In this document: piece by piece, positions 1 to 64,000 of the stretch
How the letters are laid out: each line of letters starts with the position of its first letter
Position numbering within the stretch: the stretch's first letter is position 1
Virus record (IMG/VR): IMGVR_UViG_3300045988_050969
From: a virus
DNA: 64,000 nucleotides
Strand: one strand, 5' to 3'
Made by a program: the position numbers and the translations under genes
The notes under the pieces: model-generated
Told to the model about the DNA's origin: nothing
Database searches by the model: none
Seen by the model: the letters and a program-made list of their open reading frames with translations, nothing else

Positions 1-3000
1 TAATCAGAAGTTCTAGTCTTACCGTTTATCTTGTCTGCCTACATCTCATTAGTAAGTATTTGCTTCTGCTGTTCTTCGGTAAGATTATTATAAGTAGGTT
101 TATACAATCTAGTATCACCTACATATTTTCCAGTAGTATATGCTAAAGCATGAGCGAATAAATCAGCTCTTGCCCCATCATTAACATACTTGCTTATGGT
201 AGCTACAGATAATTGATCTGCAAAAGGAACAGATAATCCAAGATCCATTACCTGTTCTCCTACTTCTTCTCCTAAGAATCGCTGTATAACTGGTTTACGT
301 TCTTCTATTTGAGATTCTACATACTTTATAATACCAGATATACCATCTACATTTACATCTAAATTCTTATCCTCTTTTAGTCTTTGTAAATCCTGTTTTC
401 TTGAATTAAGTTCATCTCTAAGAGTAAGTAAGTCATTGTAATCTTGAACAGCAACCATTCTGCCCATGAATTCATTAGCATACTCTTCTTCAGACAGTAC
501 ATTTCTTTCACCCAGTAATTGGTCTACGTATTCGGATAATTCCTTTTTACTTCTAGAAGTAATATCAGATGCAGGTAAATCATTAACTATCTGTCTTCTT
601 CTATCACTACGTTTTTTATCATAGCGAGCTAAATAATCAGAATAATGTTGCTTTATTTCTTCTTTTAAATCAGCATCTTCTCTTATTTTCTGAATAACAC
701 TTTCTATTTCTCTAGTAGAAGCTTCAGATGCTTCACTAGCATCTTTTAATCTATCTTGAATATATACAGCATTTTTTACTACAGATATAAAGTCATCATT
801 ATTTATTCCTAGTTCATCAGTTATACTACGTAAAGACTTATTATTAGATAATCTTTCTATGTTATTTACTAATCTTATGTCTTCATCAATCATTTCATTA
901 GTAACACCTTCAGGTTTAAATTTATCCTTAAGAGTTTCTAAATTATTGATTATTCTAGAATAACCTTTTCTTCCATCAGAACTAGCAGCATTCATGAACT
1001 GCTCTACCTTATTCTGCTTTTCAGCATTACCATATCCGTCAGCAATATAACCTCTCAGATTACTATCTGTAAGGTATTGAGCAGTAGCACTATATACATC
1101 CGGTGAACTAAATACTCCAGACATAAATAATCCAGTAAATCCACCTATATCCATAGATTTACGTAAATCAGCATCACCATTTAGATTCTCATCAGGATGA
1201 ATACCATAGTATGCCATATGAGCTTCTCCTGCTAATTTTAATGCATTAGCAGCTCCCTACAATAGACTATAATCTCCAGCATTATCATACTTACCAGTTC
1301 TATAGTAATTACTTACTACTCCCTGTTGGCCTTCTTCTGTCTTTTCCATGAAGTAAGAAACGCCTAATTTCTTACCAATGTTAGTGAGATTACTTATAGC
1401 ATTGTATGCTCTAGTTTTACCTCCAGGAGTTTTCCATGCTTTATCTACAGCTCTAGCAATAGTACGATCTATAATACCATCAGCTGCTGCATATAAATCA
1501 TCTTTACGTAATCTATCAATTACAGTAGTTTCTAGTCCAGAGGATATATTACGATTACCTACAGCTCTTTTAGCAGCTTTCTATAATCCAAAGTAGTTCT
1601 TCATATATGAACCACCAAACATAAACATACCTTGAGCTAAGTCAGATAACATTAAAGCTTGATTAGTCTATCTAACTACATCTAGACCTTTTTGAGAATC
1701 ATTTACTAGCTAATTAAAATTAGCGTCGGGAGTGATTATATTCTGTGATAAAGCGTTTTCTAATACTTCATAATCTGTCATTTCAGAAGTATCAAATCCT
1801 CTGGCTTTTAGCTACTCATCGGCAGATTGTATTACACTGGGAAGATTAATTCTCATCTAATCTGCGCCTTCTAATACTCTCTACTTAAATGAATCAAATA
1901 CTTCAGCTTGAGTTTCTGAATTACGAGTGTAATTAGTAATAGCAGCTTGAGTAGCTAATTCTGCAGCACCAATTAATAAAGGAGCAGTACCACCAGAACC
2001 TGCAGCCATAACTGCTTTAGATGCCCATTTGGCAGCCATGCTAGTACCAAATTGTCCTAACATAGCTCCAAATTCAGAATAACTAGTACCTAACTCTGGT
2101 AATGCATAAATCCAAGATTCTGGATTAAATGCAGATATTTGATTATTCTCTTGTTTTTCTCTAAACTCAGCAGATATTTTACTTGGGTCATACAACCAAT
2201 TACCGTGCTTTAAAGTATGTATCATACTTTGTATCTACTGATTTTTATCAGCTAAACGAGAACTTACAACCTTTTCAGCATTATTAAGCTATTCAATCTG
2301 TTTTGCTAAATTGCTGCCTTGGTTTTTACTACTCCACATATATTCTATTTGATCTGGAGATAATTGATGAGTTCTCCCAAAGATTGCATCGTTTATACCG
2401 TCATTAGCTAATAAGTGCTTAAAGTTATTACCAGGATTAAGATCACCAATATAATCTTCTGCTAGCCAGTCAAAACTATAGTATTTCCATAAGTCTGTTA
2501 CAGAACCAAATTTATCAGTACTGAATAATTTACCAGGTCTAGTCTCATAGAATATATCCTGTAAATACGGATTAGTTCTAGCTAGCTCTTTTAAACCAGG
2601 TTGATGATATATGATGTTACCGTTCTAATCTAATTGGTTTACACCATTTTCTATATTCTTAATATTATCTTCTAGTTCAATTATTCTATTCTGAGCTGAT
2701 TGAATTTGCGTAGGTGTCCAATCTGTTGCAGAATCAATCTATCTTTGTAAATCAATTAATTCTTGTTTACTTGTAAGATAATCTTTAGCTAGATTAATAG
2801 AATTTAAATAGTTAGCTTCACCCTCTCTAACTTCATTCTATAATCTACTTAATTTAGATTGATCCTTCTTTTCCATAAAACTACGATATACATCTAAAGC
2901 TTTTATGTCTCCAGACTTCTCAGCTTCATCGTACATATAGTCTAGGACAGTGATATTCTTATCCTTATCATCTGCGTCTTCACTAGACTGAAGTAATTCA

Positions 3001-3242
3001 GGCATACTTCTAGATGTCCACCAATTAGATATTCTACTTTTACTATCTTTTGTAGAATCTTCATTAGTAGTTTTATTATCGTAGTTTATATCGTTCTCTC
3101 TATCTTCTAATCTTCTTTGGTAATAATCTGATCTAGAATCGTATGAATACCCATAATCACCTTGTAAGGTATAATTAGGGTATTCACTAGCGATATTATT
3201 ATCTGTATTTTTACCTAGAGTATAGTTCTATTGTCTACTCAT
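1..3242 (-). CDS. large virion-associated protein (>1080 codons, C-terminus beyond window start), TAG read as sense
   Basis: ATG 3240-3242 lies just below the TAA (3252-3254) of the upstream gene. Track ORFs 1881..2225 and 39..1217 and the short fragments between them share one frame. The separators checked (1257-1259, 39-41) are TAG. Hand translation met no in-frame TAA/TGA. Function unknown. Confidence 0.6.
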
Positions 3243-3251
3243 AATATTATA

Positions 3252-4826
3252 TTAAAATAGTCTGTTACTTTCAGATTGAGCTTGCATTACATCTCTAATG
3301 TCTTGTCCTATGTTTCTACTCTTAGCATGTAACGCATCATTCTCAACTGCTTCTAAACCGCGTCTGGGTACAACCGTACTTACTGGAATTCTTAAATAAG
3401 TACCTTGTTTAAGAGCGGTATTAATCGAAGTTCTAGTTTCACCATAATCATTTGTAGATTCAGTTACTCTTACCTGATCTTCGTCGAGATTTACCCAATC
3501 TCCTTGTACTTCTGCTAGATCTCTAGCTGTATATTTACCTTTATCTATTTCTGATTTAGGAATAAAAATGTATTTATTATGGAATATGTTTGAACCATCT
3601 GTAGTAATATTCGGAGTTCCAGCTACTAAGAAATTCTTAAACTGCCCCTTTTCAAAATCATCTTGTAACTTACTACTACTACCAATCTTTCTATCCATTA
3701 AATTCTCAGCAAGACGTTTTCTAAGTAAGAACTCAGAAGAAGAATTACCTACTCTCCAACCTTGAGAAGTCATCTTACCCGTCTGAGTTCCTTGAGCAGT
3801 TAATACTTCGTTTGCCTCAGCACCTATACCACTACTTAAAGTTCCAATAACATCGTTAATTGCACTATTTAAACTGTTATTAGTTTTAGCACTAAGAGTA
3901 AACATATCATTGAGTTTCTTTCTAGCATCTTGAACTGTAGGTGCATCTTTTAAAGCTGAAGCAAAAGTATCTCTTGCTGTTAACTCTAATTGGTCAGTTA
4001 GATTAAGTAAACGATTCTGTTGACTTCCTGCGCCTGCTCTTCTAGCTAATGCTACAGCCATTGGATCACGTTCTGCTTGGTCATAAGCAAATTCTCTACC
4101 TGCTGTAATAAGTGTTCTATTAAGTTGCTCTTCAGCATCCTGTCTACTAAGACCTTGTCTTTGTAATACTTCTAAATGCTTTTGATATTCTGGGGTATTC
4201 TGTATACTAGATAAGTTTCTTTGTATTTCATAATCTGTTCTATCAGTAGAAACTCCTTGATGAATCCATCCATCTTTAACTCCCATGAAACTAGCTTTCA
4301 GATTATCTACATATGGTCTCACTAAGTCTACTTCAGATTTATAAGCTAAAGGAGCTACGTCATTAAATATTCCACTATCTACTGTGTTATAGTTAGTGAA
4401 ATCCACATCATGCCAAAGAGGATTATACATCCCCTTTATCATTAATTCCTAATTAGCCTTTTGTCTTGCTAGCATTCCTTCTCTACTTTGCTTTAAATTA
4501 CTAAGAGTAGCATAATCAAGATTAGCAATACGAGAATTTAATCTAGCTCTAAAGTTAGCATCTTTCATAGCATCTGGATTAGTAGCAGCTTCATCTATTA
4601 AGTCTCTTATCTTTCCTAAAGAGTTCTCATAGTATCTCTAAGTATCTACAGCAGAAGGAGATTGAAATTCTCCAAACTTACTAACGGTATTAGTAAATTC
4701 ATTAGCAGCTTGTTCAACAGCTTGTCTTTGTGCCTAACCTATTCTATACAATTCACCAAAATTAATTGGTACATAGGTATTCATTATAGGAGCTTCTGCA
4801 GCTCTATCATATCTATTAGCTTGCAT
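3252..4826 (-). CDS. virion structural protein, unknown function (525 codons, TAG-sense)
   Basis: Track ORF 3252..4442 (TAA stop) continues upstream through TAG codons (4449-4451 and two more) to ATG 4824-4826. That ATG overlaps the TAA of the upstream gene (TAATG). Confidence 0.65.
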
Positions 4827-6691
4827 TATTTACCTCCTTTTCTACTTATTGTATTACGATTAGAATTCATCAGAGCCTTGAGATCATCTTCAGTAAAACC
4901 AGCTTGCAAGAATCTTTGATATAGAGGCCACATTTCCATATCTCTAGCTTTCTGATTACGCATCAATTCTCTATTCTGAGCCCATTGACTTAACTGACTT
5001 AAACCAGTCCTACGTATATTTCTAGCAGTAGCTCTATTCTGAGCATTAGCTTCATTAGCCATATTCGTAGCATTAACCCATTGCTGTCCTAAACTATTCA
5101 TAGTATTAGCATAATCACCTAAGTACTGATTGTTAACATTACTTTCTTGAGATCTTAAACTAGCTATAGCTCTGTCAGTATTAACAGCTGACTGTAATCT
5201 ATAAGCTAAATTAGCTCCAGTACTAGTATTAATCTGACTAGCATTATAATTACTAGTAGCTCTATTACGGTTTAAATCTTCAATAGCAGGACTAATATCA
5301 TATCTACGTCTACGCATCGTATTACTAATACTAGTAGCATAAGGATTATATACTGCATCAACTGTTTCAGGTCTACCAGTAAATAGATTAGACATAACAG
5401 GAGTTAAAGAAGCTATCCCTGACAAAGCAGAACCCCAATTAAATTTATTATTATCAGGCTCAGGTTTACTATAAGCATTACTTTTAGGTAAAGTAGTAAC
5501 CTTATCTGCTTGAGAAGTAAGGGCGTCTCCTAAACCTACCATTTCACTATTAGTAGCAGTTAGTAACTCTGGATGTTTTGGTTTCAGCGGATTAACTGTA
5601 CCATACCAAGTAAACGGTAATTCTGGTTTACCTTCATCAATTAATCCTGTATTCGTAGAAGTAGAAGTTGCTTTACGTCTACGTGTTGGAGTACTAGTAC
5701 TTGCTGTAGCTGTATTTGATGCAGTTGGCACATGATACCATTGATTATTACCAGTTCCCCACTGTACACTAGCTCCCCATTTACGATTAGGGTTATAGAT
5801 AGCATCTACTATTCTATCTCCTAAACCAGGTTTAATCTCATCACCTAAAGCAGCTGCTTGTATCTACTTAGTCTTAGGTTTAATACCTTTACTTTGTTTA
5901 ACAGATTCCTACATAGCAAATAACTAATCATGAATCATATTATTATTCATTTCATTTAGTTTTGCTGCATTCTCTGCAAATCTGTCATTATATTTACTTT
6001 TCTTCTTTGCCATCATTTTCTCACCAAGTTGTGCAAATGTTTCTTTTCTACCAGGTACTTTAAGCTTATCACTTAATACTCTACTACCTTCAGGTAAACT
6101 AACTAAATTACTGTCAGTAGGTTTATTATTCTCTGGTACTTTACTTATACTTCCATCGGGAGTCTATATTAATTCACCATCATCTACATACGCTAGAGAA
6201 GAGGACATTCCTCCATTAGCCATAGTATCTGTATTCATCCCTATCATATCTTCATATGCTTCACTTTGTAGGTAATTAGTACCTTGTACAGCGGCTCTAT
6301 TACCATAAGCATTCTTCTTAATTGCTGCTCTTTTCCTACGAAGTTTTCTATTACTAAATGCTCCAATTAGACCACTACCAAGACTACCTTCATCATAATC
6401 AGTAAAAGAAGTCATTCTAGCCTCTTCACCGGATCTACCTATTAGCCCTATACCTGCTCCTACTGCAGCACCAATTGGACCAGCAACTTGGAAACCAGTA
6501 GCTGCACCACTGGCTATGTCACTTACAGATTGTGCAGCAGCTTGCCCTCCTGTAGTAGCGTTAGATTTCTAAAAAGGAGTAGTTAAAGTATTTAATATAT
6601 CAGGAGCATTTTCAAGCATGTTATTCCCAATTTCTTTGAATTGAGTTCCAAATGCATATGCTGGTACTTTTGTTTTCTTTTTACTTTTCAT
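4826..6691 (-). CDS. virion structural protein, unknown function (622 codons, TAG-sense)
   Basis: Track ORFs 4826..5731 and 6164..6415 are co-framed, with TAG at 5864-5866 and others. TAA stop at 4826-4828. ATG 6689-6691 lies 2 nt below the upstream TAA. N-terminus is MKSKKKTKVPAYAFG. Confidence 0.6.
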
Positions 6692-6692
6692 A

Positions 6693-9600
6693 TTAAATTA
6701 ATGAATTTCTGTATGTTGTTGTAATCTATGGTATTTCAAAAGTATGATCTATATCAGAATCTAACTCATAATCGCATATCATATACTTACCTCTTAACCT
6801 AGCAGGTAACGATAACGCATCTTCATTCTTATCTGCTCTAGGTATAGGGAATCTAAATGTATCTTCTCTATAATCAGTTATTATATGTTGTTCAGGAGTA
6901 ATAACATTACCTTCTTCATCAAGTTCTTCTTCAGTATGCTCTCTAATAGCTTCTTGATGTTTGGTACTGAATTTCATATAATCTATGATATCGTCCTTAA
7001 TAGACTCTTGATTACCATCTCTAAACTCTCCTTGTAATCTAACATTATCAAATACTTTAGTATAAGGAGCATTCTTATTAATAACTATTTCTAATTTAGC
7101 TTTTCTATCTAAAGGAGTTAACCCTATTACTCCAGTATCATGTATAGTATGCAATTCATTGTCTTTTATTGCTACTACTCTATCAGAAATAGGTAACGAC
7201 CATTTAGGATTAAATGTATAGAAAGATGTAAATCTACCTAACTACTCATTAAATACTAGTGGTTTATTTAGTACATTAAACCATACCTCATTATACTTCT
7301 TATCAAATAAAGACATAGCTTTAGCTCTATCTTCTTTAATGTTTTTATTAAAGTAAGATTGTACCTGCTTTTCTTTAGATAACTAACTTACTTGACCTGT
7401 ATAAGAACATATTTCGTTCTTATCATAATCGTACCAATAAAGCACATTATCTGAATTAATTATACTCTTGTCATTCTTAATAGACGAACCATTAGTAGTA
7501 GTTACGTAGTCGAATCTACTTAATATACCACCAGTACCTAATACTAGTTGATTTACATTATCGTCAGTAATAAGTGATCTTTCATTGACAGAAGCTACTC
7601 CTACTCCAGTATCTTGGAAATAGAATAGTCTATCTTTGAATACTTTTAGATTGGTTATGTCTCCCCACTGATTATCTACATCTAAGTAATCAGCTACTTT
7701 GAATTTAGACCACTAATCTATTACTTCATTATTAGTCTTAGCCTATGAAGTTAATATTCTATTAGTATACCTTACGTCTTTATCAGCATACATAGAATTA
7801 GGTACATACAATTTACCAGTATTCTATACTGAGTAAACAGAATTATATACAAAGTAAGGAAGATCCTGTACGTGTATATCTTGCATCTGTGTAGGTTCTA
7901 ACTATAACCAAGAGTCTGCAAAGTTTGAACTAGTTACGGTTCTATGAATCTAATCACCGTGGAATAAATTCATATTAACAGTACTCTCAAATGGTATATA
8001 AGATCCTATGTAGTTTTTCATACCATCCCATTCCTTAGCATCAGGCAATTGGAACAACATAGTATTAGGATAATCTAACAGGCTTAGATAAGTATCCCCT
8101 CCGAATACATATTTACTATCGTGTGCAGATATACTTATATATACTGAATTCTATCTAGATGAAAACGTATTACCACCATATATGGAATTACCATCACGTT
8201 TAATATTAAATACAGGAATAGCATTAGTAGCATCAAAAGGATGAAGTTCAGAATACTTATTAGTAGGTACACTATTAAAACCTGTAAATGTATTACTTAA
8301 TTCAGGCACATGAGCTATGATACATGGACCAGCTGGACCTTGTAATGACTGATTGTCGTTATGAATAAAGTCAGACATAGAATAATTAGTATAAGTTCTA
8401 TTACCAACATTTATTCTTTTAGCTACAACATCAGGAGCTCCATACATATTATAATCTATATTAGGCGGATATTTAGCGTCTTCTATATATGATATATCTT
8501 GAGACTGACCAAAGGTTGGAATAAAATATTTAGCTATAGATGCTCCGCGATATACCTTCTTGCCTCTACTATCCTAATAAGGAAATCCTACTGCTAATAC
8601 GTTAAGATCCCATCTTCTACCATAACCTACGTATGGTACAGTATCTTGTTGTAATACTTCTCCGTTTACCTAGGTAACATAATCTGCTGCAGCGAATATA
8701 CTACGGCTTACACTATTACCTATAGTATTACCATTAGTGTAGTTGTCTTTAAAATCATCAAATTTGCTATCGTTTACTTTTCCACCAACGAATGGGGAAT
8801 AGTATGAACCAATTCCATCTAAGTACACACTACCTTCAAATAGTCTAGTTGCATCATCTCCTTGTACACATATCTCTGGAGATACTAGGCGTATATAATC
8901 ATTTGCCCTCATATTAAGAGAAAAGTTACCAACGTCTTCAGCTGTACCTGTCGATATTGCTAACTGTTCACCAATTAGACTACAGAAAAAAGGAGTAGGT
9001 CTCATCTCAACGCTGCTATCCAATTCAGTACCTTGTCCTACATACTTATCCTACTCTTGAATTCTATACTCGTACACGTAACTACCTACAGTTTGCATAA
9101 GTACAGTTCTATCACGTTCAGTTCTATCACAACGAACTATTTCATAACTTACTGCGCCAACCGGCATTTTCTTTACTTTAAATTCTATACCTAAAGCATT
9201 ACCTATAAGAGTATTGTTCTCATATCTAAATGGAGGCATTTGAGAAGCATGAGGCATTCTAATGTCGCCTATCCAGAGTACAGGAGAAGCTACAGATTTA
9301 TCATTATAGAATATTATACCAAATCTATATACTTCATCTCTCTAGTATCCTCTATAATTAGCAGCTATATACGGATCAGCGTAATTAGGTATATATGGAT
9401 TATTCTTCTGCTCTTCAGTAGGCTGTACTATTTCAGGCATTTTATTATCACCCCTGTTTATATACCTAGTATTATTTCTAACAGTAGGTACATCCATACT
9501 ACAGGATTGATCCAATCTAAACTTATCTTGTTTACTACTTAGATTTATATCTGTAGTTACAAAGGAATACTCTATATTAATACCGTAACCACCTAATTCA

Positions 9601-10865
9601 CCATCTTTATTGTATATATATGTATTCTAAGAATTAGATGCATCTTTTGTATACTTTACATTATTAAATGGATTTATACAATCGTGAGTAGTAGGAACAC
9701 GTTTAATAGCTTCATCATCTGTTATAGACAGACGAATATTATTACTATCTAAACTAGATAACAGCTATACACTTCCTTCTGAGTTAGCTCTATATGCTCT
9801 AGCATCATAGTCATTACCATCTTCATCTTCTGGTATCCAAGTATTCTCTGTTACGTTAGCAGCGAATAATCTATTTTGCATTTTAGCAAGAGTCTACGCT
9901 ATAAACTAATAACCAGTCATAGCATTAAACTCATCTATAGATATATCGCTTAATGTAGAACCATAATCTACATACTGAATATCTGTTTGACCATCTGGAA
10001 TATCTATTTCATCTACTATACTAATAACAGGAGTAGAGTTATTCTGTTCATAAAATAGGCGTATTACTCTTAACTTATTGAAGTCCTAAAGAGATAGCTC
10101 AGTAGATAACATTACTGATTTGTTAGATGATTTATTCAAGCCAGTACCTTTATATTCAGAACTACCTTGGCTAGTTACACTATTTGTTAAGTGAATTAAC
10201 TCACTCATTGGAGAAGTAACAGTTTCAGTACCATGCACATTAAATAATTGATAACAATATGTTACCATTCCAGCTTTAAGATTACCTTCAGATAACCAAC
10301 GGAATTTAAACGGCAATAAACTTACTACTGGAGTTATTTCTAATGAACCAGGATTGATTATATTCCCATTCTCATCTATAAGATTAGAATTGTCTATATA
10401 CTCATTACTCATTATGTTAACAATCTTAATAGGACTGTTTCCATCAGTAAAGTATATCTTTATGTTAGTATCTGATTCATAGTTACCTACAATACTTAGT
10501 GTGGGATTCTTAGATAAATCTTCACACAACCCTAGAGCTCCTTTACATACTAATTTGATTTGAGGCATATTACTATCAAACCCCATTAATCTGTATATCT
10601 TATTAATGTTATCAGATGTTTTAGTTATTACTACTGCAATATCATTTATAGTAGTAGTACCTATTATAGTCTCATCTTTAGGTATAATAGTATCGTATCT
10701 TCTAGGGTTCTCTATACTTTGTAATACTCCTGTAGTTCCTCCATCATTAGTGATAACACGAACATCCTCAGCATATCTATACTGAGTATCCGGTATCAAA
10801 TTTACGTCCTAGTCCATATTAAGACCACCCGTAAATGTATTAACTTGTGCAGTATTACTTATCAT
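6693..10865 (-). CDS. very large virion/tail protein (about 1390 codons, TAG-sense)
   Basis: Five track ORFs (6726..7154, 8151..8447, 8670..9023, 9051..9257, 10086..10799) lie in one frame. Checked separators are TAG (6726-6728, 7242-7244). Stop is TAA 6693-6695. ATG 10863-10865 overlaps the upstream TGA (ATGA). Confidence 0.6.
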
Positions 10866-11776
10866 AATCTATTCTAATTATAAATATTTTGTTCATCTCC
10901 ACTAGTAGAAAAGAACATACTATGATCATTAATTTCAGGGTATAATTTAGTATAGATATTACTAATAGTTTCTAAATCGTCTACAGTGGGCATCATCGCT
11001 TCTGCATATGCCTACTTACGATAGAAGTTATAAGAGTTACGTATATCATAGTAATCTCCTTGACTTATCTGACCTTTTAACTTTTTAGGATACATTAACT
11101 TCATAGTAACATACCAGTATATAGCTTCTTTATAAGATTCTAAATCTGGTATCATTGGCATACTATCTTCATCAGTATATATAGCATAGTAGGATATTTT
11201 AACAAATCCTCTAGGCATGCATGTATTAATATAACCAGGTTTAGTAGTATATTGTAATTCATTACTAAACATGGTGCCATCTCTATGATCTACTACTCCA
11301 GGAACAAATTTACCATTTACTGTACCTACTGTCCATTGATTAAGTAATATACTTAATGTTTGCCGTAAGTTAGTGTCTTCATTTAACTTTTCTAATGCTT
11401 CTCTATCAGTATTTAAATTGAACATATTCTTTACTAATGGAAACATTGCAGTATCTGGAATTAACATACAAGGTTCATTACTGCATTCACGGTCATGGAA
11501 TACACCAAAACTAGAAGTAGCTTTCCTCATAGGTAACCATCCTCCTCCATTACAGAATGAAAATGCTACTTGACCTAATTTATATAAATCACAAGGTAAA
11601 GCAACCTAATGGCATTCTATTGGTAGTATAGCTACCTTATGCTCATACTATTGTATAGCTCCTATCTTAAGAATGGCTTCCATGCACCACTCGCGCATAT
11701 CTGTAATTCGTATATCAGATTCTTGTAATTGCAAATCCGCGATCACTTTAGCAATAACTGTGTTTGAGGATATCAT
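10862..11776 (-). CDS. structural-module protein, unknown function (304 aa, TAG-sense)
   Basis: Track ORF 11012..11530 is extended on both sides through TAG (11012-11014, 10874-10876 and upstream ones). ATG 11774-11776; TGA stop 10862-10864. Confidence 0.6.
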
Positions 11777-11787
11777 TCTATTATTTA

Positions 11788-12249
11788 TCATTTCTCAGGA
11801 TAATCTCTTAATCGGTTAAAAATCACTTGTGCCAACTCTCTTTTGCAATCTCTACATGCTATAAATTGATATTTACCTTTATTAGTTAGTAAGCATCCTT
11901 GTTTAGACCAGAAGAATCTGTACTTATAATAATTACTGTGTTCATTAAGTAAGTACACGGGCTTACCAGTTTCTCTTGTGGCTTTCCAATCCCATCTAAG
12001 ACTCTTATTATCAAATGATTTAGGTAAATGTTTAATTATACTCAAAGTACCTAACCTACATGGTAACTTTACTTCTTTACATTCATACATTATTTCGTTT
12101 TTAATGTATTTAAAGTAATCAGTAACTATAGCTTTAAAAGTCTTTAAATCTACATCGTACTAAGTATTAGGTTCTATGTACTCCTTATAGCTTATATAAT
12201 AATCGGCAATAGTATAGCACTTTCTCTAATATTTTAATCTCTCTCTCAT
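11788..12249 (-). CDS. hypothetical protein (153 aa)
   Basis: Track ORF 11788..12090 (TGA stop) is co-framed with an upstream segment holding two TAG codons, back to ATG 12247-12249. That ATG overlaps the TGA of the upstream gene (ATGA). Confidence 0.5.
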
Positions 12250-12890
12250 TTATTATTAACTCTATTCTGCGTATCATCATGTGCATCATTACTATCATCA
12301 CTAGGCATAGTAATCATAACAGATAATTCTCTTTGCATTATCATTTGTGTTATTACTGGTATCATTGCAGATGGTATAGGAAATTCACTATCTGGATCAA
12401 AACAAGCGTTGAGTTCTGTGGGGTCTTCGGCTATTACATCTACGCTGATATACTCTAGCTGATTAGAATCTCCATCTACATATATTCTATTGTTTTTAAC
12501 CCATGCGATGTAATCTTTACATGTAGCCTTTCTATACTTCTATAATTTAGCTTTAGTACGACTACCTATCTAAATTATATTACCAAACATATCACGTACA
12601 TTTATTACTCCAGGTCTATAGTTAAAGTCTATTAACTTAGGGAGTTCTTTATCTCCTACATAAGTAAAGTAACCTGGTACAGTTTCTTCACGATCTAAGT
12701 GGATAGGTTCTATAGTAGTAAGATACATATCATTTATATCTCTGTCTTTATCTATGTCTTGCTTTATTAACATAGCTCTGTAACCTATAATCCACTTTTC
12801 AATTTGTGCTCTACTTAAATGCTCAGACTCTGCAATATTATTATTGCGAGCAATAAGTAGAATATTATCAATTAACTAGTTAAGTGTCAT
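12246..12890 (-). CDS. structural-module protein, unknown function (214 aa, TAG-sense)
   Basis: Track ORF 12570..12773 ends in TAG (12570-12572) and continues to TGA 12246-12248. Upstream it extends through one TAG to ATG 12888-12890, which is preceded by an in-frame TAA. Confidence 0.6.
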
Positions 12891-13010
12891 ATCTTATTTC
12901 TAATAATGTTATAAAGCTTAAAACGCATTTTAAGGCCTTTAGAGACACTTTACGTATTGTAGCTTACAATCCCTTACCTTAACTAATAGCGTTTCTTACA
13001 CGAGCTTAAA

Positions 13011-13042
13011 ACAAAAAAAGGTTGATCTTATTGACCAACCTT
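13011..13042 (-). terminator. rho-independent terminator (minus strand)
   Basis: Minus strand reads AAGGTTG-GTCAATAAGAT-CAACCTT followed by TTTTTTTG. The stop codon of gene 13028..13591 lies in the loop. Confidence 0.7.
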
Positions 13043-13591
13043 ATCCATTGCATTCTTCATATCCTAAGGAAGCATTTCCTTCATAGGTGGTGGCACCATC
13101 TAATTAGCTTTCCTTATTATATTTTTTAATTCGTTAACTTCTTTCTATAACTCTATTATCTTATCATTCTCTTTAGCTGGTTCATTATCTACTCCAAGCT
13201 TATCTAACAGAGTCTAACACTTAGCCATTTCTTCATCGCATTTAGCAATGGCTTCTTTTCTTTGTTTGTAAGTATTATATTGATTACGTACTATACTTAT
13301 AATTTCCTATTTATCTGTAGCTATAGTAAGTCCTATAGCATTGTCTGTTATAACTGATTTGTTCTCAGGTATAGTAAATTTCTTAGTTTCTCCATTACAC
13401 TAGATAGTTATATCTACTACTTTCTTTCTAGGTTGATTAGGCATAGGAAATTGCCCAGGTGGTAGTGGCTCATCATATACTGCACTTACTTGAGTAACAG
13501 AACCTTCATTATACTCAGTAGTCTTTTTGAATGTCCCAACCACTTCTATTATATATACTTTATCACCTATATTTAATTGATTGAATAACAT
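13028..13591 (-). CDS. hypothetical protein (187 aa, TAG-sense)
   Basis: Track ORF 13400..13591 ends in TAG (13400-13402). The same frame continues through about 5 more TAG codons to TAA 13028-13030. Confidence 0.55.
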
Positions 13592-13607
13592 AATAAGTTA
13601 GTTTTAA

Positions 13608-13625
13608 GGGGCTCATTTAGAGCCC
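13608..13625 (-). terminator. GC hairpin, possible terminator
   Basis: GGGGCTC-ATTTA-GAGCCCC lies between two minus-strand genes. The T-tract is weak. Confidence 0.4.
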
Positions 13626-13634
13626 CAATTTGTA

Positions 13635-14075
13635 TTAAGCTGCCGGTGTAGCCGGTACTACTATATGATTAATTACTTGGAAGATTCCGTCACATTTGTT
13701 ATAGTATATAAGATATCTGTTACCAGTTGTAATTTCATTATTTGTCATTTGAGCTCCGGAACCATTTAATAGAGCTTTTGCTCCAGTAGATGTAATAACT
13801 GTAGTTGTATTATCAATCTATCTATTAGTAAAGCTAGTAGGATCTAAGAATACTAAATCCGTAGGAGTAGCTGCACTAGCAGGAGTAGATGTTACATGCA
13901 GTATAAATAAACCTTGGCATGGGAGTTGTCTCCACAGTTTAGGACATATACCATAAGTAACTGAAGTAGTCGTAGTATCGGTAGTAACATAGTTAGTTCT
14001 CAATACTGGAATACCAAAATTATCTACAGTTCTTACTCTACCTCTATTAAAGTAGTTTAAAAAAGGATAAAACAT
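13635..14075 (-). CDS. hypothetical protein (146 aa), Thr-rich, one TAG
   Basis: Part of track ORF 13818..14111. I prefer the internal ATG 14073-14075 because AAGGAGG lies 6 nt upstream and the upstream gene stops at 14093. Reads through TAG 13818-13820 to TAA 13635-13637. Confidence 0.55.
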
Positions 14076-14092
14076 AGCTGCCTCCTTTCTTA

Positions 14093-15010
14093 TTAGCAAC
14101 CGCATCCGCAACCGTTATTATAACCGTAGCCGTAGCCGTAGCCATAATCATTCAAGCCACCCTGACAACCAAAAGGATTGCAAGTTAAGTAAGCAGGAAC
14201 AGGACACGGACGAATTTGATTAACGATGTTTGCAGTTTGAGCTTGCTGAGAAGCAGACAATTGTAAAGCTTGTTTATCTTCACGCAAAGCATCGATCTTA
14301 TTCTGCATTTCTCTCATTTCGAGTTGACAGAACTTATCATTGATAATTTGAGTCTGTGCATCTATCTTAGCACCTACAATATTAAACTTAGATGCATTAT
14401 CAGCCATTAAAGAATTGAATCCATTAGTAATAGCGTTCTGCAGTGTGTTAGTCTGATTGCATACAGACAGCTGATTTTCATAACCCATCTTAGTGATGTT
14501 GTTATTTACACCGCTAATAGATTCTCTAACATTGCAGCAGCAGCTAGCTAACTGAGAAGCCAAGCTTGCATTACCAGAAGTAATAGCATTAATTACTTCA
14601 CAGCTAGACAATTTAGTATCGCAAGAAATCTGGCTTACTCCAGAATTGATAGTGTTAAGAGCTGTCTGAACAGAGTTAATATCACAATTCAAAGTATTAG
14701 CCAAGTTATTGATGGCATCTTTATTACCATTAATAGCCTGCATCAACAGATTAGTGTTAGCGTCACTGTTCAGTTCAGAAGCAAGAGCACCAGCGTTACG
14801 TCCGCCGAAACCATTACCACCGAAACCACCCCAGCAGAAGAAGATCAAAATGATCCAAATCCACCACCAACCGCCGTTTCCACCGAAACCACCGTTGTTC
14901 ATCATAGCCATCAAAGCAGCCGGATCCATACCTTTATTAGCGTTTTGCATTAGAGCAGCAAGACCAGCGTCAATACCGCGATCCTGCACAATAATTCTAT
15001 CTTCTAACAT
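14093..15010 (-). CDS. unusual Gly/Trp-rich membrane protein with Cys-rich coiled region and C-terminal YGYGYGYGYNNGCGCGC tail
   Basis: Intact 305-aa track ORF with no TAG and visibly higher GC than its neighbours. Contains the segment GGFGGNGGWWWIWIILIFFCWGGFGGNGFGG and 14 Cys. Confidence 0.7.
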   Translation of the reverse strand: MLEDRIIVQDRGIDAGLAALMQNANKGMDPAALMAMMNNGGFGGNGGWWWIWIILIFFCWGGFGGNGFGGRNAGALASELNSDANTNLLMQAINGNKDAINNLANTLNCDINSVQTALNTINSGVSQISCDTKLSSCEVINAITSGNASLASQLASCCCNVRESISGVNNNITKMGYENQLSVCNQTNTLQNAITNGFNSLMADNASKFNIVGAKIDAQTQIINDKFCQLEMREMQNKIDALREDKQALQLSASQQAQTANIVNQIRPCPVPAYLTCNPFGCQGGLNDYGYGYGYGYNNGCGCGC

Positions 15011-15039
15011 AATTGATTTAATTTAAAAATTGATTTTTA

Positions 15040-15675
15040 TTAATATCTAACGTAGCGAACTGCTTTGCCACGTCCATATTCTGAATAAGGTTCGTACTCT
15101 TTTTCTCTTTCGAGCATACGTTCATAATCGTCTTCATAGTCTCTAGCTCTGCTAGTAGAATATACTCTACGACCACCACGCATCATACCACCTCTTCTAC
15201 CACCTCTACGGAATAAGCCTATGCGTTCAAATTCGTCGTCATCATCATCTTCGTATTTTTCACGCTTTTCAACTTCTTCCTCATAGCATTCCATTTCAGC
15301 TTGTCTGATCTTATCACACATAACGTAAATATAGTAATACCACATCTTACCTTCATCAATGTCTTTGTCATTGATCCAAGCTTTTGCCAATTCAACAAAA
15401 TGTTTAGTGCTATTAGAATTAGTCATACTTATAATTACCTTATAGTAATCAGAATAAACCATGTTAAGTGCTACGAACCAATCATAACGATTAAATCTGC
15501 TACCCAGATTTATTCCGTATTGACTAGCTAATGCGGTAGTTTCTTCTACAGACCAATGTGGTCCACGAGTACCATCCTCATTTTCCATTTTACTTACAGC
15601 TTTACGGGCATGTTCCTCATTGAAGTGAGGACCGTGTTCTGCTTCGTAAGCCTTTACACGAAATATTCTATGCAT
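15040..15675 (-). CDS. hypothetical protein with acidic run and RGG-type repeats
   Basis: Intact 211-aa track ORF with no TAG. C-terminal part reads EDDDDDEFERIGLFRRGGRRGGMMRGGRR. Confidence 0.65.
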   Translation of the reverse strand: MHRIFRVKAYEAEHGPHFNEEHARKAVSKMENEDGTRGPHWSVEETTALASQYGINLGSRFNRYDWFVALNMVYSDYYKVIISMTNSNSTKHFVELAKAWINDKDIDEGKMWYYYIYVMCDKIRQAEMECYEEEVEKREKYEDDDDDEFERIGLFRRGGRRGGMMRGGRRVYSTSRARDYEDDYERMLEREKEYEPYSEYGRGKAVRYVRY

Positions 15676-15708
15676 ATTATTATTGATTAATATTATTGAA
15701 TATATTGA

Positions 15709-16350
15709 TTATTGTTTAGGTAACTCGATTACACGAGTATCAGTTACCTTGATTATTGGGTTACTGTTAACTATCTGATATTTTTTGGTACGTATACGTT
15801 TCCAATCAAAGTGCCAGAACCTAACCCAGCCATTCTTATACTTATTACGATATTCTTTCTTTTCTTCTACAAACAGAATCTGTTGATTCTTAATATCTAA
15901 TGTGGCTTTAAGGATTGAGTCCTTCCTACTAACTATGATAGTTGTTAATGGATTAATTTTAAGTTCTTCGTCAAAATCTATTAACTTGTGTTTTATAATA
16001 GTTCTGACTGAATCTTTAATCTCAGTATTGATTACATTTATATTAGTTAGGTTCTTGTCTTTGATTTTGAGCTTTTTCTAAGCATCCTTGGTTTCTTTTA
16101 ATAAACTATCATTACTAGTATTTAGTTCTTCTATAGTAAGCTATAACACTCTGTTTAACTATTCTTTCTAGGATGCTAATTGCTCGTAAGCTCTAACATT
16201 GTTAGTTATTCTGTCAATCTCTTTATTCTTCTTTTGTAGCTAATGGTTCTAAACAAAAACAGTCGCAATAAGTAAACTAACTAAACCTACTGCGACTGCT
16301 CTGAAATTCCTTGTAAACCAATTAACTAACTAATTCAGTATTGGAATCAT
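15709..16350 (-). CDS. membrane-anchored coiled-coil protein, possible spanin or lysis accessory (TAG-sense)
   Basis: ATG 16348-16350. N-terminal hydrophobic stretch AVAVGLVSLLIATVFV is followed by a long Lys/Glu/Asn-rich helix. At least 7 in-frame TAG; TAA 15709-15711. Length is exactly 214 codons. Adjacent to the holin-like gene. Confidence 0.5.
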
Positions 16351-16831
16351 CTGGTAATTCTTTATCTAATGATATATCTAAATATTTCTCTCCTTTTGCT
16401 TTTATAACCTTTTTGAGGATTTTCCATATTTTCCATTTAGGATATAAGTCGCTAAATGATTCTAGTAACGACCAAAACTCAACTAAGGCTATCATTCCTG
16501 CTACTATTTCTACAGCGTGCAAGTTAATAGAGGTTACTACCAGCTAATCTATTATTGATGCACTAGTTATTGCTACTGCTGCATCTCTAGTCTTCCATAT
16601 AGTTTTCCATGCTTTATGTGATTCAATCTTAGGATGCCCATATTTTTTAGAGACTTTATAACCATAGATAGCATCAAGTAGTATCAATATACCGACAGCA
16701 GTGATAGGAACCCATACAGGTGCGAATATAGAAAGTAGCCCAGTTATAACAGAAGCTACGCATTTATTCGCACTACTGAACATGTTCTTAAATATTGACA
16801 TAGTATGTTCTCCTAATTGTTGGTAATTCAT
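16322..16831 (-). CDS. holin-like multi-pass membrane protein
   Basis: Track ORFs 16544..16831 and 16322..16522 are co-framed and joined by TAG 16544-16546. Several hydrophobic segments (VASVITGLLSIFAPVWVPITAVGILILL; HAVEIVAGMIALVEFW). TAA stop. Confidence 0.5.
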
Positions 16832-16858
16832 AGATAGTAGCTGATAATAAAAATCAAA

Positions 16859-16900
16859 TAAGCCCTGACAGATTAAAAGGGGAGTAAAATCTGAGAGGGC
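16859..16900 (-). terminator. long imperfect hairpin followed by T-rich tract, downstream of the RT gene
   Basis: AGCCCTGACAGATT...AATCTGAGAGGGCT. The minus strand continues TTATTTGATTTTTATT. Confidence 0.5.
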
Positions 16901-16945
16901 TCGAAATTCCGTTTGAGATTATAATTATATAACGATAAGGTTTAT

Positions 16946-17968
16946 TTAAGGTTTCCGTTTTGAAAATCTTCTTGCATAAACTAATAGCTCTTTATAGCGT
17001 AATATTTTCTTTAGTAAGTTGATGCCATTACAATGTTTAAGCCAACCTATATGACTACACATTTCTTGTTTGTAATCTTCTACTGTAATGTTTTTCTTTC
17101 TGCCTAATCTAGCAGCTTTCCTACACATGCTACGCTTAATATTTTTTCTTACTAAAGTATAGTCATGCCTTATTACATAACCTACAAAAGATATACCTCT
17201 GTCTTCTACTTTAAATATCTAATAGTTATCTTTGAAAGTTAATTTTAAAGTATCTAAATACTATTTCATTTCTTCAAACAGTTCTCGTAAATACTCTTTA
17301 TCCTTATGTAGTATTACTATATCATCTGCATATCTGAAGTAATATTTAACCTATTTATCTTCTTTAAGCCAGTGGTCAAAGTAAGTAAGATACAGATTAG
17401 CAAAGAACTAAGATAAGTAATTACCAATAGGTACACCTTCTGCTGAATCTATTATCTCATCTAATAGCTATAATAACTTCTAATCCTTTATCTTCTTTCT
17501 TATTATGCTCTTTAATACTTCATGGTCTATACTAGGATAGAACTTTCTGATATCTAACTTAAGACAATAAGTAGTATTATCTACATCTTTTAAAGCTTCT
17601 TTAACATTATGTAATGCTTCGTGAATACCTCTGTGTTTAATGCAACTATAAGTATCTTTAATAAAGATAGATACCCATATAGGTTCCATTATATTCATTA
17701 CAGCATGATGTACTATTCTATCTGGATAATAAGGTAATCTAAATATTAATCTTTCTTTAGGTTCTCTAATTATAAATGTATTATATTCAGAAGTTTTATA
17801 CGTACCGTTAATTAAATTCTGCTATAGTTTTTTAAGTAATTCTTCTTTATTCTAGTCAAACTCTTTGATATCTTTTCTACTAGATTTATTTCTTCTAGCT
17901 TTCTTATCTGCTAAATATAAATTGTCTAAGCTAACAATCTTATCGAATAAATTATTATATCTCTTCAT
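16946..17968 (-). CDS. diversity-generating retroelement (DGR) reverse transcriptase, 8 in-frame TAG
   Basis: ATG 17966-17968 to TAA 16946-16948 is exactly 341 codons. N-terminus MKRYNNLFDKIVSLDNLYLADKKARRNK. Motif GVPIGNYLS-TAG-FFANLYL corresponds to the DGR-specific [I/L]GxxxSQ, with TAG at the Gln (17408-17410). RYADDIVIL (YADD) at about 17318-17344. Includes track ORFs 17480..17698 and 16946..17128. Confidence 0.85.
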
Positions 17969-18105
17969 AAATAATATTTTCTGAAATACCTTCACGCATC
18001 TTCACTTTCGTTACCAATGCGTTCAAGAAGCATGTCATATTTTACCAAGAGGTAAGGTTCAGCCCTTGATTTTTTGTCAGTTTATAATTTTTTTTACGTA
18101 TTTCA

Positions 18106-18201
18106 GTGTCCTGACATTAGCATTGGAATTGTCTAACTCATTGTTAGAATTCAAATTGAACAAACCTGCATTAGACTCATTGTCTGAGTTACTGCTGATT
18201 T
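18106..18201 (-). repeat. DGR template repeat (TR)
   Basis: About 93 nt align with 18346-18438 at an offset of 238 nt. All 26 mismatches are at plus-strand T, which is A on the coding minus strand of this copy. In the VR frame it is rich in AAT/AAC codons. Confidence 0.85.
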
Positions 18202-18230
18202 ACTCACGACTGCAACCTTTTATTGGTTAA

Positions 18231-20792
18231 TTAAAACCAGTTTTCTTCAGATTCTATAGAATCCAATTGTTCATAATCCTCATCATTTAACTCTAATGTA
18301 GCTGGAGCAGCTGGCAATGCCGGTTCACCATAGAAGGTAATTCGAGTCCCGACACCAGCATCGGAATGGCCCAACCCAGAGTTAGAATCCAAAGAGAACA
18401 AACCCGCAGTAGACCCATTGCCCGAGCAACCGCCGATCAGAAGCGTCCTAGGTGTAGCTGTAGCACTAGTCCAGTGATAATCACAATAATAAGTTGTAGC
18501 ACTAGCTCCATTTCCTACTACAGTTGGGAATAGATCTGCCTAATTATTATTAACGAGTTTTTTTACATATTGACCAGTAATTGTACTTTCTTTAAAGTCT
18601 TGTAATTCATAACCTGCTGCAATTAATTGCTCTGCAGTAGGATTAGTTCCTCCTTCAAATGTACCAAACTTAGTATAATCTTTGCAGATGTATACACTAT
18701 TATCAGTACCAGCAACTACTACATCAATTACATTCTTCCACACATGACCAAATGGATTCTCAATACCACGGTATCTAGGAACATTAACTACCTTAGTACC
18801 AGTAGACGTACCCTCTGCATTAGTATTAGTATGTGTATATTCGATTATACCAGTACCATTACCTAATGAATTAGTAGTACCGCAAGGTACAAATGAATAA
18901 GTAGTAGCTCCATTTACAGTTACAGTTCCTGAAGTTACTCCATCACCCAAACCACCTTGATGATAACCTTCTGCAGTTAAATTAGCATTAAATGCTTTCT
19001 GACTATTCAATGTAGCATATTCTACTACGAATAACCAAGTAAGGTCTCTGTGAGCATCATAAGTATAAATATTCCAGTTGTTAGTTCTATTGTTATTTCT
19101 AGCCATAGTCTGGAATTCTGTTCTAGTTTTGCTTATTATAGGAGCAGTATTACGAACTTGAGTTCTTAATGAATTATTATGACTTGAACTATCTAGATTT
19201 ACACTTCCCTCGTATGCACCGATATATTTCTTCTCTACTTTAGTGTAACCAGGAAGATTGTATTCACTCATACGGATTTCAACTGTATTATCTGGAGTAG
19301 CTATAAGTAATCTATAATGTTCTGGAATTTCTACAAAAGCTTCTACACCAACCCCACTACTATCTTGAGATGAGGTAGTACCGTCTTCCCACTTAGTCCA
19401 GTCGTTTGCTTTTAAGTATTTCTTAGTATTATCCGTATTGCTGATAGTACACCCTCTCATCTTACTCTGGATAGGAAGTGTTTTATGCATTTCCATATTA
19501 CCAGTACGTACACCATCAGGACTAGAGCTATTAGCTAAGTCAAACTTAACTCCATACCACAGTTCATTTTCATTTCTACTAAGCTTACCAATCTCTTCAT
19601 CAAGAGTAACAGCTGCACTTATAGCACTAGGACTATCAGCTAAGTAATTAGTACTTGATAAGTCAGGCATTTCATTAGCTTCAGTTAAACCTACCTTATC
19701 ATTTACTTTAAGTATAGTACTTCTAAGCTCTGTAATATCTTGATTTAAAGCTGTCTCTAAACTGTCAATATTGCCTTGAAGTTCTGTATCCTTAGCTTTG
19801 AGTTCTTTCACTGCATTCTCTCTTGCAACCTTTTCATCATTAATTGCATCAGGAAGAGTTTCATTAATGGCTAACTTTTCAGCACCAGTCATTAAACCAG
19901 CAACAGTATTAGTAGCAGGAGTAATAGTAATATTAGATAAAGTAGACTGTACATATTTACCGCCGCTCTTTTCTACTCCAGTAAGACTGATAGTAATGTT
20001 ATTAACATCTGTCTGATCTAACTGGAATGTACTTAATAAATTATCTGGCATAGAGTTAACTACATTCTCCATAGCTTTACCCTTACCGCCATCATAAGCA
20101 GTACCAGTAATATCGCCAATGATAATGGCATTAGAATCAATGTGTACCCATTGTGAACCAGACCATCTAAATTGATAGCTTACTTCACCAGGAGTTACAT
20201 TAACATATATTTTATCTCTTTCACCTACTATAGGAGTTTCGTGTTCAGCATCTGCATATAACTGTATATTCTAAAGTACTCCAGTAGGAGATACAGTATA
20301 AGTAGCATATGCATCCATCACATCATCAACATATGAAGGCAATTGACTAGCAGGTACTTTACCATTACCATCAAGTTCAGCAAGACCATTAGGTTGACCT
20401 TTTAATGCTTTGAAGTCCTGTAAGTCTTCATTCACATCATCAATCTTAGTATCCAGTCTATCTACTTGAGCTTTTACAGCAGCATCACCTTTATTAATAG
20501 CATCTACTATACTAGTACCTTTAAAGTAGTTATTACTACTATTATCAGGTAAAGATATAATATCACTATTCTTATCATAGTTTAAACCAACAGATTGTAC
20601 AATCTCTTTAATATGAGTCCATTGGTCTACATTAGCATCTCTGTTTAACGGTATCCACTTCTTAAGATCAGGACTATATGACTTAATAACATTACCAGTA
20701 CTATCTGTTGCTAAGTCAATCCAGTAAGAAACCTCTTTAGGATTTGGAGCATACTTAGATGCTATGAAATTAGGATTTTCTTGTTTAACCAT
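18231..20792 (-). CDS. tail fibre / receptor-binding protein, DGR target (853 aa, TAG-sense)
   Basis: Track ORFs 20271..20792 and 18540..20072 are co-framed and joined by TAG. TAG 18540-18542 is read through for 103 more codons to TAA 18231-18233. Total is exactly 854 codons. Carries the fibre motif GKVPASQLPSYVDDV; the C-terminus carries the VR. Confidence 0.8.
18344..18439 (-). repeat. DGR variable repeat (VR) inside the 3' end of the tail-fibre gene
   Basis: Partner of the TR. It differs only where the TR has A. Encodes LIGGCSGNGSTAGLFSLDSNSGLGHSDAGVGTR, located 35-70 codons before the TAA at 18231. Confidence 0.85.
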
Positions 20793-20890
20793 ATTTGCAA
20801 ATATTTAATAATTAAATAATCTCCTGTTCTGGAGTATCGTATTCTTTCTATCTCGTATATTCATCATTGAAATATACAATATTGTTTTCA

Positions 20891-21985
20891 TTATGTTATT
20901 GGATTTAATGCTACAACTTGACCAGCTTCAGTCTTATCAAAGTAATTAACTACAGCAAATTCCTCATCTGCTGCCTAACCGTCTCTACTGCTTACATAAC
21001 TCCTAATAAACTGCTGACCTCTCTTTTCACTATTACCTGCTACGTATCCGTATCGAAATGCAGTATCTATAGTAGGATGATATATGGTTCCGTCTTCATT
21101 CATAGCGATTACTTTAATCTATCCTTCTTCAGCCATAGTATTAGTATTAAGACACCTAACAGAACCTGTTATTATATTCCCATCTATGTTTGTCTAATTA
21201 TTCCATGTCTTATACTACTTACCGTTGAATGTAACATAACCATTAACCGAAGTACTTAAAGTGCCTTTAAACGTAAAATCTCTTTGTATAGTTAGATTGG
21301 GCATACCTTCCACACTATCGTCTACAGGATTAATTTTATAATATCTATTAGTATTTGTTCCATCCACGTGTATGACCGTTTCTCCAACCCATATTTTATT
21401 AGGCATACCTTCTTCATACACCCAACCATCTTTATCAGCGAATACAAATGATTGACCTGTTACTCCCATATCACTACCCTTCATTTGATACGCTTTTACT
21501 ATAACTCCTCCTTTATAAGCAGTACATTCAACAGTCACAATACCGTCATTTTTATTTCCAAACCAGTTTCCTCTAAGCTATACAATTAACTATTCCGGCA
21601 TAGTTAAACTAGGATCATTAGTATATACATCTTGTATGGATTTAATGTCTACCATTACACACTCTGCTCCAGATTGAGTGTTATCGCCTCCCCAGTATAA
21701 AAACGGTTGAGTTCTATTTTCAGACGAACCCCAATTCCATCCTACTATTTCACTAGGGATACTAGGAGCGTTAGTGATGTTAGTACCGGTATCAAAATCT
21801 CTACCGTTAGAATCAGTCCATATGAATCTCAACTATATACTATTGAAATCATAGAAGTAAGCTACATCATCCCTAGTAGGCCATATGTGACTCTAACCAT
21901 CAAATACATCAGATATATTAGTATTGCCTACGGTTCTCTTTTGTAGGGGAACTGCTCGTCCCCCTGCTATACCTAACTCTAACAT
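20891..21985 (-). CDS. tail fibre / receptor-binding candidate (364 aa, TAG-sense)
   Basis: Track ORFs 21590..21832 and 21215..21538 are co-framed. TAG at 21215-21217, 21833-21835 and others. ATG 21983-21985 overlaps the upstream TAA. TAA stop at 20891-20893. Confidence 0.55.
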
Positions 21986-22605
21986 TATTCACTCTCCTCA
22001 TCAATAATATTATAAGTCATACCTGCTACTTTAGTAAGCTGATTATATTCAGCTTCAGTACCAGTCCATATAGGTAATGATATCTTACCATTATTAGCAC
22101 TAGGTAACGCTAAAACAACGCCAGTACCTTTGTTCATTGCCTGTTGTACTGGATCTAATACAGATATCTTATTCTCACGAATCAGTTTATTTATTAACTG
22201 AGTAATGTACTCTTCATCAAGCAGCTCACCAACATTACCAAGATTATTTTCAATACTAGTAATCTTATTGTTAATGCTAGTTATGTTCTGCTCAATATCA
22301 TTTATACTAGATTCAAGATTAGTAATTCTATTATTAACAGTAGTTATCTTACTATCTAAGTTATTTATCTTATTAGTAAGTTCTGATATACTTTGGTTAA
22401 CTTCATTCTTGAAATCCCCTACTGAAGATTCTATAGTAGCATCTATATAGTCTTTAATTCTATCATCATTAATTACTAAATCAACAATCTAGTTTATAGG
22501 AGCTTTATAGTTATGTTCCTTTTCAGCTACAACCATGTATTCACTACCTTCAAGATTGCGCTTAGGATCTAGCTCCAATATCTTTATGCCATCACATTTA
22601 TTCAT
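21985..22605 (-). CDS. tail fibre protein with conserved N-terminal anchor domain and coiled coil (206 aa)
   Basis: ATG 22603-22605; TAA 21985-21987. N-terminus MNKCDGIKILELD...GSEYMVVAEKEHNYKAPI is paralogous to the N-terminus of 30360..33644. One TAG. Confidence 0.55.
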
Positions 22606-22610
22606 AACTA

Positions 22611-23516
22611 TTACTCTTTAAAGAATCCACTAGGAGCACTTACTTTATTAAATACTACACTATCAGTAGTAGCTAATGATAATTGAGCTCTAGTAACTAC
22701 ATGAGGATTATCTCTTCTAGCTGCATGGGTATCAATAGCATTTTGTGCATTAGTAATCAATTGTTTAAGCTCATTAATTTGGGATTGCAGATTATTATCT
22801 GCATTAGTTCTATTTTCAATCTCTTGATTAATTAACTCAGTAAGATCGGTAACTTTACTATCTACGTAAGTCTTAAGTTCATTCTTAGCCTTAGTAATCT
22901 CACTATTTATATAGCTTCTTAAATCACCAATCTATTGGTCTATTTTACTATCTAACTCTTGTATATTCTGAGTTAATTCAGTAATCTTTTGTTGAATAGA
23001 ACTTAAATCCCCACCTATTACTTCAGTTATATCTTGACGTATCTCTTCAATATTAGAATTGATATTAGTAATATCTTGATTTATATCATCAATGTTATTA
23101 TTGATATCTGTAATATCCTACTTGATATTATTAACATCACCTTTGATGTCATTAATCTCATTTCTAATATTACTAATCTAAGTAGTTAACTCTTCTACTT
23201 TCTGATTAATATACTACCACAGTTTATTAACTTCCTCTTTCAGTTCATCTTTAAATTCAGCTAATTCATTTCTGATTTCAGTTATAGCTTCATTAATAAA
23301 CTGTTCTATCTAATCAAGAGCTCTATTAATATAATCAATGATAGCATCTACTTGCTTATCATTCAGATCTAGCATCTCCCATGTATTAGTATCATTACGA
23401 TAATACCTAATACAACCACCATAGTAATTAGATGTAACGTCAATCCAATAATCTACTTCTAGAGGATTAGGCTACGTATCTGATGCTCTAAATCTAACTA
23501 TCTCTCTCTGTAACAT
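22611..23516 (-). CDS. coiled-coil tail fibre protein (301 aa, TAG-sense)
   Basis: ATG 23514-23516; TAA 22611-22613. About 7 in-frame TAG. N-terminal motif EVDYWIDVTSN resembles EVSYWIDLATD in 18231..20792. Long Asn/Ile/Glu heptad region. Confidence 0.55.
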
Positions 23517-23519
23517 ATA

Positions 23520-23963
23520 TTATGCTTTAAATGTTGTTATTTTGTCTTCTGTACCATCATCATATACATCGATATGAACCCAGTTACACTATTCCTCTAA
23601 ACGTACTTTACATGGCAACAATAAAGGTTTAGCCTTTATTATCTCTCTTATTTCTTCTGCAGTCTTATCGTCACAAGTAAAATCAATGGCGTTACCTGTA
23701 ATGTGAGCACTAACATATACTCCTTTCTTACTCTTTACTAAAGGGCACAGGTTACAACGCATACCTCTTTGATGCATATTACCAATATTAATATGCATTG
23801 GCATTCGTAAAATATCAGTACGTAGACATAGTAATACATGTAGTAACTAAGTACTTAAGAACATCCACGACTATTCTCCAAATCTACTATATATGTGATT
23901 ACATACTAATTCCTTTACGTTAAAGTAAGGCTTAAGCTGTTTAATTATTTCTTCTCTCGGCAT
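23520..23963 (-). CDS. endolysin candidate, peptidase M15 (VanY / L-Ala-D-Glu peptidase-like)
   Basis: Track ORF 23589..23804 extended through TAG on both sides. Motifs SAHITGNAIDF and NWVHIDV match the H-x6-D ... H zinc ligand pattern of M15 peptidases. ATG about 23961-23963; TAA 23520-23522. Confidence 0.6.
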
Positions 23964-24132
23964 CATTGTTATTTGCAATTAGAGCCTCACCAACTAGATT
24001 GGCTGCTACGTTCATACCAAATTGTTTAGTATCGTTATCTATCTCACTTACCTTCACGTTGATTTGAAGGAGCAGAAGATATATCTGCTCCAACAATTCT
24101 CTATCTGTCATATGTGCTAAGTATGGATTCAT
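23941..24132 (-). CDS. hypothetical small protein (63 aa)
   Basis: Intact track ORF with a TAA stop. Its ATG overlaps the TAA of the upstream gene. Confidence 0.5.
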   Translation of the reverse strand: MNPYLAHMTDRELLEQIYLLLLQINVKVSEIDNDTKQFGMNVAANLVGEALIANNNDAERRNN

Positions 24133-26402
24133 TATCTTACAAATATTACTGTAGCTGTTATTTCTTTGTATGAAGGGAATGTTCTAGTTATAGTAGCCTA
24201 TACTTCCTGATACGAAGAGGTAGTGTCACTTATTGTTATAGTAGTCTGACCTGCACTTCCGCTAGTTGGAGATACAGTACTATAGTTAGTACCTTGTCCA
24301 ATACGTGCTGTCCACGGTGAGGAACTATTTACTACTGCAGTAGCACTATTGCCACTGACCGTCTAACTAGAAGGTGTTACTGTAAATGTATCAGTTACCC
24401 CCCCCTAGCCCGCCGCTTGAGTTACTGTAACAATACCTTTACTTTTTCCTCCTACTTGTGTAAGAGTAAATGTAGCACTTCTCTATGAAGTTGTTATATT
24501 AGAAGTTATAACTATGCCAGTAGTATTAGTAGTATTACCATAACAAGTAAACCATTTAGAGTCGGTAGAGAATGTATAATCTACAGATTCTTCAGTTTCA
24601 CTACCATCGGAGTGTAGTACTGTTTTGTAAGAATCAACGCTAAAATTAACATTCTATGCTGAACTAGATACATGTATAGAAGAAGGAGAAATTCTCATTC
24701 CATGTGTAGGAATATATTCCTGTTGATATATATTAATATAACATTTTAAACCAGATTCGCCCTAGGTCAATGTAATAGTACCCTGTCTAGGTAAACCACT
24801 TGTATTATGCGCTACAGTGTAACCACCATTACTATCAACTGTTATCCAGCTTACGTTAGCCGAGAAGCTCACATTATCAAAAAATACTCCATTCTTCCTA
24901 CTTACATAAGTATAATCTCCTGACCAGTTAGTAGTCTTTGCTGGTACGTTATTAAACGTAATGCTCTCATATGAGGATGTTTCACCAGATTTTCTGACTC
25001 CTAAATAGTATTCATCTGTAGCTTTAGCATCCTGACTAACATTAACAGTAAGCGTTTTACCAGAACCGCTCTGAGTTAATACTACTTCTCCACTTCTTGC
25101 AGATCCGCTATTATCAGATGCACTGATAGTCACTTTACTACTAGTAGTAGAAGTAGTTATCCAGCTAGGTTTACTAGACACACTCCAAGATTGACTACTA
25201 CCATTCTTAGTAGATATTACAGGTATATTAGCAGCAGTTCCATTAGCAGAAAAATCCCACGGGAAGCTTGCGCTAACATCTGAGGTACTACCATCTTCCC
25301 AAGTAAATACATAATTATCTGCAGGTGGTACGTAACCACTTTGTGATATTGTAGCATAATCTCTCTTACCAGATTCTTCCTATGTAAAGTATACATTTGC
25401 AGATCTAGAAGATGTAGATGAGTTAGAACTTATAGTAAATCTACCATTACTATATGTTGCCCACGAAGGTAATGTACTACTATCTATACTATATCCTAAA
25501 CTGATCTGATTACCATTTACCAACTTATATGAAGTAAAGCCTATATCTCCTGTACCACCACTAGCTCCAACATTAACTTGCCATGGACTAATTGTAAATA
25601 CATACTCAATAGTAGGTTCAGCACCAGCTTGAGTAACTGTACAAGTAGCTGACTTACCACTATAAGATGCAGTAATAGTTGCAGTTCTACTAGATGTAGA
25701 TGTATTCTCTCCCAATGTTAAAGTACTAGGTGAAGAAGTACTGCTAAGACTACCTAAGTTAGTAGACAGTGTAGGATTGCCTGTTTCTTCAGTAACATCT
25801 CCACTAACCCAATATACAGTTCTCTTAGCACTAGCTGTAATACGTGAAGTACCACCATCACTAGATACACTGGTAGGATTAGCTGATACAGATATAGTCC
25901 ATTCTCCATATGAGCTAATAGTATCTCCACTCTGTGATAGACTAATAGTAGCTGTCTTATTAGACTCATTCTGAGTTATAGTAACTGTACCTGTTCTATT
26001 TGAAGTGATTTCATTAGCAGAAGCACTTACTGTAGTTCCACTTAAAGAGAACCCACTACCAGATATAGTAGTAGACTTTAGAGATACATTAGTATTACCG
26101 CTCTATTCTACTCCATCTAATACCTTTCTCTTATAAGAACTAACAGTGAAAGATTTACTACCACCACCAGCTCCAAATGACATGCTAGTAGGAGATACTG
26201 TCAAATAGTAATTCCAAGTCTCTACCTTCTTACGTATATCATCTATCTTTACACATTCGTTAGCTCCATAAGTAGAAGCATTATCAATAACGATTAATGA
26301 ATTAATAGCTAAAATCTAGGTCTTAGTAGGACATTCTGTCCCACTCTTACCTAGACTAAGCTTACTTAATATCATAGAATATGTTGCTATTTCATTACTC
26401 AT
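24132..26402 (-). CDS. BACON/Ig-like repeat tail protein (756 aa, TAG-sense)
   Basis: Track ORFs 25380..25715 and 24762..25181 are co-framed. Repeated signature ...N(S/T)SxSxRSAxIT(V/A)...GxSxTxTVxQxG appears at least 5 times, typical of Bacteroidetes-associated BACON domains. ATG 26400-26402; TAA 24132-24134. Confidence 0.65.
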
Positions 26403-29400
26403 GTTGCTTATTCTTTAAAGTTTCTATTTCAGCTTTAAGCTTTTCAATCTCATCTTTAAGCATCTTAACTCCTTCAATAGCTAATACACCTAACATCTCA
26501 TACTCTACCTTCTTGACCTTAACATACTCTTCACCATCTTTAGTGAATGATTCAAACTGTTCAGGATTCTTTACTTCAGATTTAAGAGTATCACCTTCAG
26601 TTACTATATCTTCAAAACCTAATTCCTCTAAGTTCTATGCTATAGTACCTATTTGCTTCTAATCATTCATTATAAATGATACAGTAGGTATAGAGCATAT
26701 CTAGTCTAAAGTATAATCTAATGGTTTAATATCTGATTTTAAACGAGCATCAGATTCTTTGAAGAAACCACCGGCTGCGTATATTTTTTCAGTAGATGAA
26801 ATACCACCTAACACATGTAGTTTTTGAGGTGGTGTAGTAGTACCACCTATTACAACTCCTCCGCCATTACCACACATTATAATATTTTTGGTTCCATCCA
26901 TATTTCTATGGTTTAAATATAGATGACCAGAGTATGAATTTATTTCATTTGTATGTTCTATATTTATACTACCTGCAGCCTTAATAATATCATCTCCAGC
27001 ATATATAGCCTATTTAGGAGTTATAGTTACTTCTCTAGTTACTCCAGAAGTAGGCATAGCAGCATTGGTTATACTTTGAACTAGATTATCTTTTGAAGCA
27101 CTGGTATACGCATGAACATGGAATGTCTAACATGTTCTTGTCTATTTAAACCACAAATGAACATACCCTTGATGTATAAATGCTTTTATATCACCGAAGC
27201 TAGTTCCGTTGTTGACTCCAGTAGGTTGTAAAATCTCATTATTGTCGTCATAGTTATAAAACTATATTACTGTATCAAATGGAGGTTTACTATCATAAGA
27301 ATTACCAAAAATTCTTACTGTTACCATTGTGTTACCATTAGATGATATTCTTAGTTTTACTAAACAACCCTTATCGTAATTATATGCAGTATATGGGGAG
27401 TATCTTTTATCTAACTCATTAGCATAATTACCTTTATGGAGTAATTTATAATGAGTACCTCCATAATAGAAAGTTGCTCCTTCATCTAAACTATCTACTC
27501 TACCTAATGATATACATGGATGAGTTGTCAGTTTATCATTGTATAAATATGCTCCTAATGAATTTGTATACCCTACTTCTGCAGTTTCTACTTCGTTATT
27601 AACAAACTAGATAAGACCCGTAGTATTAGTACCGCGCAAAGTTAAAGGCTAGCCAGATGAAGTTTGATTTATTGATAATACTCCCGTCATAGTATCCCCA
27701 GCTTTTTTTACAAAAGCAGATGGACTAATACCACCAACTGTGTCAGCATTGCCAGCATTAGCTGGCTTACCAACGCTTACAGTCTATGCACTACCTCCAG
27801 ATGGAGTTACTGTGAAATTACCAGCAGAACCATTAGCAAATGTATAAGTAGTATTAGTATTCTATGCAGGTATACCTAAAGCAGTTATATCAGCTTTAGT
27901 TACAGCAGTAACACTAGCTACATGACTAGTAGAGTCAGTAGAGAACTTATAGAATCCAGATGATTTACTAGGTGCAGAACCAGCAGGATGTACATAGTTA
28001 TTATATGTAGCTCCTTTAGTTAGAGTAAGAGTATCGCCACTAATAGATGCAGTAGTAACAGCATTACCAGAACCAGCTACAGTTACTTTACCAACCTTCT
28101 TAGCTAATTCTGTATTCATAGTAGACTACAGATTGTTGATGTTAGTCTGTAACTGATTATCACCATCTTTTCTAGCTTGAATCTCTACATTCAAATCATT
28201 GATAATATCGTTTGAACTATTCTCAATAAGCTCTTCTATCCTATTTACCTCAGTAGTTACTCTATTATCTAGATTAGTAATTCTATTAGGTATATTAACG
28301 TCTAAGTTCTATTTATCAGTAGCAGTCATTACACCGGCTGCAGATTGTGTAGCAGCAGGTATAGTCTATGACTTAGTAATAGGATTCGCATATGAATTAC
28401 TAGCTGCAGATAAATCAGATTGCTTATAGTTAATAGTTACACTAGTTGCATTTCTAGACGTTGCATCTACACCAGTAACTAGGTTATTAGGTAGTGAATC
28501 AAGCTTATCACCAGGATTCTGTATACTACCAAATTCATTATATAAGTCATCTAATCTGCCTTTATCTATTGCAGACATAGCACCTGCATTAGTAGTTGTA
28601 GCTGATGGTATATCTATATTATCATCCTGTAATGGACCATAATTTAAACCATCTTTAGCTGCATACTTATAGTTAATCTTAACTAATTCACCAGTACTAG
28701 TAGTAGGAGTAAGGTATGAAGTAATCTTAGTAGGCATACTATTTAAAGCATCTCTATTGGCTTTACCTTTATCTCCAGGATATGCAGTACTAGGAGTTTC
28801 ACCTAATGCCAAACTCTAACTAATCTCTAAGTATTGAGTACCAGTCCATCTATATGTTAAGTTAGTATCCTTAGATACATATATCTTACCAGTTTCACCA
28901 ATCTGAGGGAATTGAGCTTTAGTAGAGAACTCTAATACATCATCTACATAAGATGGTAATTGAGCTGCAGGAACCTTACCAGTTGAGTCTAACTCAGCTA
29001 ATCCACCAGGCTGACCTTTAGTACTAATAAAAGCATTTAAACTATTAGTAATAGTAGTATCGCCTGCTTTCCTATCTTCAATTTCTTTCTGTAAAGCATC
29101 TTCTAGTTTATCAGTAACTCCATCAAACTTATTCTCTATACGGTCTATCTCTGCTTCTCTATCTGCAATCTCCTTATCAATCTTATCATCAAGATTATCT
29201 ATTCTATCACTTAGATTAGAGTCAGCTTCCTTTAGGTCTTCAATCTACCCAGGAATAGTAGTATTAAGTTCTACATAATCTTCCTTACTCATAAGACCGT
29301 CCATAGAAGCAGTAGCATTAGCTATACGTATATCCATATAGATATTGTTACCACTCTTAATAGTATTCCAAGATACACAAGGAGTAGCATTCTATCTGAA

Positions 29401-29961
29401 AGTGATGCCATTAGTTACTAAGTCATAAGTAGATGTATTAGTACCATCTTTAAACTTAATATTAGTTAATGCTAAATTACCTATATATACGTACTGTCCA
29501 TTGTCTGTAAGTACTTTAGTACCATCTCCAGTAGTCTTAATTACTGTAGTAGTATATTGTTCTTTACTATAGTTTAATGAACCATCTACAGTAATAGTAT
29601 CAAATACTACTTGAGATATATTATCTGTACCTTCTTCTTTAATAAAATCAGGAGATTCAATGTATATAGTACCACCAACTATAGCTACTTCAGTTGCTAA
29701 GTCTAATCCATTTCTACTAGAATTAATAGTATAGATAAGCTTACCTTCCTCTATAGCTTGCTTTAATGCGTCATAATCTTCTTGACTTACTTTACCATCA
29801 ACGATAGTAGGATCAAAGATATACATAGTCATATCTTTAAACTCTATCATTCGAATCTTACCATTTCTTTCACCATCTTGGAATGGAATCATTTCCTATC
29901 CTGTGACAGCAGTACGTTCTGAAGCTTGACTAATCTTTAAACCTTTAATTCTTGCTATCAT
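26395..29961 (-). CDS. long tail fibre with C-terminal intramolecular chaperone (peptidase S74-like) domain (1188 aa, TAG-sense)
   Basis: Track ORFs 29392..29892, 28366..28812, 27862..28119 and 26701..26901 are all in one frame. Motifs TGKVPAAQLPSYVDDV and GETGKIYVSKDTNLTYRWTG. C-terminal GGFFKESDARLKSDIKPL resembles the S74 autocleavage region. Total is exactly 1189 codons. Confidence 0.65.
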
Positions 29962-30349
29962 TGTCAATCAAATTATTTTCTTTCTACTATTCTAACAGTA
30001 CTACACCGTTATCTTCCCATAACCAAGGATCTGCATCCTCTGTTAACAATGCTAATACATAAGGATCATACAATCCTCTAAAGTATCCATTACCACAACC
30101 ACACTTAATACAATACGGTTTGAGTTTCATAGGTATACCGCTATATAATTGTGGTTTAACCTAATGTAAGTATCTCTTTAGTATTTCAGAATCTATAGGA
30201 GTAGTAACACTAGATGTATTACTAAACTCCAATAAATCTGTTAACTCATTGTATACTATGGTTGCTACAACATCTCTATTGTTCCTAAGTATATTAGTTT
30301 TAAGTATAGAGTTTGTTTTACTGTTTATATATTCTTTTGCTTTATCCAT
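29945..30349 (-). CDS. hypothetical protein; possibly ends at tandem TAG-TAG (29984-29989)
   Basis: Track ORF 30161..30349 continues through TAG 30161-30163. After 58 codons comes TAG-TAG, then 12 more codons to TAA 29945-29947, overlapping the next gene start. Confidence 0.45.
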
Positions 30350-30359
30350 AGTAGTTTAA

Positions 30360-33300
30360 TTAAGCTTCACCAACACAAATACCTCCTACAAAACGCAAAC
30401 CATTTTTAGTACCAGTCCATCCTGTATAAGTACCACTAAGATTAGTTACTGTAATCATACTTCTCATAATATCTATATGAGTATTTACACCGTCAGATAC
30501 AGTCACTCCTAACGGAGATATATATGCCTTATTACCCTAAGAATCATAAGCGGTTACTGAAATAGCGTCTGATGCATCATCGTCTAAAGCTTTTATCTCT
30601 ATTCTAGATGAATCTATGCCAGTAGGATTCTTTAATACTATGGAAGAAGTATTATTATCATAAGTAATGACGATATTATCAAGAGTGCTATTCTTTAATG
30701 AGAAGCTGCCACTATTAATAATAGCATGCTCATCGCTTGTATTTCCTATAGTTATACTATCATTTAATTTCAAGTTACCACTAGTATCTACGCTGAACCA
30801 TTCAGTAAACGGAGACTGAGCCTAACCTAGATGCATACCAGTTGAATCTAGTTTAAACTAATAATCACCTGTAAGCTAGGATATATTATTTTTCTTTATA
30901 TATGTACCTACAGTAGACAGCCCACTAGTATTATTAATCATACTCAATCCGCTACCGTCTAACGTAAGCTTAGTGTCTGCCGTAGTTAACTGTAACTAAC
31001 TGTTCTCAGAATCAGCAGCTAAGTGTATACCTCCAGCTCCAAAGTAAGCTTCACCATTCTCAAAGTCTAACAAGAAATTAGGTCTAAATGAGTTAGAAGT
31101 GTTCATAGGATCTGAAGTATTAATCAAATGATATTCAGAACTATCACCACCACTAGAGTTCTTACCTCTTTGTGAGAACATCAAGTTATTGTTAAATACA
31201 GCTCCACCTACTAATGAGTTAGGTGCAATAAGTAAGTCGGTATATATTGCTTCATAATTCTCTAATACAGTCCATGCACCAGATGTATCTGTAGCAGGTG
31301 ATACATTATTCTATTGTGTACCAATCCAAGTCATAACTGACTTGAGGAAGTAATAATTACCATCACTGGTATCATATACATATGGAGCTTTCTCACCATC
31401 ATTAATATACGGAGTACTAACACTATATATACCCATAGGATAAGCTATTGGCTATTTACCTACTGGATCAGGAGTAATAATACCACCCATAGGATTAGGT
31501 TTAGACCATGCTGACTCTAATTCGTCATCTATTATTCTGGCTTGAGTAAACCATATATAGTTATATTCATCTCCATTAGTAAGCTCAGGTACATCCATAG
31601 ACCAACCTAAACTAGTAATATCTCTAGTCCATTTCATACTGTCATTATATGTACCAGTATAAGTAGTTTCTGTACCTTTACAGTATCTAACTTCATAACC
31701 TACTCCAGGAACACCTGAACCACCATTATCACCAGTCATACCAGTCATATAGTATGGATCGCACCAGTCTTCTATCATAGTATTATCACTACCATTGATA
31801 TAAGCAAAAGTAGCCCATAAGACTTTACCATCACTTAAAGCAGGAGCTGAAGAACTCCAACCAGAAGGATAACGAGTATCTTGGTCTAACGAAGGAGCTG
31901 AACTCCAACTATTGTTTCTAGCAAATCTGTATTCGTAGTAGTTACCATCCGTGCCTTGAACCTTACCTACATTTACCCAGTCACTACCATTCCATACCCA
32001 CAAGAAACCATCAATAACCCAACCGTCTCCTATTTCATTACCACTAGTTGGAAGATCATCTGTAGAATCTAAAGTGCCTTTAATGATAACCCCCTGCCCG
32101 GTTACTTTTACTACAGCTCCCCATTCTATTACTGTACCTGTTTCACCTTGAACTAACGCTATACATTTCCACCATATACCAGTAGACATATCAGGAGTAA
32201 GTACCCAACCATCACCAGGATTATATGGGTCATTGCTAGTAGGCTTTTCAGGTTGAGTCTGACTCTGTTTAAATGCTTCTACTTGATAATTAAAGTTATT
32301 ACCATCAAGACCAGGTACACCTGTAATCAAATAAGGACCTTGCCAACCTCTTTCGTCTTCAGGTAAAGATTCATCAATTACTAATTGATTATCAAAAGTA
32401 ACCAAAGCTTGAATACCCCATATTGCTTCTTTACCAGTTGCAGTAGGCATACCTACACCCCAGATACTACCAGGATTAATATTCAATCTATCTGGATCTC
32501 TAGGTTTAACATCACTACCAGATGTCTTAGTATACATTACTCTAAGATGATTACCGTCTTGACCATTATCTCCATATTTAGCCCATAATGCTGGAGAACT
32601 AAAGTTACCCCATTTATGTGTGTTACCTTTATACTTTCTTTGACTAACCCATTCGTATTGGAATTCTTGTGTTACTCCCTTAGGATCATCTGTCCAAGGT
32701 TGTTTACCAGGAGCTGATTGAGGTATATATTCATCCTGATCTGGATTATTATCTGTAATCTCTGCAGGAGAAGCAGGTAATTTAGTACGCTGATATATAT
32801 ACTCTACGCCATCTCCATCTTTACCATTCACTCCCCATTTGGACCAAATAGTAGGGTCACTCCATTCACTCCAACTGCCATCAGTTTGCAAGTTATGTGA
32901 ACAAACCCATTCACATTGATACGATTCACTGATGCCTGTAGGATGATCAGTCCAACCTTGTCTAATGGCTTCGGTTTGGCTATTACCTGTAGGTTTAGTA
33001 GGAGTAACTAAACTAGTTACAGTGAGTTTATATACAAACTCAATATTACTACCGTCTGCACCATCATGTCCATCTGCTCCTGTAAGACGTACAGGTGTAC
33101 TCCAAGGTACTACTATTGTGCCTTTACTAGAGAAAGTAGCAGTAGACATCCATACATAGCCATTAGGATTACTATCACTACCAGACCAACCTTCAGGATA
33201 TGTAATAGTATTAGTATCGTAATCCCAACTACCACCTACAGGAGTATCGGGTCTTTCTATACTCTTAGTAGACTTATATGCTATTACTACTCTAGTAGTA

Positions 33301-33644
33301 TCCCCATCTATACCTGGTACACCGTCAATACCGTCCTTGCCATCTTTACCATCTTTACCATCTTTACCGTCCTTACCTGCATCTCCTGTTCTACCTGCTG
33401 GTATGCCAAATGAGAATAAGAACTTATCTTTATCTAAAGATACAGATGCTGTAGGAGTACTTGATTCGTATACATCCTTAATTGCAGCCTTAAACTTAGA
33501 ATTACCTATAACTATATCAGCTACTGATTCAAGTGGTAATTTATAGTTATTGTCTTTTTCTGCAGTAACAATGTATTCACTACCTGTAGCTTCAAGCTTC
33601 TCTTCTAAGTCCAATATCTTTACACCATCACATTTTTGTATCAT
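30360..33644 (-). CDS. tail fibre / needle protein with collagen-like (GKD)n segment and repeated Trp-rich modules (1094 aa if read through)
   Basis: Track ORF 31452..33644 ends in TAG (31452-31454) and is co-framed with ORFs 30996..31184 and 30537..30773. TAA at 30360-30362. Contains GKDGKDGKDGKDGKDGIDGVPGIDGD. The N-terminal MIQKCDGVKILDLEE...GSEYIVTAEKDNNYKLP anchor is shared with 21985..22605. Confidence 0.55.
33322..33380 (-). repeat. tandem 9-bp coding repeat (collagen-like Gly-Lys-Asp)
   Basis: ccatcttta/ccgtcctta units repeat about 5 times, encoding GKDGKDGKDGKDGKDG. Confidence 0.8.
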
Positions 33645-33655
33645 ATCTATTTATT

Positions 33656-34354
33656 TTATAATTTACAATAACCATTACTGCAATTTCCTGTACTGCAAGT
33701 ATTATTAGAACAAGAGTAACAAATACCACTAAATAAAGTAGCAGAGTTACGCTCTTTCTCTAAGTGAAGACATTTATCGTTTTCTGTATTGAAACAATCA
33801 CCTTTCTGAGTAAGAATAGCATTGTTACAGCAAGTACTAGCTGCACATTTTGGTTTAATAGATATCTCAAGTAATCTACAGATATCTACATATAATTGTA
33901 AAGCATCGCGATAGTAATCGGATGCTAAAGCATACTCAAGCAGCTATCTCTTAAAGACTACTAACATTATGTTCTGCATAGTCTGATCATCTAAACAAGT
34001 TGAGCAGTGAGTATGTAATTTCCTAATCTCTGCCATATATACAATTGAAGGATTGTAGTATATGCCATGAAAATGTATTTCTTCCTATTCCGTAAAACAT
34101 CTCAAAGTAACATACTTCATATTCCAATCTAATTCTAGAATGTCGTCATTAGTTACAGTTACATTATTATCGGAATCTACTGTAATATTCTCAGAAAAGC
34201 TAATGTTATGTATAGGACTGTCTTCAAGTATGTTCTTTAAATTCCATACTTCATCTATATAAACCTCCTTACTGTAGCTACTAAGATCTACTTCAGTCTC
34301 TATCTTAAAGGTCAGTTTATCACCATCTATTTGTATATTTGTTAATTTGTCCAT
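33656..34354 (-). CDS. Cys-rich hypothetical protein (232 aa, two TAG)
   Basis: Track ORF 34085..34354 ends in TAG (34085-34087). The same frame continues to TAA 33656-33658. C-terminal half has 16 Cys (CAASTCCNN...CYSCSNNTCSTGNCSNGYCKL). Confidence 0.5.
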
Positions 34355-34363
34355 ATATCAACA

Positions 34364-34403
34364 ATAAAAAAAGTGGAGAGTGGAATATTCCACAACTCCA
34401 CTT
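34364..34403 (-). terminator. strong rho-independent terminator (minus strand)
   Basis: Minus strand reads GTGGAG-TTGTGGAATATTCCAC-TCTCCAC followed by TTTTTTTATT, directly after gene 34456..35430. Confidence 0.75.
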
Positions 34404-34455
34404 CTGTAGTTTGTAAAAGGAATGTTTATCCCAAATTCAATCTCTCTAACGTGGA

Positions 34456-35430
34456 TTAGGCAATTGTCTTACCAGCAATAAATGACTGAATACCTTTATC
34501 TACGATAGAATCAACTAAACTAGGACAATAAACTTCCGTAGTCAACGGAGTAGTCTTGATATACTGATTATCATTGCTCAAGTACAGGTTATCATTTTCA
34601 ATAATAGCGTAGTCATATTCTGTACCTTCAACAGTCTTACGAATCTGTTCTACTTCAGGATATGCGCCAGTAAATACATGACCTTTATAACCCATGTTAC
34701 GTACTTCTGCGTCACGTACCTGTTTCCAATAACCCTTACCAGGATTACCTGCAGTCTTTTCAATCTTAGCACCAACAACGGCTTTAGGCTGATTAGCGAG
34801 TAATGCACCAGGAATAGTTTCGTACAGAGAAGCTTCCATAGATACAACGCTGTATTCATTTAAAGAATAAACGCCTTCATTATCATCCTTCGGCATAGCA
34901 GTCAAAGTCAGAACTGCAGCAGAAGCAGAAGCCTGTACTCTACGGTTCTTGTGTGCGTTAATCTTCTTCAAGAAAGCGTCTACTAAGTCTTTAGCAGTAG
35001 TAGTTTCAGCATATACTTCATAAGTATGAGTAAACTGGAAGTTGTTTACTTCAAAATCCTTATAAACAATACGCAAAACGTAACGATTACCAGCAATGAT
35101 AGTAGCGTTAGTTAAAGTGATTACAATCTTTTCTTCAACAGGAGCTACATATTCGCCAATTACTGCAGACGGTTTAGAAGCTTTCTGAATTTCAGTAGAG
35201 AAATCAATATTAGCTTTCTGTGCTACTGTACCATCAGGCATAGTAACATTCATCTTTTCACCTGCTACACCTACATACAGAGAGTTAGCATTTACTGCAT
35301 CAGCAGCAGTCTTAATAAGAGCCTTATTCTCATCGAACAAAGCAACATCACCAACAGCCAAAGCATCTACTGTAGTGTAAGAAGCCGGAGCTTGTTTTCC
35401 GATTAATACGGAGTGTACTGATTGTAACAT
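34456..35430 (-). CDS. abundant virion structural protein candidate (capsid-auxiliary or similar), TAG-free
   Basis: Intact 324-aa ORF with less AT-rich codon usage. It has its own roughly 100-nt upstream non-coding region and a strong terminator downstream. Confidence 0.7.
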   Translation of the reverse strand: MLQSVHSVLIGKQAPASYTTVDALAVGDVALFDENKALIKTAADAVNANSLYVGVAGEKMNVTMPDGTVAQKANIDFSTEIQKASKPSAVIGEYVAPVEEKIVITLTNATIIAGNRYVLRIVYKDFEVNNFQFTHTYEVYAETTTAKDLVDAFLKKINAHKNRRVQASASAAVLTLTAMPKDDNEGVYSLNEYSVVSMEASLYETIPGALLANQPKAVVGAKIEKTAGNPGKGYWKQVRDAEVRNMGYKGHVFTGAYPEVEQIRKTVEGTEYDYAIIENDNLYLSNDNQYIKTTPLTTEVYCPSLVDSIVDKGIQSFIAGKTIA

Positions 35431-35527
35431 ATTAAAATATTAAAATTAAATTAGACATTAGCGCTTAGTCTATTCGCTTACTTTCTACTTTCATTATTTC
35501 AGATTTCCACGGCCGTAAGCGCCTTAA

Positions 35528-36196
35528 TTATTCGTCCTAAGATTTCTTAGAACTAGTATTAGGTATAGTTTGCACTATCATTTGAACTGCTAGATCAACT
35601 ATATCCTAATGTGTATTTTCTGGAAGATCTGTATATTCTTTAGTAAGATCACTTACATTACCCAGATCTTTTGCTTTTCTTAAATAGGTAAGCTAATATG
35701 AACTTATATCATAATTACCATCAGTATATAATACAATTTTATTGTCAGTATATACTCTAATAGGTTTTGCTTGATTATAACGCAATTTATGATCTGATAG
35801 ACTATTACTTAGTCTAGAGCTTACTGTCTCTATTGTAGCCTCTATTACATCAGATTCACGAGTAATTAAGTTATTGCATTTATTATCCTTTATACTTATG
35901 TATACATTTTCACCAAGTGCAAACATATAATCTTCAGGATAATCAGTTTCCCATTTATTACCTAATTTACTAAAGCTATAAGTAGTATAGCTCTTAGTAT
36001 TTACTAAAGTACGTATGTTATCAGTAATCTCTTGATTTCTCTAGAATACTCTAAAGTTCTGTTTAACATATTCGTCTTTAGCTTTGTTTATGAAATGAAA
36101 CAAAGTATCTGAAGGAAACTTAATAGTATCATTATAGTTTGTTATAATGTTATTCAGTTGCCTTTCTACATTTATTTGAAAATCTCTTTCGCGCAT
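35528..36196 (-). CDS. head/neck-module protein, unknown function (222 aa, TAG-sense)
   Basis: Track ORF 35693..35926 extended through TAG (35693-35695 and others). ATG 36194-36196; TAA 35528-35530. Confidence 0.55.
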
Positions 36197-36198
36197 AA

Positions 36199-36909
36199 TT
36201 ATTCAGATACTTGGTTTAACTAAAATTTAGAAGATTGTCTTTGAGATTCTATATTCTCTAAAGCAATTACTACAGCTCTATTAATAATCTCATACATGAC
36301 ATCTTCAGGAAAATCTAATTCTTGTTCAGGTTTAGTATAATCAAACTTAGTTGGTTTCTTAACATAAGTGAGATCTACTCTATAGAACTCTGTATTATCT
36401 TCTACTCTTGGAGCATACATAGGATCCTGCATTAAAACAGGATCTACATATACTAAGAGTTTATCATTTTCTAAAGTAGCTACTGGATTCTCTACCCAAG
36501 GTATATTATTATAAGTCTGCTTAAAAGGCTTTACTAACTCATGGCTAGTAAGTACACAGTTAGTCTAGAATTGTCCATACTTAAGTAATACACTAAGTAT
36601 AGTCATTCTATTATCTTCATCATGAACATCTTCTAATGCATACTCATTGTAGTCTGTATGTACAGCATGAAGGTTAACATCTGTAGCTATTAACTTCTCT
36701 ATTTCAGATAAGTTAGATACAGAACCTTCTAAACCTACTCTTAAAGCATTGTTACCAGTAATCTTATTACTTAAGATTTCCAACTATGCTTGATTAAGAA
36801 ATAAGTCTACTTCTTCATCTAAGAATGCTGGGCATCCACCATAAGCAATACCTTCTGCATTCTTATCCAGAACTACCTTGAAAATTATATGAGAATCTTT
36901 ATTAGTCAT
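36199..36909 (-). CDS. head/neck-module protein, unknown function (236 aa, TAG-sense)
   Basis: Track ORFs 36565..36783 and 36220..36432 are co-framed. TAG at 36220-36222. ATG 36907-36909 overlaps the upstream TAA. TAA stop at 36199-36201. Confidence 0.55.
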
Positions 36910-37661
36910 TACTTAGATTTAATTTCATTGAGTATCGCTAATTTAATATCTTGATTCTTTTTATCTTGTAAATAAGCAATAACATCATCGATACCATTAC
37001 CAATCAAATCTGTACCAAAGAAATATTGAGTACGATTCTTTCTAATAATGTTTTTAGCAATAGCTTCTTCAATAACAAAGTTAATTTCTTTATTTGGGTT
37101 TTCTACCCATTTCAGCATAAACTTTTCAGGAGAAGTCTCAACTTGTTCTGTAAGTTTAGCTTCAACTAATTCATTTGACATTGTATCTGATTTCATACCA
37201 TACAGACGTAAGCACTTACGCATATCTTCAATGGACATTTTATCGAGCTCACGATAAGCTTCACGTTTAACTTTATTAACACGATTAGCTTGTTCAGCTT
37301 CTGCATCTTTATTAATCAGTACATAATCTTTAGAAGGATTCATATTACTTAACCCATCTGCTACTCTTTTATGACCTTTAAGGAATAAGTATTGCAATTC
37401 ATCTAAAGGTTTCTCAGTATCAAGAATCAAATCTCTCTTACCGATTTTAACTGCAAAGGTAGTCCAAAAATCACTATTAGGAGCTAATTCACCTTCTTCT
37501 TTATTTAAGGCTTTTTCTAATCTACGAGCATCTTCTGAGCTCAAGCCAGTGTAGATATTACCAGATCTAGTCCAGTACGGGCCTACATAATCAAAAGTAG
37601 TAGGCCATTTAGTAAGTCCTGTCCAAGGATTTACTTTCATTATTCTAACGATTACTTCCAT
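36909..37661 (-). CDS. hypothetical protein (250 aa), TAG-free
   Basis: Intact track ORF with a TAA stop. The true start may be the internal MKVNPW. Confidence 0.65.
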   Translation of the reverse strand: MEVIVRIMKVNPWTGLTKWPTTFDYVGPYWTRSGNIYTGLSSEDARRLEKALNKEEGELAPNSDFWTTFAVKIGKRDLILDTEKPLDELQYLFLKGHKRVADGLSNMNPSKDYVLINKDAEAEQANRVNKVKREAYRELDKMSIEDMRKCLRLYGMKSDTMSNELVEAKLTEQVETSPEKFMLKWVENPNKEINFVIEEAIAKNIIRKNRTQYFFGTDLIGNGIDDVIAYLQDKKNQDIKLAILNEIKSK

Positions 37662-37689
37662 AATACTTTGTATTAGATTTATCCTGTTA

Positions 37690-38361
37690 TTAAGCGGCGA
37701 AATTCAAAGAATGATTGTTATACTCTTCTAATGTTATCTTTCTTATATAAACATTTTGTTTCTTCCATAATTTCGGAATATCTGGTTCACTGTATGTCCT
37801 AACTAAAGTTATAGTAGTATTATAAAACCTAGCACAATCTGCTTTAGATCTAAACACATTGATAACGTTGTTATCTACATCTAGTATGGCTACAGGTTGT
37901 TGACATTTTTCAACTAAATTCATTATATGATTATGCAACTTATCTGTAGTCTTACCTTTTCGTGTTTCCGACATCTTCTTTTTAGTTTCTTCAGATGCTT
38001 TTCTTCCAATAGCTTTTTGACGAATTTTATCTTTAGTTTCTTCAGAGTGCATTCTACCAAATGTTCTGTCTCCGCCTTCTGTTAAGTTATAACCTTTTTC
38101 TCTATTCATAGAGTCGTATTGCTTAATCCAATACTTTTCTTTTTCTTTTAACTCTTCATACGTATCAGCAAAATCAATTATTTCTAATGTAAAATTTTCT
38201 TCTCCGTATTTAGCCATTGAACGATGAATAGGAGCAGGTTCGCCAATGCGAGCTTCATACCAATGATGGCGATACCTCGCACCAGCGCCCTGATTAGTTA
38301 TTCCTATATAAACTTTTCCAGTAATCTTGTTAGTAATTTTATATACGTCGTTGCTTTTCAT
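37690..38361 (-). CDS. GIY-YIG homing endonuclease (free-standing), TAG-free
   Basis: N-terminus VYKITNKITGKVYIGITNQ...YRHHWY...EKGYNLTEGG matches the GIY-(10-11)-YIG, Arg and Glu core. C-terminal repeats SEETKDKIRQKAIGRK / SEETKKKMSETRKGK are NUMOD3-like DNA-binding repeats. Confidence 0.8.
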   Translation of the reverse strand: MKSNDVYKITNKITGKVYIGITNQGAGARYRHHWYEARIGEPAPIHRSMAKYGEENFTLEIIDFADTYEELKEKEKYWIKQYDSMNREKGYNLTEGGDRTFGRMHSEETKDKIRQKAIGRKASEETKKKMSETRKGKTTDKLHNHIMNLVEKCQQPVAILDVDNNVINVFRSKADCARFYNTTITLVRTYSEPDIPKLWKKQNVYIRKITLEEYNNHSLNFAA

Positions 38362-38455
38362 ACAATATATCTTTGTTTGGTATATTATATATAACGTACA
38401 AAATACAAAAAAGTTACTCGAAAATTAGTTAAATTTTATTTAATTGATGCTCGAC

Positions 38456-39919
38456 TTACTCTAAAATGAGCTCTCCGCAAGCTCTAGGATCTCGTAACAT
38501 TATACCCATTTCACCAAGGAAGAATACGGTGTAGCCGTCCTTACCATTAGATCTCAAGGTATCCTTAGACTTAGCATAACCAGACGGAGCAACAGCACCA
38601 CCAGTGTACCAAGTTACGAATTCACGATCCTTACGAACTACTTTAACGATATTAGCTTCACCATCACGACGACCAAGATCCAAGAAAGTCATACGATATG
38701 ATTCCTTCGGCTTCAAGGTTACAGGATGCAACTCACGATTATAAGTAGGATCGTCATACAACGGGAAATATTTCAAAGTCAACTCGATGCCATTAGTCAT
38801 CTTGTAAGTCTTGAACTAACCGCCAAAAGTCAAGTTATCACCAGAACCAGTTACAAATACTGTATCCATTAAGTTCATAGTAGCTACTTTTTCTTTCAAG
38901 ATACGGTCAAATTCACGCATACCCATTTCACCAGTCAAGGCAACAAACTTACGTTCATTAGTACCCAGGCAGTTATAAGACAGGTCAAACAAGAAGTCTT
39001 CCAACATCTCACCAGTCAAGTGAGTGTAGTAACGTCTATTAGACGGAGCAATCTGTTCCAACAGACCAGCACCGATAAATACCGGACGACCGTTAGTACC
39101 CTTCAGATTACAAGAACCATCTTTGTTAACATTAGTCTTCATATAAACGAGCATACGTTCACATCTCTTGTACCATTCACGTAAAGCTTTCCATTCCTGA
39201 TAATCAGCCCACAGATAAGAAGTCTTGCCAGTAGCAGGATCTTTCAAAGCTATTGCCATTACTGTAGAATAAGCTGAACCAGTAATATCATAGTTAACAC
39301 GAATAGTAGTAAGATAGTTACGCATCTTGAAGTGAGTGTTGTAGTTCAAGATATCACCCTCTTCACTGTATTCTTCATATGCAGAAGCAAGACGAGATAC
39401 CTGTTTTCCAGCTTCAAGATATTCAGAAGGAATATAGGAAGTAGGCTGACCATCTGCTACAAAGCAGGTATATACCCACAGATTACCATCTTGATAGGGA
39501 GCACCTGATACACGTACTTGGAACTCTCTGTTATCAAATTCGAGAATAGCACCAGGACCAAACCAATTATCTTCTAACCATAACATGATAGGAGTGTTAC
39601 CCAAACCTGCAGTAGAAGTAGCAGTAATAGCTGCGCCATTCCATTTAGCGTCTCTAATTGTTACGGCTCTGTCATTATCAACCATTACAGACCATTCAAA
39701 AGAAGGCTGATCAATTGTCATTACATTGCCAAGACCACCTGTCAACATATCCAAAGAAGTGCTATAACCACTATCTTTTGTACCAAATACGTAAGACAAG
39801 ATAGTAGACACCTGATACGGATTCTGCTGAGAAGCTACTGAAATCTTAGCAGTATCAATCAAGTCGGAAAACCACTTACCTTTGTAGAGTTGAAGGTTAT
39901 TAAGAATATTGTTATCCAT
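38456..39919 (-). CDS. major capsid protein candidate (487 aa, one TAG)
   Basis: Track ORFs 38816..39919 and 38456..38800 are co-framed and joined by TAG 38816-38818. Size, strong codon bias and position downstream of the portal and the acidic scaffold-like gene support the call. Function is inferred from context only. Confidence 0.55.
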
Positions 39920-39959
39920 AAAAATACTAGTAATTTAATTTTTTAATTATTTAATTTTA

Positions 39960-41183
39960 TTATGCGACACGTAGTTGTCGTGCGAAAGCATCCCAGATAG
40001 ATGAGTTGCTATCGTTATTTATCACTTGCCTTTTAGATTTCTTAGATACTCCACTATTTCTAGATAGTGTATTCTTGAAATTATCAATAGCATCTTTTTT
40101 ACCTTTCTTCTTAGCTATATCAATTAAGGCATCACCTTTCATTGTAAAGTAAGCAGAAGTGATTAAATTCTTAAGGCTTTTAGCATAATCTTTCTAGTAT
40201 CTAGTAATGCCATCTGCATCCGGTTTGAATATGTATTCCAACAGGGCTTTCTTATCCTTTTCAGGAATATCAATTCCATAGATACTATCCATGCCTTTTA
40301 TTTCTGTGACAACGTTATTAAAGAAGTCACGTTGTTGCTTTTCAGCCTCTCTAGCCTATTTTTCCTGGTTGGCTAATAGCTCTTCTTTACGTGCAACTTT
40401 GATGTCTCTAAGAGCCTCTAAAGCGTCTGTAGCCTCGTCCTCTAATAGGCCTGCTTCTTCATATTTGTTAAGTTTCTTTTCAATTTGTTTTGAAGTAAAG
40501 CCTTTTTCTTTTAAAAATTCTTTAATGACCAGTTTTTGATTTACTTCATCATCTTCTATCTCGATATTATCAATATCAAGATCAGCATCGATACTAAAAT
40601 AATCTTTAAGCTTACCTCCATTATGAACAAATTTATCAAGCTTTTCTACTTCCTCGCTAGCATACTGAGGAGTAGAATTTTCTTCTATTACCTCTTTAAA
40701 GTAATCAATTAGATCTTCAGCAGTTCTAGGCTTTTCGTCATCTTCTACGTCATCCCATCCTAATTGTGTTGCTAACGAATCGAAGAATCCTACAATTATT
40801 TCTTCATCACTTGTATCATTTCCACCATCGGTATTATCACTATTAGATTCTTGTTCCCTATCCTCATCCTCATCTTCATTAGTTTCTGTATTTTCAGATT
40901 TGGATTTCTTTTGAGTTTTAGTAGTTTTTTTAGGTTTAGATGTAACATCTTCATCTTCATCTTCCTCTTCAGGATCTTCGTCTTCAAGCTCATCGTCTTC
41001 TACTTTAGTTGTTTTCTTAGGTTTAGGATTACGTAACGCCTCTAACTCTTCATCAGTTAGTTCTTCTGCTGCTGCATCAATTACGTCAGTATCGTTGTCT
41101 TCTGTTTTAGTCTTAGTACCTACATGAGGGTTTAAGGTATCTAATATAGCCTCAAAACCATTCAATGTGTTCTTTGCTTCCAT
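39960..41183 (-). CDS. acidic scaffolding-like protein (407 aa, TAG-sense)
   Basis: Track ORFs 40356..41183 and 39960..40142 are co-framed, with TAG at 40356-40358 plus one more. Long Asp/Glu runs (EDDELEDEDPEEEDEDED). Confidence 0.55.
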
Positions 41184-41201
41184 AATTATATATAATTAGA
41201 T

Positions 41202-41411
41202 TTATTTTTTTCTTCCTTTATGTTTCCATTTTTTCGCATTCTAAGCGAAGATAGCTCGCTTACGAGTCAATGGATTCTTACTATGAGTAAGTTCTTCTGT
41301 ACTTTTACCTGTTCTCTTCTTCAAAGCATTAAACTTACCTCTATTCTTCTTCTTTATATGTATCCCTCCATCTTTATAACTTGGTATTGGATACTGCGGT
41401 ATTATTGTCAT
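41202..41411 (-). CDS. small basic protein (69 aa, one TAG)
   Basis: MTIIPQYPIPSYKDGGIHIKKKNRGKF...RKRAIFA-TAG-NAKKWKHKGRKKK, with a TAA stop. Found by hand; shorter than the track cutoff once split. Confidence 0.4.
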
Positions 41412-41498
41412 AACTGTTAAACAATCTCTTGATTCTTGTTTTTATTTACCTTATTTACTAAAGGTCTAGTTAGAAAATCTTTATATAATACACTTGGT

Positions 41499-42539
41499 TT
41501 AGGGAGCTGATTCTATAACCTATCTAAACTATTTAGTATTAGTAGGATAAGTACTAGGAGTTAATGTATTCATCAAGTACTCATCAAACTAATTCATAAT
41601 ACTTTTCTTTTCTGTAGGCTTACGCAAATATTCATATACACTTTTAGCTCTGTCTTTATCTGGAAACATATGCTCCACTTCAGAGAATGGTCTGTACTTA
41701 CTTGGTTTACCTAACTATCTTAAGTATGCATTATTTGGTACTCCTCCGGGATAAGCTTTCTCATCTACATAATGACCTATTTCATGTCTTATTAATCCTT
41801 TAGGATAGTCTTCTGCAGTTCTAATATTATCTGTAGACAGATTTATAGTTTTACCTTCAGATGGATTAATGTTAGCATAATCTTTTTTATTTGATACAAA
41901 ATTAGGTTCAGGCAAGTTAACATAACTATTTATATCTTCATATTCTTTAGTTAAGTCATCGTATACTTTATTATATTCAGTACCGTACTTTCTATCAATA
42001 GTCTATGCCCTTCTTCTAGCTTCTGGAGTATTTAATAATTCATATGCTCTATTACGCTGATCAGAATATTCTTCTAATACTCGTCTTCTATTGTTGTTTT
42101 CTAAATCTCTTCTAAGATCATTAGCATCAACCTATCTTTGAAAACTTCTAGTAACAGTAGGAATCTCCCTTGAAATTTTGCTTTTAAGAGATTTATATAT
42201 ATTAGGTATAAAAGGAATCATAGCTGAAGCAGCCAAACCAGCACCTAACCAATCTCTATTCTTTACTGCATTATAAGTATCTCTAGCTGATATAGCATCA
42301 CCAATAGGAGTCATATTAGCAGCATCTTCAAGACTAAATACAGGCTTTAAACCTTCTTCTAAAGGTCTACCACTACTACTTCTACCTGTAGCTTGATAAA
42401 ATCTCTCCTTCTCAGGATCACCTGTCTGACCACCATCTGCAAATGCTTCTACCTTCCAATCCCAATAGCCTTTACCGGGATTATTCTCCCGGTAAGACTT
42501 TAGGTTCTGCATTCTCTATTTAAATGCTTGTTTATCCAT
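41499..42539 (-). CDS. putative zinc metalloprotease (HEIGH motif) (346 aa, TAG-sense)
   Basis: Track ORFs 42132..42512 and 41715..41915 are co-framed. Contains GLIRHEIGHYVDE (HExxH). First in-frame non-TAG stop is TAA 41499-41501. Confidence 0.5.
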
Positions 42540-42789
42540 ATATAAAATCTGTAAAATTTCTTTTACCTAAGAATTGTTGTCCATTCATGTAAATCTCAGC
42601 TTCTTGAGAAGATTCAGATATGCAAATAGTAATTATATCTTTTTTAAATATTCTAGTATCCAAAGGAGTACCTATAAAGAACATTATATACTATTGTACT
42701 TCATCTTCATCCTACTCTACGAATCCGTTATCTAATAGTCTCTATATAAACAATTCAATTCTTTCTTTAACAGTAGGTTCTCGTTCCAT
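42532..42789 (-). CDS. hypothetical protein (85 aa, three TAG)
   Basis: Hand translation gives MEREPTVKERIELFI...FTDFIYG. Its TAA overlaps the start of 41499..42539. Confidence 0.4.
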
Positions 42790-42794
42790 AACTA

Positions 42795-42854
42795 TTATTT
42801 CTTTCCGCCTTTACCCTTCTTAGAGCTACCGGATTTCTTACCTCCACATGCCAT
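42795..42854 (-). CDS. possible 19-aa Lys/Gly-rich peptide
   Basis: MACGGKKSGSSKKGKGGKK, preceded by AGGAGG 8 nt upstream. Very short and speculative. Confidence 0.25.
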   Translation of the reverse strand: MACGGKKSGSSKKGKGGKK

Positions 42855-42869
42855 AATTAATTCCTCCTA

Positions 42870-43334
42870 TTATTTAATTGTTTTAAGATATTGTCTCCAA
42901 TTTTTCTTATTAGCCTTATAAGTCTTCTTTCTATCCTTAATCTTATATTTATCAAGATCTTCAGGCTTACGTGTTTTCAGATAATCAAAGTTATCATCAT
43001 TAGCATAAGCTTCCATTTCATAAGGAATAGTATAGTAAGCACTAGATGCAGGATAGATAATCGGATTACCTTTAATCCATTCCCATGCATAAGACCAATA
43101 ATAACTTATCCATCTCTTTTTATCTTTAGCTTCATAGAGATGAATATTTTCATGATTCCAAGTAGTAGGCTTAATCTGAGATTCAGGTTTTCTACTTAAC
43201 AAGTAACCACACCAGCTCATTGCAGAATAACCACTAAATGGATAATGGTCCATATGCTTATACTCTACTTTGTCTGCTTCTACTTTAGTGAATAACTATT
43301 TGATTATCCACCACGTTTCTTTAAACCAATTCAT
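42870..43334 (-). CDS. small HExxH-motif protein (154 aa, one TAG)
   Basis: Track ORF 42870..43253 extended through one TAG to ATG 43332-43334. Contains WNHENIHLYE (HExxH). Confidence 0.5.
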
Positions 43335-43336
43335 AA

Positions 43337-45847
43337 TTATTTCTCTCCTGTTACTTTATTCTTAATCGCAGTTTTGGCTTTTAATCTTTCTCTTTCCATT
43401 GCTGCCTTGTCTTTAGCTGCTTGCAACTTCATTTCATGATCCATTCTTTCTCTTTCAAGCTAATTCTTCTTATCTTCTATCTCTTTTTTCATTTTCTGCT
43501 CTCTAATCTTAGCATTGAATTCAAATTGTTTAGAAGCTTCATCAGATGCTTGCTTACGTTCAGCTAAAGCTTGCTGGGCTATTTCCATGACATCAGGTAC
43601 ACCATTCTCATTCTAATCCATATTTTCAGCACCTCTATAAGCATTAAGTTGAGCTACAGTAATCTTAGTAGCATTATCTTGGTCTATTTTATATTTCTCA
43701 AGATCCATCTCTGCCTCTTTAATCATAAGCTCTTCTTCCTTAACCTCATTTTGCATTTGAATAGCTTGCTGTTCACGTTCTGCTTGAGCTTGCTCCATAG
43801 CTTGTTGTTGCTCCATACGTTTCTACTCAATCTCCTCTAATCTAGACTTAATCATACTAATATTATCCATAGTAATGATTTCGGCTATATCGAGTAAGCT
43901 AGCTCCATTCTGCATAGCAGGTTGCATAAGTTGTTTAAGAGCTTCTACTTGTTGTTGATTCTTAGTAGTATCATCAATGAATATATCCATGTCTTCATAG
44001 AAGAACTCATCAGAAAGAGTTATAAATGCTCTAGTAGCATCATCAAGGATATAATGTAAGCATCTTTTATTATCTTTCCATGCTACTTTAGAAGTATCTA
44101 ATAACATAGTAAGAGCTTCTTTCTTTACTTGATTATGAACCCAGAACCAAGGTTCAGTAATATGAGCTGACTATACTATAGATCTCTCTACATTACCTAC
44201 TAATTCATTAGATGCAACAGAACCTTCACGCTATTTACTTACTCCTGATATTTCTGATACCATAGCTTCAATCTTATCCATAAGATTAATATACTAATCA
44301 ATAGTATTAGCCATAGTAAGATCCAATGAAGTAAATTGATTGAACTGAGATGGCTTACCACCTTCTCTACCGGGTATATCCCATCCTTCTTCGTATGGAT
44401 TAATAAATACTACACCAAGAGCACCTAAGTAATGCATCCATTTATTCACATCTATGCCCATAGATTTAGGTATCTAAGTAACGTCAATAACAGGTACTTT
44501 ACCTTTATCTCTAGCCATAGCGAGTTCTAGTCTGTACCATAGTACAATATACATATACTGCAATGGTTTCATCATACTTACCAAAGATCTAGGAGCACTA
44601 TTAGTATTATTGTATACAACTCCTGTATAAGGTAATTTTTGAGAATTAAGATTATCAGCAGATATGTGTTGGTATTCTAGTGGTTGTATACCTATATATA
44701 AGTCTTCTCCAACTCTATAACCTTCCCATACCTCTATAATCCAAGTCCATTCAACGTTCAACTCCATACCAGTAACCTTGTAGGACTCGTCTACTTGTAA
44801 CTCATCAATTTCTCCAGTATTAGGATCTTGATAAGTAACGAAACCTATTTTCTTAAATGACTTCCAACAGCAATGCCAAACATTAATGTTATCAGACCCT
44901 TCAAACGGATTTGAAGTTAACCCATTAATAGTTCTTGTTTTTAAGTGAGGATAATCCATAGATGTCTTACGTACTTCAGGATTAATGCCTCCCCTGCTTA
45001 CATCATCTACCATTTCAAGCAATTCATTTAATTGCTTTTCTGTCATTTTATCATAGAATCTATCATAAATTTCTGTAGCTGACATAATCATCTTACGGCA
45101 ACACCAATCAGAGTCATGAATGAATTCTAAGTCTGCGCTCTAGTCATAACTAAAGTAAAGAGGATTAACTCGTTCTAAATAAGGATTACCATTTATAATA
45201 CCAATATAGTATATTTCTTCTCCAGCTATCAACGCGTCCTTCCAACCTTTATAAAACTCATGAACTACATTAAGTTTATTCTTAAGATAATTAAGGCTAT
45301 GATATGCTGTTACTTCTGCTATATCCTTATAATCCTTACTTAGATATTTCTATATCTTTTCTGGAGGTAATATTTCACCATTCTGTAATGCTTGTTGATA
45401 TCTCTAAGCCTCTTCAGGGCCTAACTGACTCATAATAGTAGCCATTACATAATCTTCAAGCATTTGTTTAGCAGTATCCTGTACTTCACTAGTAGCTATA
45501 TCACTAGTACGTACTACTCTAAAATTAAATGGTCTTTTTGTTTCTTCACCTAATAATAAGTCTATTTTAGGCTTAATTATATTATAATCCTATGCTGTGG
45601 CAGGGAATCCATCTTTCTATTTAAAAGGATTTGTAACATACAAAAGATCTTTCTCATTATAGATACTATTGTATAAATCATAGTAAGTCTACATCTCCTC
45701 ATATCTAGTACGCCCATTTCTACCGCCTCCACTATTAAAGCCTGACTTACCTATTATATAGTCAACACAGGCTTCTTTCCAATCTTTAGTCTTTTTAGAC
45801 ATAGGAAGTTTTTGCACAGGAAATGAACCAATATTTCTACTTATCAT
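43337..45847 (-). CDS. portal protein candidate (836 aa, TAG-sense)
   Basis: Track ORFs 44474..45091, 43823..44107 and 43613..43816 are co-framed. ATG 45845-45847 is 7 nt below the terminase stop; TAA at 43337-43339. Total is exactly 837 codons. Charged coiled-coil C-terminus. Size and position next to TerL support the call. Confidence 0.6.
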
Positions 45848-45853
45848 ATTCTG

Positions 45854-47899
45854 TTAATTAAATGTATATACATCGTCATCGACTTGACTGAAGCTATCGT
45901 CATAACTCCAGTTACCATAAGTAAAGAGAGGACCGTCGAATAATAATCTCTCTCTGTTAGTTTTTTTCTTCTCTTTTACAACTACATTATATAGCTGTTC
46001 ACGATAAATCATTACCTGCATCAACGCCATCACACGGTCAAAGTTACCTATATCATTATAACCTATAAGCTCTTCTAATAGCGGTTCTGATAATATATCG
46101 TGTAGGTTTTTATGCCCTGGAGATTTCTCATCATTTAACCAATCTTTGATGAGTCCTTCACCCCATTGTTTAATCTGTTTATTCATGTGACAACCTTTCT
46201 TTCGTTGCACCTTAGAATTGCTGATGATATCAGATATAATATCTGGCTAATCAGCCAAAAGATAGTCACAATGCTTAGCAGTAAAGTATGGAAACAAACC
46301 TTTACGCTCATTTTCATACATAATTCTGCCATTATAATAAACTGCGAGTTTACGTAAGTTTTCATAATATTCCTCTGCTGTAGCAGGCCTTCCTGTATAC
46401 TCAGCTACTATTATATCATAGTAGTTTTCAAAGTTCTAAAATCTCTTATATACAAAAGTAGATCCTAATGAGTTAGTACCCGATTGATCATGATCATAAG
46501 GGTCTACTCCAAGTATATATAAACCGATAGGAGCATCCTTTACAGGGTGTTCCCATATAACTATAGAACCAGTAGGATCATCCTCTTTAGATAAAGGATA
46601 ATGAGTAATATCACCTTGTTTTTTTATTACCCATTTAAGACTACCATCTGATTCCCATACTAAATCACCTATCTATTTGTGATTTGATAATTTCTTATTC
46701 GTACGTATTTTAGCTAGTTGTTCTTGTAATTCTTTTTTAGGGAATATATTACCATTAAATTCTAGACATGCTTCAGCTGGAGTAATACAACGTTCCGCTA
46801 CATAACGGTCTACTGCTACAGAACTAGTAGCATTCTCTATTACGTCTTTACGCTGTTGTAATACGTATTCTAAAGCTTTATGTCTTATAGTATTACCGTC
46901 ATTATCCATATACATACGATTTCCCTACTCATCTCGTATGTCCATGTTTGTATACTAAGGTATGAAGAATCCACATTTAGTATCTCCTACATTCTCATCC
47001 CATATGTTATCAAGCTCTAAACAATTATAACCTTTAGGCTTATAAAACATATCTTTAAGAGTAAAGAAGTTAGAATCTTCATCACCACCAGTACCAAATG
47101 CAATCATAGTAGCAAATGCTCTACCATCATTCTCTACAGAAGGTCTAGCGATTTGCCATGCTGCGCCTAATTCTTTAAATGAACCAGCTTCTTCAAATAG
47201 AATAAGGTTAGCTTTCTTACCACGTACTACATCAGGATTGTCTTTCAAAGTAACCCCAATAATTTCAGATTTATAACCTACTTCTATTTGATTACCATAC
47301 TCATCCTTCATACTTACTGCAGCGCGTTTACGTAATTGAGTATTTACAGCTCTTTTCTTACCCCACGCAGTATGTTCATCTATAAAGTCTAAGTAGTCCC
47401 AAGCTTTAGTAAGAATACCATCATCTGTTAAATATTGCTTATTTGAAGCATATACATATGATTTAGAGTTAGGTATAAGATAGTAATTACGACATAACAT
47501 AGCAGCTCCTTTATAGGAGTAACCTTTACGTCTAGACTTAAGTACACATAAATGTTTACCCTATTTATGAGCTTCATTTACTGCATTAAAATAGTAATAA
47601 TCATAGTCCCAAAAATCAGGAAATGTAACCAACTACTCTGATACTACTTCCCCATTTACTATACTATTGACAGTACGGTTAATAGGACAATAATTTAAAT
47701 AAAAATAGTTATACCCACTAATGAAATCACCATCATCAGCTGTATAACCATTAATACAACGTTCCTTTTCCTCTGTCCAGAAACGCATATATTCTGCCGT
47801 ACCTTTGGGGTGTGGACAGTATTGACCTGTTCTAATATATGTAAGAGCAGGCTATCTAAACTTATTACTATTTACTATCTTCTTATTAAAGTCGACCAT
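45854..47899 (-). CDS. terL: terminase large subunit (681 aa, TAG-sense)
   Basis: Track ORFs 46955..47500, 46673..46915 and 45854..46210 are co-framed. Motifs VLKSRRKGYSYK (Walker A region), ANLILFEEAGSF (Walker B/coupling), IAFGTGGD and LGVDPYDHD (nuclease Asp). ATG 47897-47899; TAA 45854-45856. Confidence 0.7.
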
Positions 47900-48104
47900 T
47901 TCTCTTCTTTGTTCTAGTGAGACTGATTAAAGCTTCTTTTATAGTCTTTTCTGTAATCTTACTGTACACAGTACTGTTGGCGATATCGAATTGACAAATA
48001 ATACCATTACCGGCAGCCTTCCATATCTCCGGAGTAATTTGGTATCCATCAAGCTCATCCTGCATAGCAAGGAAAGTTACATTCTTACCTCTAAGTTTAT
48101 CCAT
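47886..48104 (-). CDS. small protein upstream of terL (possible small terminase or DNA-binding), TAG-free
   Basis: Intact 72-aa track ORF. Overlaps the terL start by 14 nt. Confidence 0.45.
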   Translation of the reverse strand: MDKLRGKNVTFLAMQDELDGYQITPEIWKAAGNGIICQFDIANSTVYSKITEKTIKEALISLTRTKKRNGRL

Positions 48105-48125
48105 GTTCGTGCGTTTTATAATTGA

Positions 48126-48153
48126 AAGGGGCGCGTTTCACAACGAACCCCTT
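48126..48153 (-). terminator. GC hairpin, possible terminator of the tRNA/ncRNA transcript
   Basis: AAGGGG...CCCCTT with a 16-nt loop, followed by a weak T-tract on the minus strand. Confidence 0.35.
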
Positions 48154-48199
48154 CTATTGAGATAATAATTTATAACTTAAAATTCTTTAATTATGAAAA

Positions 48200-48345
48200 A
48201 TATATGTTGGGGAGATTTCCAGTGACTGCAACCTAGTTTCTTAAGCTAGGGATTTATACGCCTTATGTTTAGTACTCCCCACCTGGGCTAACGTTTACCC
48301 CAGACTACCTGTTCGTGATAACTACCTATCCAACAAGTTTCCTTC
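48200..48345 (-). ncRNA. structured non-coding segment downstream of the suppressor tRNA (tRNA-like stems, not a canonical tRNA)
   Basis: Minus strand has CTGGG-GTAAACGTTAG-CCCAG, then TGGGGAG...CTCCCCA (7 bp) enclosing CCTAG-CTTAAGAAA-CTAGG (9-nt loop) and CAGT-C-ACTG. No T-loop consensus and no ORF. Confidence 0.35.
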
Positions 48346-48382
48346 TGCTATTGTAATTTCAAAGGACTAGTGTTTTAATTTG

Positions 48383-48454
48383 TCCTCCTACCATAGAATC
48401 GAACTCGGACTTACGGGGCTAGAATCCGTCGTGCTGCCACTACACCATAGGAGA
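48383..48454 (-). tRNA. amber suppressor tRNA, anticodon CUA (Gln-like)
   Basis: Minus strand: TCTCCTA TG GTGT AGTGGCA GCAC G ACGGA TTCTAGC CCCGT AAGT CCGAG TTCGATT CTATGG TAGGAGG A. The 7-bp acceptor includes U1-G72. The D arm carries GG. The anticodon loop is UU-CUA-GC. The T-loop is TTCGATT. Imperfections: an A31-C39 mismatch and one bulged A in the T stem. The UUCU.. loop and CCGAG-TTCGA T arm resemble bacterial tRNA-Gln (from memory). Confidence 0.75.
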
Positions 48455-48460
48455 GGGTTG

Positions 48461-48483
48461 CGTGGATATTCTTACCCTCCACG
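48461..48483 (-). promoter_or_regulatory. hairpin with AAGAAU-containing loop 6 nt upstream of the suppressor tRNA
   Basis: Minus strand CGTGGA-GGGTAAGAATA-TCCACG. Same loop motif as the hairpins at 55846, 57584 and 57795. Confidence 0.45.
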
Positions 48484-48523
48484 TAAGGGTCCCTTCAGGG
48501 TTAAATTAATGATATCTTAAAAT

Positions 48524-48676
48524 TAAAACCAGCTCTTGATACGCTTAGCTATTCTTTTATACCAAGGTTTTACTTGCAATCTAGCTGCTTCACATTCAGC
48601 AATTGCTTCCTCAACAGTCTTGGTATCATCAGTCAAATCTACGATAATTGTAGGCATTTTTGTATTTTTATCCATA
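48524..48676 (-). CDS. hypothetical small protein (about 50 aa), TAG-free
   Basis: Hand translation MDKNTKMPTIIVDLTDDTKTVEEAIAECEAARLQVKPWYKRIAKRIKSWF, with a TAA stop. Confidence 0.4.
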
Positions 48677-48730
48677 ATCTCAATTTTGTATTATTAAACG
48701 TTGTTGTTATTTTTTAGTGTTTATCAAATG

Positions 48731-49276
48731 TTATACTCTAACATTTTGATTAGGAAGTTCAAATAAATTAATCTTAGCGTCACCTTTTACTTTGCTAGTT
48801 TCAAGCTCACCAGATTTAACAGCTTTCTCTAAGTAATCTAGAGTAACAAATGTATCTTTTACTTTAGCAAACCCTGCATAATACTTCTCTATTTTTTTTT
48901 CATCAAGTTCTTCCAATAAAGAATCTTTATAGTATTTATTGAAAGTATCCAGCTTTAATCTGATGCTATCTAGCATATCTAAAGTACGAGTATGTTGTAA
49001 TCTAATAAAGCTATCTTCTGCTTTCTGCTCATCCTCAGAAAGCTCATAATCTGTGCTTCCTAAGAATTCTTCTTTTAGTTTACTTTCTATTTGATCGTAT
49101 GGAATACTCAGTACATAAGGACTATCCCATTTATTCTTAAATACTATATAACTAAGTATTGCAGTAGCATGTTGTTTATCAGCTTTATCTGATTCCCATA
49201 TTTTCTTAAAAGCAGGTATAGCTAAAGCATTTTCATGTATTACTACTTTTCCTCCTATTATATCAAATAGTTTCAT
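48731..49276 (-). CDS. hypothetical protein (181 aa)
   Basis: Intact track ORF, TAG-free, TAA stop. Confidence 0.65.
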   Translation of the reverse strand: MKLFDIIGGKVVIHENALAIPAFKKIWESDKADKQHATAILSYIVFKNKWDSPYVLSIPYDQIESKLKEEFLGSTDYELSEDEQKAEDSFIRLQHTRTLDMLDSIRLKLDTFNKYYKDSLLEELDEKKIEKYYAGFAKVKDTFVTLDYLEKAVKSGELETSKVKGDAKINLFELPNQNVRV

Positions 49277-49288
49277 AATTATTATGTA

Positions 49289-49639
49289 TTAGTTATTTGA
49301 TACGTTTGAGGCACATTCACATTTAGAGAATGTACTACTTATTTTCTGTTTTTCATCTTGCATCTTTGCAATATGCTCTTTAATAGCTTTATCACTAATT
49401 ACAGCATAAACGAAAGTTTTATCATCAAGTTTATATGTTTTTGCTATCAAATCACCTTTAGACACTTTTACATTTTCAGTAGTTCCATCTTTTTTTGTGA
49501 TACTGTATTCCCCATCTTCAGGAACAATCCATATATAATCGAAATAGAAACTATCTAAAACAGTTACCTCATTTGTATCCGGATTATAACCTGCCATGCA
49601 ACTACTATTATTGCTATTTACGTATTTATTCATAATCAA
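49289..49639 (-). CDS. hypothetical protein (116 aa)
   Basis: Intact track ORF, TAG-free, TAA stop. Confidence 0.6.
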   Translation of the reverse strand: MIMNKYVNSNNSSCMAGYNPDTNEVTVLDSFYFDYIWIVPEDGEYSITKKDGTTENVKVSKGDLIAKTYKLDDKTFVYAVISDKAIKEHIAKMQDEKQKISSTFSKCECASNVSNN

Positions 49640-49732
49640 TCTATTCTATAATCAGTATAATATTCTTTTTGTAATCTTGCTAATATTACTCTAGCTTGTT
49701 TCTCTGAACAATTAGGATTTGTGTATTCGGGA

Positions 49733-50476
49733 TTATTCTGATACTTGTTTATCACTGTCTGATAATACGCTATCTCCTGTTCTAGACTTTCCTTTGTTAT
49801 ATTCATAAATAGTTTCTTCTACTAAGTCTTTTAATCTATCTTTATAGGAACACAGTTTTGCTATAACCTCTTCATTAGAACCATATAAATTACGATCTGT
49901 AAATATTCCTTTAACTACATTTTTGTTATTATCTTCTATAATGGCTCCAGTTTCATCTTCGCTTAACCAATAATTAAAGTTTGTTCTTTTAGCCAGCTCT
50001 TTAGATAGTTCTATAATCGAACGATGTATTTCTTTCTTTAAATCACTGATAGTGTCAAATTCAGCTCTTCTATCTAACTCTTCTTTGGAAGAAAGTTGTA
50101 TCTTATCGAGTATGTCATTACAACTGTTTATTTTTTCTTCAATACGTTCATCTAGAGCTTTAGATAAATCTTCAATAGTTGCTTTTCTAATAGTGTGTTT
50201 ACTTATCCACAGCATTGCTATTGCATTCCAAGCTACTTGAGCTAAGTGATGACAACCAGTATCTTTGTCAATAGTATTACCTTTTTCATACTCAAGTAAG
50301 TGCCTTAGCATGGCAGCTTTATAACGTTGATAACCATTCTCTAAGTTCTGCCAATTATTATCGCCATACTTAATAGAACCAGCTGTGTATACTTTTACGA
50401 TGTCTTCAATTTCTTCTAAAGGTAATAAATCCCATCTTAATTTCTTGTCTAAGAAATCATTCTTCTTTCCTTCCAT
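49733..50476 (-). CDS. hypothetical protein; N-terminal half resembles phage dATP/dGTP diphosphohydrolase-type domain (from memory, unverified)
   Basis: Intact 247-aa track ORF. Contains LRWDLLP...YGDNNWQN...MLRHL...HLAQVAWNA. Confidence 0.6.
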   Translation of the reverse strand: MEGKKNDFLDKKLRWDLLPLEEIEDIVKVYTAGSIKYGDNNWQNLENGYQRYKAAMLRHLLEYEKGNTIDKDTGCHHLAQVAWNAIAMLWISKHTIRKATIEDLSKALDERIEEKINSCNDILDKIQLSSKEELDRRAEFDTISDLKKEIHRSIIELSKELAKRTNFNYWLSEDETGAIIEDNNKNVVKGIFTDRNLYGSNEEVIAKLCSYKDRLKDLVEETIYEYNKGKSRTGDSVLSDSDKQVSE

Positions 50477-50897
50477 TTTCTTTATCTCTTAAATAATCTA
50501 TCATAAATTGACCTACTTTGCCTGCTATCCAACCTAGTAAATAAGCATAAGGTTCATTACCTTGATCGTATCCTTGTCCTACTCCTCCTATTATATCCCA
50601 TATTACATCGGTAGCATGCGTAGATTCATGAGCAGCTACTTCTATAGCTGTACCATCTAATTTATCTGGAGCTTCTATAAGAATAAGCACTCCTTTGTCT
50701 CCAGTTCTCTTATCTCTTACTATAAATGTAACTCCATCTGCACTGACTGGACTAATAGGGGAGCCGTTATTCTCATTATTCAATAAATCTTTAATAGTAG
50801 GATAGAACAAGAACTTTTTCTTCATATCTTCAAAACAATCTATAGTAGAAATATAGAGATCTACGGGATATATATCAAGACAGTATTTCCTAATCAT
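50457..50897 (-). CDS. hypothetical protein with HExxH motif (AAHESTHA)
   Basis: Intact 146-aa track ORF with a TGA stop. Confidence 0.6.
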   Translation of the reverse strand: MIRKYCLDIYPVDLYISTIDCFEDMKKKFLFYPTIKDLLNNENNGSPISPVSADGVTFIVRDKRTGDKGVLILIEAPDKLDGTAIEVAAHESTHATDVIWDIIGGVGQGYDQGNEPYAYLLGWIAGKVGQFMIDYLRDKENGRKEE

Positions 50898-51150
50898 CTT
50901 TTATTATTTTATATATATTAGCAATTGCTCTATTACTAAGTAAGTACACATACAAAAATACTTCATCTGACAATCTATAAGTTGAATCAGGGGTAATGAT
51001 TTCATTACTACTTTCTTTAATTTGTATTGTGCATTCATCTTTCTGACCTGTTGGATAAGACATTTTGTAATATATCATGAGCTCTACTAATTCTGTTAGA
51101 ATGTCATTTTGTGGTATCTTTGTTATCCGTATCTTCTTTCTTTCGCTCAT
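50890..51150 (-). CDS. hypothetical protein (86 aa) terminating in TAG
   Basis: Intact track ORF. Stop codon is TAG 50890-50892, with an in-frame TGA 4 codons further down (50875-50877). Confidence 0.55.
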   Translation of the reverse strand: MSERKKIRITKIPQNDILTELVELMIYYKMSYPTGQKDECTIQIKESSNEIITPDSTYRLSDEVFLYVYLLSNRAIANIYKIIKDD

Positions 51151-51296
51151 ATACCTTCTTAATTTTGATTTTACCTAAGTAAGTGAATAGCATTGGTCTT
51201 TCATCACCTTCTGTTATTCTTCTATTAGCGAACATAAAAGGATGATTACATATAACCTTTATTACCTAACTAGGAAGTTGATATTTATTACTTAGT

Positions 51297-51725
51297 TCAG
51301 AATATATACTCATTCCAGTTTTTTTCATTTGATAACCATCTAGTATTATAATATTTATTATTTAAGAAAGCCTGTAAATCATTAGTATTATCTGAAAATG
51401 TGTTAGTTCTAATAACATTAATTGCTGCAAATAAATCTTCAATCTTTATACCTTCTTCTGAACTTGTAGCAATATCACCTTTAAATTCTAGAATCTTCTC
51501 TAATGTATTAATCTCTTTCTTACTATAGTTCTTTTTAGGTTCAGCAATAATAACGTCTGTATTTTTACTATATGCGTTTACTAAATCACACGAATCTTTA
51601 AAGATAACAAAATGATTATAAGGTAATACTTTCTTGCTTAGCTTAGCCCAAAATCTTTTAAACCAATTATACTTTTTACATAATAAAACACAACCTGGTT
51701 TAAGTGTTACATATTGTATATTCAT
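51297..51725 (-). CDS. hypothetical protein (142 aa)
   Basis: Intact track ORF with a TGA stop. Confidence 0.6.
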   Translation of the reverse strand: MNIQYVTLKPGCVLLCKKYNWFKRFWAKLSKKVLPYNHFVIFKDSCDLVNAYSKNTDVIIAEPKKNYSKKEINTLEKILEFKGDIATSSEEGIKIEDLFAAINVIRTNTFSDNTNDLQAFLNNKYYNTRWLSNEKNWNEYIF

Positions 51726-51726
51726 A

Positions 51727-51999
51727 TTATTCTTTCTCCAATCTAAGTACGATAGTTAGCTGAACTCTATCTCCTATTACTTCAGGTATTAATGCTGGAT
51801 TAACCATCCATTCATCATCAGCTTTACCTTTTATTATCAGACCTTTATCTCTTAATTTCCCTATGTATCTACTTAAGTTATCACTAGTAATGCCTGTTGC
51901 AGCTTTTAGATAACGTCTGTTTTCGGTACTTATCACATTCTTGCTGTACCCAGGGAGCTTAGGTGTATTAATATCTATATCAATTAATAAAACCATCAA
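51727..51999 (-). CDS. winged-helix DNA-binding protein candidate (90 aa)
   Basis: Intact track ORF. Contains NRRYLKAATGITSDNLSRYIGKLRDKGLII, a helix-turn-helix-like segment. Confidence 0.5.
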   Translation of the reverse strand: MMVLLIDIDINTPKLPGYSKNVISTENRRYLKAATGITSDNLSRYIGKLRDKGLIIKGKADDEWMVNPALIPEVIGDRVQLTIVLRLEKE

Positions 52000-52090
52000 G
52001 TCTTGCTCCCTAGTGGTCAGCTAAAGTACACCATCAAGTGATTTGAGGAATTCTCTGTAAAGATCTGTTTTTTTAACCGTCTTTACAAGT

Positions 52091-52498
52091 TTATTCATTA
52101 ATGATTTCCTTTACCTTTTTAAGAATTTGATTCATATTGAAATATACCGTGTCTGCTTCAACCTTAACACAAGTAGGAATTTCTTGATTGTTATAGGCTT
52201 CTACTAAATCGTCATGGTCTTTCTTATATTGAGCTTCTAATGTATCTACTAAATCAGATAATGCACACAATTTATCAATTGCAGAGATTTCCTTATCCTC
52301 ATCTTCAACAACTAACAGATTACCTGATTCTACAAACTCTTCTGCTGTTTCCTCATCCATACACATATAACGTGAACACTTCTTATTATCGTTTTCAGTT
52401 ATCATACTGAATTCATATAAATTAGTATCCTCATTATAAGTAAGCATATCACCTTTTTGTGCAGATGCAAATTCTTTAATTACTTTATAGTTCTTCAT
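52091..52498 (-). CDS. hypothetical acidic protein (135 aa)
   Basis: Intact track ORF with a TAA stop. Confidence 0.6.
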   Translation of the reverse strand: MKNYKVIKEFASAQKGDMLTYNEDTNLYEFSMITENDNKKCSRYMCMDEETAEEFVESGNLLVVEDEDKEISAIDKLCALSDLVDTLEAQYKKDHDDLVEAYNNQEIPTCVKVEADTVYFNMNQILKKVKEIINE

Positions 52499-52664
52499 AA
52501 TAATTATTATTTAGTTGTTTAATAGTTGTTACATATACCTAAACGGTAAATGTTAAAATAGTATTTATTCTTTAACATTTGTTAACTTATATTTAAGTAA
52601 AGACATGAAAAAAGGCTAGATCCGCAGACCTAGCCCCACAACAACTATTAATACGCATTAATAT

Positions 52665-53018
52665 TTAGTCTTTTCTTGCTATAATATCATAAGGTTTAAC
52701 TAACTGACTATCCTTGAATAAGTCAAAGTCTTTAGCAAACTTCTTATTAAATACTATTGTATCTCCTACTTTAAAGTCTGTTATATTTAGACTTTCTGGA
52801 ATAGCAAGTACAATTCCTAATCTCCACTCTGACTCTACTTCTTTTACTTCAGTCTTAGTCTCAAACTTCTCATAACCATCAACATCTTTTTCACCTGTAC
52901 CAACTGCTTCAGTTATTTCTTTCTTCAGCTTAATAGGTTCAAGAGGTTTAACTAACACATCTTTCAGAGGAGTATAACCAATTCCATTAATTACTGTTTC
53001 TAGTACTTTATCTTCCAT
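52665..53018 (-). CDS. GroES / gp31-like co-chaperonin candidate (117 aa)
   Basis: Pattern PLKDVLVKP ... GIVLAIP ... FKVGDTIVFNK ... YDIIA parallels GroES PLxDRVxVK ... GxVxAVG ... VKVGDxVxF ... DILA. Confidence 0.5.
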   Translation of the reverse strand: MEDKVLETVINGIGYTPLKDVLVKPLEPIKLKKEITEAVGTGEKDVDGYEKFETKTEVKEVESEWRLGIVLAIPESLNITDFKVGDTIVFNKKFAKDFDLFKDSQLVKPYDIIARKD

Positions 53019-53212
53019 AATATTCTTATTTATATTCTATAACGTATTATTTGTTGTTTTGTTTCTTTAATCTCAATATATTTCCGCCATTAGAACAGCA
53101 GTATCTCCTAGCTAAAGTAGGACAATTTTTATCTAAGTAATAGCATCCATCACAACTACCTATAGGATTAGACTCTACTATAAACTATTTGTTATCTATT
53201 ATTACTGGTATT

Positions 53213-53470
53213 CTATTCTTTACTATCTTTGCTAATTCCTAGTCGTTCAAAGTCATTACCTTCAATTTTATATATCCATATAAAGTAGTCTACTATATAC
53301 TTAGCCATTTCACTAGTTTCACCATCTTCTATGTAGCTATTCACAACCGCATTATAAGTAGACTTATCAAAAGATAAGCTATTATTATCTATAATAGCTC
53401 CGTTATCTAATAGCTTTTGATTTATTCTTTCTAATCCCTTTATAGAAGGATTATATTCTACTATATTCAT
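53213..53470 (-). CDS. hypothetical protein (85 aa) terminating in TAG
   Basis: Intact track ORF. Stop is TAG 53213-53215, with an in-frame TAA about 7 codons downstream. Confidence 0.55.
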   Translation of the reverse strand: MNIVEYNPSIKGLERINQKLLDNGAIIDNNSLSFDKSTYNAVVNSYIEDGETSEMAKYIVDYFIWIYKIEGNDFERLGISKDSKE

Positions 53471-53667
53471 TATTGTTTTCTTTCTCTTTTAAGTATAAAG
53501 CCTTGAGTGCATAGTGAAGTAATCCTAGAAGGACAATAGCAATTGTATAAATCACAACCTTGACACATACCCTTTACTTCGTTCTCTACTAAAGTATAAG
53601 GTTTATTACCAAAATATACTTTCTTACCTAAGTAAGCTACTTCTTTAACTTGTTGTTGTTTATTCAT
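53470..53667 (-). CDS. small Cys-rich protein (65 aa)
   Basis: Intact track ORF. Contains CQGCDLYNCYCPSRITSLC. Confidence 0.5.
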   Translation of the reverse strand: MNKQQQVKEVAYLGKKVYFGNKPYTLVENEVKGMCQGCDLYNCYCPSRITSLCTQGFILKRERKQ

Positions 53668-53833
53668 AATATAAATATCTAAAGTAGGAGACTATAATCA
53701 GTCTATACTGTCTTAGACTGTCTTTAACTGTTATAGACAGTAACGTATAAACTCTTATAAAAGTTTCTTTTATGATAAACTTTTTAACATTTGTTAAGAA
53801 CAATTATAGCTATTTAATAGCTAATTTTTAACA

Positions 53834-54694
53834 TTATTTATGAATTAATTTATATAATTCATCGGCTAACTTCTTAGCATCTGGATGAGCTGCACCACTA
53901 CAACGTAACTTAAAGAAACCTTCCCAATCACTTTCAAAGCCTGTCATTACTAATTCTGTCTTAGTTGCATTAGGTAGTACTCCACGAGCTTCTTGAGGCT
54001 TTAAACCTTTGTTTATTAGCAGTCTGTATTGCATTCCTGCATTGTTCAAACACCATAAAAAGTTATCTGCTACACCATTATCTGAAGGTAATTGGATTTT
54101 CATATTATCAATATCACACCAATCTCCATCCCAGTAAGTATAATCACCTGTAGGTATATCTAACCAAGTAGGTTTAATAAAAGTAAGCTCGTTATTAAAT
54201 TTATCCTTATTGTAGTTACAATATCTCTGTGACTCCTGTGCAAAGCTGAATACTCTGTGTCTAACAAATTCATGGCTTACTCCTCTATCGCATATAAATT
54301 TAGCTGTGATGCGCTTTTCATGATGTTCTGTAGGTTCTACTTGATATTGCAAGTCATCTAATCTATTATTCTCTACTATTACTCGTAGATTGGTTGTCAC
54401 GTATATTGAATTTCCATGTATACGCACTTTTGTATATTTCTTGTGATTACCATCTGACCAATATAGTCTAGCTGGTGGAAGATGTCCGTCTTCTGTTTTA
54501 TCTATCTTTAAATAAATAGTACCATGCTCTAACATAGCCCCATGACCAAGCTTAATCATACGGTCTACAAACTCTTTAGCGCTATCCTCTGTTATCTTAT
54601 CTTCACTCTTATAGCAAGTTCTACCTGCTAATTCTATCATCTTGTAAGGGTCTTTTTCCTCAATAATCTGTACGCTGGATTCTATTAGTTTCAT
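53834..54694 (-). CDS. thyX: flavin-dependent thymidylate synthase
   Basis: Intact 286-aa track ORF. ThyX signature RHRVFSFAQESQR (RHR-x7-S) plus an N-terminal AGRTCYKS...GHGAMLEHG pattern. Confidence 0.85.
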   Translation of the reverse strand: MKLIESSVQIIEEKDPYKMIELAGRTCYKSEDKITEDSAKEFVDRMIKLGHGAMLEHGTIYLKIDKTEDGHLPPARLYWSDGNHKKYTKVRIHGNSIYVTTNLRVIVENNRLDDLQYQVEPTEHHEKRITAKFICDRGVSHEFVRHRVFSFAQESQRYCNYNKDKFNNELTFIKPTWLDIPTGDYTYWDGDWCDIDNMKIQLPSDNGVADNFLWCLNNAGMQYRLLINKGLKPQEARGVLPNATKTELVMTGFESDWEGFFKLRCSGAAHPDAKKLADELYKLIHK

Positions 54695-54866
54695 ATTATA
54701 TAGTTATTTGTTATATACTCTATAACGCAGATATTAAGAATAATTACAGATATTTAACATAAATTAAACATATTTTAAAAATAAAATATAAAAAATTTTA
54801 TAAAAATTTTTTGAGAGAGGTGGTGCGTGTGTAGAATTAAAAAAATATAAAATACCCCCGCGTGTG

Positions 54867-54950
54867 CGAAACAGCAAAGATTCACTCCCCTCTATTAAGT
54901 ATTGGCAGGGAACACCCCGTACTGTTTCGGTATTGGCGTTCCCTTTTATT
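54867..54950 (+). promoter_or_regulatory. structured leader / attenuator-like element upstream of 54983 gene
   Basis: GGGAAC(54908-13)...GTTCCC(54938-43) followed by TTTTATT looks like a terminator hairpin. CGAAACAG(54867-74) can pair with CTGTTTCG(54922-29) inside that hairpin as a competing or pseudoknotted helix. GCGTGTG is directly repeated at about 54825 and 54860. Confidence 0.4.
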
Positions 54951-54982
54951 GTGTATTGTGTAATTCTTAAAATTGTGTAGTT

Positions 54983-55567
54983 ATGAAATGTAATGTAACA
55001 AGTTTTGTTAAAGTTGAAAGAGAGAATGAAATGCCGTACTTTATTATTAAAGCAACGGGTGTCGAAGGTGATGAAGGTGCAAACGTAGTGGACGAAGACG
55101 GATGTATTAATCCGTTCGCTATGATGTCAAGGCGTTTTAACTTTACAAAAACACTTTTTCCGTCAACGGACAAACAAGTAGAGCAATTAGAAAAACTTTA
55201 TGAGGTGGATGAGAATGGGAAAGTAGTTAAGGGTGCGCCAATACGGTTGATGTCGGTATCTTGGGCAACGGGTACGGAGTTTTACATTCGCAAAGAAGGC
55301 TCTGTTACGGGAGTCTATGAAACGGAGGAGGAAGTAACGGAAAAGGTTGTTCGTAATGGCAAAACCATTGAAGTGACTAAAACAAAGTACATACCGAAAG
55401 TGTTTAAAAGTGTTAATTTAACACTCTTTGAAAATGCTGATGGTACATGCGCCGAAAACGGTGGAAATGCTGATGCCTTATGCAAAAGGACTTTTGAAAG
55501 GGGACTTGAATCCGGTGCTTATATTCTATGCGAAACAGCTACAGACATTACCGAGGTAATCGCTTAA
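54983..55567 (+). CDS. hypothetical protein (194 aa), compositional outlier
   Basis: Intact track ORF, noticeably more GC-rich than the surrounding genes. Flanked by the structured leader and a terminator. Confidence 0.7.
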   Translation: MKCNVTSFVKVERENEMPYFIIKATGVEGDEGANVVDEDGCINPFAMMSRRFNFTKTLFPSTDKQVEQLEKLYEVDENGKVVKGAPIRLMSVSWATGTEFYIRKEGSVTGVYETEEEVTEKVVRNGKTIEVTKTKYIPKVFKSVNLTLFENADGTCAENGGNADALCKRTFERGLESGAYILCETATDITEVIA

Positions 55568-55595
55568 TATATGGCGGTTCTATCCGACAAGCACG

Positions 55596-55622
55596 GTCTA
55601 CAGATTATGTAGACTTTGCTTG
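55596..55622 (+). terminator. rho-independent terminator
   Basis: GTCTACA-GATTA-TGTAGAC followed by TTTGCTTGCTTTG, 29 nt after the stop of 54983..55567. Confidence 0.65.
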
Positions 55623-55664
55623 CTTTGCAAATCAACATTTATTATTAACATAACAACTTTGCCT

Positions 55665-55811
55665 ATGTATTCATTAATACACGGACTATTGAACATTGTA
55701 TCTTTCCTATTTTGTTATTTTGCTATAGGAGAGATTAATGGTTTAATCTTTTATCTCGTCTTTAATGTGTTTCACATTCTATATCTTACTTTAAGATTAG
55801 ATGATGAGTAA
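55665..55811 (+). CDS. possible small membrane protein (48 aa)
   Basis: ATG-initiated part of track ORF 55620..55811. MYSLIHGLLNIVSFLFCYFAIGEINGLIFYLVFNVFHILYL suggests two hydrophobic helices. Confidence 0.4.
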   Translation: MYSLIHGLLNIVSFLFCYFAIGEINGLIFYLVFNVFHILYLTLRLDDE

Positions 55812-55845
55812 GAGAACAAAAACAGTAAGTACTCTATCACACCTA

Positions 55846-56010
55846 CCTGACTAGAATTCAGGAGTGGACGGCCTCTGATAAGTAACTTACTAAAAAACTC
55901 AATAACATCCCAAGACATTGAGGGCACCAGTTTCTTATATTAGCGTAAGGCTTACGGAAGAAGTTATAGTTCCTACATGGATGAAAAGACGTACTTAGAG
56001 TTAATAACTC
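55846..56010 (+). ncRNA. GC-elevated structured non-coding segment (candidate ncRNA)
   Basis: Starts with hairpin CCTGA-CTAGAAT-TCAGG and contains CGTAA-GGC-TTACG. No plausible ORF on either strand; track ORF 55858..56064(-) has an odd composition. Confidence 0.35.
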
Positions 56011-56092
56011 AGCGCTATAACAGTATGCAGCTATAAAGATATAAGTTTTAGGTGTAAAATGCAATTTAACTATTAACTAAATAAATAATCAT

Positions 56093-56176
56093 ATGGATAG
56101 AGACACAGAATTAGGTATATTATCAGTAATAATCACAATGATAGTACTATATCTATCTATATGGTTATTTAACTAA
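56093..56176 (+). CDS. possible 27-aa hydrophobic peptide
   Basis: MDRDTELGILSVIITMIVLYLSIWLFN, preceded by a three-frame TAA cluster TAACTAAATAAATAA. Confidence 0.3.
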   Translation: MDRDTELGILSVIITMIVLYLSIWLFN

Positions 56177-56329
56177 GATATACAGATTTATTCGCAAAGT
56201 AATTATTCTATGAAATGCAAATTATCCTCATATGTTGTGAAACATAATTTAACCACGTTAAAGTATAATAATATAAGTTAGGTATGCCCTTATAAAGACT
56301 TAGGTAGCGCTAAGGACTATATTATTATA

Positions 56330-56720
56330 CTTCTCTTCTTAATGCAGCCGAGTGCCGGTGACAAGCCCGACAGAATGCAGAGTCAAGAAAAATAATTTAT
56401 TATCATTATTACGCATTCTATGCACAAGAAATGTAGTAGTTGAGAAGATGATAGATTATAATCCACGTGGTAGATGCAGTTGTAGGTTCCAACTGGTGCA
56501 CATCTTTTAGAGACAGTAACCAAGCTCGAAGTAAGCAGAGCGAAGATAGAAGCTATACCTTGATAGGCTTAATGAGGTGCTTAACAGTCTGACACTAACT
56601 GAACAATAAGTGTCCTCAGTTCCGGGTGAGTAAAGTGAATGTGGAATATATCGGACTACAGCCTCGAAGAAAGGTTCCACCAAGTATGTCAAAACTTGAG
56701 TAGAAAGTTGTACTATAACC
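56330..56720 (+). ncRNA. GC-elevated structured non-coding segment (candidate large ncRNA)
   Basis: About 390 nt without an ORF and with many local helices, e.g. GATG-CAGTTG-TAGGTTC-CAACTG-GTGCA-CATC at about 56471-56502. AGGTTCC and CTCGAAG motifs recur. Confidence 0.35.
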
Positions 56721-56873
56721 AAAAGTATAACAGACTTAATAGAGTAAGAGAATAGAAATGTGTATATCTACGTAGTTCATAGCATAGCTTATAATCGTAT
56801 AATGCAACATCGATTATATTAATGCGCTTACTCTATTATTTTTATTGCATTAACTAACAAATAAATCAATTAT

Positions 56874-57104
56874 ATGGAAACAAAAGTAATACTGTTTATT
56901 ATTCATCTAACATTAGGTATAATTAGTGGTATAATCTATCTAATATACTGTTATAAAAAATACGAGGTATTGACATTAGCAGATGCAATAGCATCTTTAT
57001 TAATGTTATTTGGATGGCCAATTGTTCTATTAGCTTTATCTAGTCATTACTTTTTACTTTTTATGAGTAATCTTGAAGAGATTAGAATATTAGAGAAAAA
57101 ATAA
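56874..57104 (+). CDS. small membrane protein (76 aa)
   Basis: Intact track ORF with two hydrophobic helices. Preceded by TAACTAACAAATAAATCAAT. Confidence 0.55.
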   Translation: METKVILFIIHLTLGIISGIIYLIYCYKKYEVLTLADAIASLLMLFGWPIVLLALSSHYFLLFMSNLEEIRILEKK

Positions 57105-57124
57105 CTAATAAATAATATCAAATT

Positions 57125-57553
57125 ATGAAGAAAATAACTTGTATTCAGAATTATGTAATAGATAAGCTTATTGAAGACGAGAAATTATCTACAAATAGTC
57201 TATTAGATGCAATATCCAAAGTATGTTCAAAGGAACAATTTGATAATATACTATCTATTCTTATAGAAACACCTATTCCTTGTACAAATATGCCTGAATT
57301 AGAAAGTAAAACAAGCTTAGTAGGAATAAGCATGTTTATACCTGAAGAAGTTAGTGGTTCTACTAAAATAGAGATAATAAAAATAATAAAAGACCAATTT
57401 GGTCTTCGTCTTGGACAAGCTAAAGAATATGTAGATAGTTGCATAGGGAAATACGGTATGGTTCCTAAGGTTGTTGCACAAGAAGAAGTAGATATTATTA
57501 CCGAAAAATTAAAACCTTACCATGTAAGTGTATCTATAGTAGGATTTTATTAA
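57125..57553 (+). CDS. protein with ribosomal L7/L12 C-terminal-domain-like region (142 aa)
   Basis: KIEIIKIIKDQFGLRLGQAKEYVDS...VAQEEVDIITEKLKPYHVSVSIV parallels bL12 CTD [25 protein letters not shown]...[22 protein letters not shown] (E. coli sequence from memory). Confidence 0.6.
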   Translation: MKKITCIQNYVIDKLIEDEKLSTNSLLDAISKVCSKEQFDNILSILIETPIPCTNMPELESKTSLVGISMFIPEEVSGSTKIEIIKIIKDQFGLRLGQAKEYVDSCIGKYGMVPKVVAQEEVDIITEKLKPYHVSVSIVGFY

Positions 57554-57559
57554 AAGTTA

Positions 57560-57580
57560 ATGCAGTAAATATTACTGCAT
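57560..57580 (+). terminator. perfect 9-bp hairpin after 57125..57553 (terminator or processing site)
   Basis: ATGCAGTAA-ATA-TTACTGCAT, 7 nt after the stop. No T-tract. Confidence 0.4.
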
Positions 57581-57583
57581 CTA

Positions 57584-57790
57584 TACTGTGAGAATCAGTA
57601 TCAACTTTGTGGGGCTTATATTTAGACAATGTATGATAATAGTTGCAAATGTTATTATATAATCTAATATTAGTGCAGATGAAATCAAAGATAGTTCGTA
57701 TTTGCGGTATTGCGGGATACGAACAAGTCAAGTCATTATAAGACTGGGTAGCGTAATACAAAAAATCCTAGCTGACCTGTAGCTAGGTAT
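57584..57790 (+). ncRNA. structured repeat unit a
   Basis: TACTG-TGAGAAT-CAGTA hairpin, TGTGGGGCTTATA box (57608-20), TAGTGCAGATGAAATCAAAG box (57671-90), GTTCGTAT...ATACGAAC helix, and CCTAGCT-GACCTGT-AGCTAGG hairpin. Confidence 0.45.
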
Positions 57791-57794
57791 CTTT

Positions 57795-57990
57795 AAGGTG
57801 AGAATCCTTGACAATCCTGTGGGGCTTATATCTATCAAAAGAACTTACAGCAGCTTTTATATTAGCTTAGCTGGACTTTATGATAGTATTAGTGCAGACG
57901 TTAAAATCAGGAACAACTACATCATTACTAACAATATTATCGGTCACAAGTCTAACGACAATATGATGTAGCCAAGTTTGTTCGTCCTTA
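57795..57990 (+). ncRNA. structured repeat unit b
   Basis: AAGG-TGAGAAT-CCTT hairpin (same loop as unit a, different stem), TGTGGGGCTTATA (57818-30), TAGTGCAGACGTTAAAATCAGG (57890-911), and CTACATCAT...ATGATGTAG 9-bp helix. Confidence 0.45.
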
Positions 57991-58238
57991 GATTTACAGT
58001 ATCAGCCATTTGTTTATTTAATCATTGTTCGTTCTTAATTATACAGATTGATTAATTAAGCATAACAGTAAGCGTACTGTTGTCAGTATATTTATATGTG
58101 AATATAGATATACTGATTGCACTCAAAAGCTGGCCTTCACGTGGCGAGTGTGTTAAGTAATAGGTCTAAAAAATCTTCCAGTTTTACCTATGAAAACTAA
58201 CAGCTACCTTTTTATTAACTTTAATAACTATCAAAAAT

Positions 58239-58424
58239 ATGTATAAAAAACTATCAAATTTAAATGTTGGAGATATATTCCAATATGGAGACACTATATA
58301 TGAAATAGTAGAAAAAGGAGTATGGCATGCAAAATGCAAGTATATTAATGAAACTCCTAAATCGGAATATTCACCTGAATATTTATTTATAAATTTTAGT
58401 CTTTATACTCGAGTTAAAGTTTAA
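58239..58424 (+). CDS. hypothetical small protein (61 aa)
   Basis: Intact track ORF with a TAA stop. Confidence 0.55.
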   Translation: MYKKLSNLNVGDIFQYGDTIYEIVEKGVWHAKCKYINETPKSEYSPEYLFINFSLYTRVKV

Positions 58425-58435
58425 TAATTTTAAAT

Positions 58436-58519
58436 GCCCAGATGTTGAAATAGGTAGACAATCCACACTTAAACTGTGGTGACCATTTGGTCGTGCGGGT
58501 TCGACTCCCGCTCTGGGTA
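58436..58519 (+). tRNA. tRNA-Leu, anticodon UAA (type II, long variable arm)
   Basis: GCCCAGA TG TTGA AATAGGTAG ACAA T CCACA CTTAAAC TGTGG TGACCATTTGGTCGT GCGGG TTCGACT CCCGC TCTGGGT A. Canonical cloverleaf with a 15-nt variable arm. Confidence 0.85.
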
Positions 58520-58551
58520 CAATTAGTAATTAACATTAAAATCAATTTAAT

Positions 58552-58851
58552 ATGAAAGAAGAAAAACTTACAAGATTAAAAATTCTAAGAGTAATGTCAT
58601 ATGATCTCTTACACTTCCTTATGAGGGAAAAAATACTTAGTGTATTTCTAACTGAATGCTTAAACAATAGCTATTCCTGGGTTCTTAAAAACAGAATAGA
58701 ACAAGGAATATTTCAAAATCGAAGTATTACATTACATGATATGTATGAATTTGAAAATTATTTCACATTTAGTGTGTCTACTACTTTTACTGAAAGTGCT
58801 TGGTGGAGATATGCATTTAAATATAGGGAGGAGTATTCATGGAAAGTCTAA
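58552..58851 (+). CDS. hypothetical protein (99 aa)
   Basis: Intact track ORF. Confidence 0.6.
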   Translation: MKEEKLTRLKILRVMSYDLLHFLMREKILSVFLTECLNNSYSWVLKNRIEQGIFQNRSITLHDMYEFENYFTFSVSTTFTESAWWRYAFKYREEYSWKV

Positions 58852-59150
58852 ATAGTATTACTAAATATATAGTAGGTGCTATAATATTTGTATTTATACT
58901 TATGTGGATAGCTGACAAGCTATTTATTGCGCATGTTAATACTGCTACAGAGTTTTTAGATAATTATAAGAATTATATAATAATAAGAAAAGATAAAGGT
59001 ATAAATGATTATATACTTACTATTAAAAATCCTTATACTCAAGATATTAGGTATCGAATTACTAATGTAACTGTTCCTTCTGGATTATGGTATAATTATT
59101 CTATAGGAGATACTATTGGTAAGAAAAAGCAGATATATTTTAATCAATAA
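58839..59150 (+). CDS. hypothetical membrane-anchored protein (103 aa)
   Basis: Intact track ORF with an N-terminal hydrophobic helix. Confidence 0.6.
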   Translation: MESLNSITKYIVGAIIFVFILMWIADKLFIAHVNTATEFLDNYKNYIIIRKDKGINDYILTIKNPYTQDIRYRITNVTVPSGLWYNYSIGDTIGKKKQIYFNQ

Positions 59151-59162
59151 AAGTAAGTAGTT

Positions 59163-59531
59163 ATGAAAAGAGAAGAAATTAAATCTTACAAAGATGCCTG
59201 CAAAGTAATAGGTAGAAAACCTAGAACTTATAAAGATAAGCATCTAAATCTGTATGAACAGCTTAGTACAATTACAGCTGCTCTGAACTTTATTAGTAAT
59301 AATAACAAACCTTGGAAACCTAAGTTTGATTATTATTATATCTATTCTTGGTTATACAGAAAAGATGGATATAATAAATCTGCGGGTTTGTTCTCTTTGG
59401 CTTCTCGCAATGGGTTGGACGATTCCCTTGCTCATGTCGGGACTTCTCTGAAGATAAAAGAAAGAGAGGATGGAAATTACATAATAGAAAACTTTAAAGA
59501 ACTACTCCAAGATTGGTTTTGGGGAAATTAA
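59163..59531 (+). CDS. hypothetical protein (122 aa)
   Basis: Intact track ORF. Confidence 0.6.
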   Translation: MKREEIKSYKDACKVIGRKPRTYKDKHLNLYEQLSTITAALNFISNNNKPWKPKFDYYYIYSWLYRKDGYNKSAGLFSLASRNGLDDSLAHVGTSLKIKEREDGNYIIENFKELLQDWFWGN

Positions 59532-59557
59532 TTACTAATTTTAAAAACATTATCAAA

Positions 59558-60016
59558 ATGGAAAATGAAATGATGGCGAGACCCGAACCGCCAAGAAGAA
59601 CTGTTTGGGTAATAGTAGCAATCATTGCCTTAATAGGCATGTTTGGAGCAATGATTTATGCAGAGCGTGAAAACATTGCTAATTTCTTAAATGGTGTGAA
59701 CCAAGAAGAAGTACAAGAAGATCCTCAAGTTATCATTGAGGAACCTGTAACAACAATACAGGATATTCTCGATATGAGAGAGCAAATGAGAGAAGATAGA
59801 AGAGTTGACAGTGTATTTTTAGCTATGCCAAAGGTAGTATTAATTGATATTTTGATGCAGCATGGTACATCATTGTCTATAAAAGACATGATTTACATAT
59901 ATGAATCAAACACATCAACGTACAACACAGTATTATCTGGAGCAAGAGCTCAAAAATATCTTGATGATTCTATAAAAACTAGTCCCTTACCAACGGTTGT
60001 AAACGACTCTATTTGA
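59558..60016 (+). CDS. hypothetical membrane-anchored protein
   Basis: ATG-initiated part of track ORF 59513..60016 (MENEMMARPEPPRRTVWVIVAIIALIGMFGAMIY...). TGA stop. Confidence 0.6.
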   Translation: MENEMMARPEPPRRTVWVIVAIIALIGMFGAMIYAERENIANFLNGVNQEEVQEDPQVIIEEPVTTIQDILDMREQMREDRRVDSVFLAMPKVVLIDILMQHGTSLSIKDMIYIYESNTSTYNTVLSGARAQKYLDDSIKTSPLPTVVNDSI

Positions 60017-60060
60017 AATTAAAACTAAACCTTCTTTCTGTTTTAAATGAATATTAGAGT

Positions 60061-60400
60061 CTAGTATACTCAGTCTGTGAAGATAGAGTATACGTCCTCA
60101 GAAAATGACAAGCATGTGGGGCGTAAGTATATACAGTAGGTTATCGTTTATCCTCATTTATACAGGTTAATTGCGCAACTGTAAAAAACGGGATTGATAG
60201 AATAGATGGTATATATGATCGTGCGGACGTTAAAATCATGTACTCCAATAAGATTTAGTTTGACAGCTACTTCTGCTTATGAGTTAAAACTATAGTGAGA
60301 GTCATAGTAAGTAACGATTGTGGTCGTTTATCTTTGTCTTATAACAAATGCTATAAACCCAGTAGTTGGCACTAACTTAATTAAATCCTGAGTGCCCAGG
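60061..60400 (+). ncRNA. structured repeat unit c (diverged relative of units a/b)
   Basis: GTATACTC-...TGTGAAGATA-GAGTATAC hairpin, TGTGGGGCGTAAGTATA (60114-30), and CGTGCGGACGTTAAAATCATG (60220-40). No ORF. Confidence 0.4.
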
Positions 60401-60432
60401 CGTCATTATTAATCAATTTAAACGTTTAGATT

Positions 60433-60696
60433 ATGGGAATATTATCAAAATTAACCAGAACAATGCGTATTAGAAAAATACGCAGAGAAGCTAGGCAAAA
60501 AGCTTATGAAGCATTGTGCCTGTCACCATTAAAATACTCTAGAGCAATTGCTGAAATAGATTGTATTATTGATGGTCACAAATGGAGTAGTGAATTTGAT
60601 CCTAAAAAGGAAATAGCTAAAGGCACTACTAAGAGAGCATATTGCAAACATTGTGGAGTATACTATCATACTCACACTTATAAAGAAGATATATGA
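60433..60696 (+). CDS. hypothetical protein (87 aa), C-terminal CxxC
   Basis: Intact track ORF. Confidence 0.6.
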   Translation: MGILSKLTRTMRIRKIRREARQKAYEALCLSPLKYSRAIAEIDCIIDGHKWSSEFDPKKEIAKGTTKRAYCKHCGVYYHTHTYKEDI

Positions 60697-60920
60697 AAAA
60701 ATTAAGTAATGGATACCTAGAGACAAAATTTAAAGTATTCCGTCGTAGTGATGATACTATGGTAGACGAAACAGAAGCTTATATTAAAATAGACTCTATA
60801 GTAGGAATATGTAGAAGTATTAAAAGTAATACTACAGATATAATACTTGCAAGTGGAGATAGGTATACAACTACAGAGAATTTTGAGGATTTCTGCATAG
60901 ATTTTTTTAAAGAAAATTAA
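60693..60920 (+). CDS. hypothetical protein (75 aa)
   Basis: Intact track ORF with an ATGA overlap with the previous gene. Confidence 0.6.
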   Translation: MKKLSNGYLETKFKVFRRSDDTMVDETEAYIKIDSIVGICRSIKSNTTDIILASGDRYTTTENFEDFCIDFFKEN

Positions 60921-60944
60921 TTTTAATCAATAAAACTTAAACAA

Positions 60945-61343
60945 ATGAAACTTTTAATTATTGGATTTAAAGATGGAGTTAATGATGAACTCATCGAAAA
61001 TGGTGTACTTGCTCTTCAAGGTATAATGGGAATAGATGTTAAAGCTACTATCTATACTGAAGATGAATTTCTACCTACTAACAAAAATAAGAAATCTATT
61101 CGTAAGAGCGATTTTATGATTGCTATAGAAAAGATTATTGAGGTATGTGGAGAAGAATCAGATAGTATAGCTTTCCGTAGTTCTTTTTATACTCTTGTCT
61201 TGAAAGGAGTAATAGAGAGACCTATTCTTGAAGTACTATCATATGGTCCTAAAACTAACAGAGATCTTGAATTCCTTTCTAAAAGAAAAGAAATGGAAAA
61301 TATTGTAGAATATGCTCGCGTAGCTTTATCAATGATTTCATAA
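60945..61343 (+). CDS. hypothetical protein (132 aa)
   Basis: Intact track ORF. Confidence 0.6.
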   Translation: MKLLIIGFKDGVNDELIENGVLALQGIMGIDVKATIYTEDEFLPTNKNKKSIRKSDFMIAIEKIIEVCGEESDSIAFRSSFYTLVLKGVIERPILEVLSYGPKTNRDLEFLSKRKEMENIVEYARVALSMIS

Positions 61344-61468
61344 TGGGAAAGACATTCAAAGATAGTAATTATACCATGAAATATGGTAATACTAAAAAAA
61401 CAAGATCACGTAGAGCTAAGTTACAGCCTTATGATCGTAAAGCTAGAGACTATGAGACTGATAAGTAA
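61343..61468 (+). CDS. possible small basic protein (41 aa)
   Basis: TAATG overlap with the previous stop. MGKTFKDSNYTMKYGNTKKTRSRRAKLQPYDRKARDYETDK. Confidence 0.35.
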   Translation: MGKTFKDSNYTMKYGNTKKTRSRRAKLQPYDRKARDYETDK

Positions 61469-61640
61469 TCAAAAACTTAAAGCAACAGTAAATAATCGTT
61501 TAAAGAACGATTGTCCGTTACAATGTAATAAAAAACATTGTGATGTATGTCAATTCAGAAATGACAAATCTGAATCGATTCCAACAGTAACTACTAATAC
61601 TCCTTCGCCAGAGGTATACGGTAGAGATATGTATTATTAA
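61452..61640 (+). CDS. small Cys-containing protein
   Basis: ATG-initiated distal part of track ORF 61383..61640 (MRLISNQKLKATVNNRLKNDCPLQCNKKHCDVCQF...). Confidence 0.45.
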   Translation: MRLISNQKLKATVNNRLKNDCPLQCNKKHCDVCQFRNDKSESIPTVTTNTPSPEVYGRDMYY

Positions 61641-61860
61641 CCCTAAACAAGTTAGTATGGTGCAGTCAACCCAGAACTATTATTATCAACCAGACCCCTA
61701 ATGGAAGCTTAGTAACAACTAAGCTTACTAAGCAAGAGTACAATGGACTATACAACGGTCAACCAGTATCTAATATTGGTTTAAGATGAAGGAAAAGGGT
61801 TGCCTATGAATAAGAGATACGAATAAGTAGGATAGTAGTTCTTTTAAAGAAATTAAAGAA

Positions 61861-62129
61861 ATTGACTGTTAGGTCTATTGAATCGTCGTTTGGACGAGGG
61901 TTCGACTCCCTCATGCTCCACTAATAATAAACTGTATGAAAAATAAAGAAAGAACTTGGCTTGAAGCTATTTTCTATGCTATGTTTGCTGTAGGTATCAC
62001 AGGTACTATAATACTTATAATTGGGGCATTATGGTTTTGACAGCGATATAAGAAGAAATAGAATAGGTCAATAAGCAGATAACTGGCAATACAAGTTATG
62101 TTATGAACTATAGCCGTATTGCGGCGTAA
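61861..62129 (+). ncRNA. tmRNA-like element with permuted (3' half upstream of 5' half) tRNA-like domain
   Basis: 61896-61920 reads GAGGG TTCGACT CCCTC ATGCTCC A, i.e. T arm, 3' acceptor strand and discriminator. 62023-62029 GGGGCAT pairs with 61913-61919 over 7 bp including G3-U70. This is followed by TATGGTTTTGACAGCG. P2-like pairings: 62044-47/61882-85, 62057-62/61874-79, 62067-72/61861-66. A short frame ends ...NYSRIAA-TAA (62127-29). Confidence 0.55.
61936..62040 (+). CDS. possible 34-aa hydrophobic peptide (overlaps the tmRNA-like 5' strand)
   Basis: MKNKERTWLEAIFYAMFAVGITGTIILIIGALWF. This is a competing interpretation of the same sequence. Confidence 0.3.
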   Translation: MKNKERTWLEAIFYAMFAVGITGTIILIIGALWF

Positions 62130-62165
62130 GTTCAAAACGGCTAAGCTAATGTCGTAGAAAGCTGG

Positions 62166-62245
62166 AGTAAGGATAGTACTCAGATGGTAGAGCGGTGAGA
62201 TAATATCAAAAGCTGGTATCGGAGGTTCGAGTCCTCCCCTTACTA
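62166..62245 (+). ncRNA. tRNA-like element (acceptor + D-like + T arm, no canonical anticodon arm)
   Basis: AGTAAGG pairs with CCTTACT (7 bp). CTCAGATGGTAGAG is D-arm-like. GGAGG TTCGAGT CCTCC is a canonical T arm, with discriminator A. The 48-nt interior gives no 5-bp/7-nt anticodon stem-loop in any register I tried. Confidence 0.4.
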
Positions 62246-62262
62246 CAAAAAAGTAAAATAAT

Positions 62263-62433
62263 ATGAAAAAATGTATTGTTAATTTCGACGGAAAGCAATA
62301 TATAGGAGAAATAATTAGAGAAGGTTCTAATGAATACAGAAATGGAACTCTAGTAGACATTAAAATAATTCCTGATTACCTGTATAAAAGTACAATATGG
62401 TTTAGTAAAGAAGAAGTAAAATTACTTGACTAA
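62263..62433 (+). CDS. hypothetical small protein (56 aa)
   Basis: Hand translation MKKCIVNFDGKQYIGEIIREGSNEYRNGTLVDIKIIPDYLYKSTIWFSKEEVKLLD, with a TAA stop. Confidence 0.45.
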   Translation: MKKCIVNFDGKQYIGEIIREGSNEYRNGTLVDIKIIPDYLYKSTIWFSKEEVKLLD

Positions 62434-62444
62434 TTATCAAAATT

Positions 62445-62690
62445 ATGAGAACAATAAAACAAATCAAAGCAACAAAAAGAAATTTTTCTATTTTGTATCT
62501 TACTAGTGTTTTAAAAATGTTAGATCGTATAGAGTCTTGGACTAGAAATTATTCTATAAAACAAGCTATAAACATGACTAGAAACGCTGCTAAATATGCT
62601 ATATTAGAGATAAAAGATACAAATTATGAACATTCTTTTTATGGACCTCAAACAGATGTAAAGTATGAGTGTAAAGAAAGCAATCAATGA
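62445..62690 (+). CDS. hypothetical protein (81 aa)
   Basis: Intact track ORF. Confidence 0.6.
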   Translation: MRTIKQIKATKRNFSILYLTSVLKMLDRIESWTRNYSIKQAINMTRNAAKYAILEIKDTNYEHSFYGPQTDVKYECKESNQ

Positions 62691-62946
62691 TTTAATTCCA
62701 CCTGAGTGGGATTATGTTCTTAGAAAGAACAAAGTTCTAACAAAGTTCATAGATTATATGTATGAATTTTGCGTACCAACTTACTGGAGAAATAACAAGT
62801 ATCATAGAAAAGCAGTTGAAAGAATTCGATTTAAATTCAGTCGAGGAATTCTAGATTGCATTGATGCTATAAATACTCCAGAAGGATATTATTTTTGGAA
62901 GAAAATTGAATTAGAAATAGAAACATATAAAGAGCAAATACGATGA
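62665..62946 (+). CDS. hypothetical protein (93 aa)
   Basis: Intact track ORF. Confidence 0.6.
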   Translation: MSVKKAINDLIPPEWDYVLRKNKVLTKFIDYMYEFCVPTYWRNNKYHRKAVERIRFKFSRGILDCIDAINTPEGYYFWKKIELEIETYKEQIR

Positions 62947-63128
62947 ATAAAATTGAAATCATTCCTTGGGTTAAGTTTAATGATCCAGGAGTAAAACAAG
63001 AAATCGAAAAACTTGCAGAAAAGTCTACATCTAAAATGGATTTTCTTTCAAGAGTAAAAGATCAGTATAATTTATCATTATCTGATGCTAAAATTGTTGC
63101 AGATAAATTCTTTAAAAAGGAGGTATAA
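62943..63128 (+). CDS. hypothetical protein (61 aa)
   Basis: Intact track ORF with an ATGA overlap. Confidence 0.55.
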   Translation: MNKIEIIPWVKFNDPGVKQEIEKLAEKSTSKMDFLSRVKDQYNLSLSDAKIVADKFFKKEV

Positions 63129-63587
63129 ATGTTAGAACTTAAAAGAGCTGGCTTGTATATAGCCAATGGAAAGAACACAAGTGTTTTAGTAAGAGTTGCT
63201 GGTGAATATCCTTATTTACGAGTAATTAGTGGCGTTCTATTGAACGATATGGAGAAAGATGGTACAGTTACTGTCTTAAAAGAAGATGATCCTGAATTGC
63301 AGGATATAGTATGTAATCCAAAGAACTATATCTTTGATCTTCCATCTGTAAGTAGTTCTATTAAGAATGAAAACGGATTAAAGACTACTGAGAAAAAGTC
63401 TATTGAGTTTACAAATGAGCAATTTGATGAATGGGTTAATAAATATATTAGCTTCACTAAAATGTATCCAGAACAGTACAATGTCAAAGCTCAAGTAATG
63501 ATTATTAGTGCAGGATTTAGCATATCTCAAGCTGATCTTATCATTCAACAAATTCAAACAAGACTTCGTTTACGTGGTATTATGTAA
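63129..63587 (+). CDS. hypothetical protein (152 aa)
   Basis: Intact track ORF. Its start abuts the previous stop. Confidence 0.6.
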   Translation: MLELKRAGLYIANGKNTSVLVRVAGEYPYLRVISGVLLNDMEKDGTVTVLKEDDPELQDIVCNPKNYIFDLPSVSSSIKNENGLKTTEKKSIEFTNEQFDEWVNKYISFTKMYPEQYNVKAQVMIISAGFSISQADLIIQQIQTRLRLRGIM

Positions 63588-63593
63588 AGTATT

Positions 63594-64000
63594 ATGAAAG
63601 CATTTGAGTATTTACAAAAAAATATTAAGAAAGAATATTCTTTCTATCCTGGTACAATCATATCTTTAACTACTAAAGACGCAGTTACTCCATTTAAACT
63701 TAACGAAAAGGAATATTGTACTGGAAGAACTAAAATAGGTAATCAGTATTATAACTTTCTAAAAGATGAATCTAGCGATGGTGCAATCTTTAGTGGATTA
63801 CCTGATAGTATATATAAAAGAATAGAATATCCTATGCTTAATACAATAGCACAAAGAATCCAAGACAAAGTTATGATATTTGCTGTCAGCCATGCAGAAA
63901 TGCAACAAACTAAAACTGAGTTAGTTCAGTTAAGAATAGCAAATAGTATGATTATGAATCTCAAATGTCTTAGTTCAGATGATAGAATTCTCTGGGCTAA
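63594..64000 (+). CDS. hypothetical protein, 3' end beyond window
   Basis: ATG 63594-63596 (MKAFEYLQKNIKKEYSFYPG...) stays open to the window end. Confidence 0.5.
   Translation, partial: MKAFEYLQKNIKKEYSFYPGTIISLTTKDAVTPFKLNEKEYCTGRTKIGNQYYNFLKDESSDGAIFSGLPDSIYKRIEYPMLNTIAQRIQDKVMIFAVSHAEMQQTKTELVQLRIANSMIMNLKCLSSDDRILWA

Follow-up and report, generated by a model that had tools for sequence, protein, structure and literature searches.

The reading of TAG as glutamine ('code 15') in the late genes of crAss-like phages has been reported (Yutin 2021, PMC7886860), and Mgcod (10.1101/2022.06.29.495998) is among the reports on this kind of recoding. A preference of recoding for lysis genes has also been described (Borges 2021/2022, 10.1101/2021.08.26.457843), and proteomics has found glutamine at TAG in two other crAss-like phages (Peters 2022, PMC9523058). 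As these papers describe them, code-15 crAss-like phages recode only the structural/lysis block and keep replication and early genes in the standard code, encode their own suppressor tRNA and are depleted in TAG as a stop codon. In the code-change modules of the Lak, Jade and Agate phages the suppressor tRNA lies in standard-code territory upstream of the recoded genes, and these modules add release factors and/or aminoacyl-tRNA synthetases (10.1101/2021.08.26.457843).

The 64,000-nt stretch of DNA analysed here (the window) shares the partial recoding, the phage-encoded suppressor tRNA, its upstream position and the depletion of TAG stops; neither release factors nor aminoacyl-tRNA synthetases were found in it or in the annotation of its closest relative. 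Against the code-15 crAss-like phages as described in those papers it differs in no respect of kind, and is one more Delta/Suoliviridae genome. In E. coli, supE (glnV) is a tRNA-Gln amber suppressor in which the anticodon has changed from CUG to CUA and which inserts glutamine at UAG.

The source of the window is a human-gut crAss-like phage. It covers about two thirds of the genome of a member of the Crassvirales, family Suoliviridae, near the Birpovirus cr115_1 (NC_055898.1; Suoliviridae; Uncouvirinae; Birpovirus hiberniae). High nucleotide identity and synteny with this type genome place it within Crassvirales/Suoliviridae/Birpovirus; the identity, 95.1% over 88% of the query, was measured on a 24-kb late-region query. 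The two genomes share their gene order, and their tmRNA and tRNA-Leu are the same. Late-gene TAG to Gln recoding is already known for this phage lineage: in RefSeq the TerL (2046 nt), portal, major capsid protein, diversity-generating retroelement (DGR) reverse transcriptase and giant virion protein of cr115_1 are annotated at full length through TAG.

Three blocks make up the window. The late block (1-48104, minus strand) carries the packaging, capsid, tail, lysis, DGR and virion-RNAP genes in 37 ORFs, with full-length orthologous CDSs in RefSeq cr115_1. It extends past the start of the window, where the gene at 1-3242 is the N-terminus of a protein of about 4,500 aa in cr115_1. The middle block (48523-54694, minus strand) is compatible with the standard code and has TAG in frame three times in 1,789 codons. 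The early block (54983-64000) lies on the opposite, plus strand; its 1,845 codons include no in-frame TAG, and none of its genes stops at TAG. The sequence very strongly suggests two coding regimes, in which TAG in the late block means glutamine and is decoded by the phage's own CUA tRNA, encoded at the junction of the late and middle blocks.

The initial annotation held that TAG is a sense codon throughout 1-48104. All 21 positions that it cited read CTA on the plus strand, that is TAG on the minus strand, and when only TAA and TGA are allowed to stop translation the minus strand resolves into 37 packed ORFs. The claim that the merged genes have lengths divisible by 3 and end in TAA or TGA is true of every complete ORF; all of these start with ATG, and they stop at TAA (32) or TGA (3) but never at TAG. 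Within the ORFs there are 172 in-frame TAGs against no TAA or TGA in 15,401 codons, and none of the merged fragments is separated by TAA or TGA. This absence is not due to chance, because off frame TAA and TGA occur in the block at 13-82 per 1000 codons. Start/stop overlaps were found as described, with ATGA at 10862-65 and 12246-49 and TAATG at 21985, 24130-34 and 36907-11. Seven of the 37 ORFs contain no TAG at all.

Recalling genes with TAG as sense raised the coding density, taken as the coverage of 1-48104 by ORFs of 100 aa or more, from 38.9% with table 11 to 88.9%. As a control, freeing TAA gave 43.0% and freeing TGA 38.9%. The late block needs to be translated with TAG as Gln; otherwise about half of the coding capacity of the window is lost to fragments. 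The base following in-frame TAG is A in 44% and T in 22% of cases, the same profile as for CAG, and T follows 72% of true stops. No bias was seen in the position of TAG within genes.

The fragmented table-11 ORF map, and nothing else, would suggest that the TAGs are assembly or sequencing errors or the marks of a pseudogenised, defective genome. Of the three stop codons TAG alone is involved, half of the TAG positions recur in independently assembled relatives, and the gene lengths match those of RefSeq orthologues and of ΦcrAss001. The probability of this explanation is negligible, and error or decay of the TAG-containing genes was rejected on the stop-codon counts, the TAGs shared with relatives and the colinear alignment of the portal protein. 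This protein (43337-45847, minus strand) contains 13 in-frame TAGs and matches gp20 of ΦcrAss001 (7qog) with E = 5e-97; the alignment runs colinearly across all 13, four of which fall on Q in conserved blocks. TerL (45854-47899, minus strand), with 8 in-frame TAGs, has the same length as its cr115_1 orthologue.

Glutamine had been named as the most likely meaning of TAG, and the enrichment of Gln at TAG columns is strong. When the window was compared with four related phages, TAGs aligned 261 times to TAG and 107 times to CAA or CAG, so that Gln codons make up 107 of the 262 non-TAG partners against a background of 2.75% Gln. The commonest residue after Gln was Lys (24). In cr115_1, TAG is retained at 122 of the 165 window TAGs that were aligned. 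In the reverse direction, TAGs of the relatives lie opposite CAA 86 times and opposite CAG 51 times in the window. Alignments to homologues do not break at TAG but are continuous across these positions, and in ΦcrAss001, which uses the standard code, Gln occupies 8 of 31 TAG columns against an expected 3.5% (P = 8e-6). About a quarter of the glutamine codons of the late block are TAG.

The possibility that TAG is sense but encodes another amino acid (e.g. Pyl, Tyr, Leu, Ser, Trp, Lys or Glu) draws on the occurrence of K, N and E opposite TAG in more distant relatives, and on the label 'Pyl' that ARAGORN gives to the tRNA described below, purely from its anticodon. The alignments make this very improbable, with 107 Gln codons against at most 24 for any other residue and a spread of the remaining residues that mirrors the partners of CAA and CAG themselves. 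Glutamines of conserved motifs in the portal protein and the reverse transcriptase also match TAG sites. For Pyl in particular, no pyl genes are annotated in cr115_1, and the residue found by proteomics in the other crAss-like phages of that study was Gln (PMC9523058).

One such site is in the DGR reverse transcriptase (16946-17968, minus strand; E = 4e-43 to Bordetella phage bRT, 8ub7), in which 8 of 10 Gln-family codons are TAG. The TAG at 17408-17410 had been placed on an invariant glutamine, and the peptide GVPIGNYLS-TAG-FFANLYL was confirmed: the DGR-specific motif [I/L]GxxxSQ is present as IGNYLS(TAG), and in bRT the residue aligned with the TAG is the Q of IGSLTSQ. Group II and retron reverse transcriptases have P at this position. 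The template repeat of the DGR (18108-18199, minus strand) differs from the variable repeat (18346-18437) at 22 positions, all 22 of them adenines in the template, and no ORF lies in the interval between template repeat and reverse transcriptase. The variable repeat is near the 3' end of the target tail gene (18231-20792, minus strand), which takes its annotation from the cr53_1 orthologue and is poor in TAG (2 of 27).

The strongest TAG enrichment is found in the reverse transcriptase and in the lysis regulator/spanin-like gene (15709-16350, minus strand), where 7 of 13 Gln-family codons in the window, and 28 of 43 in its relatives, are TAG. Next to the latter gene is the holin-like gene (16322-16831), and the endolysin gene (23520-23966) also lies in the late block; the product names of these three genes are those of RefSeq relatives. 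The major capsid protein gene (38456-39919, minus strand) is among a few late genes that avoid TAG. The capsid gene has one TAG among 12 Gln-family codons, opposite Q in ΦcrAss001, and a GIY-YIG/NUMOD3 homing endonuclease gene within the block (37690-38361, minus strand) has none. This bias by gene family is conserved across relatives, with TAG frequent in the spanin-like gene and rare in the capsid gene. That the capsid gene and certain other late genes consistently avoid TAG across relatives is not mentioned in the searched passages of the code-15 papers.

A tRNA of the amber-suppressor type, with anticodon CUA, was predicted by ARAGORN at 48383-48454 on the minus strand and scores 37.7 bits with the Rfam tRNA model (gathering score 29). 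The tRNA gene marks the 3' end of the essentially TAG-free middle block and immediately precedes the late operon. This tRNA was absent from the initial annotation and would supply the decoding mechanism. It has G18G19 and a TΨC loop. One nucleotide bulges from the T stem, U1 pairs with G72, the anticodon stem contains an A31·C39 mismatch, and no CCA is encoded. Among bacterial tRNAs bearing its D-arm motif 105 of 117 are tRNA-Gln (90% specific), a count that tests specificity and is no phylogeny, the motif having been picked from phage tRNAs. The anticodon loop, UUCUAGC, differs from the commonest tRNA-Gln(CUG) loop, UUCUGGC, by the single change G36A, and U1 and A73 are, as judged by eye, those of Bacteroidales tRNA-Gln examples. 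The molecule therefore looks like a Bacteroidales-type tRNA-Gln(CUG) with one anticodon change. In having a tRNA-Gln-type body and an anticodon removed from CUG by G36A alone it would resemble supE, but it is phage-encoded, of Bacteroidales type (U1, A73), bulged in the T stem and without an encoded CCA. The D-arm, the loops and the G18G19 pair of bases also speak against an amino acid other than Gln.

A suppressor function for the predicted tRNA is plausible. It would presumably be charged with Gln by the host GlnRS and would then decode TAG in the late block as Gln. Read-through might instead depend on the host, by way of a host suppressor or of a host that lacks RF1 or uses TAG as sense, the phage tRNA being dispensable or non-functional. 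The atypical structure and modest score of the tRNA are in keeping with this, as is the report of many recoded phages without a detectable suppressor (PMC7886860; 10.1101/2021.08.26.457843). Host dependence is nevertheless improbable. In all 10 Suoliviridae RefSeq genomes that were examined this slot contains a CUA tRNA, despite replacement of the tRNA sequence; this argues for selection on function, and the predicted hosts of recoded phages are reported to be standard-code bacteria (10.1101/2021.08.26.457843). Nothing found in the window would counteract host RF1, with which the tRNA would have to compete at each TAG.

The partition between the blocks shows in the density of in-frame TAG, which falls from 11.2 per 1000 codons among late genes to 1.7 among middle genes and 0 among early genes (Fisher P = 1e-12). 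Early and middle genes together have 93 CAA/CAG codons and 0-3 TAGs, where about 25-30 TAGs would be expected at the late-block share. Two of the TAGs in the middle block, at 50890-92 and 53213-15, lie 5-7 codons before TAA or TGA, and the latter is opposite a Gln codon in cr115_1; the third, at 52021-23, is conserved in cr115_1. One to three of them thus look like sense codons, and the boundary between the regimes is not absolute. Among the 7,327 codons of the plus-strand (replication) arm of cr115_1 there are 3 TAGs, and none of the 38 stops of this arm is TAG.

Early and middle genes, in which TAG is nearly avoided both as sense and as stop, can be read with the standard code of the host, and from 48104 to the start of the window TAG serves in part for Gln, with termination at TAA and TGA alone. 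The sequence comparisons show TAG as a sense codon, its meaning as Gln, a tRNA with Gln-like features and the partition of the genome. Following the literature, the tRNA would have to accumulate before full-length late proteins could form, and its accumulation would gate the expression of virion and lysis genes in time, as a published hypothesis has it. The partition could also exist without any such timing switch, the suppressor being made from the start of infection or acting mainly against the host, and late genes simply tolerating TAG or gaining it by drift from CAG. Read-through of host TAG stops as an anti-host measure was proposed by Yutin 2021 (PMC7886860). Turnover between TAG and CAG/CAA looks neutral, about 55 codons having switched between the window and cr115_1 in roughly symmetric fashion (29 vs 26) at 95% identity; the TAGs show no positional bias in genes, and a few middle genes carry them. 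This explanation is rather unlikely, though it keeps appreciable weight, given the deficit of TAG in early and middle genes and the conserved bias by gene family, which fits the independently reported bias towards lysis genes (10.1101/2021.08.26.457843).

The preferred reading, that the phage's own tRNA decodes late TAG as Gln, makes the window one more clean two-code phage genome with its decoding tRNA at the junction and adds no new principle. The gene-family-conserved use of TAG and the replacement of the suppressor tRNA between close relatives may be modestly useful details, and the replacement relative to the closest relative may be a new side observation. In the suppressor slot of cr115_1 there is a non-orthologous CUA tRNA, unannotated in RefSeq, with a putative group I intron of about 228 nt. 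The predicted exon 1 stops at a U·G pair of P1, the last base of the intron is G, and joining the exons restores the loop CUCUAAC. The CUA tRNA of cr113_1 is 91 nt long, has a long variable arm and is unlike tRNA-Gln, a point that would favour an amino acid other than Gln. Homing-endonuclease genes often adjoin the slot; unlike the window, cr115_1 carries a gene for an HNH endonuclease between those for portal and TerL, and its GIY-YIG gene is longer.

The suppressor slot, flanked by the middle genes and TerL, could be a swappable tRNA cassette: it would always contain an amber-suppressor tRNA, but this tRNA would be exchanged even between near-identical phages. The suggestion is tentative and has slightly less than an even chance of being right. 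In the window the tRNA has no intron and is supE-like. As part of the same suggestion, and with the same reserve, the CUA tRNA of cr115_1 might be functional only after removal of the group I intron from its anticodon. If such a cassette were general, intron-split or exchanged tRNAs could explain some of the 'missing' suppressors of recoded phages, and splicing could further delay the code switch.

A G+C-rich hairpin (GAAGGGGTTCGTTGTGAAACGCGCCCCTTTC; 48125-48155, minus strand) is located downstream of the tRNA, ahead of the first late ATG (48104). It was not called by a simple terminator scan but is conserved in cr115_1, cr53_1 and cr125_1, and may be a terminator or regulatory element dividing the middle and late units.

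The late block (1-48104, minus strand) had been described in the initial annotation as written with TAG as a sense codon. At all 21 of the coordinates cited there as TAG the plus strand has CTA, hence TAG on the complementary minus strand. When TAG was read as sense, 37 closely packed minus-strand ORFs were obtained, running from 48104 to the window start with TAA and TGA as the sole stops. The complete ORFs start with ATG, have lengths divisible by three and end in TAA (32) or TGA (3), and the ATGA and TAATG junctions were found as the annotation had reported them. In-frame TAA and TGA codons were looked for between the merged fragments and none was present in the 15,401 codons, 172 of which are in-frame TAG; when the block was read in its two other frames, TAA, TGA and TAG had rates of 13-82 per 1000 codons. 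ORFs of 100 aa or longer covered 38.9% of the late block with table 11 and 88.9% with TAG as sense, compared with 43.0% when TAA was released and 38.9% when TGA was released. The in-frame TAG pattern is real and cannot be due to chance. The block continues past the start of the window, as gene 1-3242 is the N-terminus of a virion protein of ~4,500 residues in cr115_1 (NC_055898.1), the closest RefSeq relative. Seven of the 37 ORFs are free of TAG. Within genes the TAGs were not shifted towards the 5′ end (KS P = 0.6-0.8), which gives no indication of 'gatekeeper' TAGs close to the starts.

The identity of the encoded amino acid was approached by tblastn comparison of the late proteins, with X at every TAG, with four relatives, reading the subject codon opposite each window TAG. 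The partners were TAG (261), CAA or CAG (107), Lys (24) and Asn (18), against a background rate of 2.75% for a Gln partner. In the reverse direction, TAGs of the relatives lay opposite CAA (86) and CAG (51) in the window, and in cr115_1 alone Gln codons occupied 29 of the 43 changed TAG sites. The enrichment of Gln that had been predicted for TAG columns was also seen with the cultured standard-code phage ΦcrAss001, at a protein identity of 25-35%: Q was found in 8 of 31 columns vs a background of 3.5% (P = 8e-6), one of them being the sole TAG of the capsid gene. The portal protein aligned with ΦcrAss001 gp20 (PDB 7qog, E = 5e-97) unbroken across all 13 of its TAGs, as expected if the fragments had been merged correctly, with Q in the conserved blocks GISKQREG, LQSSHITE and QQQINL. 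The TAG at 17408-10, which had been assigned to the glutamine of a reverse transcriptase motif, does align with the Q of IGSLTSQ in Bordetella phage bRT (8ub7, E = 4e-43); group II and retron reverse transcriptases have Pro at this position. The base following an in-frame TAG is A in 44% of cases and T in 22%, which is the profile of CAG, whereas T follows 72% of true stops. The homologue columns, the motif glutamines and the following-base profile together mean that TAG behaves as a glutamine codon and, judged from sequence, that is what the late-block TAG is; it makes up 26.5% of the Gln-family codons of the block. The RefSeq label 'tRNA-Gln' on the CUA tRNAs of the relatives was excluded as independent evidence, because it may only mirror the chosen code table.

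A tRNA with a CUA anticodon was located by ARAGORN and the Rfam tRNA model at 48383-48454 (minus strand), 3′ of the last middle gene; the first late ATG follows ~280 nt downstream. Its score was 37.7 bits (gathering score, 29). In the covariance alignment it forms a normal cloverleaf, with U1·G72, A73, an A31·C39 mismatch and a single bulged base in the T stem. A scan of bacterial genomes for the D-arm motif ATGGTGTARTGG N1-2 AGCAC returned at least 120 loci, many in Bacteroidales and, among the matches listed, 105 of the 117 tRNAs called at the motif were tRNA-Gln. The window tRNA has the anticodon loop UUCUAGC, which differs by a G36A change from UUCUGGC, the loop found most often in tRNA-Gln(CUG). 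The E. coli suppressor supE arises by this same change. When viral contigs were scanned for exact copies of the anticodon and T arm, a single 4.3-kb contig was matched, not enough for an analysis of covariation.

All ten Suoliviridae RefSeq genomes examined carry a CUA tRNA at the same slot upstream of TerL. The sequences at the slot are heterogeneous: among nine of the family (L131-L136, L003, L004, L008) some are tRNA-Gln-like and some have variable regions of 8-11 nt, and the slot of cr113_1 holds a 91-nt CUA tRNA with a long variable arm. Nearly all TAGs in TerL of cr113_1 are shared with its genus mates, so this comparison offers little codon contrast on which to judge whether its long-arm CUA tRNA still stands for Gln. 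In several relatives the slot is bordered by genes for homing endonucleases. The window and cr115_1 have almost the same sequence on either side of the slot, but the tRNAs enclosed are non-orthologous; the tRNA cassette has therefore been exchanged. No suppressor tRNA is present in the RefSeq annotation of cr115_1. With introns allowed, ARAGORN found a CUA tRNA at about 30533-30833 (minus strand), with an insert of ~228 nt in the anticodon loop and, under the program's own splice choice, the anticodon CGA. The insert matched the group I introns of Rfam weakly, at 21.3 bits (E = 0.004), which falls short of the gathering score. In our reading exon 1 ends in ...CCCGGCUCU, the final U of which could form the P1 U·G pair with GGAGC, and the putative intron ends in G; ligation would then give the loop CUCUAAC, which is the anticodon loop of the tRNAs of cr53_1 and cr56_1. 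The replacement of this tRNA between close relatives may be a modestly useful detail.

The relationship to cr115_1 is close. A 24-kb late-block query matched NC_055898.1 ('uncultured phage cr115_1'; Crassvirales, Suoliviridae, Uncouvirinae, Birpovirus hiberniae, from human faeces) with 95.1% identity over 88% of its length, and a further series of Suoliviridae genomes with 77-89%. As in the window, TerL is full length in the RefSeq annotation of cr115_1 (2046 nt), and so are the portal, the major head protein, the reverse transcriptase and the giant virion protein there, so this genome has already been translated through TAG. Earlier reports point the same way: Borges et al. (10.1101/2021.08.26.457843) describe the same architecture and propose control of lysis timing, Peters et al. 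2022 (PMC9523058) found Gln at TAG in two crAss-like phages by metaproteomics, and Yutin et al. (PMC7886860) is cited as prior work on TAG recoding of late genes in crAss-like phages. Mgcod and similar tools were made for exactly such a dual-code layout. Since the window has every sequence-level feature of the class of crAss-like phages with TAG→Gln recoding of late genes, and a close relative has been annotated through TAG, the assignment is correct but already known.

The recoding is unevenly distributed along the window. There are 11.2 in-frame TAGs per 1000 codons in the late block, 1.7 in the middle block (48523-54694, minus strand) and none in the early block (54983-64000, plus strand); for the late block vs the rest, Fisher P = 1e-12. 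TAG serves as the stop of no early gene and of at most two middle genes, and in the whole plus-strand arm of cr115_1, replication genes included, there are 3 TAGs in 7,327 codons and no TAG stop in 38. The boundary between the two regimes is not absolute. The middle gene 51727-52098 (minus strand), whose orthologue in cr115_1 is annotated 'transcriptional regulator', has a TAG at codon 26 (52021-52023) that is kept in cr115_1. The two middle-gene TAGs at 50890-50892 and 53213-53215 (minus strand) lie 5-7 codons ahead of TAA or TGA, and for this reason may be real stops early in infection and Gln codons later; that at 53213-53215 is opposite a Gln codon in cr115_1. From the genome layout and the literature we infer that the CUA tRNA would have to accumulate before late proteins could be completed, and that its accumulation would thereby time virion assembly and lysis. 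Most of the TAG-free or middle genes obtained no functional assignment from PHROGs and Pfam.

Within the late block TAG use is specific to the gene family. The relatives, which are phylogenetically non-independent, show the same differences. In the spanin-like gene (15709-16350), the reverse transcriptase gene (16946-17968) and two small genes (29945-30349 and 11788-12249) most glutamines are written TAG; in the relatives TAG accounts for 28/43, 22/31, 7/8 and 15/24 of their Gln-family codons, respectively. The enrichment of lysis genes in TAG reported for crAss-like phages by Borges et al. is reproduced here. In the capsid gene (38456-39919) and a few other late genes TAG is almost never used and CAG is preferred over CAA; the values in the relatives are 3/49 for capsid, 1/43 for gene 34456-35430, 5/60 for gene 14093-15010 and 7/74 for gene 18231-20792. 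This conservation of TAG use by gene family may be a modestly useful detail. PDB sequence searches found nothing for the TAG-free late proteins 34456-35430, 36909-37661 and 14093-15010, or for TerL. The capsid gene is separated from the next late gene by a GIY-YIG/NUMOD3 homing endonuclease gene (37690-38361, minus strand) which, unlike most of its neighbours, has no TAG. In the relatives homing endonucleases are found at the capsid-adjacent site and elsewhere, and inteins in TerL.

A complete diversity-generating retroelement lies in the recoded block (16946-20792, minus strand). Its template repeat is at 18108-18199 and its variable repeat at 18346-18437, in the 3′ end of its target, the tail gene 18231-20792; all 22 mismatches between the repeats are at template adenines. 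The reverse transcriptase gene is the most TAG-rich, with TAG at 8 of its 10 Gln-family codons, and retrohoming would therefore be expected to rely on the suppressor as well. Such elements are already known in crAss-like phages (PMC7290462).

A non-coding stretch of ~270 nt (48112-48381, minus strand) separates the suppressor tRNA from the late operon and shows high conservation in cr115_1 and cr53_1. It is closed by a G+C-rich hairpin (48125-48155) that is kept in cr125_1 too and was not called by a simple terminator scan. The stretch folded no better than shuffles (z = -1.56), and Rfam returned no family for it, only a weak terminator-like similarity. The stretch may serve as a promoter for the late genes, as a terminator or as an antiterminator region.

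The plus strand of the early region carries a dense cluster of Rfam-significant RNAs interleaved with short ORFs: RAGATH-6, RAGATH-7, three hatchet ribozymes and RAGATH-9 (56185-56335, 56392-56615, 57579-57690, 57789-57912, 60094-60241 and 61662-61842). A tRNA-Leu(UAA) is also present in this region. ARAGORN called a candidate permuted (two-piece) tmRNA at 61828-62220 (plus strand; Rfam 61874-62129), with the tag peptide GNTSYVMNYSRIAA; the match to Rfam tmRNA_permuted is marginal (50.1 bits, where the gathering score is 47). As a ribosome-rescue RNA it could be functionally linked to stop-codon recoding. At the orthologous site of cr115_1 a tmRNA is annotated in RefSeq.

Follow-up and report, generated by a model that had tools for sequence, protein, structure and literature searches.

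The prototype diversity-generating retroelement (DGR), that of Bordetella phage BPP-1, is arranged as mtd, avd, template repeat (TR), and the reverse transcriptase (RT) gene brt. The locus described here, in a 64,000-nt stretch of viral DNA (the window, by which we mean that stretch at its full length), resembles it in several ways: the two RTs are full-length homologues (E = 6.8e-45), mutagenesis acts specifically on adenines, AAY codons are abundant in the TR, a variable repeat (VR) lies near the 3' end of a gene for a receptor-binding-type tail protein, and the RT gene follows the TR after a spacer of about 140 nt. Unlike BPP-1, the window has no Avd that we could find, two targets, and 37 codons after the VR. 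Also, its repeats share a short 3' boundary rather than a 35-bp IMH, and no downstream hairpin was detected.

Other described systems share other parts of this arrangement. The DGRs of crAssphage LMMB (Intestiviridae) and of lineage 3 in Wu et al. 2018 (PMC7290462, PMC5758913) have the same order of target, VR, TR, and RT, lack avd, and have a tail-fibre-type target in a Bacteroidales phage. The RT in the window is 51% identical to the lineage-3 RT of LMMB. In contrast to LMMB, the phage in the window belongs to another crAss family, its RT and target are TAG-recoded, and it has a second, non-adjacent target. RT genes that are interrupted by TAG, and so are hidden from standard DGR finders, have been described for Zeta crAss-like phages (PMC12386605), which are a different family; as in the window, GxxxSQ is kept. 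A single TR with two VRs is known from the Bacuni phages (PMC8143477) and from the tentaclin phages nd4 and nd12 (PMC10743442). One target of the Bacuni phages is distant in the genome, and the second VR of nd4 is shorter than the first, and both are true of the window as well. However, both targets in the Bacuni and tentaclin phages are adhesin or receptor-binding-type proteins (and the Bacuni phages have Avd), whereas the second target in the window, a protein of 122 aa that lacks a family annotation, is encoded on the opposite strand among TAG-free genes.

The most similar locus that we compared is in cr53_1 (NC_055889.1; Suoliviridae, Blohavirus), which has 94.8% nucleotide identity to window positions 16000-23000. 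Both cr53_1 and cr115_1 (NC_055898.1) have the same gene order as the window, an RT that is 97% identical, and a 122-aa second target. Their records list a 'Reverse transcriptase (intron)' and a 'tail protein similar to ... major tropism determinant', with no TR or VR annotated, and the second target is a 'hypothetical protein'. The order of target, TR, RT, and holin is kept in five RefSeq genomes of Suoliviridae from three subfamilies. (The record of cr115_1 is split inside VR1, and its annotation there runs RT and then holin only.) This kind of DGR is already known in the phage family, and the element that was flagged first is, on its own, confirmatory. The accessible part of the text of Yutin et al. 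2021, which others cite for the DGRs of Suoliviridae, contains no DGR term. The second target had gone unremarked and is under-described, and it recurs in several other Bacteroides-type phages.

The virus in the window is a TAG-recoded gut crAss-like phage of the Suoliviridae. We propose, with a probability of roughly 90%, that it carries an avd-less DGR that diversifies two genes. The parts are as follows.

16946 to 17968, minus strand: DGR reverse transcriptase, 340 aa, with eight in-frame TAG codons and the motifs PIGNYLS(TAG)FF and YADD
17969 to 18107, minus strand: spacer of 139 nt from the TR to the RT start codon, a candidate 3' part of the DGR RNA
18042 to 18056, minus strand: hairpin CTTACC-TCTT-GGTAA within the spacer, about 77 nt before the RT start
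18108 to 18200 (maximal 18106-18201), minus strand: TR, non-coding, with 33 adenines and 10 AAY codons in the VR frame
18231 to 20792, minus strand: target gene 1, an 853-aa tail (receptor-binding-type) protein, an open reading frame with TAG read through
18345 to 18354, minus strand: candidate IMH-like 3' boundary of VR1, in the sense direction TGTCGGGAC(T), where the TR has TGTCAGGAC(A)
18346 to 18438 (maximal 18344-18439), minus strand: VR1, which encodes IGGCSGNGSTAGLFSLDSNSGLGHSDAGVG
48382 to 48454, minus strand: suppressor tRNA with anticodon CUA, directly upstream of the recoded late-gene block
59163 to 59531, plus strand: target gene 2, an open reading frame for a 122-aa protein with no family annotation and no in-frame TAG
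59381 to 59443, plus strand: VR2, equivalent to TR sense positions 31-93 (the 3' 63 nt), in the same codon register as VR1

Adenine-specific differences between TR and VR1

The TR begins 30 nt past the stop codon of target gene 1 and ends 139 nt ahead of the RT start, which places it between these two genes. It aligns to VR1 over 93 nt without gaps, as a preliminary description of this DNA had reported. That description counted 26 mismatches, all of them where the TR copy has T on the plus strand, and hence A on the coding minus strand. We count 23, and every one is at such a position (on the sense strand, 16 A>G, 4 A>C, and 3 A>T). As 33 of the 93 positions are adenines, the probability that all 23 mismatches would hit an adenine by chance is 2.5e-14. 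The repeat pair grows to 96 nt when it is extended through A-type mismatches only. The TR was also said to have asparagine at 11 of 31 codons, which is not correct: 10 of the 30 full codons in the VR frame are AAY. The peptide that VR1 encodes had been given correctly, and VR1 is indeed near the 3' end of the gene, at 37-68 codons before the stop rather than 35-70.

TAG codons in the RT and other late genes

Translation of the RT and of target gene 1 needs a tRNA-CUA, and the phage itself encodes one (found by ARAGORN, with an Rfam tRNA match of 37.7 bits). Its counterpart in cr53_1 is at the same position, is annotated as tRNA-Gln, and also has CTA in the anticodon loop (the sequences are about 30% different). 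Besides the eight in-frame TAG codons in the RT, there are 96 across eleven other minus-strand late genes; terminase, portal, structural genes, and all other late genes contain them. The three tabulated plus-strand genes have none. The RT is the most TAG-dependent gene among those examined, with TAG at 8 of its 10 glutamine positions. One of these is in a signature motif: the IGxxxSQ and YADD motifs that were claimed for the RT are both there, the former as VPIGNYLSqFF, and its Q is a TAG codon. The same invariant Q is encoded by TAG in three RTs from Suoliviridae. The tRNA-CUA, the TAG codon at the motif Q, and the presence of in-frame TAG in late genes with none in the tabulated plus-strand genes support TAG being read as sense in the late genes, presumably as glutamine.

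Target gene 1 has two in-frame TAG codons (20271-20273 and 18540-18542). Hence, the 853-aa fibre gene and the RT gene stand as first described only if TAG is a sense codon; under code 11 both are fragmented. The preliminary description had applied TAG read-through silently. Recoded phages are missed by DGR finders that use the standard code, and in this case the RT would be in pieces and its signature Q would be a TAG.

Recent activity of the element

The TR is identical among the window, cr53_1, and cr115_1. In contrast, their copies of VR1 differ at 17-25 sites, and every one of these sites is a TR adenine. The preliminary description had suggested a check for population-level variation, which we approximated by comparing assembled genomes, not reads; it came out as predicted, with VR1 variation concentrated at A sites and a conserved TR. 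Across 21 distinct related genomes, the polymorphic sites were 1 of 93 in the TR, 30 of 33 at the A sites of VR1, and 5 of 60 at its other sites. Variation at the A sites of VR1 with an essentially invariant TR implies that the element has been active recently. As far as can be judged from the genomes compared, the variation shows recent activity in the lineage, rather than in this particular genome.

Another explanation is that the pattern is a record of past activity and that this genome's element has since fallen silent, for example because the RT, with its eight TAGs, is untranslated. Under the standard code, the RT is indeed broken into fragments of 60 and 72 aa, and the VR variation is seen between assembled genomes. 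Also, incomplete or decayed cassettes have been reported from other crAss-like groups (PMC7290462, PMC11054128). However, all of the other late genes contain TAG too, and the tRNA-CUA is encoded. Furthermore, the RT frame is intact and is 97% identical in relatives. Finally, the flanks are about 98% identical among these genomes, and yet nearly every genome differs in VR1 and VR2 while the TR is strictly conserved. Differing VRs and a conserved TR within nearly identical flanks require recent and repeated homing, and we consider a silent element to be improbable.

A second target

VR2, at 59381-59443, had been missed by the preliminary description. We found it with a scan for partial matches; a search for the TR pattern over the full 93 nt misses it. 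The same kind of scan gave no third VR in the window or in 100 kb of cr53_1 (there are exactly two in each). VR2 spans codons 74-94 of the 122 codons of target gene 2, which is located in a TAG-free block of small genes on the opposite strand, 41 kb from the TR. Over 64 aligned positions (59380-59443), all 15 mismatches between VR2 and the TR are at TR adenines (P = 3.4e-10).

VR2 is hypervariable at these sites as well. In a set of 49 distinct orthologues, polymorphism occurs at 19 of 21 A sites and at 17 of the 43 remaining sites, and the mean minor fraction is 0.40 at the A sites, 0.017 at the non-A sites, and 0.03-0.05 in the remainder of the open reading frame. Non-A differences account for 35 of the 762 VR2 mismatches among relatives, and TR variants explain some of these.

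Could VR2 instead have arisen when recombination or gene conversion copied a segment of VR1 or the TR, which then came under diversifying selection without ever being a direct recipient? VR2 matches just 63-66 nt of the TR and is on the opposite strand, 41 kb off, with no adjoining hairpin that we could find. But it differs almost solely at TR adenines (in the RefSeq relatives, 12 of 12 and 11 of 11 differences; among the orthologues, polymorphism at 19 of 21 A sites against a minor fraction of 0.017 elsewhere). Also, the part that is shared is anchored at the 3' end, as homing from an IMH predicts, and VR2 is no more similar to the VR1 of its own genome than to the VR1 of other genomes. Moreover, the same arrangement, with a match to the genome's own TR, is present in six further genomes with differing TRs. 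A copied VR2 therefore seems even less probable than a silent element, and we favor VR2 as a second recipient of the DGR.

In cr115_1, the homologue of target 2 is likewise a remote DGR target on the opposite strand. In cr60_1, cr52_1, cr56_1, LoVEphage, and PV4-TP1, the homologue carries a remote opposite-strand VR that matches the TR of its own genome. Overall, the two-target arrangement is found in at least seven further genomes, including that of a cultured temperate Phocaeicola phage, so that what DGRs diversify besides receptor-binding proteins becomes experimentally testable.

We also considered whether the VR1 and VR2 of one genome might have the same sequence, as if for the same ligand, but we rejected this idea. 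Identity at variable sites is 0.25 within genomes and 0.32 between them, which implies that the two repeats have diversified independently.

Type of reverse transcriptase

The RT matches RVT_1 (E = 2e-19) and phrog_1423 (E = 1.1e-123). Its best match in the PDB is Brt of Bordetella phage BPP-1 (8ub7); group II intron and retron RTs match it at 3.8e-17 or worse. (A literature search for PDB code 8UB7 found no paper, and we confirmed that the chain is brt by tblastn against phage records.) Its motifs and its best solved relative support placing the RT with the DGR clade. With the hallmarks of a DGR that are testable from sequence all present, the original reading of the locus as a DGR is supported.

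It is very hard to believe that the RT derives from a group II intron or retron and has nothing to do with the repeat, as might be suggested by the RefSeq note 'Intron reverse transcriptase' and the best NCBIfam model (group_II_RT_mat, 131.9 bits): the cut-off for that model is 300 bits (and retron_St85 scores 60.3 against a cut-off of 235), BPP-1 Brt leads the other solved relatives by 28 orders of magnitude, the SQ motif is of the DGR type (introns typically have SP), no RNA family of group II introns or retrons turned up in the window, and an adenine-specific repeat is directly upstream of the RT.

Spacer, 3' boundary, and Avd

By analogy with the Sp region of BPP-1, the spacer is a candidate for the 3' part of the DGR RNA, and it may have a role in priming. 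The TR and spacer together fold better than shuffled sequence (z = −3.35). The hairpin in the spacer is at the same place in all relatives, and its middle pair is A-U in the lineage of the window (74 loci) and G-C in a lineage whose RT is 74% identical (33 loci). This one covarying pair weakly favors the hairpin.

VR1 and VR2 share the same short, GC-rich block at their 3' ends (GTCGGGAC), where the TR has GTCAGGAC. The A in GTCAGGAC is replaced by G in 23 of 23 copies of VR1 and in 51 of 53 copies of VR2. This block might act as an IMH. No hairpin or cruciform downstream of VR1 or VR2 scored better than shuffled sequence.

The preliminary description called the DGR complete, which holds only in the sense of an avd-less element. 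The target, the TR, and the RT have no open reading frame between them, and a comparison of 20 small open reading frames of the window with Avd-type families gave no match at E ≤ 1 (the search covered these small open reading frames, and the genome continues for ~36 kb beyond the window). To our knowledge, Avd is essential in the only DGR that has been studied biochemically. Avd is not universal, and it is absent from the lineage-3 DGRs (PMC5758913, PMC7290462).

Proposed mechanism

We take the outline of the mechanism from the established model of DGRs. A late transcript from the minus strand would carry target gene 1, the TR, the 139-nt spacer, and the RT gene. The RT would be translatable only when tRNA-CUA reads its eight TAGs, so it is presumably made late in infection. 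Its dependence on TAG would thus tie mutagenesis to a late, suppressor-dependent phase of infection. The RT would then copy the TR RNA into cDNA, with misincorporation opposite adenines in the template, and the cDNA would replace a homologous VR, with the GC-rich 3' end that they share as the anchor. The first recipient would be the 853-aa tail protein, in its C-terminal region (VR1, 93 nt, beside the TR). The second would be the 122-aa protein, 41 kb off on the opposite strand (VR2, which takes the 3' 63 nt of the TR).

The two recipient proteins

Both recipients may bind ligands. Target 2 matches phrog_11581 (unknown function, E = 7.7e-07), and its family has 670 clusters at 90% identity, each of about 122 aa and on a contig of about 100 kb. 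It resembles the VR-bearing end of target 1 in residues 51-99 only (hhalign probability of 88-93%). An AlphaFold2 model of the 122-aa protein was too poor to use (pLDDT of 52.5), and a search of PDB profiles with the small protein from LoVEphage gave only chance matches. In LoVEphage and PV4-TP1, the homologue is located among genes for DNA methyltransferase, restriction alleviation, and DNA metabolism.

We speculate, although we rate this as unlikely, that the 122-aa protein is an early intracellular binder rather than an adhesin of the virion and that it is diversified in parallel to the tail fibre. Such a binder could, for example, neutralise variable host defences or other proteins of the host. 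In that case, DGRs of phages would take part in a second, intracellular arms race, and unrelated Bacteroidales phages would have conserved the dual-target design. It would also have been missed by large surveys of DGRs, as these could not detect remote targets (PMC8144416).

Target 1 matches phrog_5302 ('tail protein', E = 9.9e-85), and its orthologue in cr53_1 is annotated in RefSeq as 'tail protein; similar to sulfatase, major tropism determinant'. A C-type lectin (FGE-like) fold, which the preliminary description predicted for its C-terminus, is a candidate for the display of the variable region. We found nothing relevant for target 1 in Pfam or NCBIfam, and searches of PDB profiles with shallow and diverse alignments gave only chance matches. 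The AlphaFold2 model of its homologue P0121 (96% identical; 38 sequences) was too poor to use, with a pLDDT of 30.6. The C-terminal module of target 1 (about 410 aa) recurs in 1469 representative clusters, at C-termini behind varied N-termini. Among 60 distant homologues, one matches FGE-sulfatase in Pfam and one matches Fib_succ_major. The consensus of the family ends in ...GSRLCF, which resembles CLec3 VRs, and the window has VGTRITF.

The repeat pair and its reverse transcriptase

The element is a genuine diversity-generating retroelement (DGR), as the preliminary description had proposed, and it has been recently active. Its main parts, all on the minus strand, are:

16946-17968, minus strand: reverse transcriptase (RT), 340 aa
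18108-18200, minus strand: template repeat (TR)
18231-20792, minus strand: target 1, a tail protein of 853 aa
18346-18438, minus strand: variable repeat within target 1 (VR1)

As had been claimed, the two repeats align without gaps over 93 nt, and every mismatch (23 of 23) falls where the first copy has T on the plus strand and thus adenine on the coding strand. The earlier count of 26 mismatches was too high: we recounted 23 (on the coding strand, from TR to VR1, 16 A>G, 4 A>C, and 3 A>T). Adenines occupy 33 of the 93 TR positions, and the chance that all 23 mismatches would fall there is P = 2.5e-14. In the VR frame, AAY codons make up 10 of 30 TR codons, not 11 of 31. The VR peptide, the GKVPASQLPSYVDDV motif of target 1, and the RT motifs IGxxxSQ and YADD were all found, and VR1 lies 37-68 codons ahead of the target-1 stop. 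Beyond VR1, the tail protein runs on for 37 codons (ITFYGEPALPAAPATLELNDEDYEQLDSIESEENWF; 18231-18343, minus strand) into an acidic tail; most of its diverse homologues end directly after the VR.

For the RT, we found matches to Pfam RVT_1 (E = 2e-19) and phrog_1423 (E = 1.1e-123). Among solved structures, the RT is closest to chain 8ub7_A (E = 6.8e-45), a 100% match to the brt product of Bordetella phage BPP-1; the RTs of group II introns, retrons, and defence systems come next, at E = 3.8e-17 or worse. We find no support for the RefSeq note 'Intron reverse transcriptase', because the RT reaches 131.9 bits with the NCBIfam model for group II introns, whose cut-off is 300. We found no avd gene in the cassette, and no match to an Avd-type family in 20 small ORFs of the window. 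This absence is in keeping with lineage 3 of Wu et al., which is avd-less, and with the cassette of crAssphage LMMB (PMC5758913, PMC7290462), whose RT is 51% identical to the window's.

Target 1 matches phrog_5302, 'tail protein' (E = 9.9e-85). Its C-terminal ~410 residues are a module that recurs in 1469 representative clusters, where the N-termini vary and the module is almost always C-terminal. The families FGE-sulfatase and Fib_succ_major each match only one of 60 distant homologues of target 1. PDB profile searches for the C-type lectin-like fold that had been predicted for target 1 gave no match.

Dependence on TAG recoding

Under the standard bacterial code, this region is a patchwork of short ORFs. 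Reading TAG as sense restores long minus-strand genes across ~3.2-47.9 kb (3252-47899), among them the RT with 8 in-frame TAG codons and the 853-aa protein with 2. All of the long late genes in this block use TAG as a sense codon (2-19 per gene), and directly upstream of the block lies a tRNA with anticodon CUA (48382-48454). Window positions 16000-23000 are 94.8% identical to the RefSeq genome 'CrAssphage cr53_1' (Crassvirales, Suoliviridae). That record labels the two genes 'Reverse transcriptase' and 'tail protein; similar to sulfatase, major tropism determinant', and it lists the equivalent tRNA as tRNA-Gln. The Q of IGxxxSQ directly supports the reading of TAG as glutamine: it is a TAG codon in the window's RT and in two other Suoliviridae RTs.

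The RT has the highest TAG dependence among the genes examined, with 8 TAG vs. 2 CAA/CAG codons, compared to 96 vs. 272 in eleven other late genes (Fisher p = 7e-4). Given this TAG load, RT synthesis could be restricted to the suppressor-dependent late phase. The suppressor tRNA is ~30% different from the one at the same position in cr53_1 (locus L090, 6664-6738), while the DGR region is 95% identical, so the genomes are mosaic.

Recent activity across related genomes

The window, cr53_1, and a second RefSeq relative, cr115_1, share an identical TR. Their VRs have 17-25 pairwise differences, each on a TR adenine, and the flanking DNA is 95-99.6% identical. Scanning IMG/VR with the TR gave 25 loci, and we compared 21 distinct sequences (the window and cr53_1 among them). 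Only 1 of 93 TR sites is polymorphic in this set. In VR1, 30 of 33 adenine sites are polymorphic (mean minor fraction 0.38), as are 5 of the 60 other sites (mean minor fraction 0.005); the flanks are at 0.02-0.03. The preliminary description had called for a search for variation limited to TR-adenine positions, and this is the variation that we see, between assemblies rather than reads. The comparison shows that mutagenic homing has been recent and repeated in the window's lineage.

The RefSeq record of cr115_1 (NC_055898.1) is linearised within VR1, its two ends overlap by 55 nt, and its DGR target gene is unannotated. Either the TR/VR repeat or VR heterogeneity appears to have broken the assembly at this point.

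Relation to published elements

Elements of this kind have been described before, and RefSeq already contains a 95%-identical genome. Among crAss-like phages, DGRs have been published for the Intestiviridae (PMC7290462), epsilon (PMC11054128), and zeta (PMC12386605) groups, and the Suoliviridae are said to have DGR cassettes (PMC11054128). Amber-suppressed RT genes, and the trouble that they cause for myDGR, have also been reported (PMC12386605). Targets that are not adjacent to the cassette are known generally within phage genomes (PMC5758913): Bacuni phages have one, with both targets adhesin-like (PMC8143477), and cassettes with two targets occur in tentaclin phages (PMC10743442). Remote targets were undetectable in the largest DGR survey (PMC8144416). 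In the literature that we surveyed, we found no description of this lineage's TR/VR pair or of the small-protein family described below as a DGR target. What our analysis adds is, first, a second target that is remote, conserved, and a small protein of unassigned function; second, the RT's strong dependence on TAG; and third, two smaller unexplained regularities, an AG-context bias and a spacer hairpin.

A second, remote target

59163-59531, plus strand: target 2, a 122-aa ORF that encodes the peptide AGLFSL...VGTS
59381-59443, plus strand: second variable repeat (VR2), which corresponds to the TR's 3' 63 nt and shares the codon register of VR1

Across 64 aligned positions (59380-59443), all 15 mismatches between VR2 and the TR are on TR adenines (P = 3.4e-10). 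Similarly, relative to the window's copy of this stretch, 12 of 12 differences in cr115_1 and 11 of 11 in cr53_1 are at TR-adenine sites. Among 49 distinct IMG/VR orthologues, 19 of 21 adenine sites in VR2 are polymorphic (minor fraction 0.40), compared with a minor fraction of 0.017 at the remaining VR2 sites and 0.03-0.05 elsewhere in the ORF. The protein forms 670 clusters at 90% identity in the protein collection, all of ~122 aa, and this count itself reflects the hypervariability of target 2. In a partial-match scan, the window has two VRs and no more, and 100 kb of cr53_1 likewise have only two. Each VR is rewritten independently, as VR1 and VR2 are no closer within one genome (likeness 0.25) than between genomes (0.32).

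The target-2 gene is 41 kb from the cassette and on the opposite strand. It contains no TAG codons and lies in a TAG-free block of small genes flanked by self-cleaving ribozymes. Two orthologues (loci L049 and L079) have TGG to TAG changes, at codons 63 and 51, in an otherwise TAG-free gene, and the gene is frameshifted in a further relative. Suppressible amber codons, decay, or errors in sequencing could account for these changes.

Target 2 matches phrog_11581, a family without an assigned function. Homologues at 30-40% identity occur in further Suoliviridae members and in two unrelated temperate Bacteroides phages, LoVEphage and PV4-TP1; the latter has Phocaeicola vulgatus BM8 as its host and carries its VR1 in gp23. 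In every genome checked that has both the RT and a small-protein homologue, the homologue has a VR that fits the TR of the same genome, and this VR and the cassette lie on opposite strands:

cr60_1: 66 nt
cr52_1: 68 nt
cr56_1: 68 nt
LoVEphage: 115 nt
PV4-TP1 (gp58): 115 nt

The LoVEphage-type protein (194 aa) retains a 25-residue segment (...RLVLWGGTANNGAY). The Suoliviridae versions are missing this segment, which is why their VR2 spans just the 3' two-thirds of the TR. The small protein resembles the tail protein only in the ~50 residues that end the VR region, and its N-terminal part is unrelated. In LoVEphage and PV4-TP1, its gene neighbours encode a DNA methyltransferase, a Lar-like restriction-alleviation protein, a PAPS-reductase, and recombination functions. 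AlphaFold2 models from shallow alignments had pLDDT of 52.5 for the 122-aa protein and 30.6 for a homologue of the tail protein.

Boundary block, spacer hairpin, and base context

At the 3' end, both VRs have GTCGGGAC and the TR has GTCAGGAC. The G of the VR block is present in 23 of 23 VR1 copies and 51 of 53 VR2 copies. This difference is a candidate for IMH/IMH*, the 3' boundary blocks of VR and TR, but the block is short. Downstream of VR1 and VR2, we found no hairpin above chance.

18042-18056, minus strand: conserved hairpin (CTTACC-TCTT-GGTAA) in the 139-nt TR-RT spacer, fixed at ~77 nt from the RT start

In a lineage whose RT is 74% identical, this hairpin reads CTTGCC...GGCAA, which is one compensatory change from A-U to G-C; it is missing from the LoVEphage spacer. 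The BPP-1 spacer RNA offers an analogy for a possible role of this hairpin.

We scored TR adenines followed by G (sense positions 5, 8, 16, 24, 34, 63, 67, and 89) in both VR1 and VR2. The base at these sites is G in 94% of VR copies for the window's lineage and in 81% for a second lineage of the TR, and the sites include three synonymous third-codon positions (TCA, GCA, and TTA). At the adenines of the TR's AAY codons, all four bases are seen. The bias suggests either context-dependent misincorporation or a requirement for G at the DNA level.

Structured RNAs are densely clustered on the plus strand at 56185-62129, and the block of small genes with target 2 lies between Hatchet copies:

56185-56335, plus strand: RAGATH-6
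56392-56615, plus strand: RAGATH-7
57579-57690, plus strand: Hatchet ribozyme
57789-57912, plus strand: Hatchet ribozyme
60094-60241, plus strand: Hatchet ribozyme
61662-61842, plus strand: RAGATH-9
61874-62129, plus strand: permuted tmRNA

A 142-aa ORF (57125-57553, plus strand) matches the C-terminal domain of ribosomal protein L7/L12 (PF00542, E = 6e-06, just over the gathering score), which is unusual in a phage gene.

What the first reader, a model, noticed from the sequence alone, without database searches (positions are those of the whole stretch)
48383..48454. Phage-encoded amber suppressor tRNA (anticodon CUA) at the exact boundary between standard-code and TAG-sense genes
A 72-nt cloverleaf on the minus strand has anticodon loop UU-CUA-GC, a 7-bp acceptor stem, a GG-containing D loop and a TTCGATT T loop. 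It lies in a 420-nt non-coding gap between the last TAG-free middle gene (48524..48676) and the first late genes (47886.., terL). It is therefore transcribed in the same direction, just ahead of the genes that need it. The UUCU anticodon-loop start and the CCGAG-TTCGA T arm resemble bacterial tRNA-Gln. The fold has two blemishes, an A31-C39 mismatch and a bulged A in the T stem, so its function needs testing.
Basis: seen in the sequence. Interest (0 to 1): 0.85.

Follow-up and report, generated by a model that had tools for sequence, protein, structure and literature searches.

The report
Amber suppressor tRNA in crAss-like phage
A gut crAss-like phage carries its own glutamine-type tRNA that reads the stop codon TAG, placed just ahead of the late genes full of in-frame TAGs; this is a real but already well-described phage strategy, although the slot it sits in proved unexpectedly variable and is preceded by an undescribed RNA pseudoknot.

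Summary
ARAGORN and Rfam both call a tRNA with anticodon CUA at 48383-48454 (-). The window is a crAss-like phage (Suoliviridae, Birpovirus), 96% identical to cr115_1.

- Late genes below the tRNA hold 172 in-frame TAGs in 15,400 codons. The 14 genes above hold at most 3.
- TAG means glutamine. Of 62 positions where only this phage or cr115_1 has TAG, 50 are CAG/CAA in the other.
- The tRNA resembles Bacteroidales tRNA-Gln(CUG) with G36 changed to A.
- Both 'blemishes' (A31·C39, bulged A in the T stem) are conserved in relatives with compensatory changes, so they are not defects.
- In 13 reference genomes, a CUA tRNA sits at this locus exactly when terL contains TAG.

All this is known biology (Yutin 2021, Borges 2022, Peters 2022), and sister genomes annotate a 'tRNA-Gln' at this position. 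The window's allele is a new member.

Less ordinary findings from the follow-up:
- All 81 syntenic loci carry a CUA tRNA. Three are split by group I introns within the anticodon, and nine have atypical arms that predictors miss.
- One lineage of 12 genomes holds eight cassette states.
- A covarying pseudoknot precedes every copy.

The parts
48383..48454 (-). Amber suppressor tRNA, anticodon CUA, Bacteroidales tRNA-Gln-like. Features: U1·G72, A73, G37, A31·C39, bulged A in the T stem, no encoded CCA.
   Evidence: ARAGORN. Rfam tRNA 37.7 bits. Cloverleaf covariation on 15 related tRNAs: 94.6% of cells paired against 72.5% in shuffles. Nearest relatives L009, L149 and L165 show compensatory changes.
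48461..48490 (-). Candidate H-type pseudoknot in the tRNA 5' leader: S1 ACCC/GGGU, S2 CGUGGA/UCCACG, A-rich linker AAGAAUA. It ends 6 nt before the tRNA.
   Evidence: Seen in all syntenic relatives with different sequences. 14 distinct variants; 0-1 of 100 shuffles score as well. 98.5% of cells paired and 10 of 10 pairs with compensatory changes, on a hand-registered alignment. No Rfam family at E<=1.
48523..48675 (-). 50-codon ORF, the last gene before the tRNA. No TAG, stop TAA. The conserved C-terminus ..SWF recurs in relatives.
   Evidence: Sequence. Annotated as hypothetical gp24 in cr115_1. No Pfam or PHROG match.
48125..48154 (-). Strong G+C-rich hairpin followed by UUUC. It may terminate the tRNA-containing transcript and lies at the end of a 230-nt spacer conserved within the genus.
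   Evidence: Fold. Weak terminator-type Rfam matches. Conserved in cr115_1. Not counted by the consensus terminator scan because the T run is short.
47886..48104 (-). 72-codon ORF inserted relative to cr115_1. It overlaps the terL start and has no TAG.
   Evidence: Only a sub-threshold Pfam Crass_capsid match (E=0.0022).
45854..47899 (-). Terminase large subunit, the first conserved late gene, with 8 in-frame TAGs.
   Evidence: PHROG 6681, E=1.8e-157. TAG count.
3..47899 (-). Late (structural, packaging, lysis) gene block read with TAG = Gln. It holds 172 in-frame TAGs, 26.5% of all Gln-type codons. All complete genes stop at TAA or TGA.
   Evidence: Major head protein PHROG 11589.
48523..54694 (-). 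Upstream same-strand block of 14 genes with at most 3 in-frame TAGs. One gene (53213..53470) stops at TAG.
52021..52023 (-). In-frame TAG at codon 26 of the MarR-like 'transcriptional regulator' gene 51727..52098. It is the exception to the code boundary.
   Evidence: The N-terminus is conserved in five homologues. The TAG is shared with cr115_1 and aligns with D or R in homologues.

Best explanation
The 72-nt gene at 48383-48454(-) encodes a functional amber suppressor tRNA derived from a Bacteroidales-type tRNA-Gln(CUG) by a G36-to-A change, like E. coli supE.

Proposed mechanism:
1. The tRNA is transcribed on the same strand as the preceding TAG-poor genes.
2. It is matured by host enzymes, including CCA addition, because CCA is not encoded.
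3. It is charged with glutamine by the host glutamine-charging system.
4. It then competes with release factor 1 at UAG, so the 172 in-frame TAGs of the late block, from terL onward, are read as Gln.

Because full-length late proteins cannot be made without it, the tRNA ties late-protein synthesis to its own expression.

Shown here: the gene, its fold, its Gln-like features, TAG = Gln, the code gradient, and the strict co-occurrence with recoding.

Inferred: transcription unit, processing, charging enzyme, competition with RF1, and the timing role.
For: - Two independent predictors agree on the gene and the CUA register.
- Cloverleaf pairs are kept by compensatory changes. In the closest lineage these are C4-G69 to U-A (L009), A7-U66 to G-C (L149), A27-U43 to G-C (L149, L165) and C50-G64 to U·G (L149), with no disruptive change. 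Over 15 related tRNAs, 94.6% of cells pair against 72.5% in shuffles and about 45% in slid controls.
- The tRNA is better conserved than its neighbours: 92% identity in L165, where terL DNA is 76% and orf181 DNA 66%.
- Gln identity: the D-arm motif belongs to tRNA-Gln in 118 of 123 cellular hits, mostly Bacteroidales. U1, A73, G37 and a UUCUGGC loop are native to those tRNAs.
- TAG = Gln: 16 of 21 window TAGs in terL and portal align with Q in standard-code cr10_1. Of 62 one-sided TAG positions against cr115_1, 50 are CAG/CAA.
- Code gradient: 172 TAGs in 15,400 codons against at most 3 in 1,851.
- Co-occurrence: 8 of 8 recoded and 0 of 5 standard-code Suoliviridae reference genomes have a CUA tRNA at this locus. 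All 81 syntenic loci have one.
- RefSeq annotates the syntenic gene as tRNA-Gln in cr114_1, cr53_1, cr52_1, cr6_1, cr125_1 and cr60_1.
- TAG-to-Q has proteomic support in crAss-like phages (PMC9523058).
Against: - There is no expression, charging or suppression data.
- The Rfam score is modest (37.7 bits; the window's tRNA-Leu scores 50.9).
- The unconstrained minimum-energy fold is not a cloverleaf and is no more stable than shuffles (z = -0.44).
- C2-G71 differs from the G2-C71 of most cellular tRNA-Gln found.
- A73 rather than G73, and A36, depart from the E. coli GlnRS identity set (textbook knowledge).
- The 31:39 pair is A·C, whereas Bacteroidales tRNA-Gln has A-U.
- CCA is not encoded, unlike in the three closest relatives.
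- Only 64 kb of a roughly 100-kb genome is in the window, so a second suppressor elsewhere cannot be excluded for this phage. The 96%-identical cr115_1 has none.
- My identity ranking against cellular tRNAs is biased, because the loci were chosen by the D-arm motif.
Confidence: 0.85

Rival explanations
1. The gene is a decaying or non-functional tRNA copy, and TAG is decoded by something else: a second phage suppressor outside the 64-kb window, or a host factor.
For: Structural oddities: A31·C39, a bulged T stem, no encoded CCA, and a modest 37.7-bit score. The minimum-energy fold is not a cloverleaf. About 36 kb of the genome was not seen. Published surveys report recoded phages without detectable suppressors (PMC7886860; 10.1101/2021.08.26.457843).
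Against: - The same oddities are retained in L009, L149 and L165, with compensatory stem changes and stronger conservation than the flanking genes.
- cr114_1 independently has A31·C39.
- The full genome of cr115_1 has no other CUA tRNA.
- All 81 syntenic loci keep a CUA tRNA exactly here.
- The host's own tRNA-Gln genes also lack an encoded CCA.
Confidence: 0.05
2. The tRNA reads UAG but inserts an amino acid other than glutamine. ARAGORN's label suggests pyrrolysine; Trp, Tyr, Lys or Glu are the other candidates.
For: - ARAGORN labels every CUA tRNA 'Pyl'.
- The E. coli GlnRS elements G73, G2-C71 and G36 are absent.
- 12 of 62 one-sided TAG positions are not Gln codons in the relative.
- The TAG in the regulator gene aligns with D or R.
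- Kienbeck et al. predict non-Gln isotypes for about 30% of phage suppressor tRNAs (10.1101/2023.06.13.544163).
Against: - 50 of 62 TAG substitutions are CAG/CAA, and no other amino acid recurs more than twice.
- Q dominates at aligned positions in standard-code homologues.
- The body of the tRNA matches Bacteroidales tRNA-Gln, which itself has A73 and G37.
- It has an ordinary D loop and T loop, not the unusual tRNA-Pyl architecture (my knowledge).
- Proteomics shows Q at TAG in crAss-like phages (PMC9523058).
Confidence: 0.05
3. The tRNA is a working Gln suppressor, but its position does not encode a timing switch. It sits there because the site between orf50 and terL is a recombination and homing hot spot where tRNA cassettes land, and expression may be constitutive.
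For: - 12 genomes of one lineage hold eight cassette states between identical flanks, often with HNH endonuclease genes or introns.
- The same alleles recur in different genera.
- A tRNA-Met often shares the slot.
- A sense TAG exists upstream, in the regulator gene.
- No promoter or timing data exist. The sigma-70 scan is uninformative for Bacteroides or phage polymerases.
Against: - The position is fixed across four subfamilies and always precedes the first recoded gene.
- The TAG density changes about sevenfold or more exactly there.
- A conserved leader pseudoknot and a downstream hairpin suggest a dedicated expression unit.
- The two ideas are not mutually exclusive.
Confidence: 0.25

Closest known systems
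Suppressor tRNA(CUA) of TAG-recoded crAss-like phages (genetic code 15); Yutin et al. 2021 PMC7886860, Borges et al. 10.1101/2021.08.26.457843, Peters et al. 2022 PMC9523058
   Same: Same phage order and family, same anticodon, same TAG-to-Gln reading confined mostly to late genes. It occupies the same syntenic slot where RefSeq annotates 'tRNA-Gln' in cr114_1, cr53_1, cr52_1, cr6_1, cr125_1 and cr60_1.
   Different: - The sequence is a distinct allele (cluster T11, found only in the window among the 81 loci).
- It is at most 81% identical to anything in GenBank phages.
- It replaces the intron-split allele of the 96%-identical reference cr115_1.
- It has a bulged T stem and no encoded CCA.
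E. coli supE (glnV44), tRNA-Gln2 CUG to CUA amber suppressor
   Same: A tRNA-Gln(CUG) body with a single G36-to-A change, giving a Gln-inserting amber suppressor still recognised by the glutamine-charging enzyme. This is mechanism by analogy and rests on textbook knowledge.
   Different: It is phage-encoded and needed for about 170 sense TAGs rather than rescuing nonsense mutations. The body is of Bacteroidales type (A73, G37, D arm GUGUA.UGG.AGCAC), not enterobacterial. Charging was not tested.
Group I introns in bacterial tRNA anticodon loops (e.g. cyanobacterial tRNA-Leu(UAA))
   Same: This applies to relatives only. cr115_1 (228-nt intron) and L178/L183 (1,002-nt intron with an HNH ORF) are split inside the anticodon. 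The 5' exon ends in U and the intron ends in G. An intact intron-less allele exists in L181.
   Different: The window's own tRNA has no intron. The introns sit between nucleotides 35 and 36 of a CUA suppressor anticodon. The Rfam group I score for cr115_1 is below threshold (21.3 bits against 50), and splicing has not been shown.
Theta (minimal HDV-like) ribozymes flanking phage suppressor tRNAs; Kienbeck et al. 10.1101/2023.06.13.544163
   Same: A structured RNA element immediately adjacent to a suppressor tRNA of a recoded gut phage, possibly involved in its maturation.
   Different: Theta ribozymes lie at the tRNA 3' end and have the nested HDV fold. Here, nothing HDV-like follows the tRNA (sequence). 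The conserved element is a simple two-stem pseudoknot in the 5' leader.

Membership tests
tRNA (Rfam RF00005) | Cloverleaf scoring above the family's gathering threshold | tested here: met
   37.7 bits against a gathering score of 29, full-length match 1-71. ARAGORN agrees.
tRNA (Rfam RF00005) | Stems maintained by compensatory substitutions among homologues | tested here: met
   15 of 21 pairs show changes on both sides. 94.6% of cells pair against 72.5% in shuffles, with 0 of 500 shuffles reaching that value.
Amber suppressor tRNA | Anticodon CUA in the canonical 7-nt loop register | tested here: met
   The loop is U32 U33 C34 U35 A36 G37 C38 by both ARAGORN and Rfam.
Amber suppressor tRNA | Actual read-through of UAG in vivo | not testable with these tools
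   Support is indirect only: 172 in-frame TAGs in intact late genes, and CUA tRNA presence matches recoding in 13 of 13 genomes.
tRNA-Gln (glutamine acceptor) | Body resembling the host clade's tRNA-Gln (D arm, U1 with a weak 1:72 pair, discriminator, positions 37/38) | tested here: met
   The D-arm motif is tRNA-Gln in 118 of 123 cellular hits. The cellular genes have U1, A73, G37 and a UUCUGG(C/A/U) loop. The window has U1·G72, A73, G37 and C38.
tRNA-Gln (glutamine acceptor) | E. coli GlnRS identity set: U1-A72, G2-C71, G3-C70, G10, G73, U35, G36 (textbook) | tested here: inconclusive
   Present: U1 with a weak pair, G10, U35. Absent: G2-C71 (window has C-G), G3-C70 (U-A), G73 (A) and G36 (A, as in supE). 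Bacteroidales tRNA-Gln itself lacks G73 and G3-C70, so the E. coli rules may not transfer.
tRNA-Gln (glutamine acceptor) | The codon it reads corresponds to Gln in homologous proteins | tested here: met
   50 of 62 one-sided TAG positions are CAG/CAA in cr115_1 or the window. 16 of 21 align with Q in cr10_1.
Code-15 (TAG=Gln) crAss-like phage, Suoliviridae | Crassvirales core genes and near-identity to a classified member | tested here: met
   96% nucleotide identity to Birpovirus cr115_1 over 94% of a 5-kb query. crAss-type terL and major head protein PHROGs.
Code-15 (TAG=Gln) crAss-like phage, Suoliviridae | ORFs restored only when TAG is read as sense, mainly in late genes | tested here: met
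   ORF span rises from 42.6 to 66.8 kb when TAG is read as sense.
Theta-ribozyme-associated suppressor tRNA | Minimal HDV-like ribozyme starting within 5 nt of the tRNA 3' end | tested here: not met
   No HDV-family match at E<=1 in 47800-48800. The 3' trailer CAAAUUAAAAC has no G-initiated fold.
tRNA-Pyl (ARAGORN's label) | Special tRNA-Pyl architecture and a Pyl biosynthesis and charging system | tested here: not met
   It has an ordinary D loop with GG and a UUCGAUU T loop. The label follows only from the anticodon. TAG aligns with Gln. pyl genes were not searched for.

The most novel reading that the evidence does not exclude
The slot between orf50 and terL in recoded Suoliviridae is a dedicated, exchangeable 'suppressor cassette'.
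- It always opens with a covarying H-type pseudoknot that no RNA family describes.
- It always contains a CUA tRNA, but the tRNA is swapped freely between lineages. There are eight states among 12 near-identical genomes, and the window's allele is unique among them.
- About 15% of copies are invisible to tRNA predictors, because a group I intron splits the anticodon between nucleotides 35 and 36 or because the D and T arms are atypical.

If this is right, it accounts for 'recoded phages without a suppressor' in this family. It also points to an undescribed leader RNA that controls maturation or release of the tRNA that switches the genetic code.
Probability: 0.5. Interest if true: 0.65.

Novelty: new member of a known kind. 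Interest (0 to 1): 0.4.

Why it matters
The tRNA itself adds one more allele to a documented phage strategy: TAG read as glutamine in late genes of crAss-like phages. It mainly serves correct annotation. This genome must be translated with code 15 downstream of 48.4 kb, or terL, portal, tail and lysis genes appear shattered.

The wider value lies in the locus. Surveys find suppressor tRNAs in only about 40% of TAG-recoded phages (10.1101/2021.08.26.457843), and a 2026 preprint still lists Suoliviridae without one (10.64898/2026.08.21.746148). Here, anchoring on synteny recovers a CUA tRNA in 81 of 81 loci, including intron-split and atypical ones. This gives a concrete, testable answer for this family. 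It also provides candidate parts, namely diverse natural amber suppressors active in Bacteroidales and a conserved leader pseudoknot, for studying how a phage flips its host's code.

Tried and rejected
- **Unconstrained folding.** Folding the 73 nt alone gave a long irregular hairpin no better than shuffles (z = -0.44). It is not informative for a tRNA, so I relied on covariation instead.
- **Promoter and terminator scan.** The sigma-70/terminator consensus scan around the gene found 9 promoter-like sites against 4.4 expected and no terminator. I did not interpret it, because Bacteroides and phage polymerases use other signals.
- **Theta or HDV-like ribozyme at the tRNA 3' end.** None found (sequence).
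- **The 230-nt spacer between tRNA and terL as a structured RNA.** The whole-spacer z-score is only -1.43. Only the terminal hairpin stands out.
- **Identity ranking against cellular tRNAs.** Gln ranked best at 53 of 72 identical positions. The loci were selected by the D-arm motif, so I used discrete features instead.
- **Automatic pseudoknot anchoring for allele clustering.** It picked spurious sites in coding sequence and was discarded. I redid the clustering from ARAGORN calls plus inspected loci.
- **MAFFT alignment of pseudoknot cores.** It shifted registers. I replaced it with a hand-registered, N-padded alignment, which biases towards the structure. The independent shuffle search is the fairer control.
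- **Exact-pattern scans for the window allele.** Viral contigs gave only L009 and L014. The metagenome scan returned 37 loci, most of them chance matches in unrelated G+C-rich DNA. It added new members of the wider family, of which L149 and L165 are close relatives of the window allele.
- **ORF72.** Only a sub-threshold Crass_capsid match. Left unassigned.

Full report
**1. The observation**

ARAGORN finds three RNA genes in the window. One is a tRNA with anticodon cta at 48382..48454 on the minus strand. Rfam's tRNA model matches 48383..48454(-) over its full length at 37.7 bits against a gathering score of 29. The E-value is 2.4e-4 for the whole window and 3.7e-6 locally.

- a 7-bp acceptor stem (U1·G72)
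- a GG-containing D loop
- a UUCGAUU T loop
- A31·C39
- one extra A in the T stem

The CCA end is not encoded (ACAA). The minimum-energy fold of the bare sequence is not a cloverleaf and is no better than shuffles, so thermodynamics alone does not support it. The support comes from homologues (section 4).

**2. What the window is**

The 5 kb around the tRNA is 96% identical to 'uncultured phage cr115_1' (Crassvirales; Suoliviridae; Uncouvirinae; Birpovirus) and 70-80% identical to other Suoliviridae. The ORF at 45854..47899 is a crAss-type large terminase (PHROG E=1.8e-157). The ORF at 38456..39919 is the major head protein.

**3. Two codes**

Reading TAG as sense raises the ORF span of at least 100 codons from 42.6 to 66.8 kb.
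- The 36 minus-strand genes from 3 to 48104 contain 172 in-frame TAGs in 15,400 codons, which is 26.5% of TAG+CAA+CAG. None of them stops at TAG.
- The 14 genes from 48523 to 54694 contain at most 3 TAGs in 1,851 codons, and one of them stops at TAG.

The tRNA lies in the 418-nt gap between these blocks, on the same strand. The boundary is steep but not absolute. The MarR-like regulator gene 51727..52098 has a TAG at codon 26 inside an N-terminus conserved in five homologues, and the TAG is shared with cr115_1.

**4. TAG means glutamine**

In terL and portal, 16 of the window's 21 TAGs align with Q in the standard-code relative cr10_1. Across 13,243 late-gene codons aligned with cr115_1, 121 TAGs are shared. 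Of the 62 positions where only one genome has TAG, 50 are CAG or CAA in the other, and no other codon recurs more than twice. Peters et al. confirmed Q at TAG by proteomics in crAss-like phages (PMC9523058).

**5. The tRNA is real and glutamine-like**

*The closest lineage.* Its closest relatives are in L009, L149 and L165. They keep the A31·C39 pair, the UUCUAGC loop and the bulged T stem. They differ by changes that preserve pairing:
- C4-G69 to U-A
- A7-U66 to G-C
- A27-U43 to G-C
- C50-G64 to U·G

In L165, a 99-kb phage of another genus, the tRNA is syntenic and 92% identical, while terL DNA is 76% and orf181 DNA 66% identical.

*The wider family.* On an alignment of 15 related tRNAs, the cloverleaf with the bulge pairs in 94.6% of cells. 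Shuffles give 72.5% and slid controls about 45%. Fifteen of 21 pairs change on both sides. The only systematic non-pairs are 1:72 and 31:39. cr114_1's tRNA also has A31·C39.

*Glutamine features.* The D-arm motif AUGGUGUAAUGGU(N)AGCAC, scanned in one genome per prokaryotic species, hit Bacteroidales above all. Of 123 tRNAs carrying it, 118 were tRNA-Gln (84 UUG, 34 CUG) and 5 were tRNA-His. Those cellular genes have U1, A73, G37 and loops such as UUCUGGC. The window's UUCUAGC loop is therefore a CUG-type glutamine loop with G36 changed to A, the same change as E. coli supE. The cellular genes also lack an encoded CCA.

*Differences from the cellular genes.* The window has C2-G71 and A31·C39. 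ARAGORN's 'Pyl' label reflects only the anticodon.

**6. Comparative association**

Among 13 Suoliviridae reference genomes, the 8 whose terL holds 7-14 TAGs all have a CUA tRNA between the small ORF and terL. The 5 with no TAG in terL or portal (four Boorivirinae and cr118_1) have none. RefSeq already annotates this gene as tRNA-Gln in six of them. Yutin et al. and Borges et al. described suppressor tRNAs and late-gene recoding in crAss-like phages. The finding is therefore correct but known in kind.

**7. The closest relative has a different tRNA**

cr115_1 has identical flanks, but 320 nt replace the window's 92 nt, and ARAGORN finds no tRNA there or anywhere else with CUA. The insert is another tRNA, split by a 228-nt element that weakly matches Rfam's group I intron model (21.3 bits, E=0.0047). 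The 5' exon ends ...CUCU and the intron ends ...AUG. Joining the exons gives a loop CU-CUA-AC, and ARAGORN accepts the product as tRNA(cta). Four ~100-kb assemblies carry it.

**8. The locus across 81 genomes**

Using an alignment of the upstream protein orf181, I fetched 80 syntenic viral loci.
- Sixty-eight have a canonical CUA tRNA in the slot.
- L178 and L183 carry the cr53-type tRNA interrupted at the same 35|36 position by 1,002 nt that encode an HNH endonuclease (Pfam 22.2 bits against a 21.4 cut-off). Their spliced sequence equals the intact tRNA of L181 exactly.
- Nine further loci have tRNA-like genes with perfect anticodon stems, CU-CUA-A(A/C) loops, A73 and an encoded CCA, but atypical D and T arms that neither predictor calls. 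Eight have 7-bp acceptor stems; L253 pairs at only 5 of 7 positions in the register tested. I identified these by inspection plus a simple pairing check.

All 81 loci therefore hold a CUA tRNA, and 12 of them (15%) are hidden from standard tools.

Clustering at 85% identity gives 12 alleles. The cr53 type occurs in six lineages. The window's lineage (12 genomes, orf181 98-99% identical) shows eight states, and the window's allele is unique among them. No GenBank phage record has it; the best match is 81% identical. HNH genes frequently accompany the cassettes, which suggests homing-driven exchange. That is an inference.

**9. A conserved leader pseudoknot**

Immediately upstream of every copy, ending 4-8 nt before the tRNA, the sequence can form an H-type pseudoknot. 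In the window it spans 48461-48490: ACCC-UUA-CGUGGA-GGGU-AAGAAUA-UCCACG.
- Fourteen distinct variants keep both stems, for example CGGGGA/UCCCCG, CAGGGA/UCCCUG, UGAGGAU/AUCCUCA and GCUUGA/UCAAGC.
- Only 0-1 of 100 shuffles per sequence score as well.
- On a hand-registered alignment that includes two imperfect variants, 98.5% of cells pair against 62.8% in shuffles and 27-45% when slid. All 10 pairs show compensatory changes. The hand registration favours the structure.
- It precedes both intron-less and intron-split alleles.
- No comparable pseudoknot was found in the same region of the two standard-code relatives examined, cr10_1 and cr55_1, which lack the tRNA.
- No Rfam family matches at E<=1.

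Its role is unknown. Leader processing, stability or controlled release of the suppressor are candidates.

**10. Downstream of the tRNA**

A 230-nt genus-specific spacer ends in a strong G+C hairpin (48125-48154) followed by UUUC. The spacer as a whole is not significantly structured (z = -1.43). No theta or HDV-like ribozyme follows the tRNA. A 72-codon ORF (47886..48104), absent from cr115_1, then overlaps the terL start.

**11. Verdict**

The mechanism most likely is a supE-like, host-charged Gln suppressor that makes translation of late genes depend on its own expression (confidence 0.85). Charging, timing and suppression are inferred, not shown.

As a kind of thing it is already known, and the window contributes a new allele. 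The more novel material is the hypervariable cassette, the intron-split and atypical suppressors, and the leader pseudoknot. These rest on comparative sequence evidence only.

Noticed in passing
window 48461-48490 (-); relatives L002-L006, L165, L174-L253 just upstream of their CUA tRNAs: A covarying H-type pseudoknot (4-6 bp and 6-7 bp stems, A-rich linker) ends 4-8 nt before every syntenic suppressor tRNA. No comparable element was found in the two standard-code relatives examined that lack the tRNA. No Rfam family matches.
   Followed up: partly
L001 6733-7032 (-) = NC_055898.1 cr115_1; L178 2324-3400; L183: Suppressor tRNAs are split between anticodon nucleotides 35 and 36 by group I-type introns: 228 nt without an ORF, or 1,002 nt with an HNH endonuclease ORF. 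The spliced L178 equals the intact tRNA of L181. RefSeq annotates no suppressor in cr115_1.
   Followed up: partly
L177, L180, L182, L184, L230, L241, L243, L250, L253 (about 2320-2410 in each): tRNA-like genes with 5-bp anticodon stems, CU-CUA-A(A/C) loops, A73 and encoded CCA, but with D and T arms lacking the usual GG and UUCRA motifs. Eight have 7-bp acceptor stems; L253 pairs at 5 of 7 positions. ARAGORN and Rfam miss them.
   Followed up: partly
L174-L184 plus the window, between the pseudoknot and the motif AGTCCTTTGAAA: Twelve genomes with 98-99% identical orf181 carry eight different states of the CUA tRNA cassette (92 to 1,171 nt) between identical flanks. The same alleles recur in other genera, and HNH genes often ride along.
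   Followed up: partly
window 52021-52023 (-), in gene 51727..52098: In-frame TAG at codon 26 of a MarR-like 'transcriptional regulator' in the otherwise TAG-poor block upstream of the tRNA. It is shared with cr115_1 and aligns with D or R, not Q, in homologues. The full-length regulator may depend on the suppressor.
   Followed up: partly
window 56185-62220 (+): A dense cluster of structured RNAs in the plus-strand early region: RAGATH-6, RAGATH-7, three hatchet ribozymes, tRNA-Leu(UAA), RAGATH-9, and a permuted tmRNA (tag GNTSYVMNYSRIAA). The RAGATH-9 3' end (61842) overlaps the tmRNA start (61828).
   Followed up: no
window 50875-50892 and 53183-53215 (-): Two upstream genes end at TAG followed within 4-6 codons by TGA or TAA. 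These are possible back-up stops that would limit read-through once the suppressor is active.
   Followed up: no
window 47886-48104 (-): A 72-codon ORF inserted between the terminator-like hairpin and terL, absent from cr115_1. It has only a sub-threshold match to the crAss capsid family (E=0.0022).
   Followed up: partly
L002 5047-5117, L006 4489-4559, L009 3110-3181, many of L185-L252: A tRNA-Met(CAU) frequently shares the slot just downstream of the suppressor tRNA, often separated from it by an HNH or homing endonuclease gene. The window lacks it.
   Followed up: no
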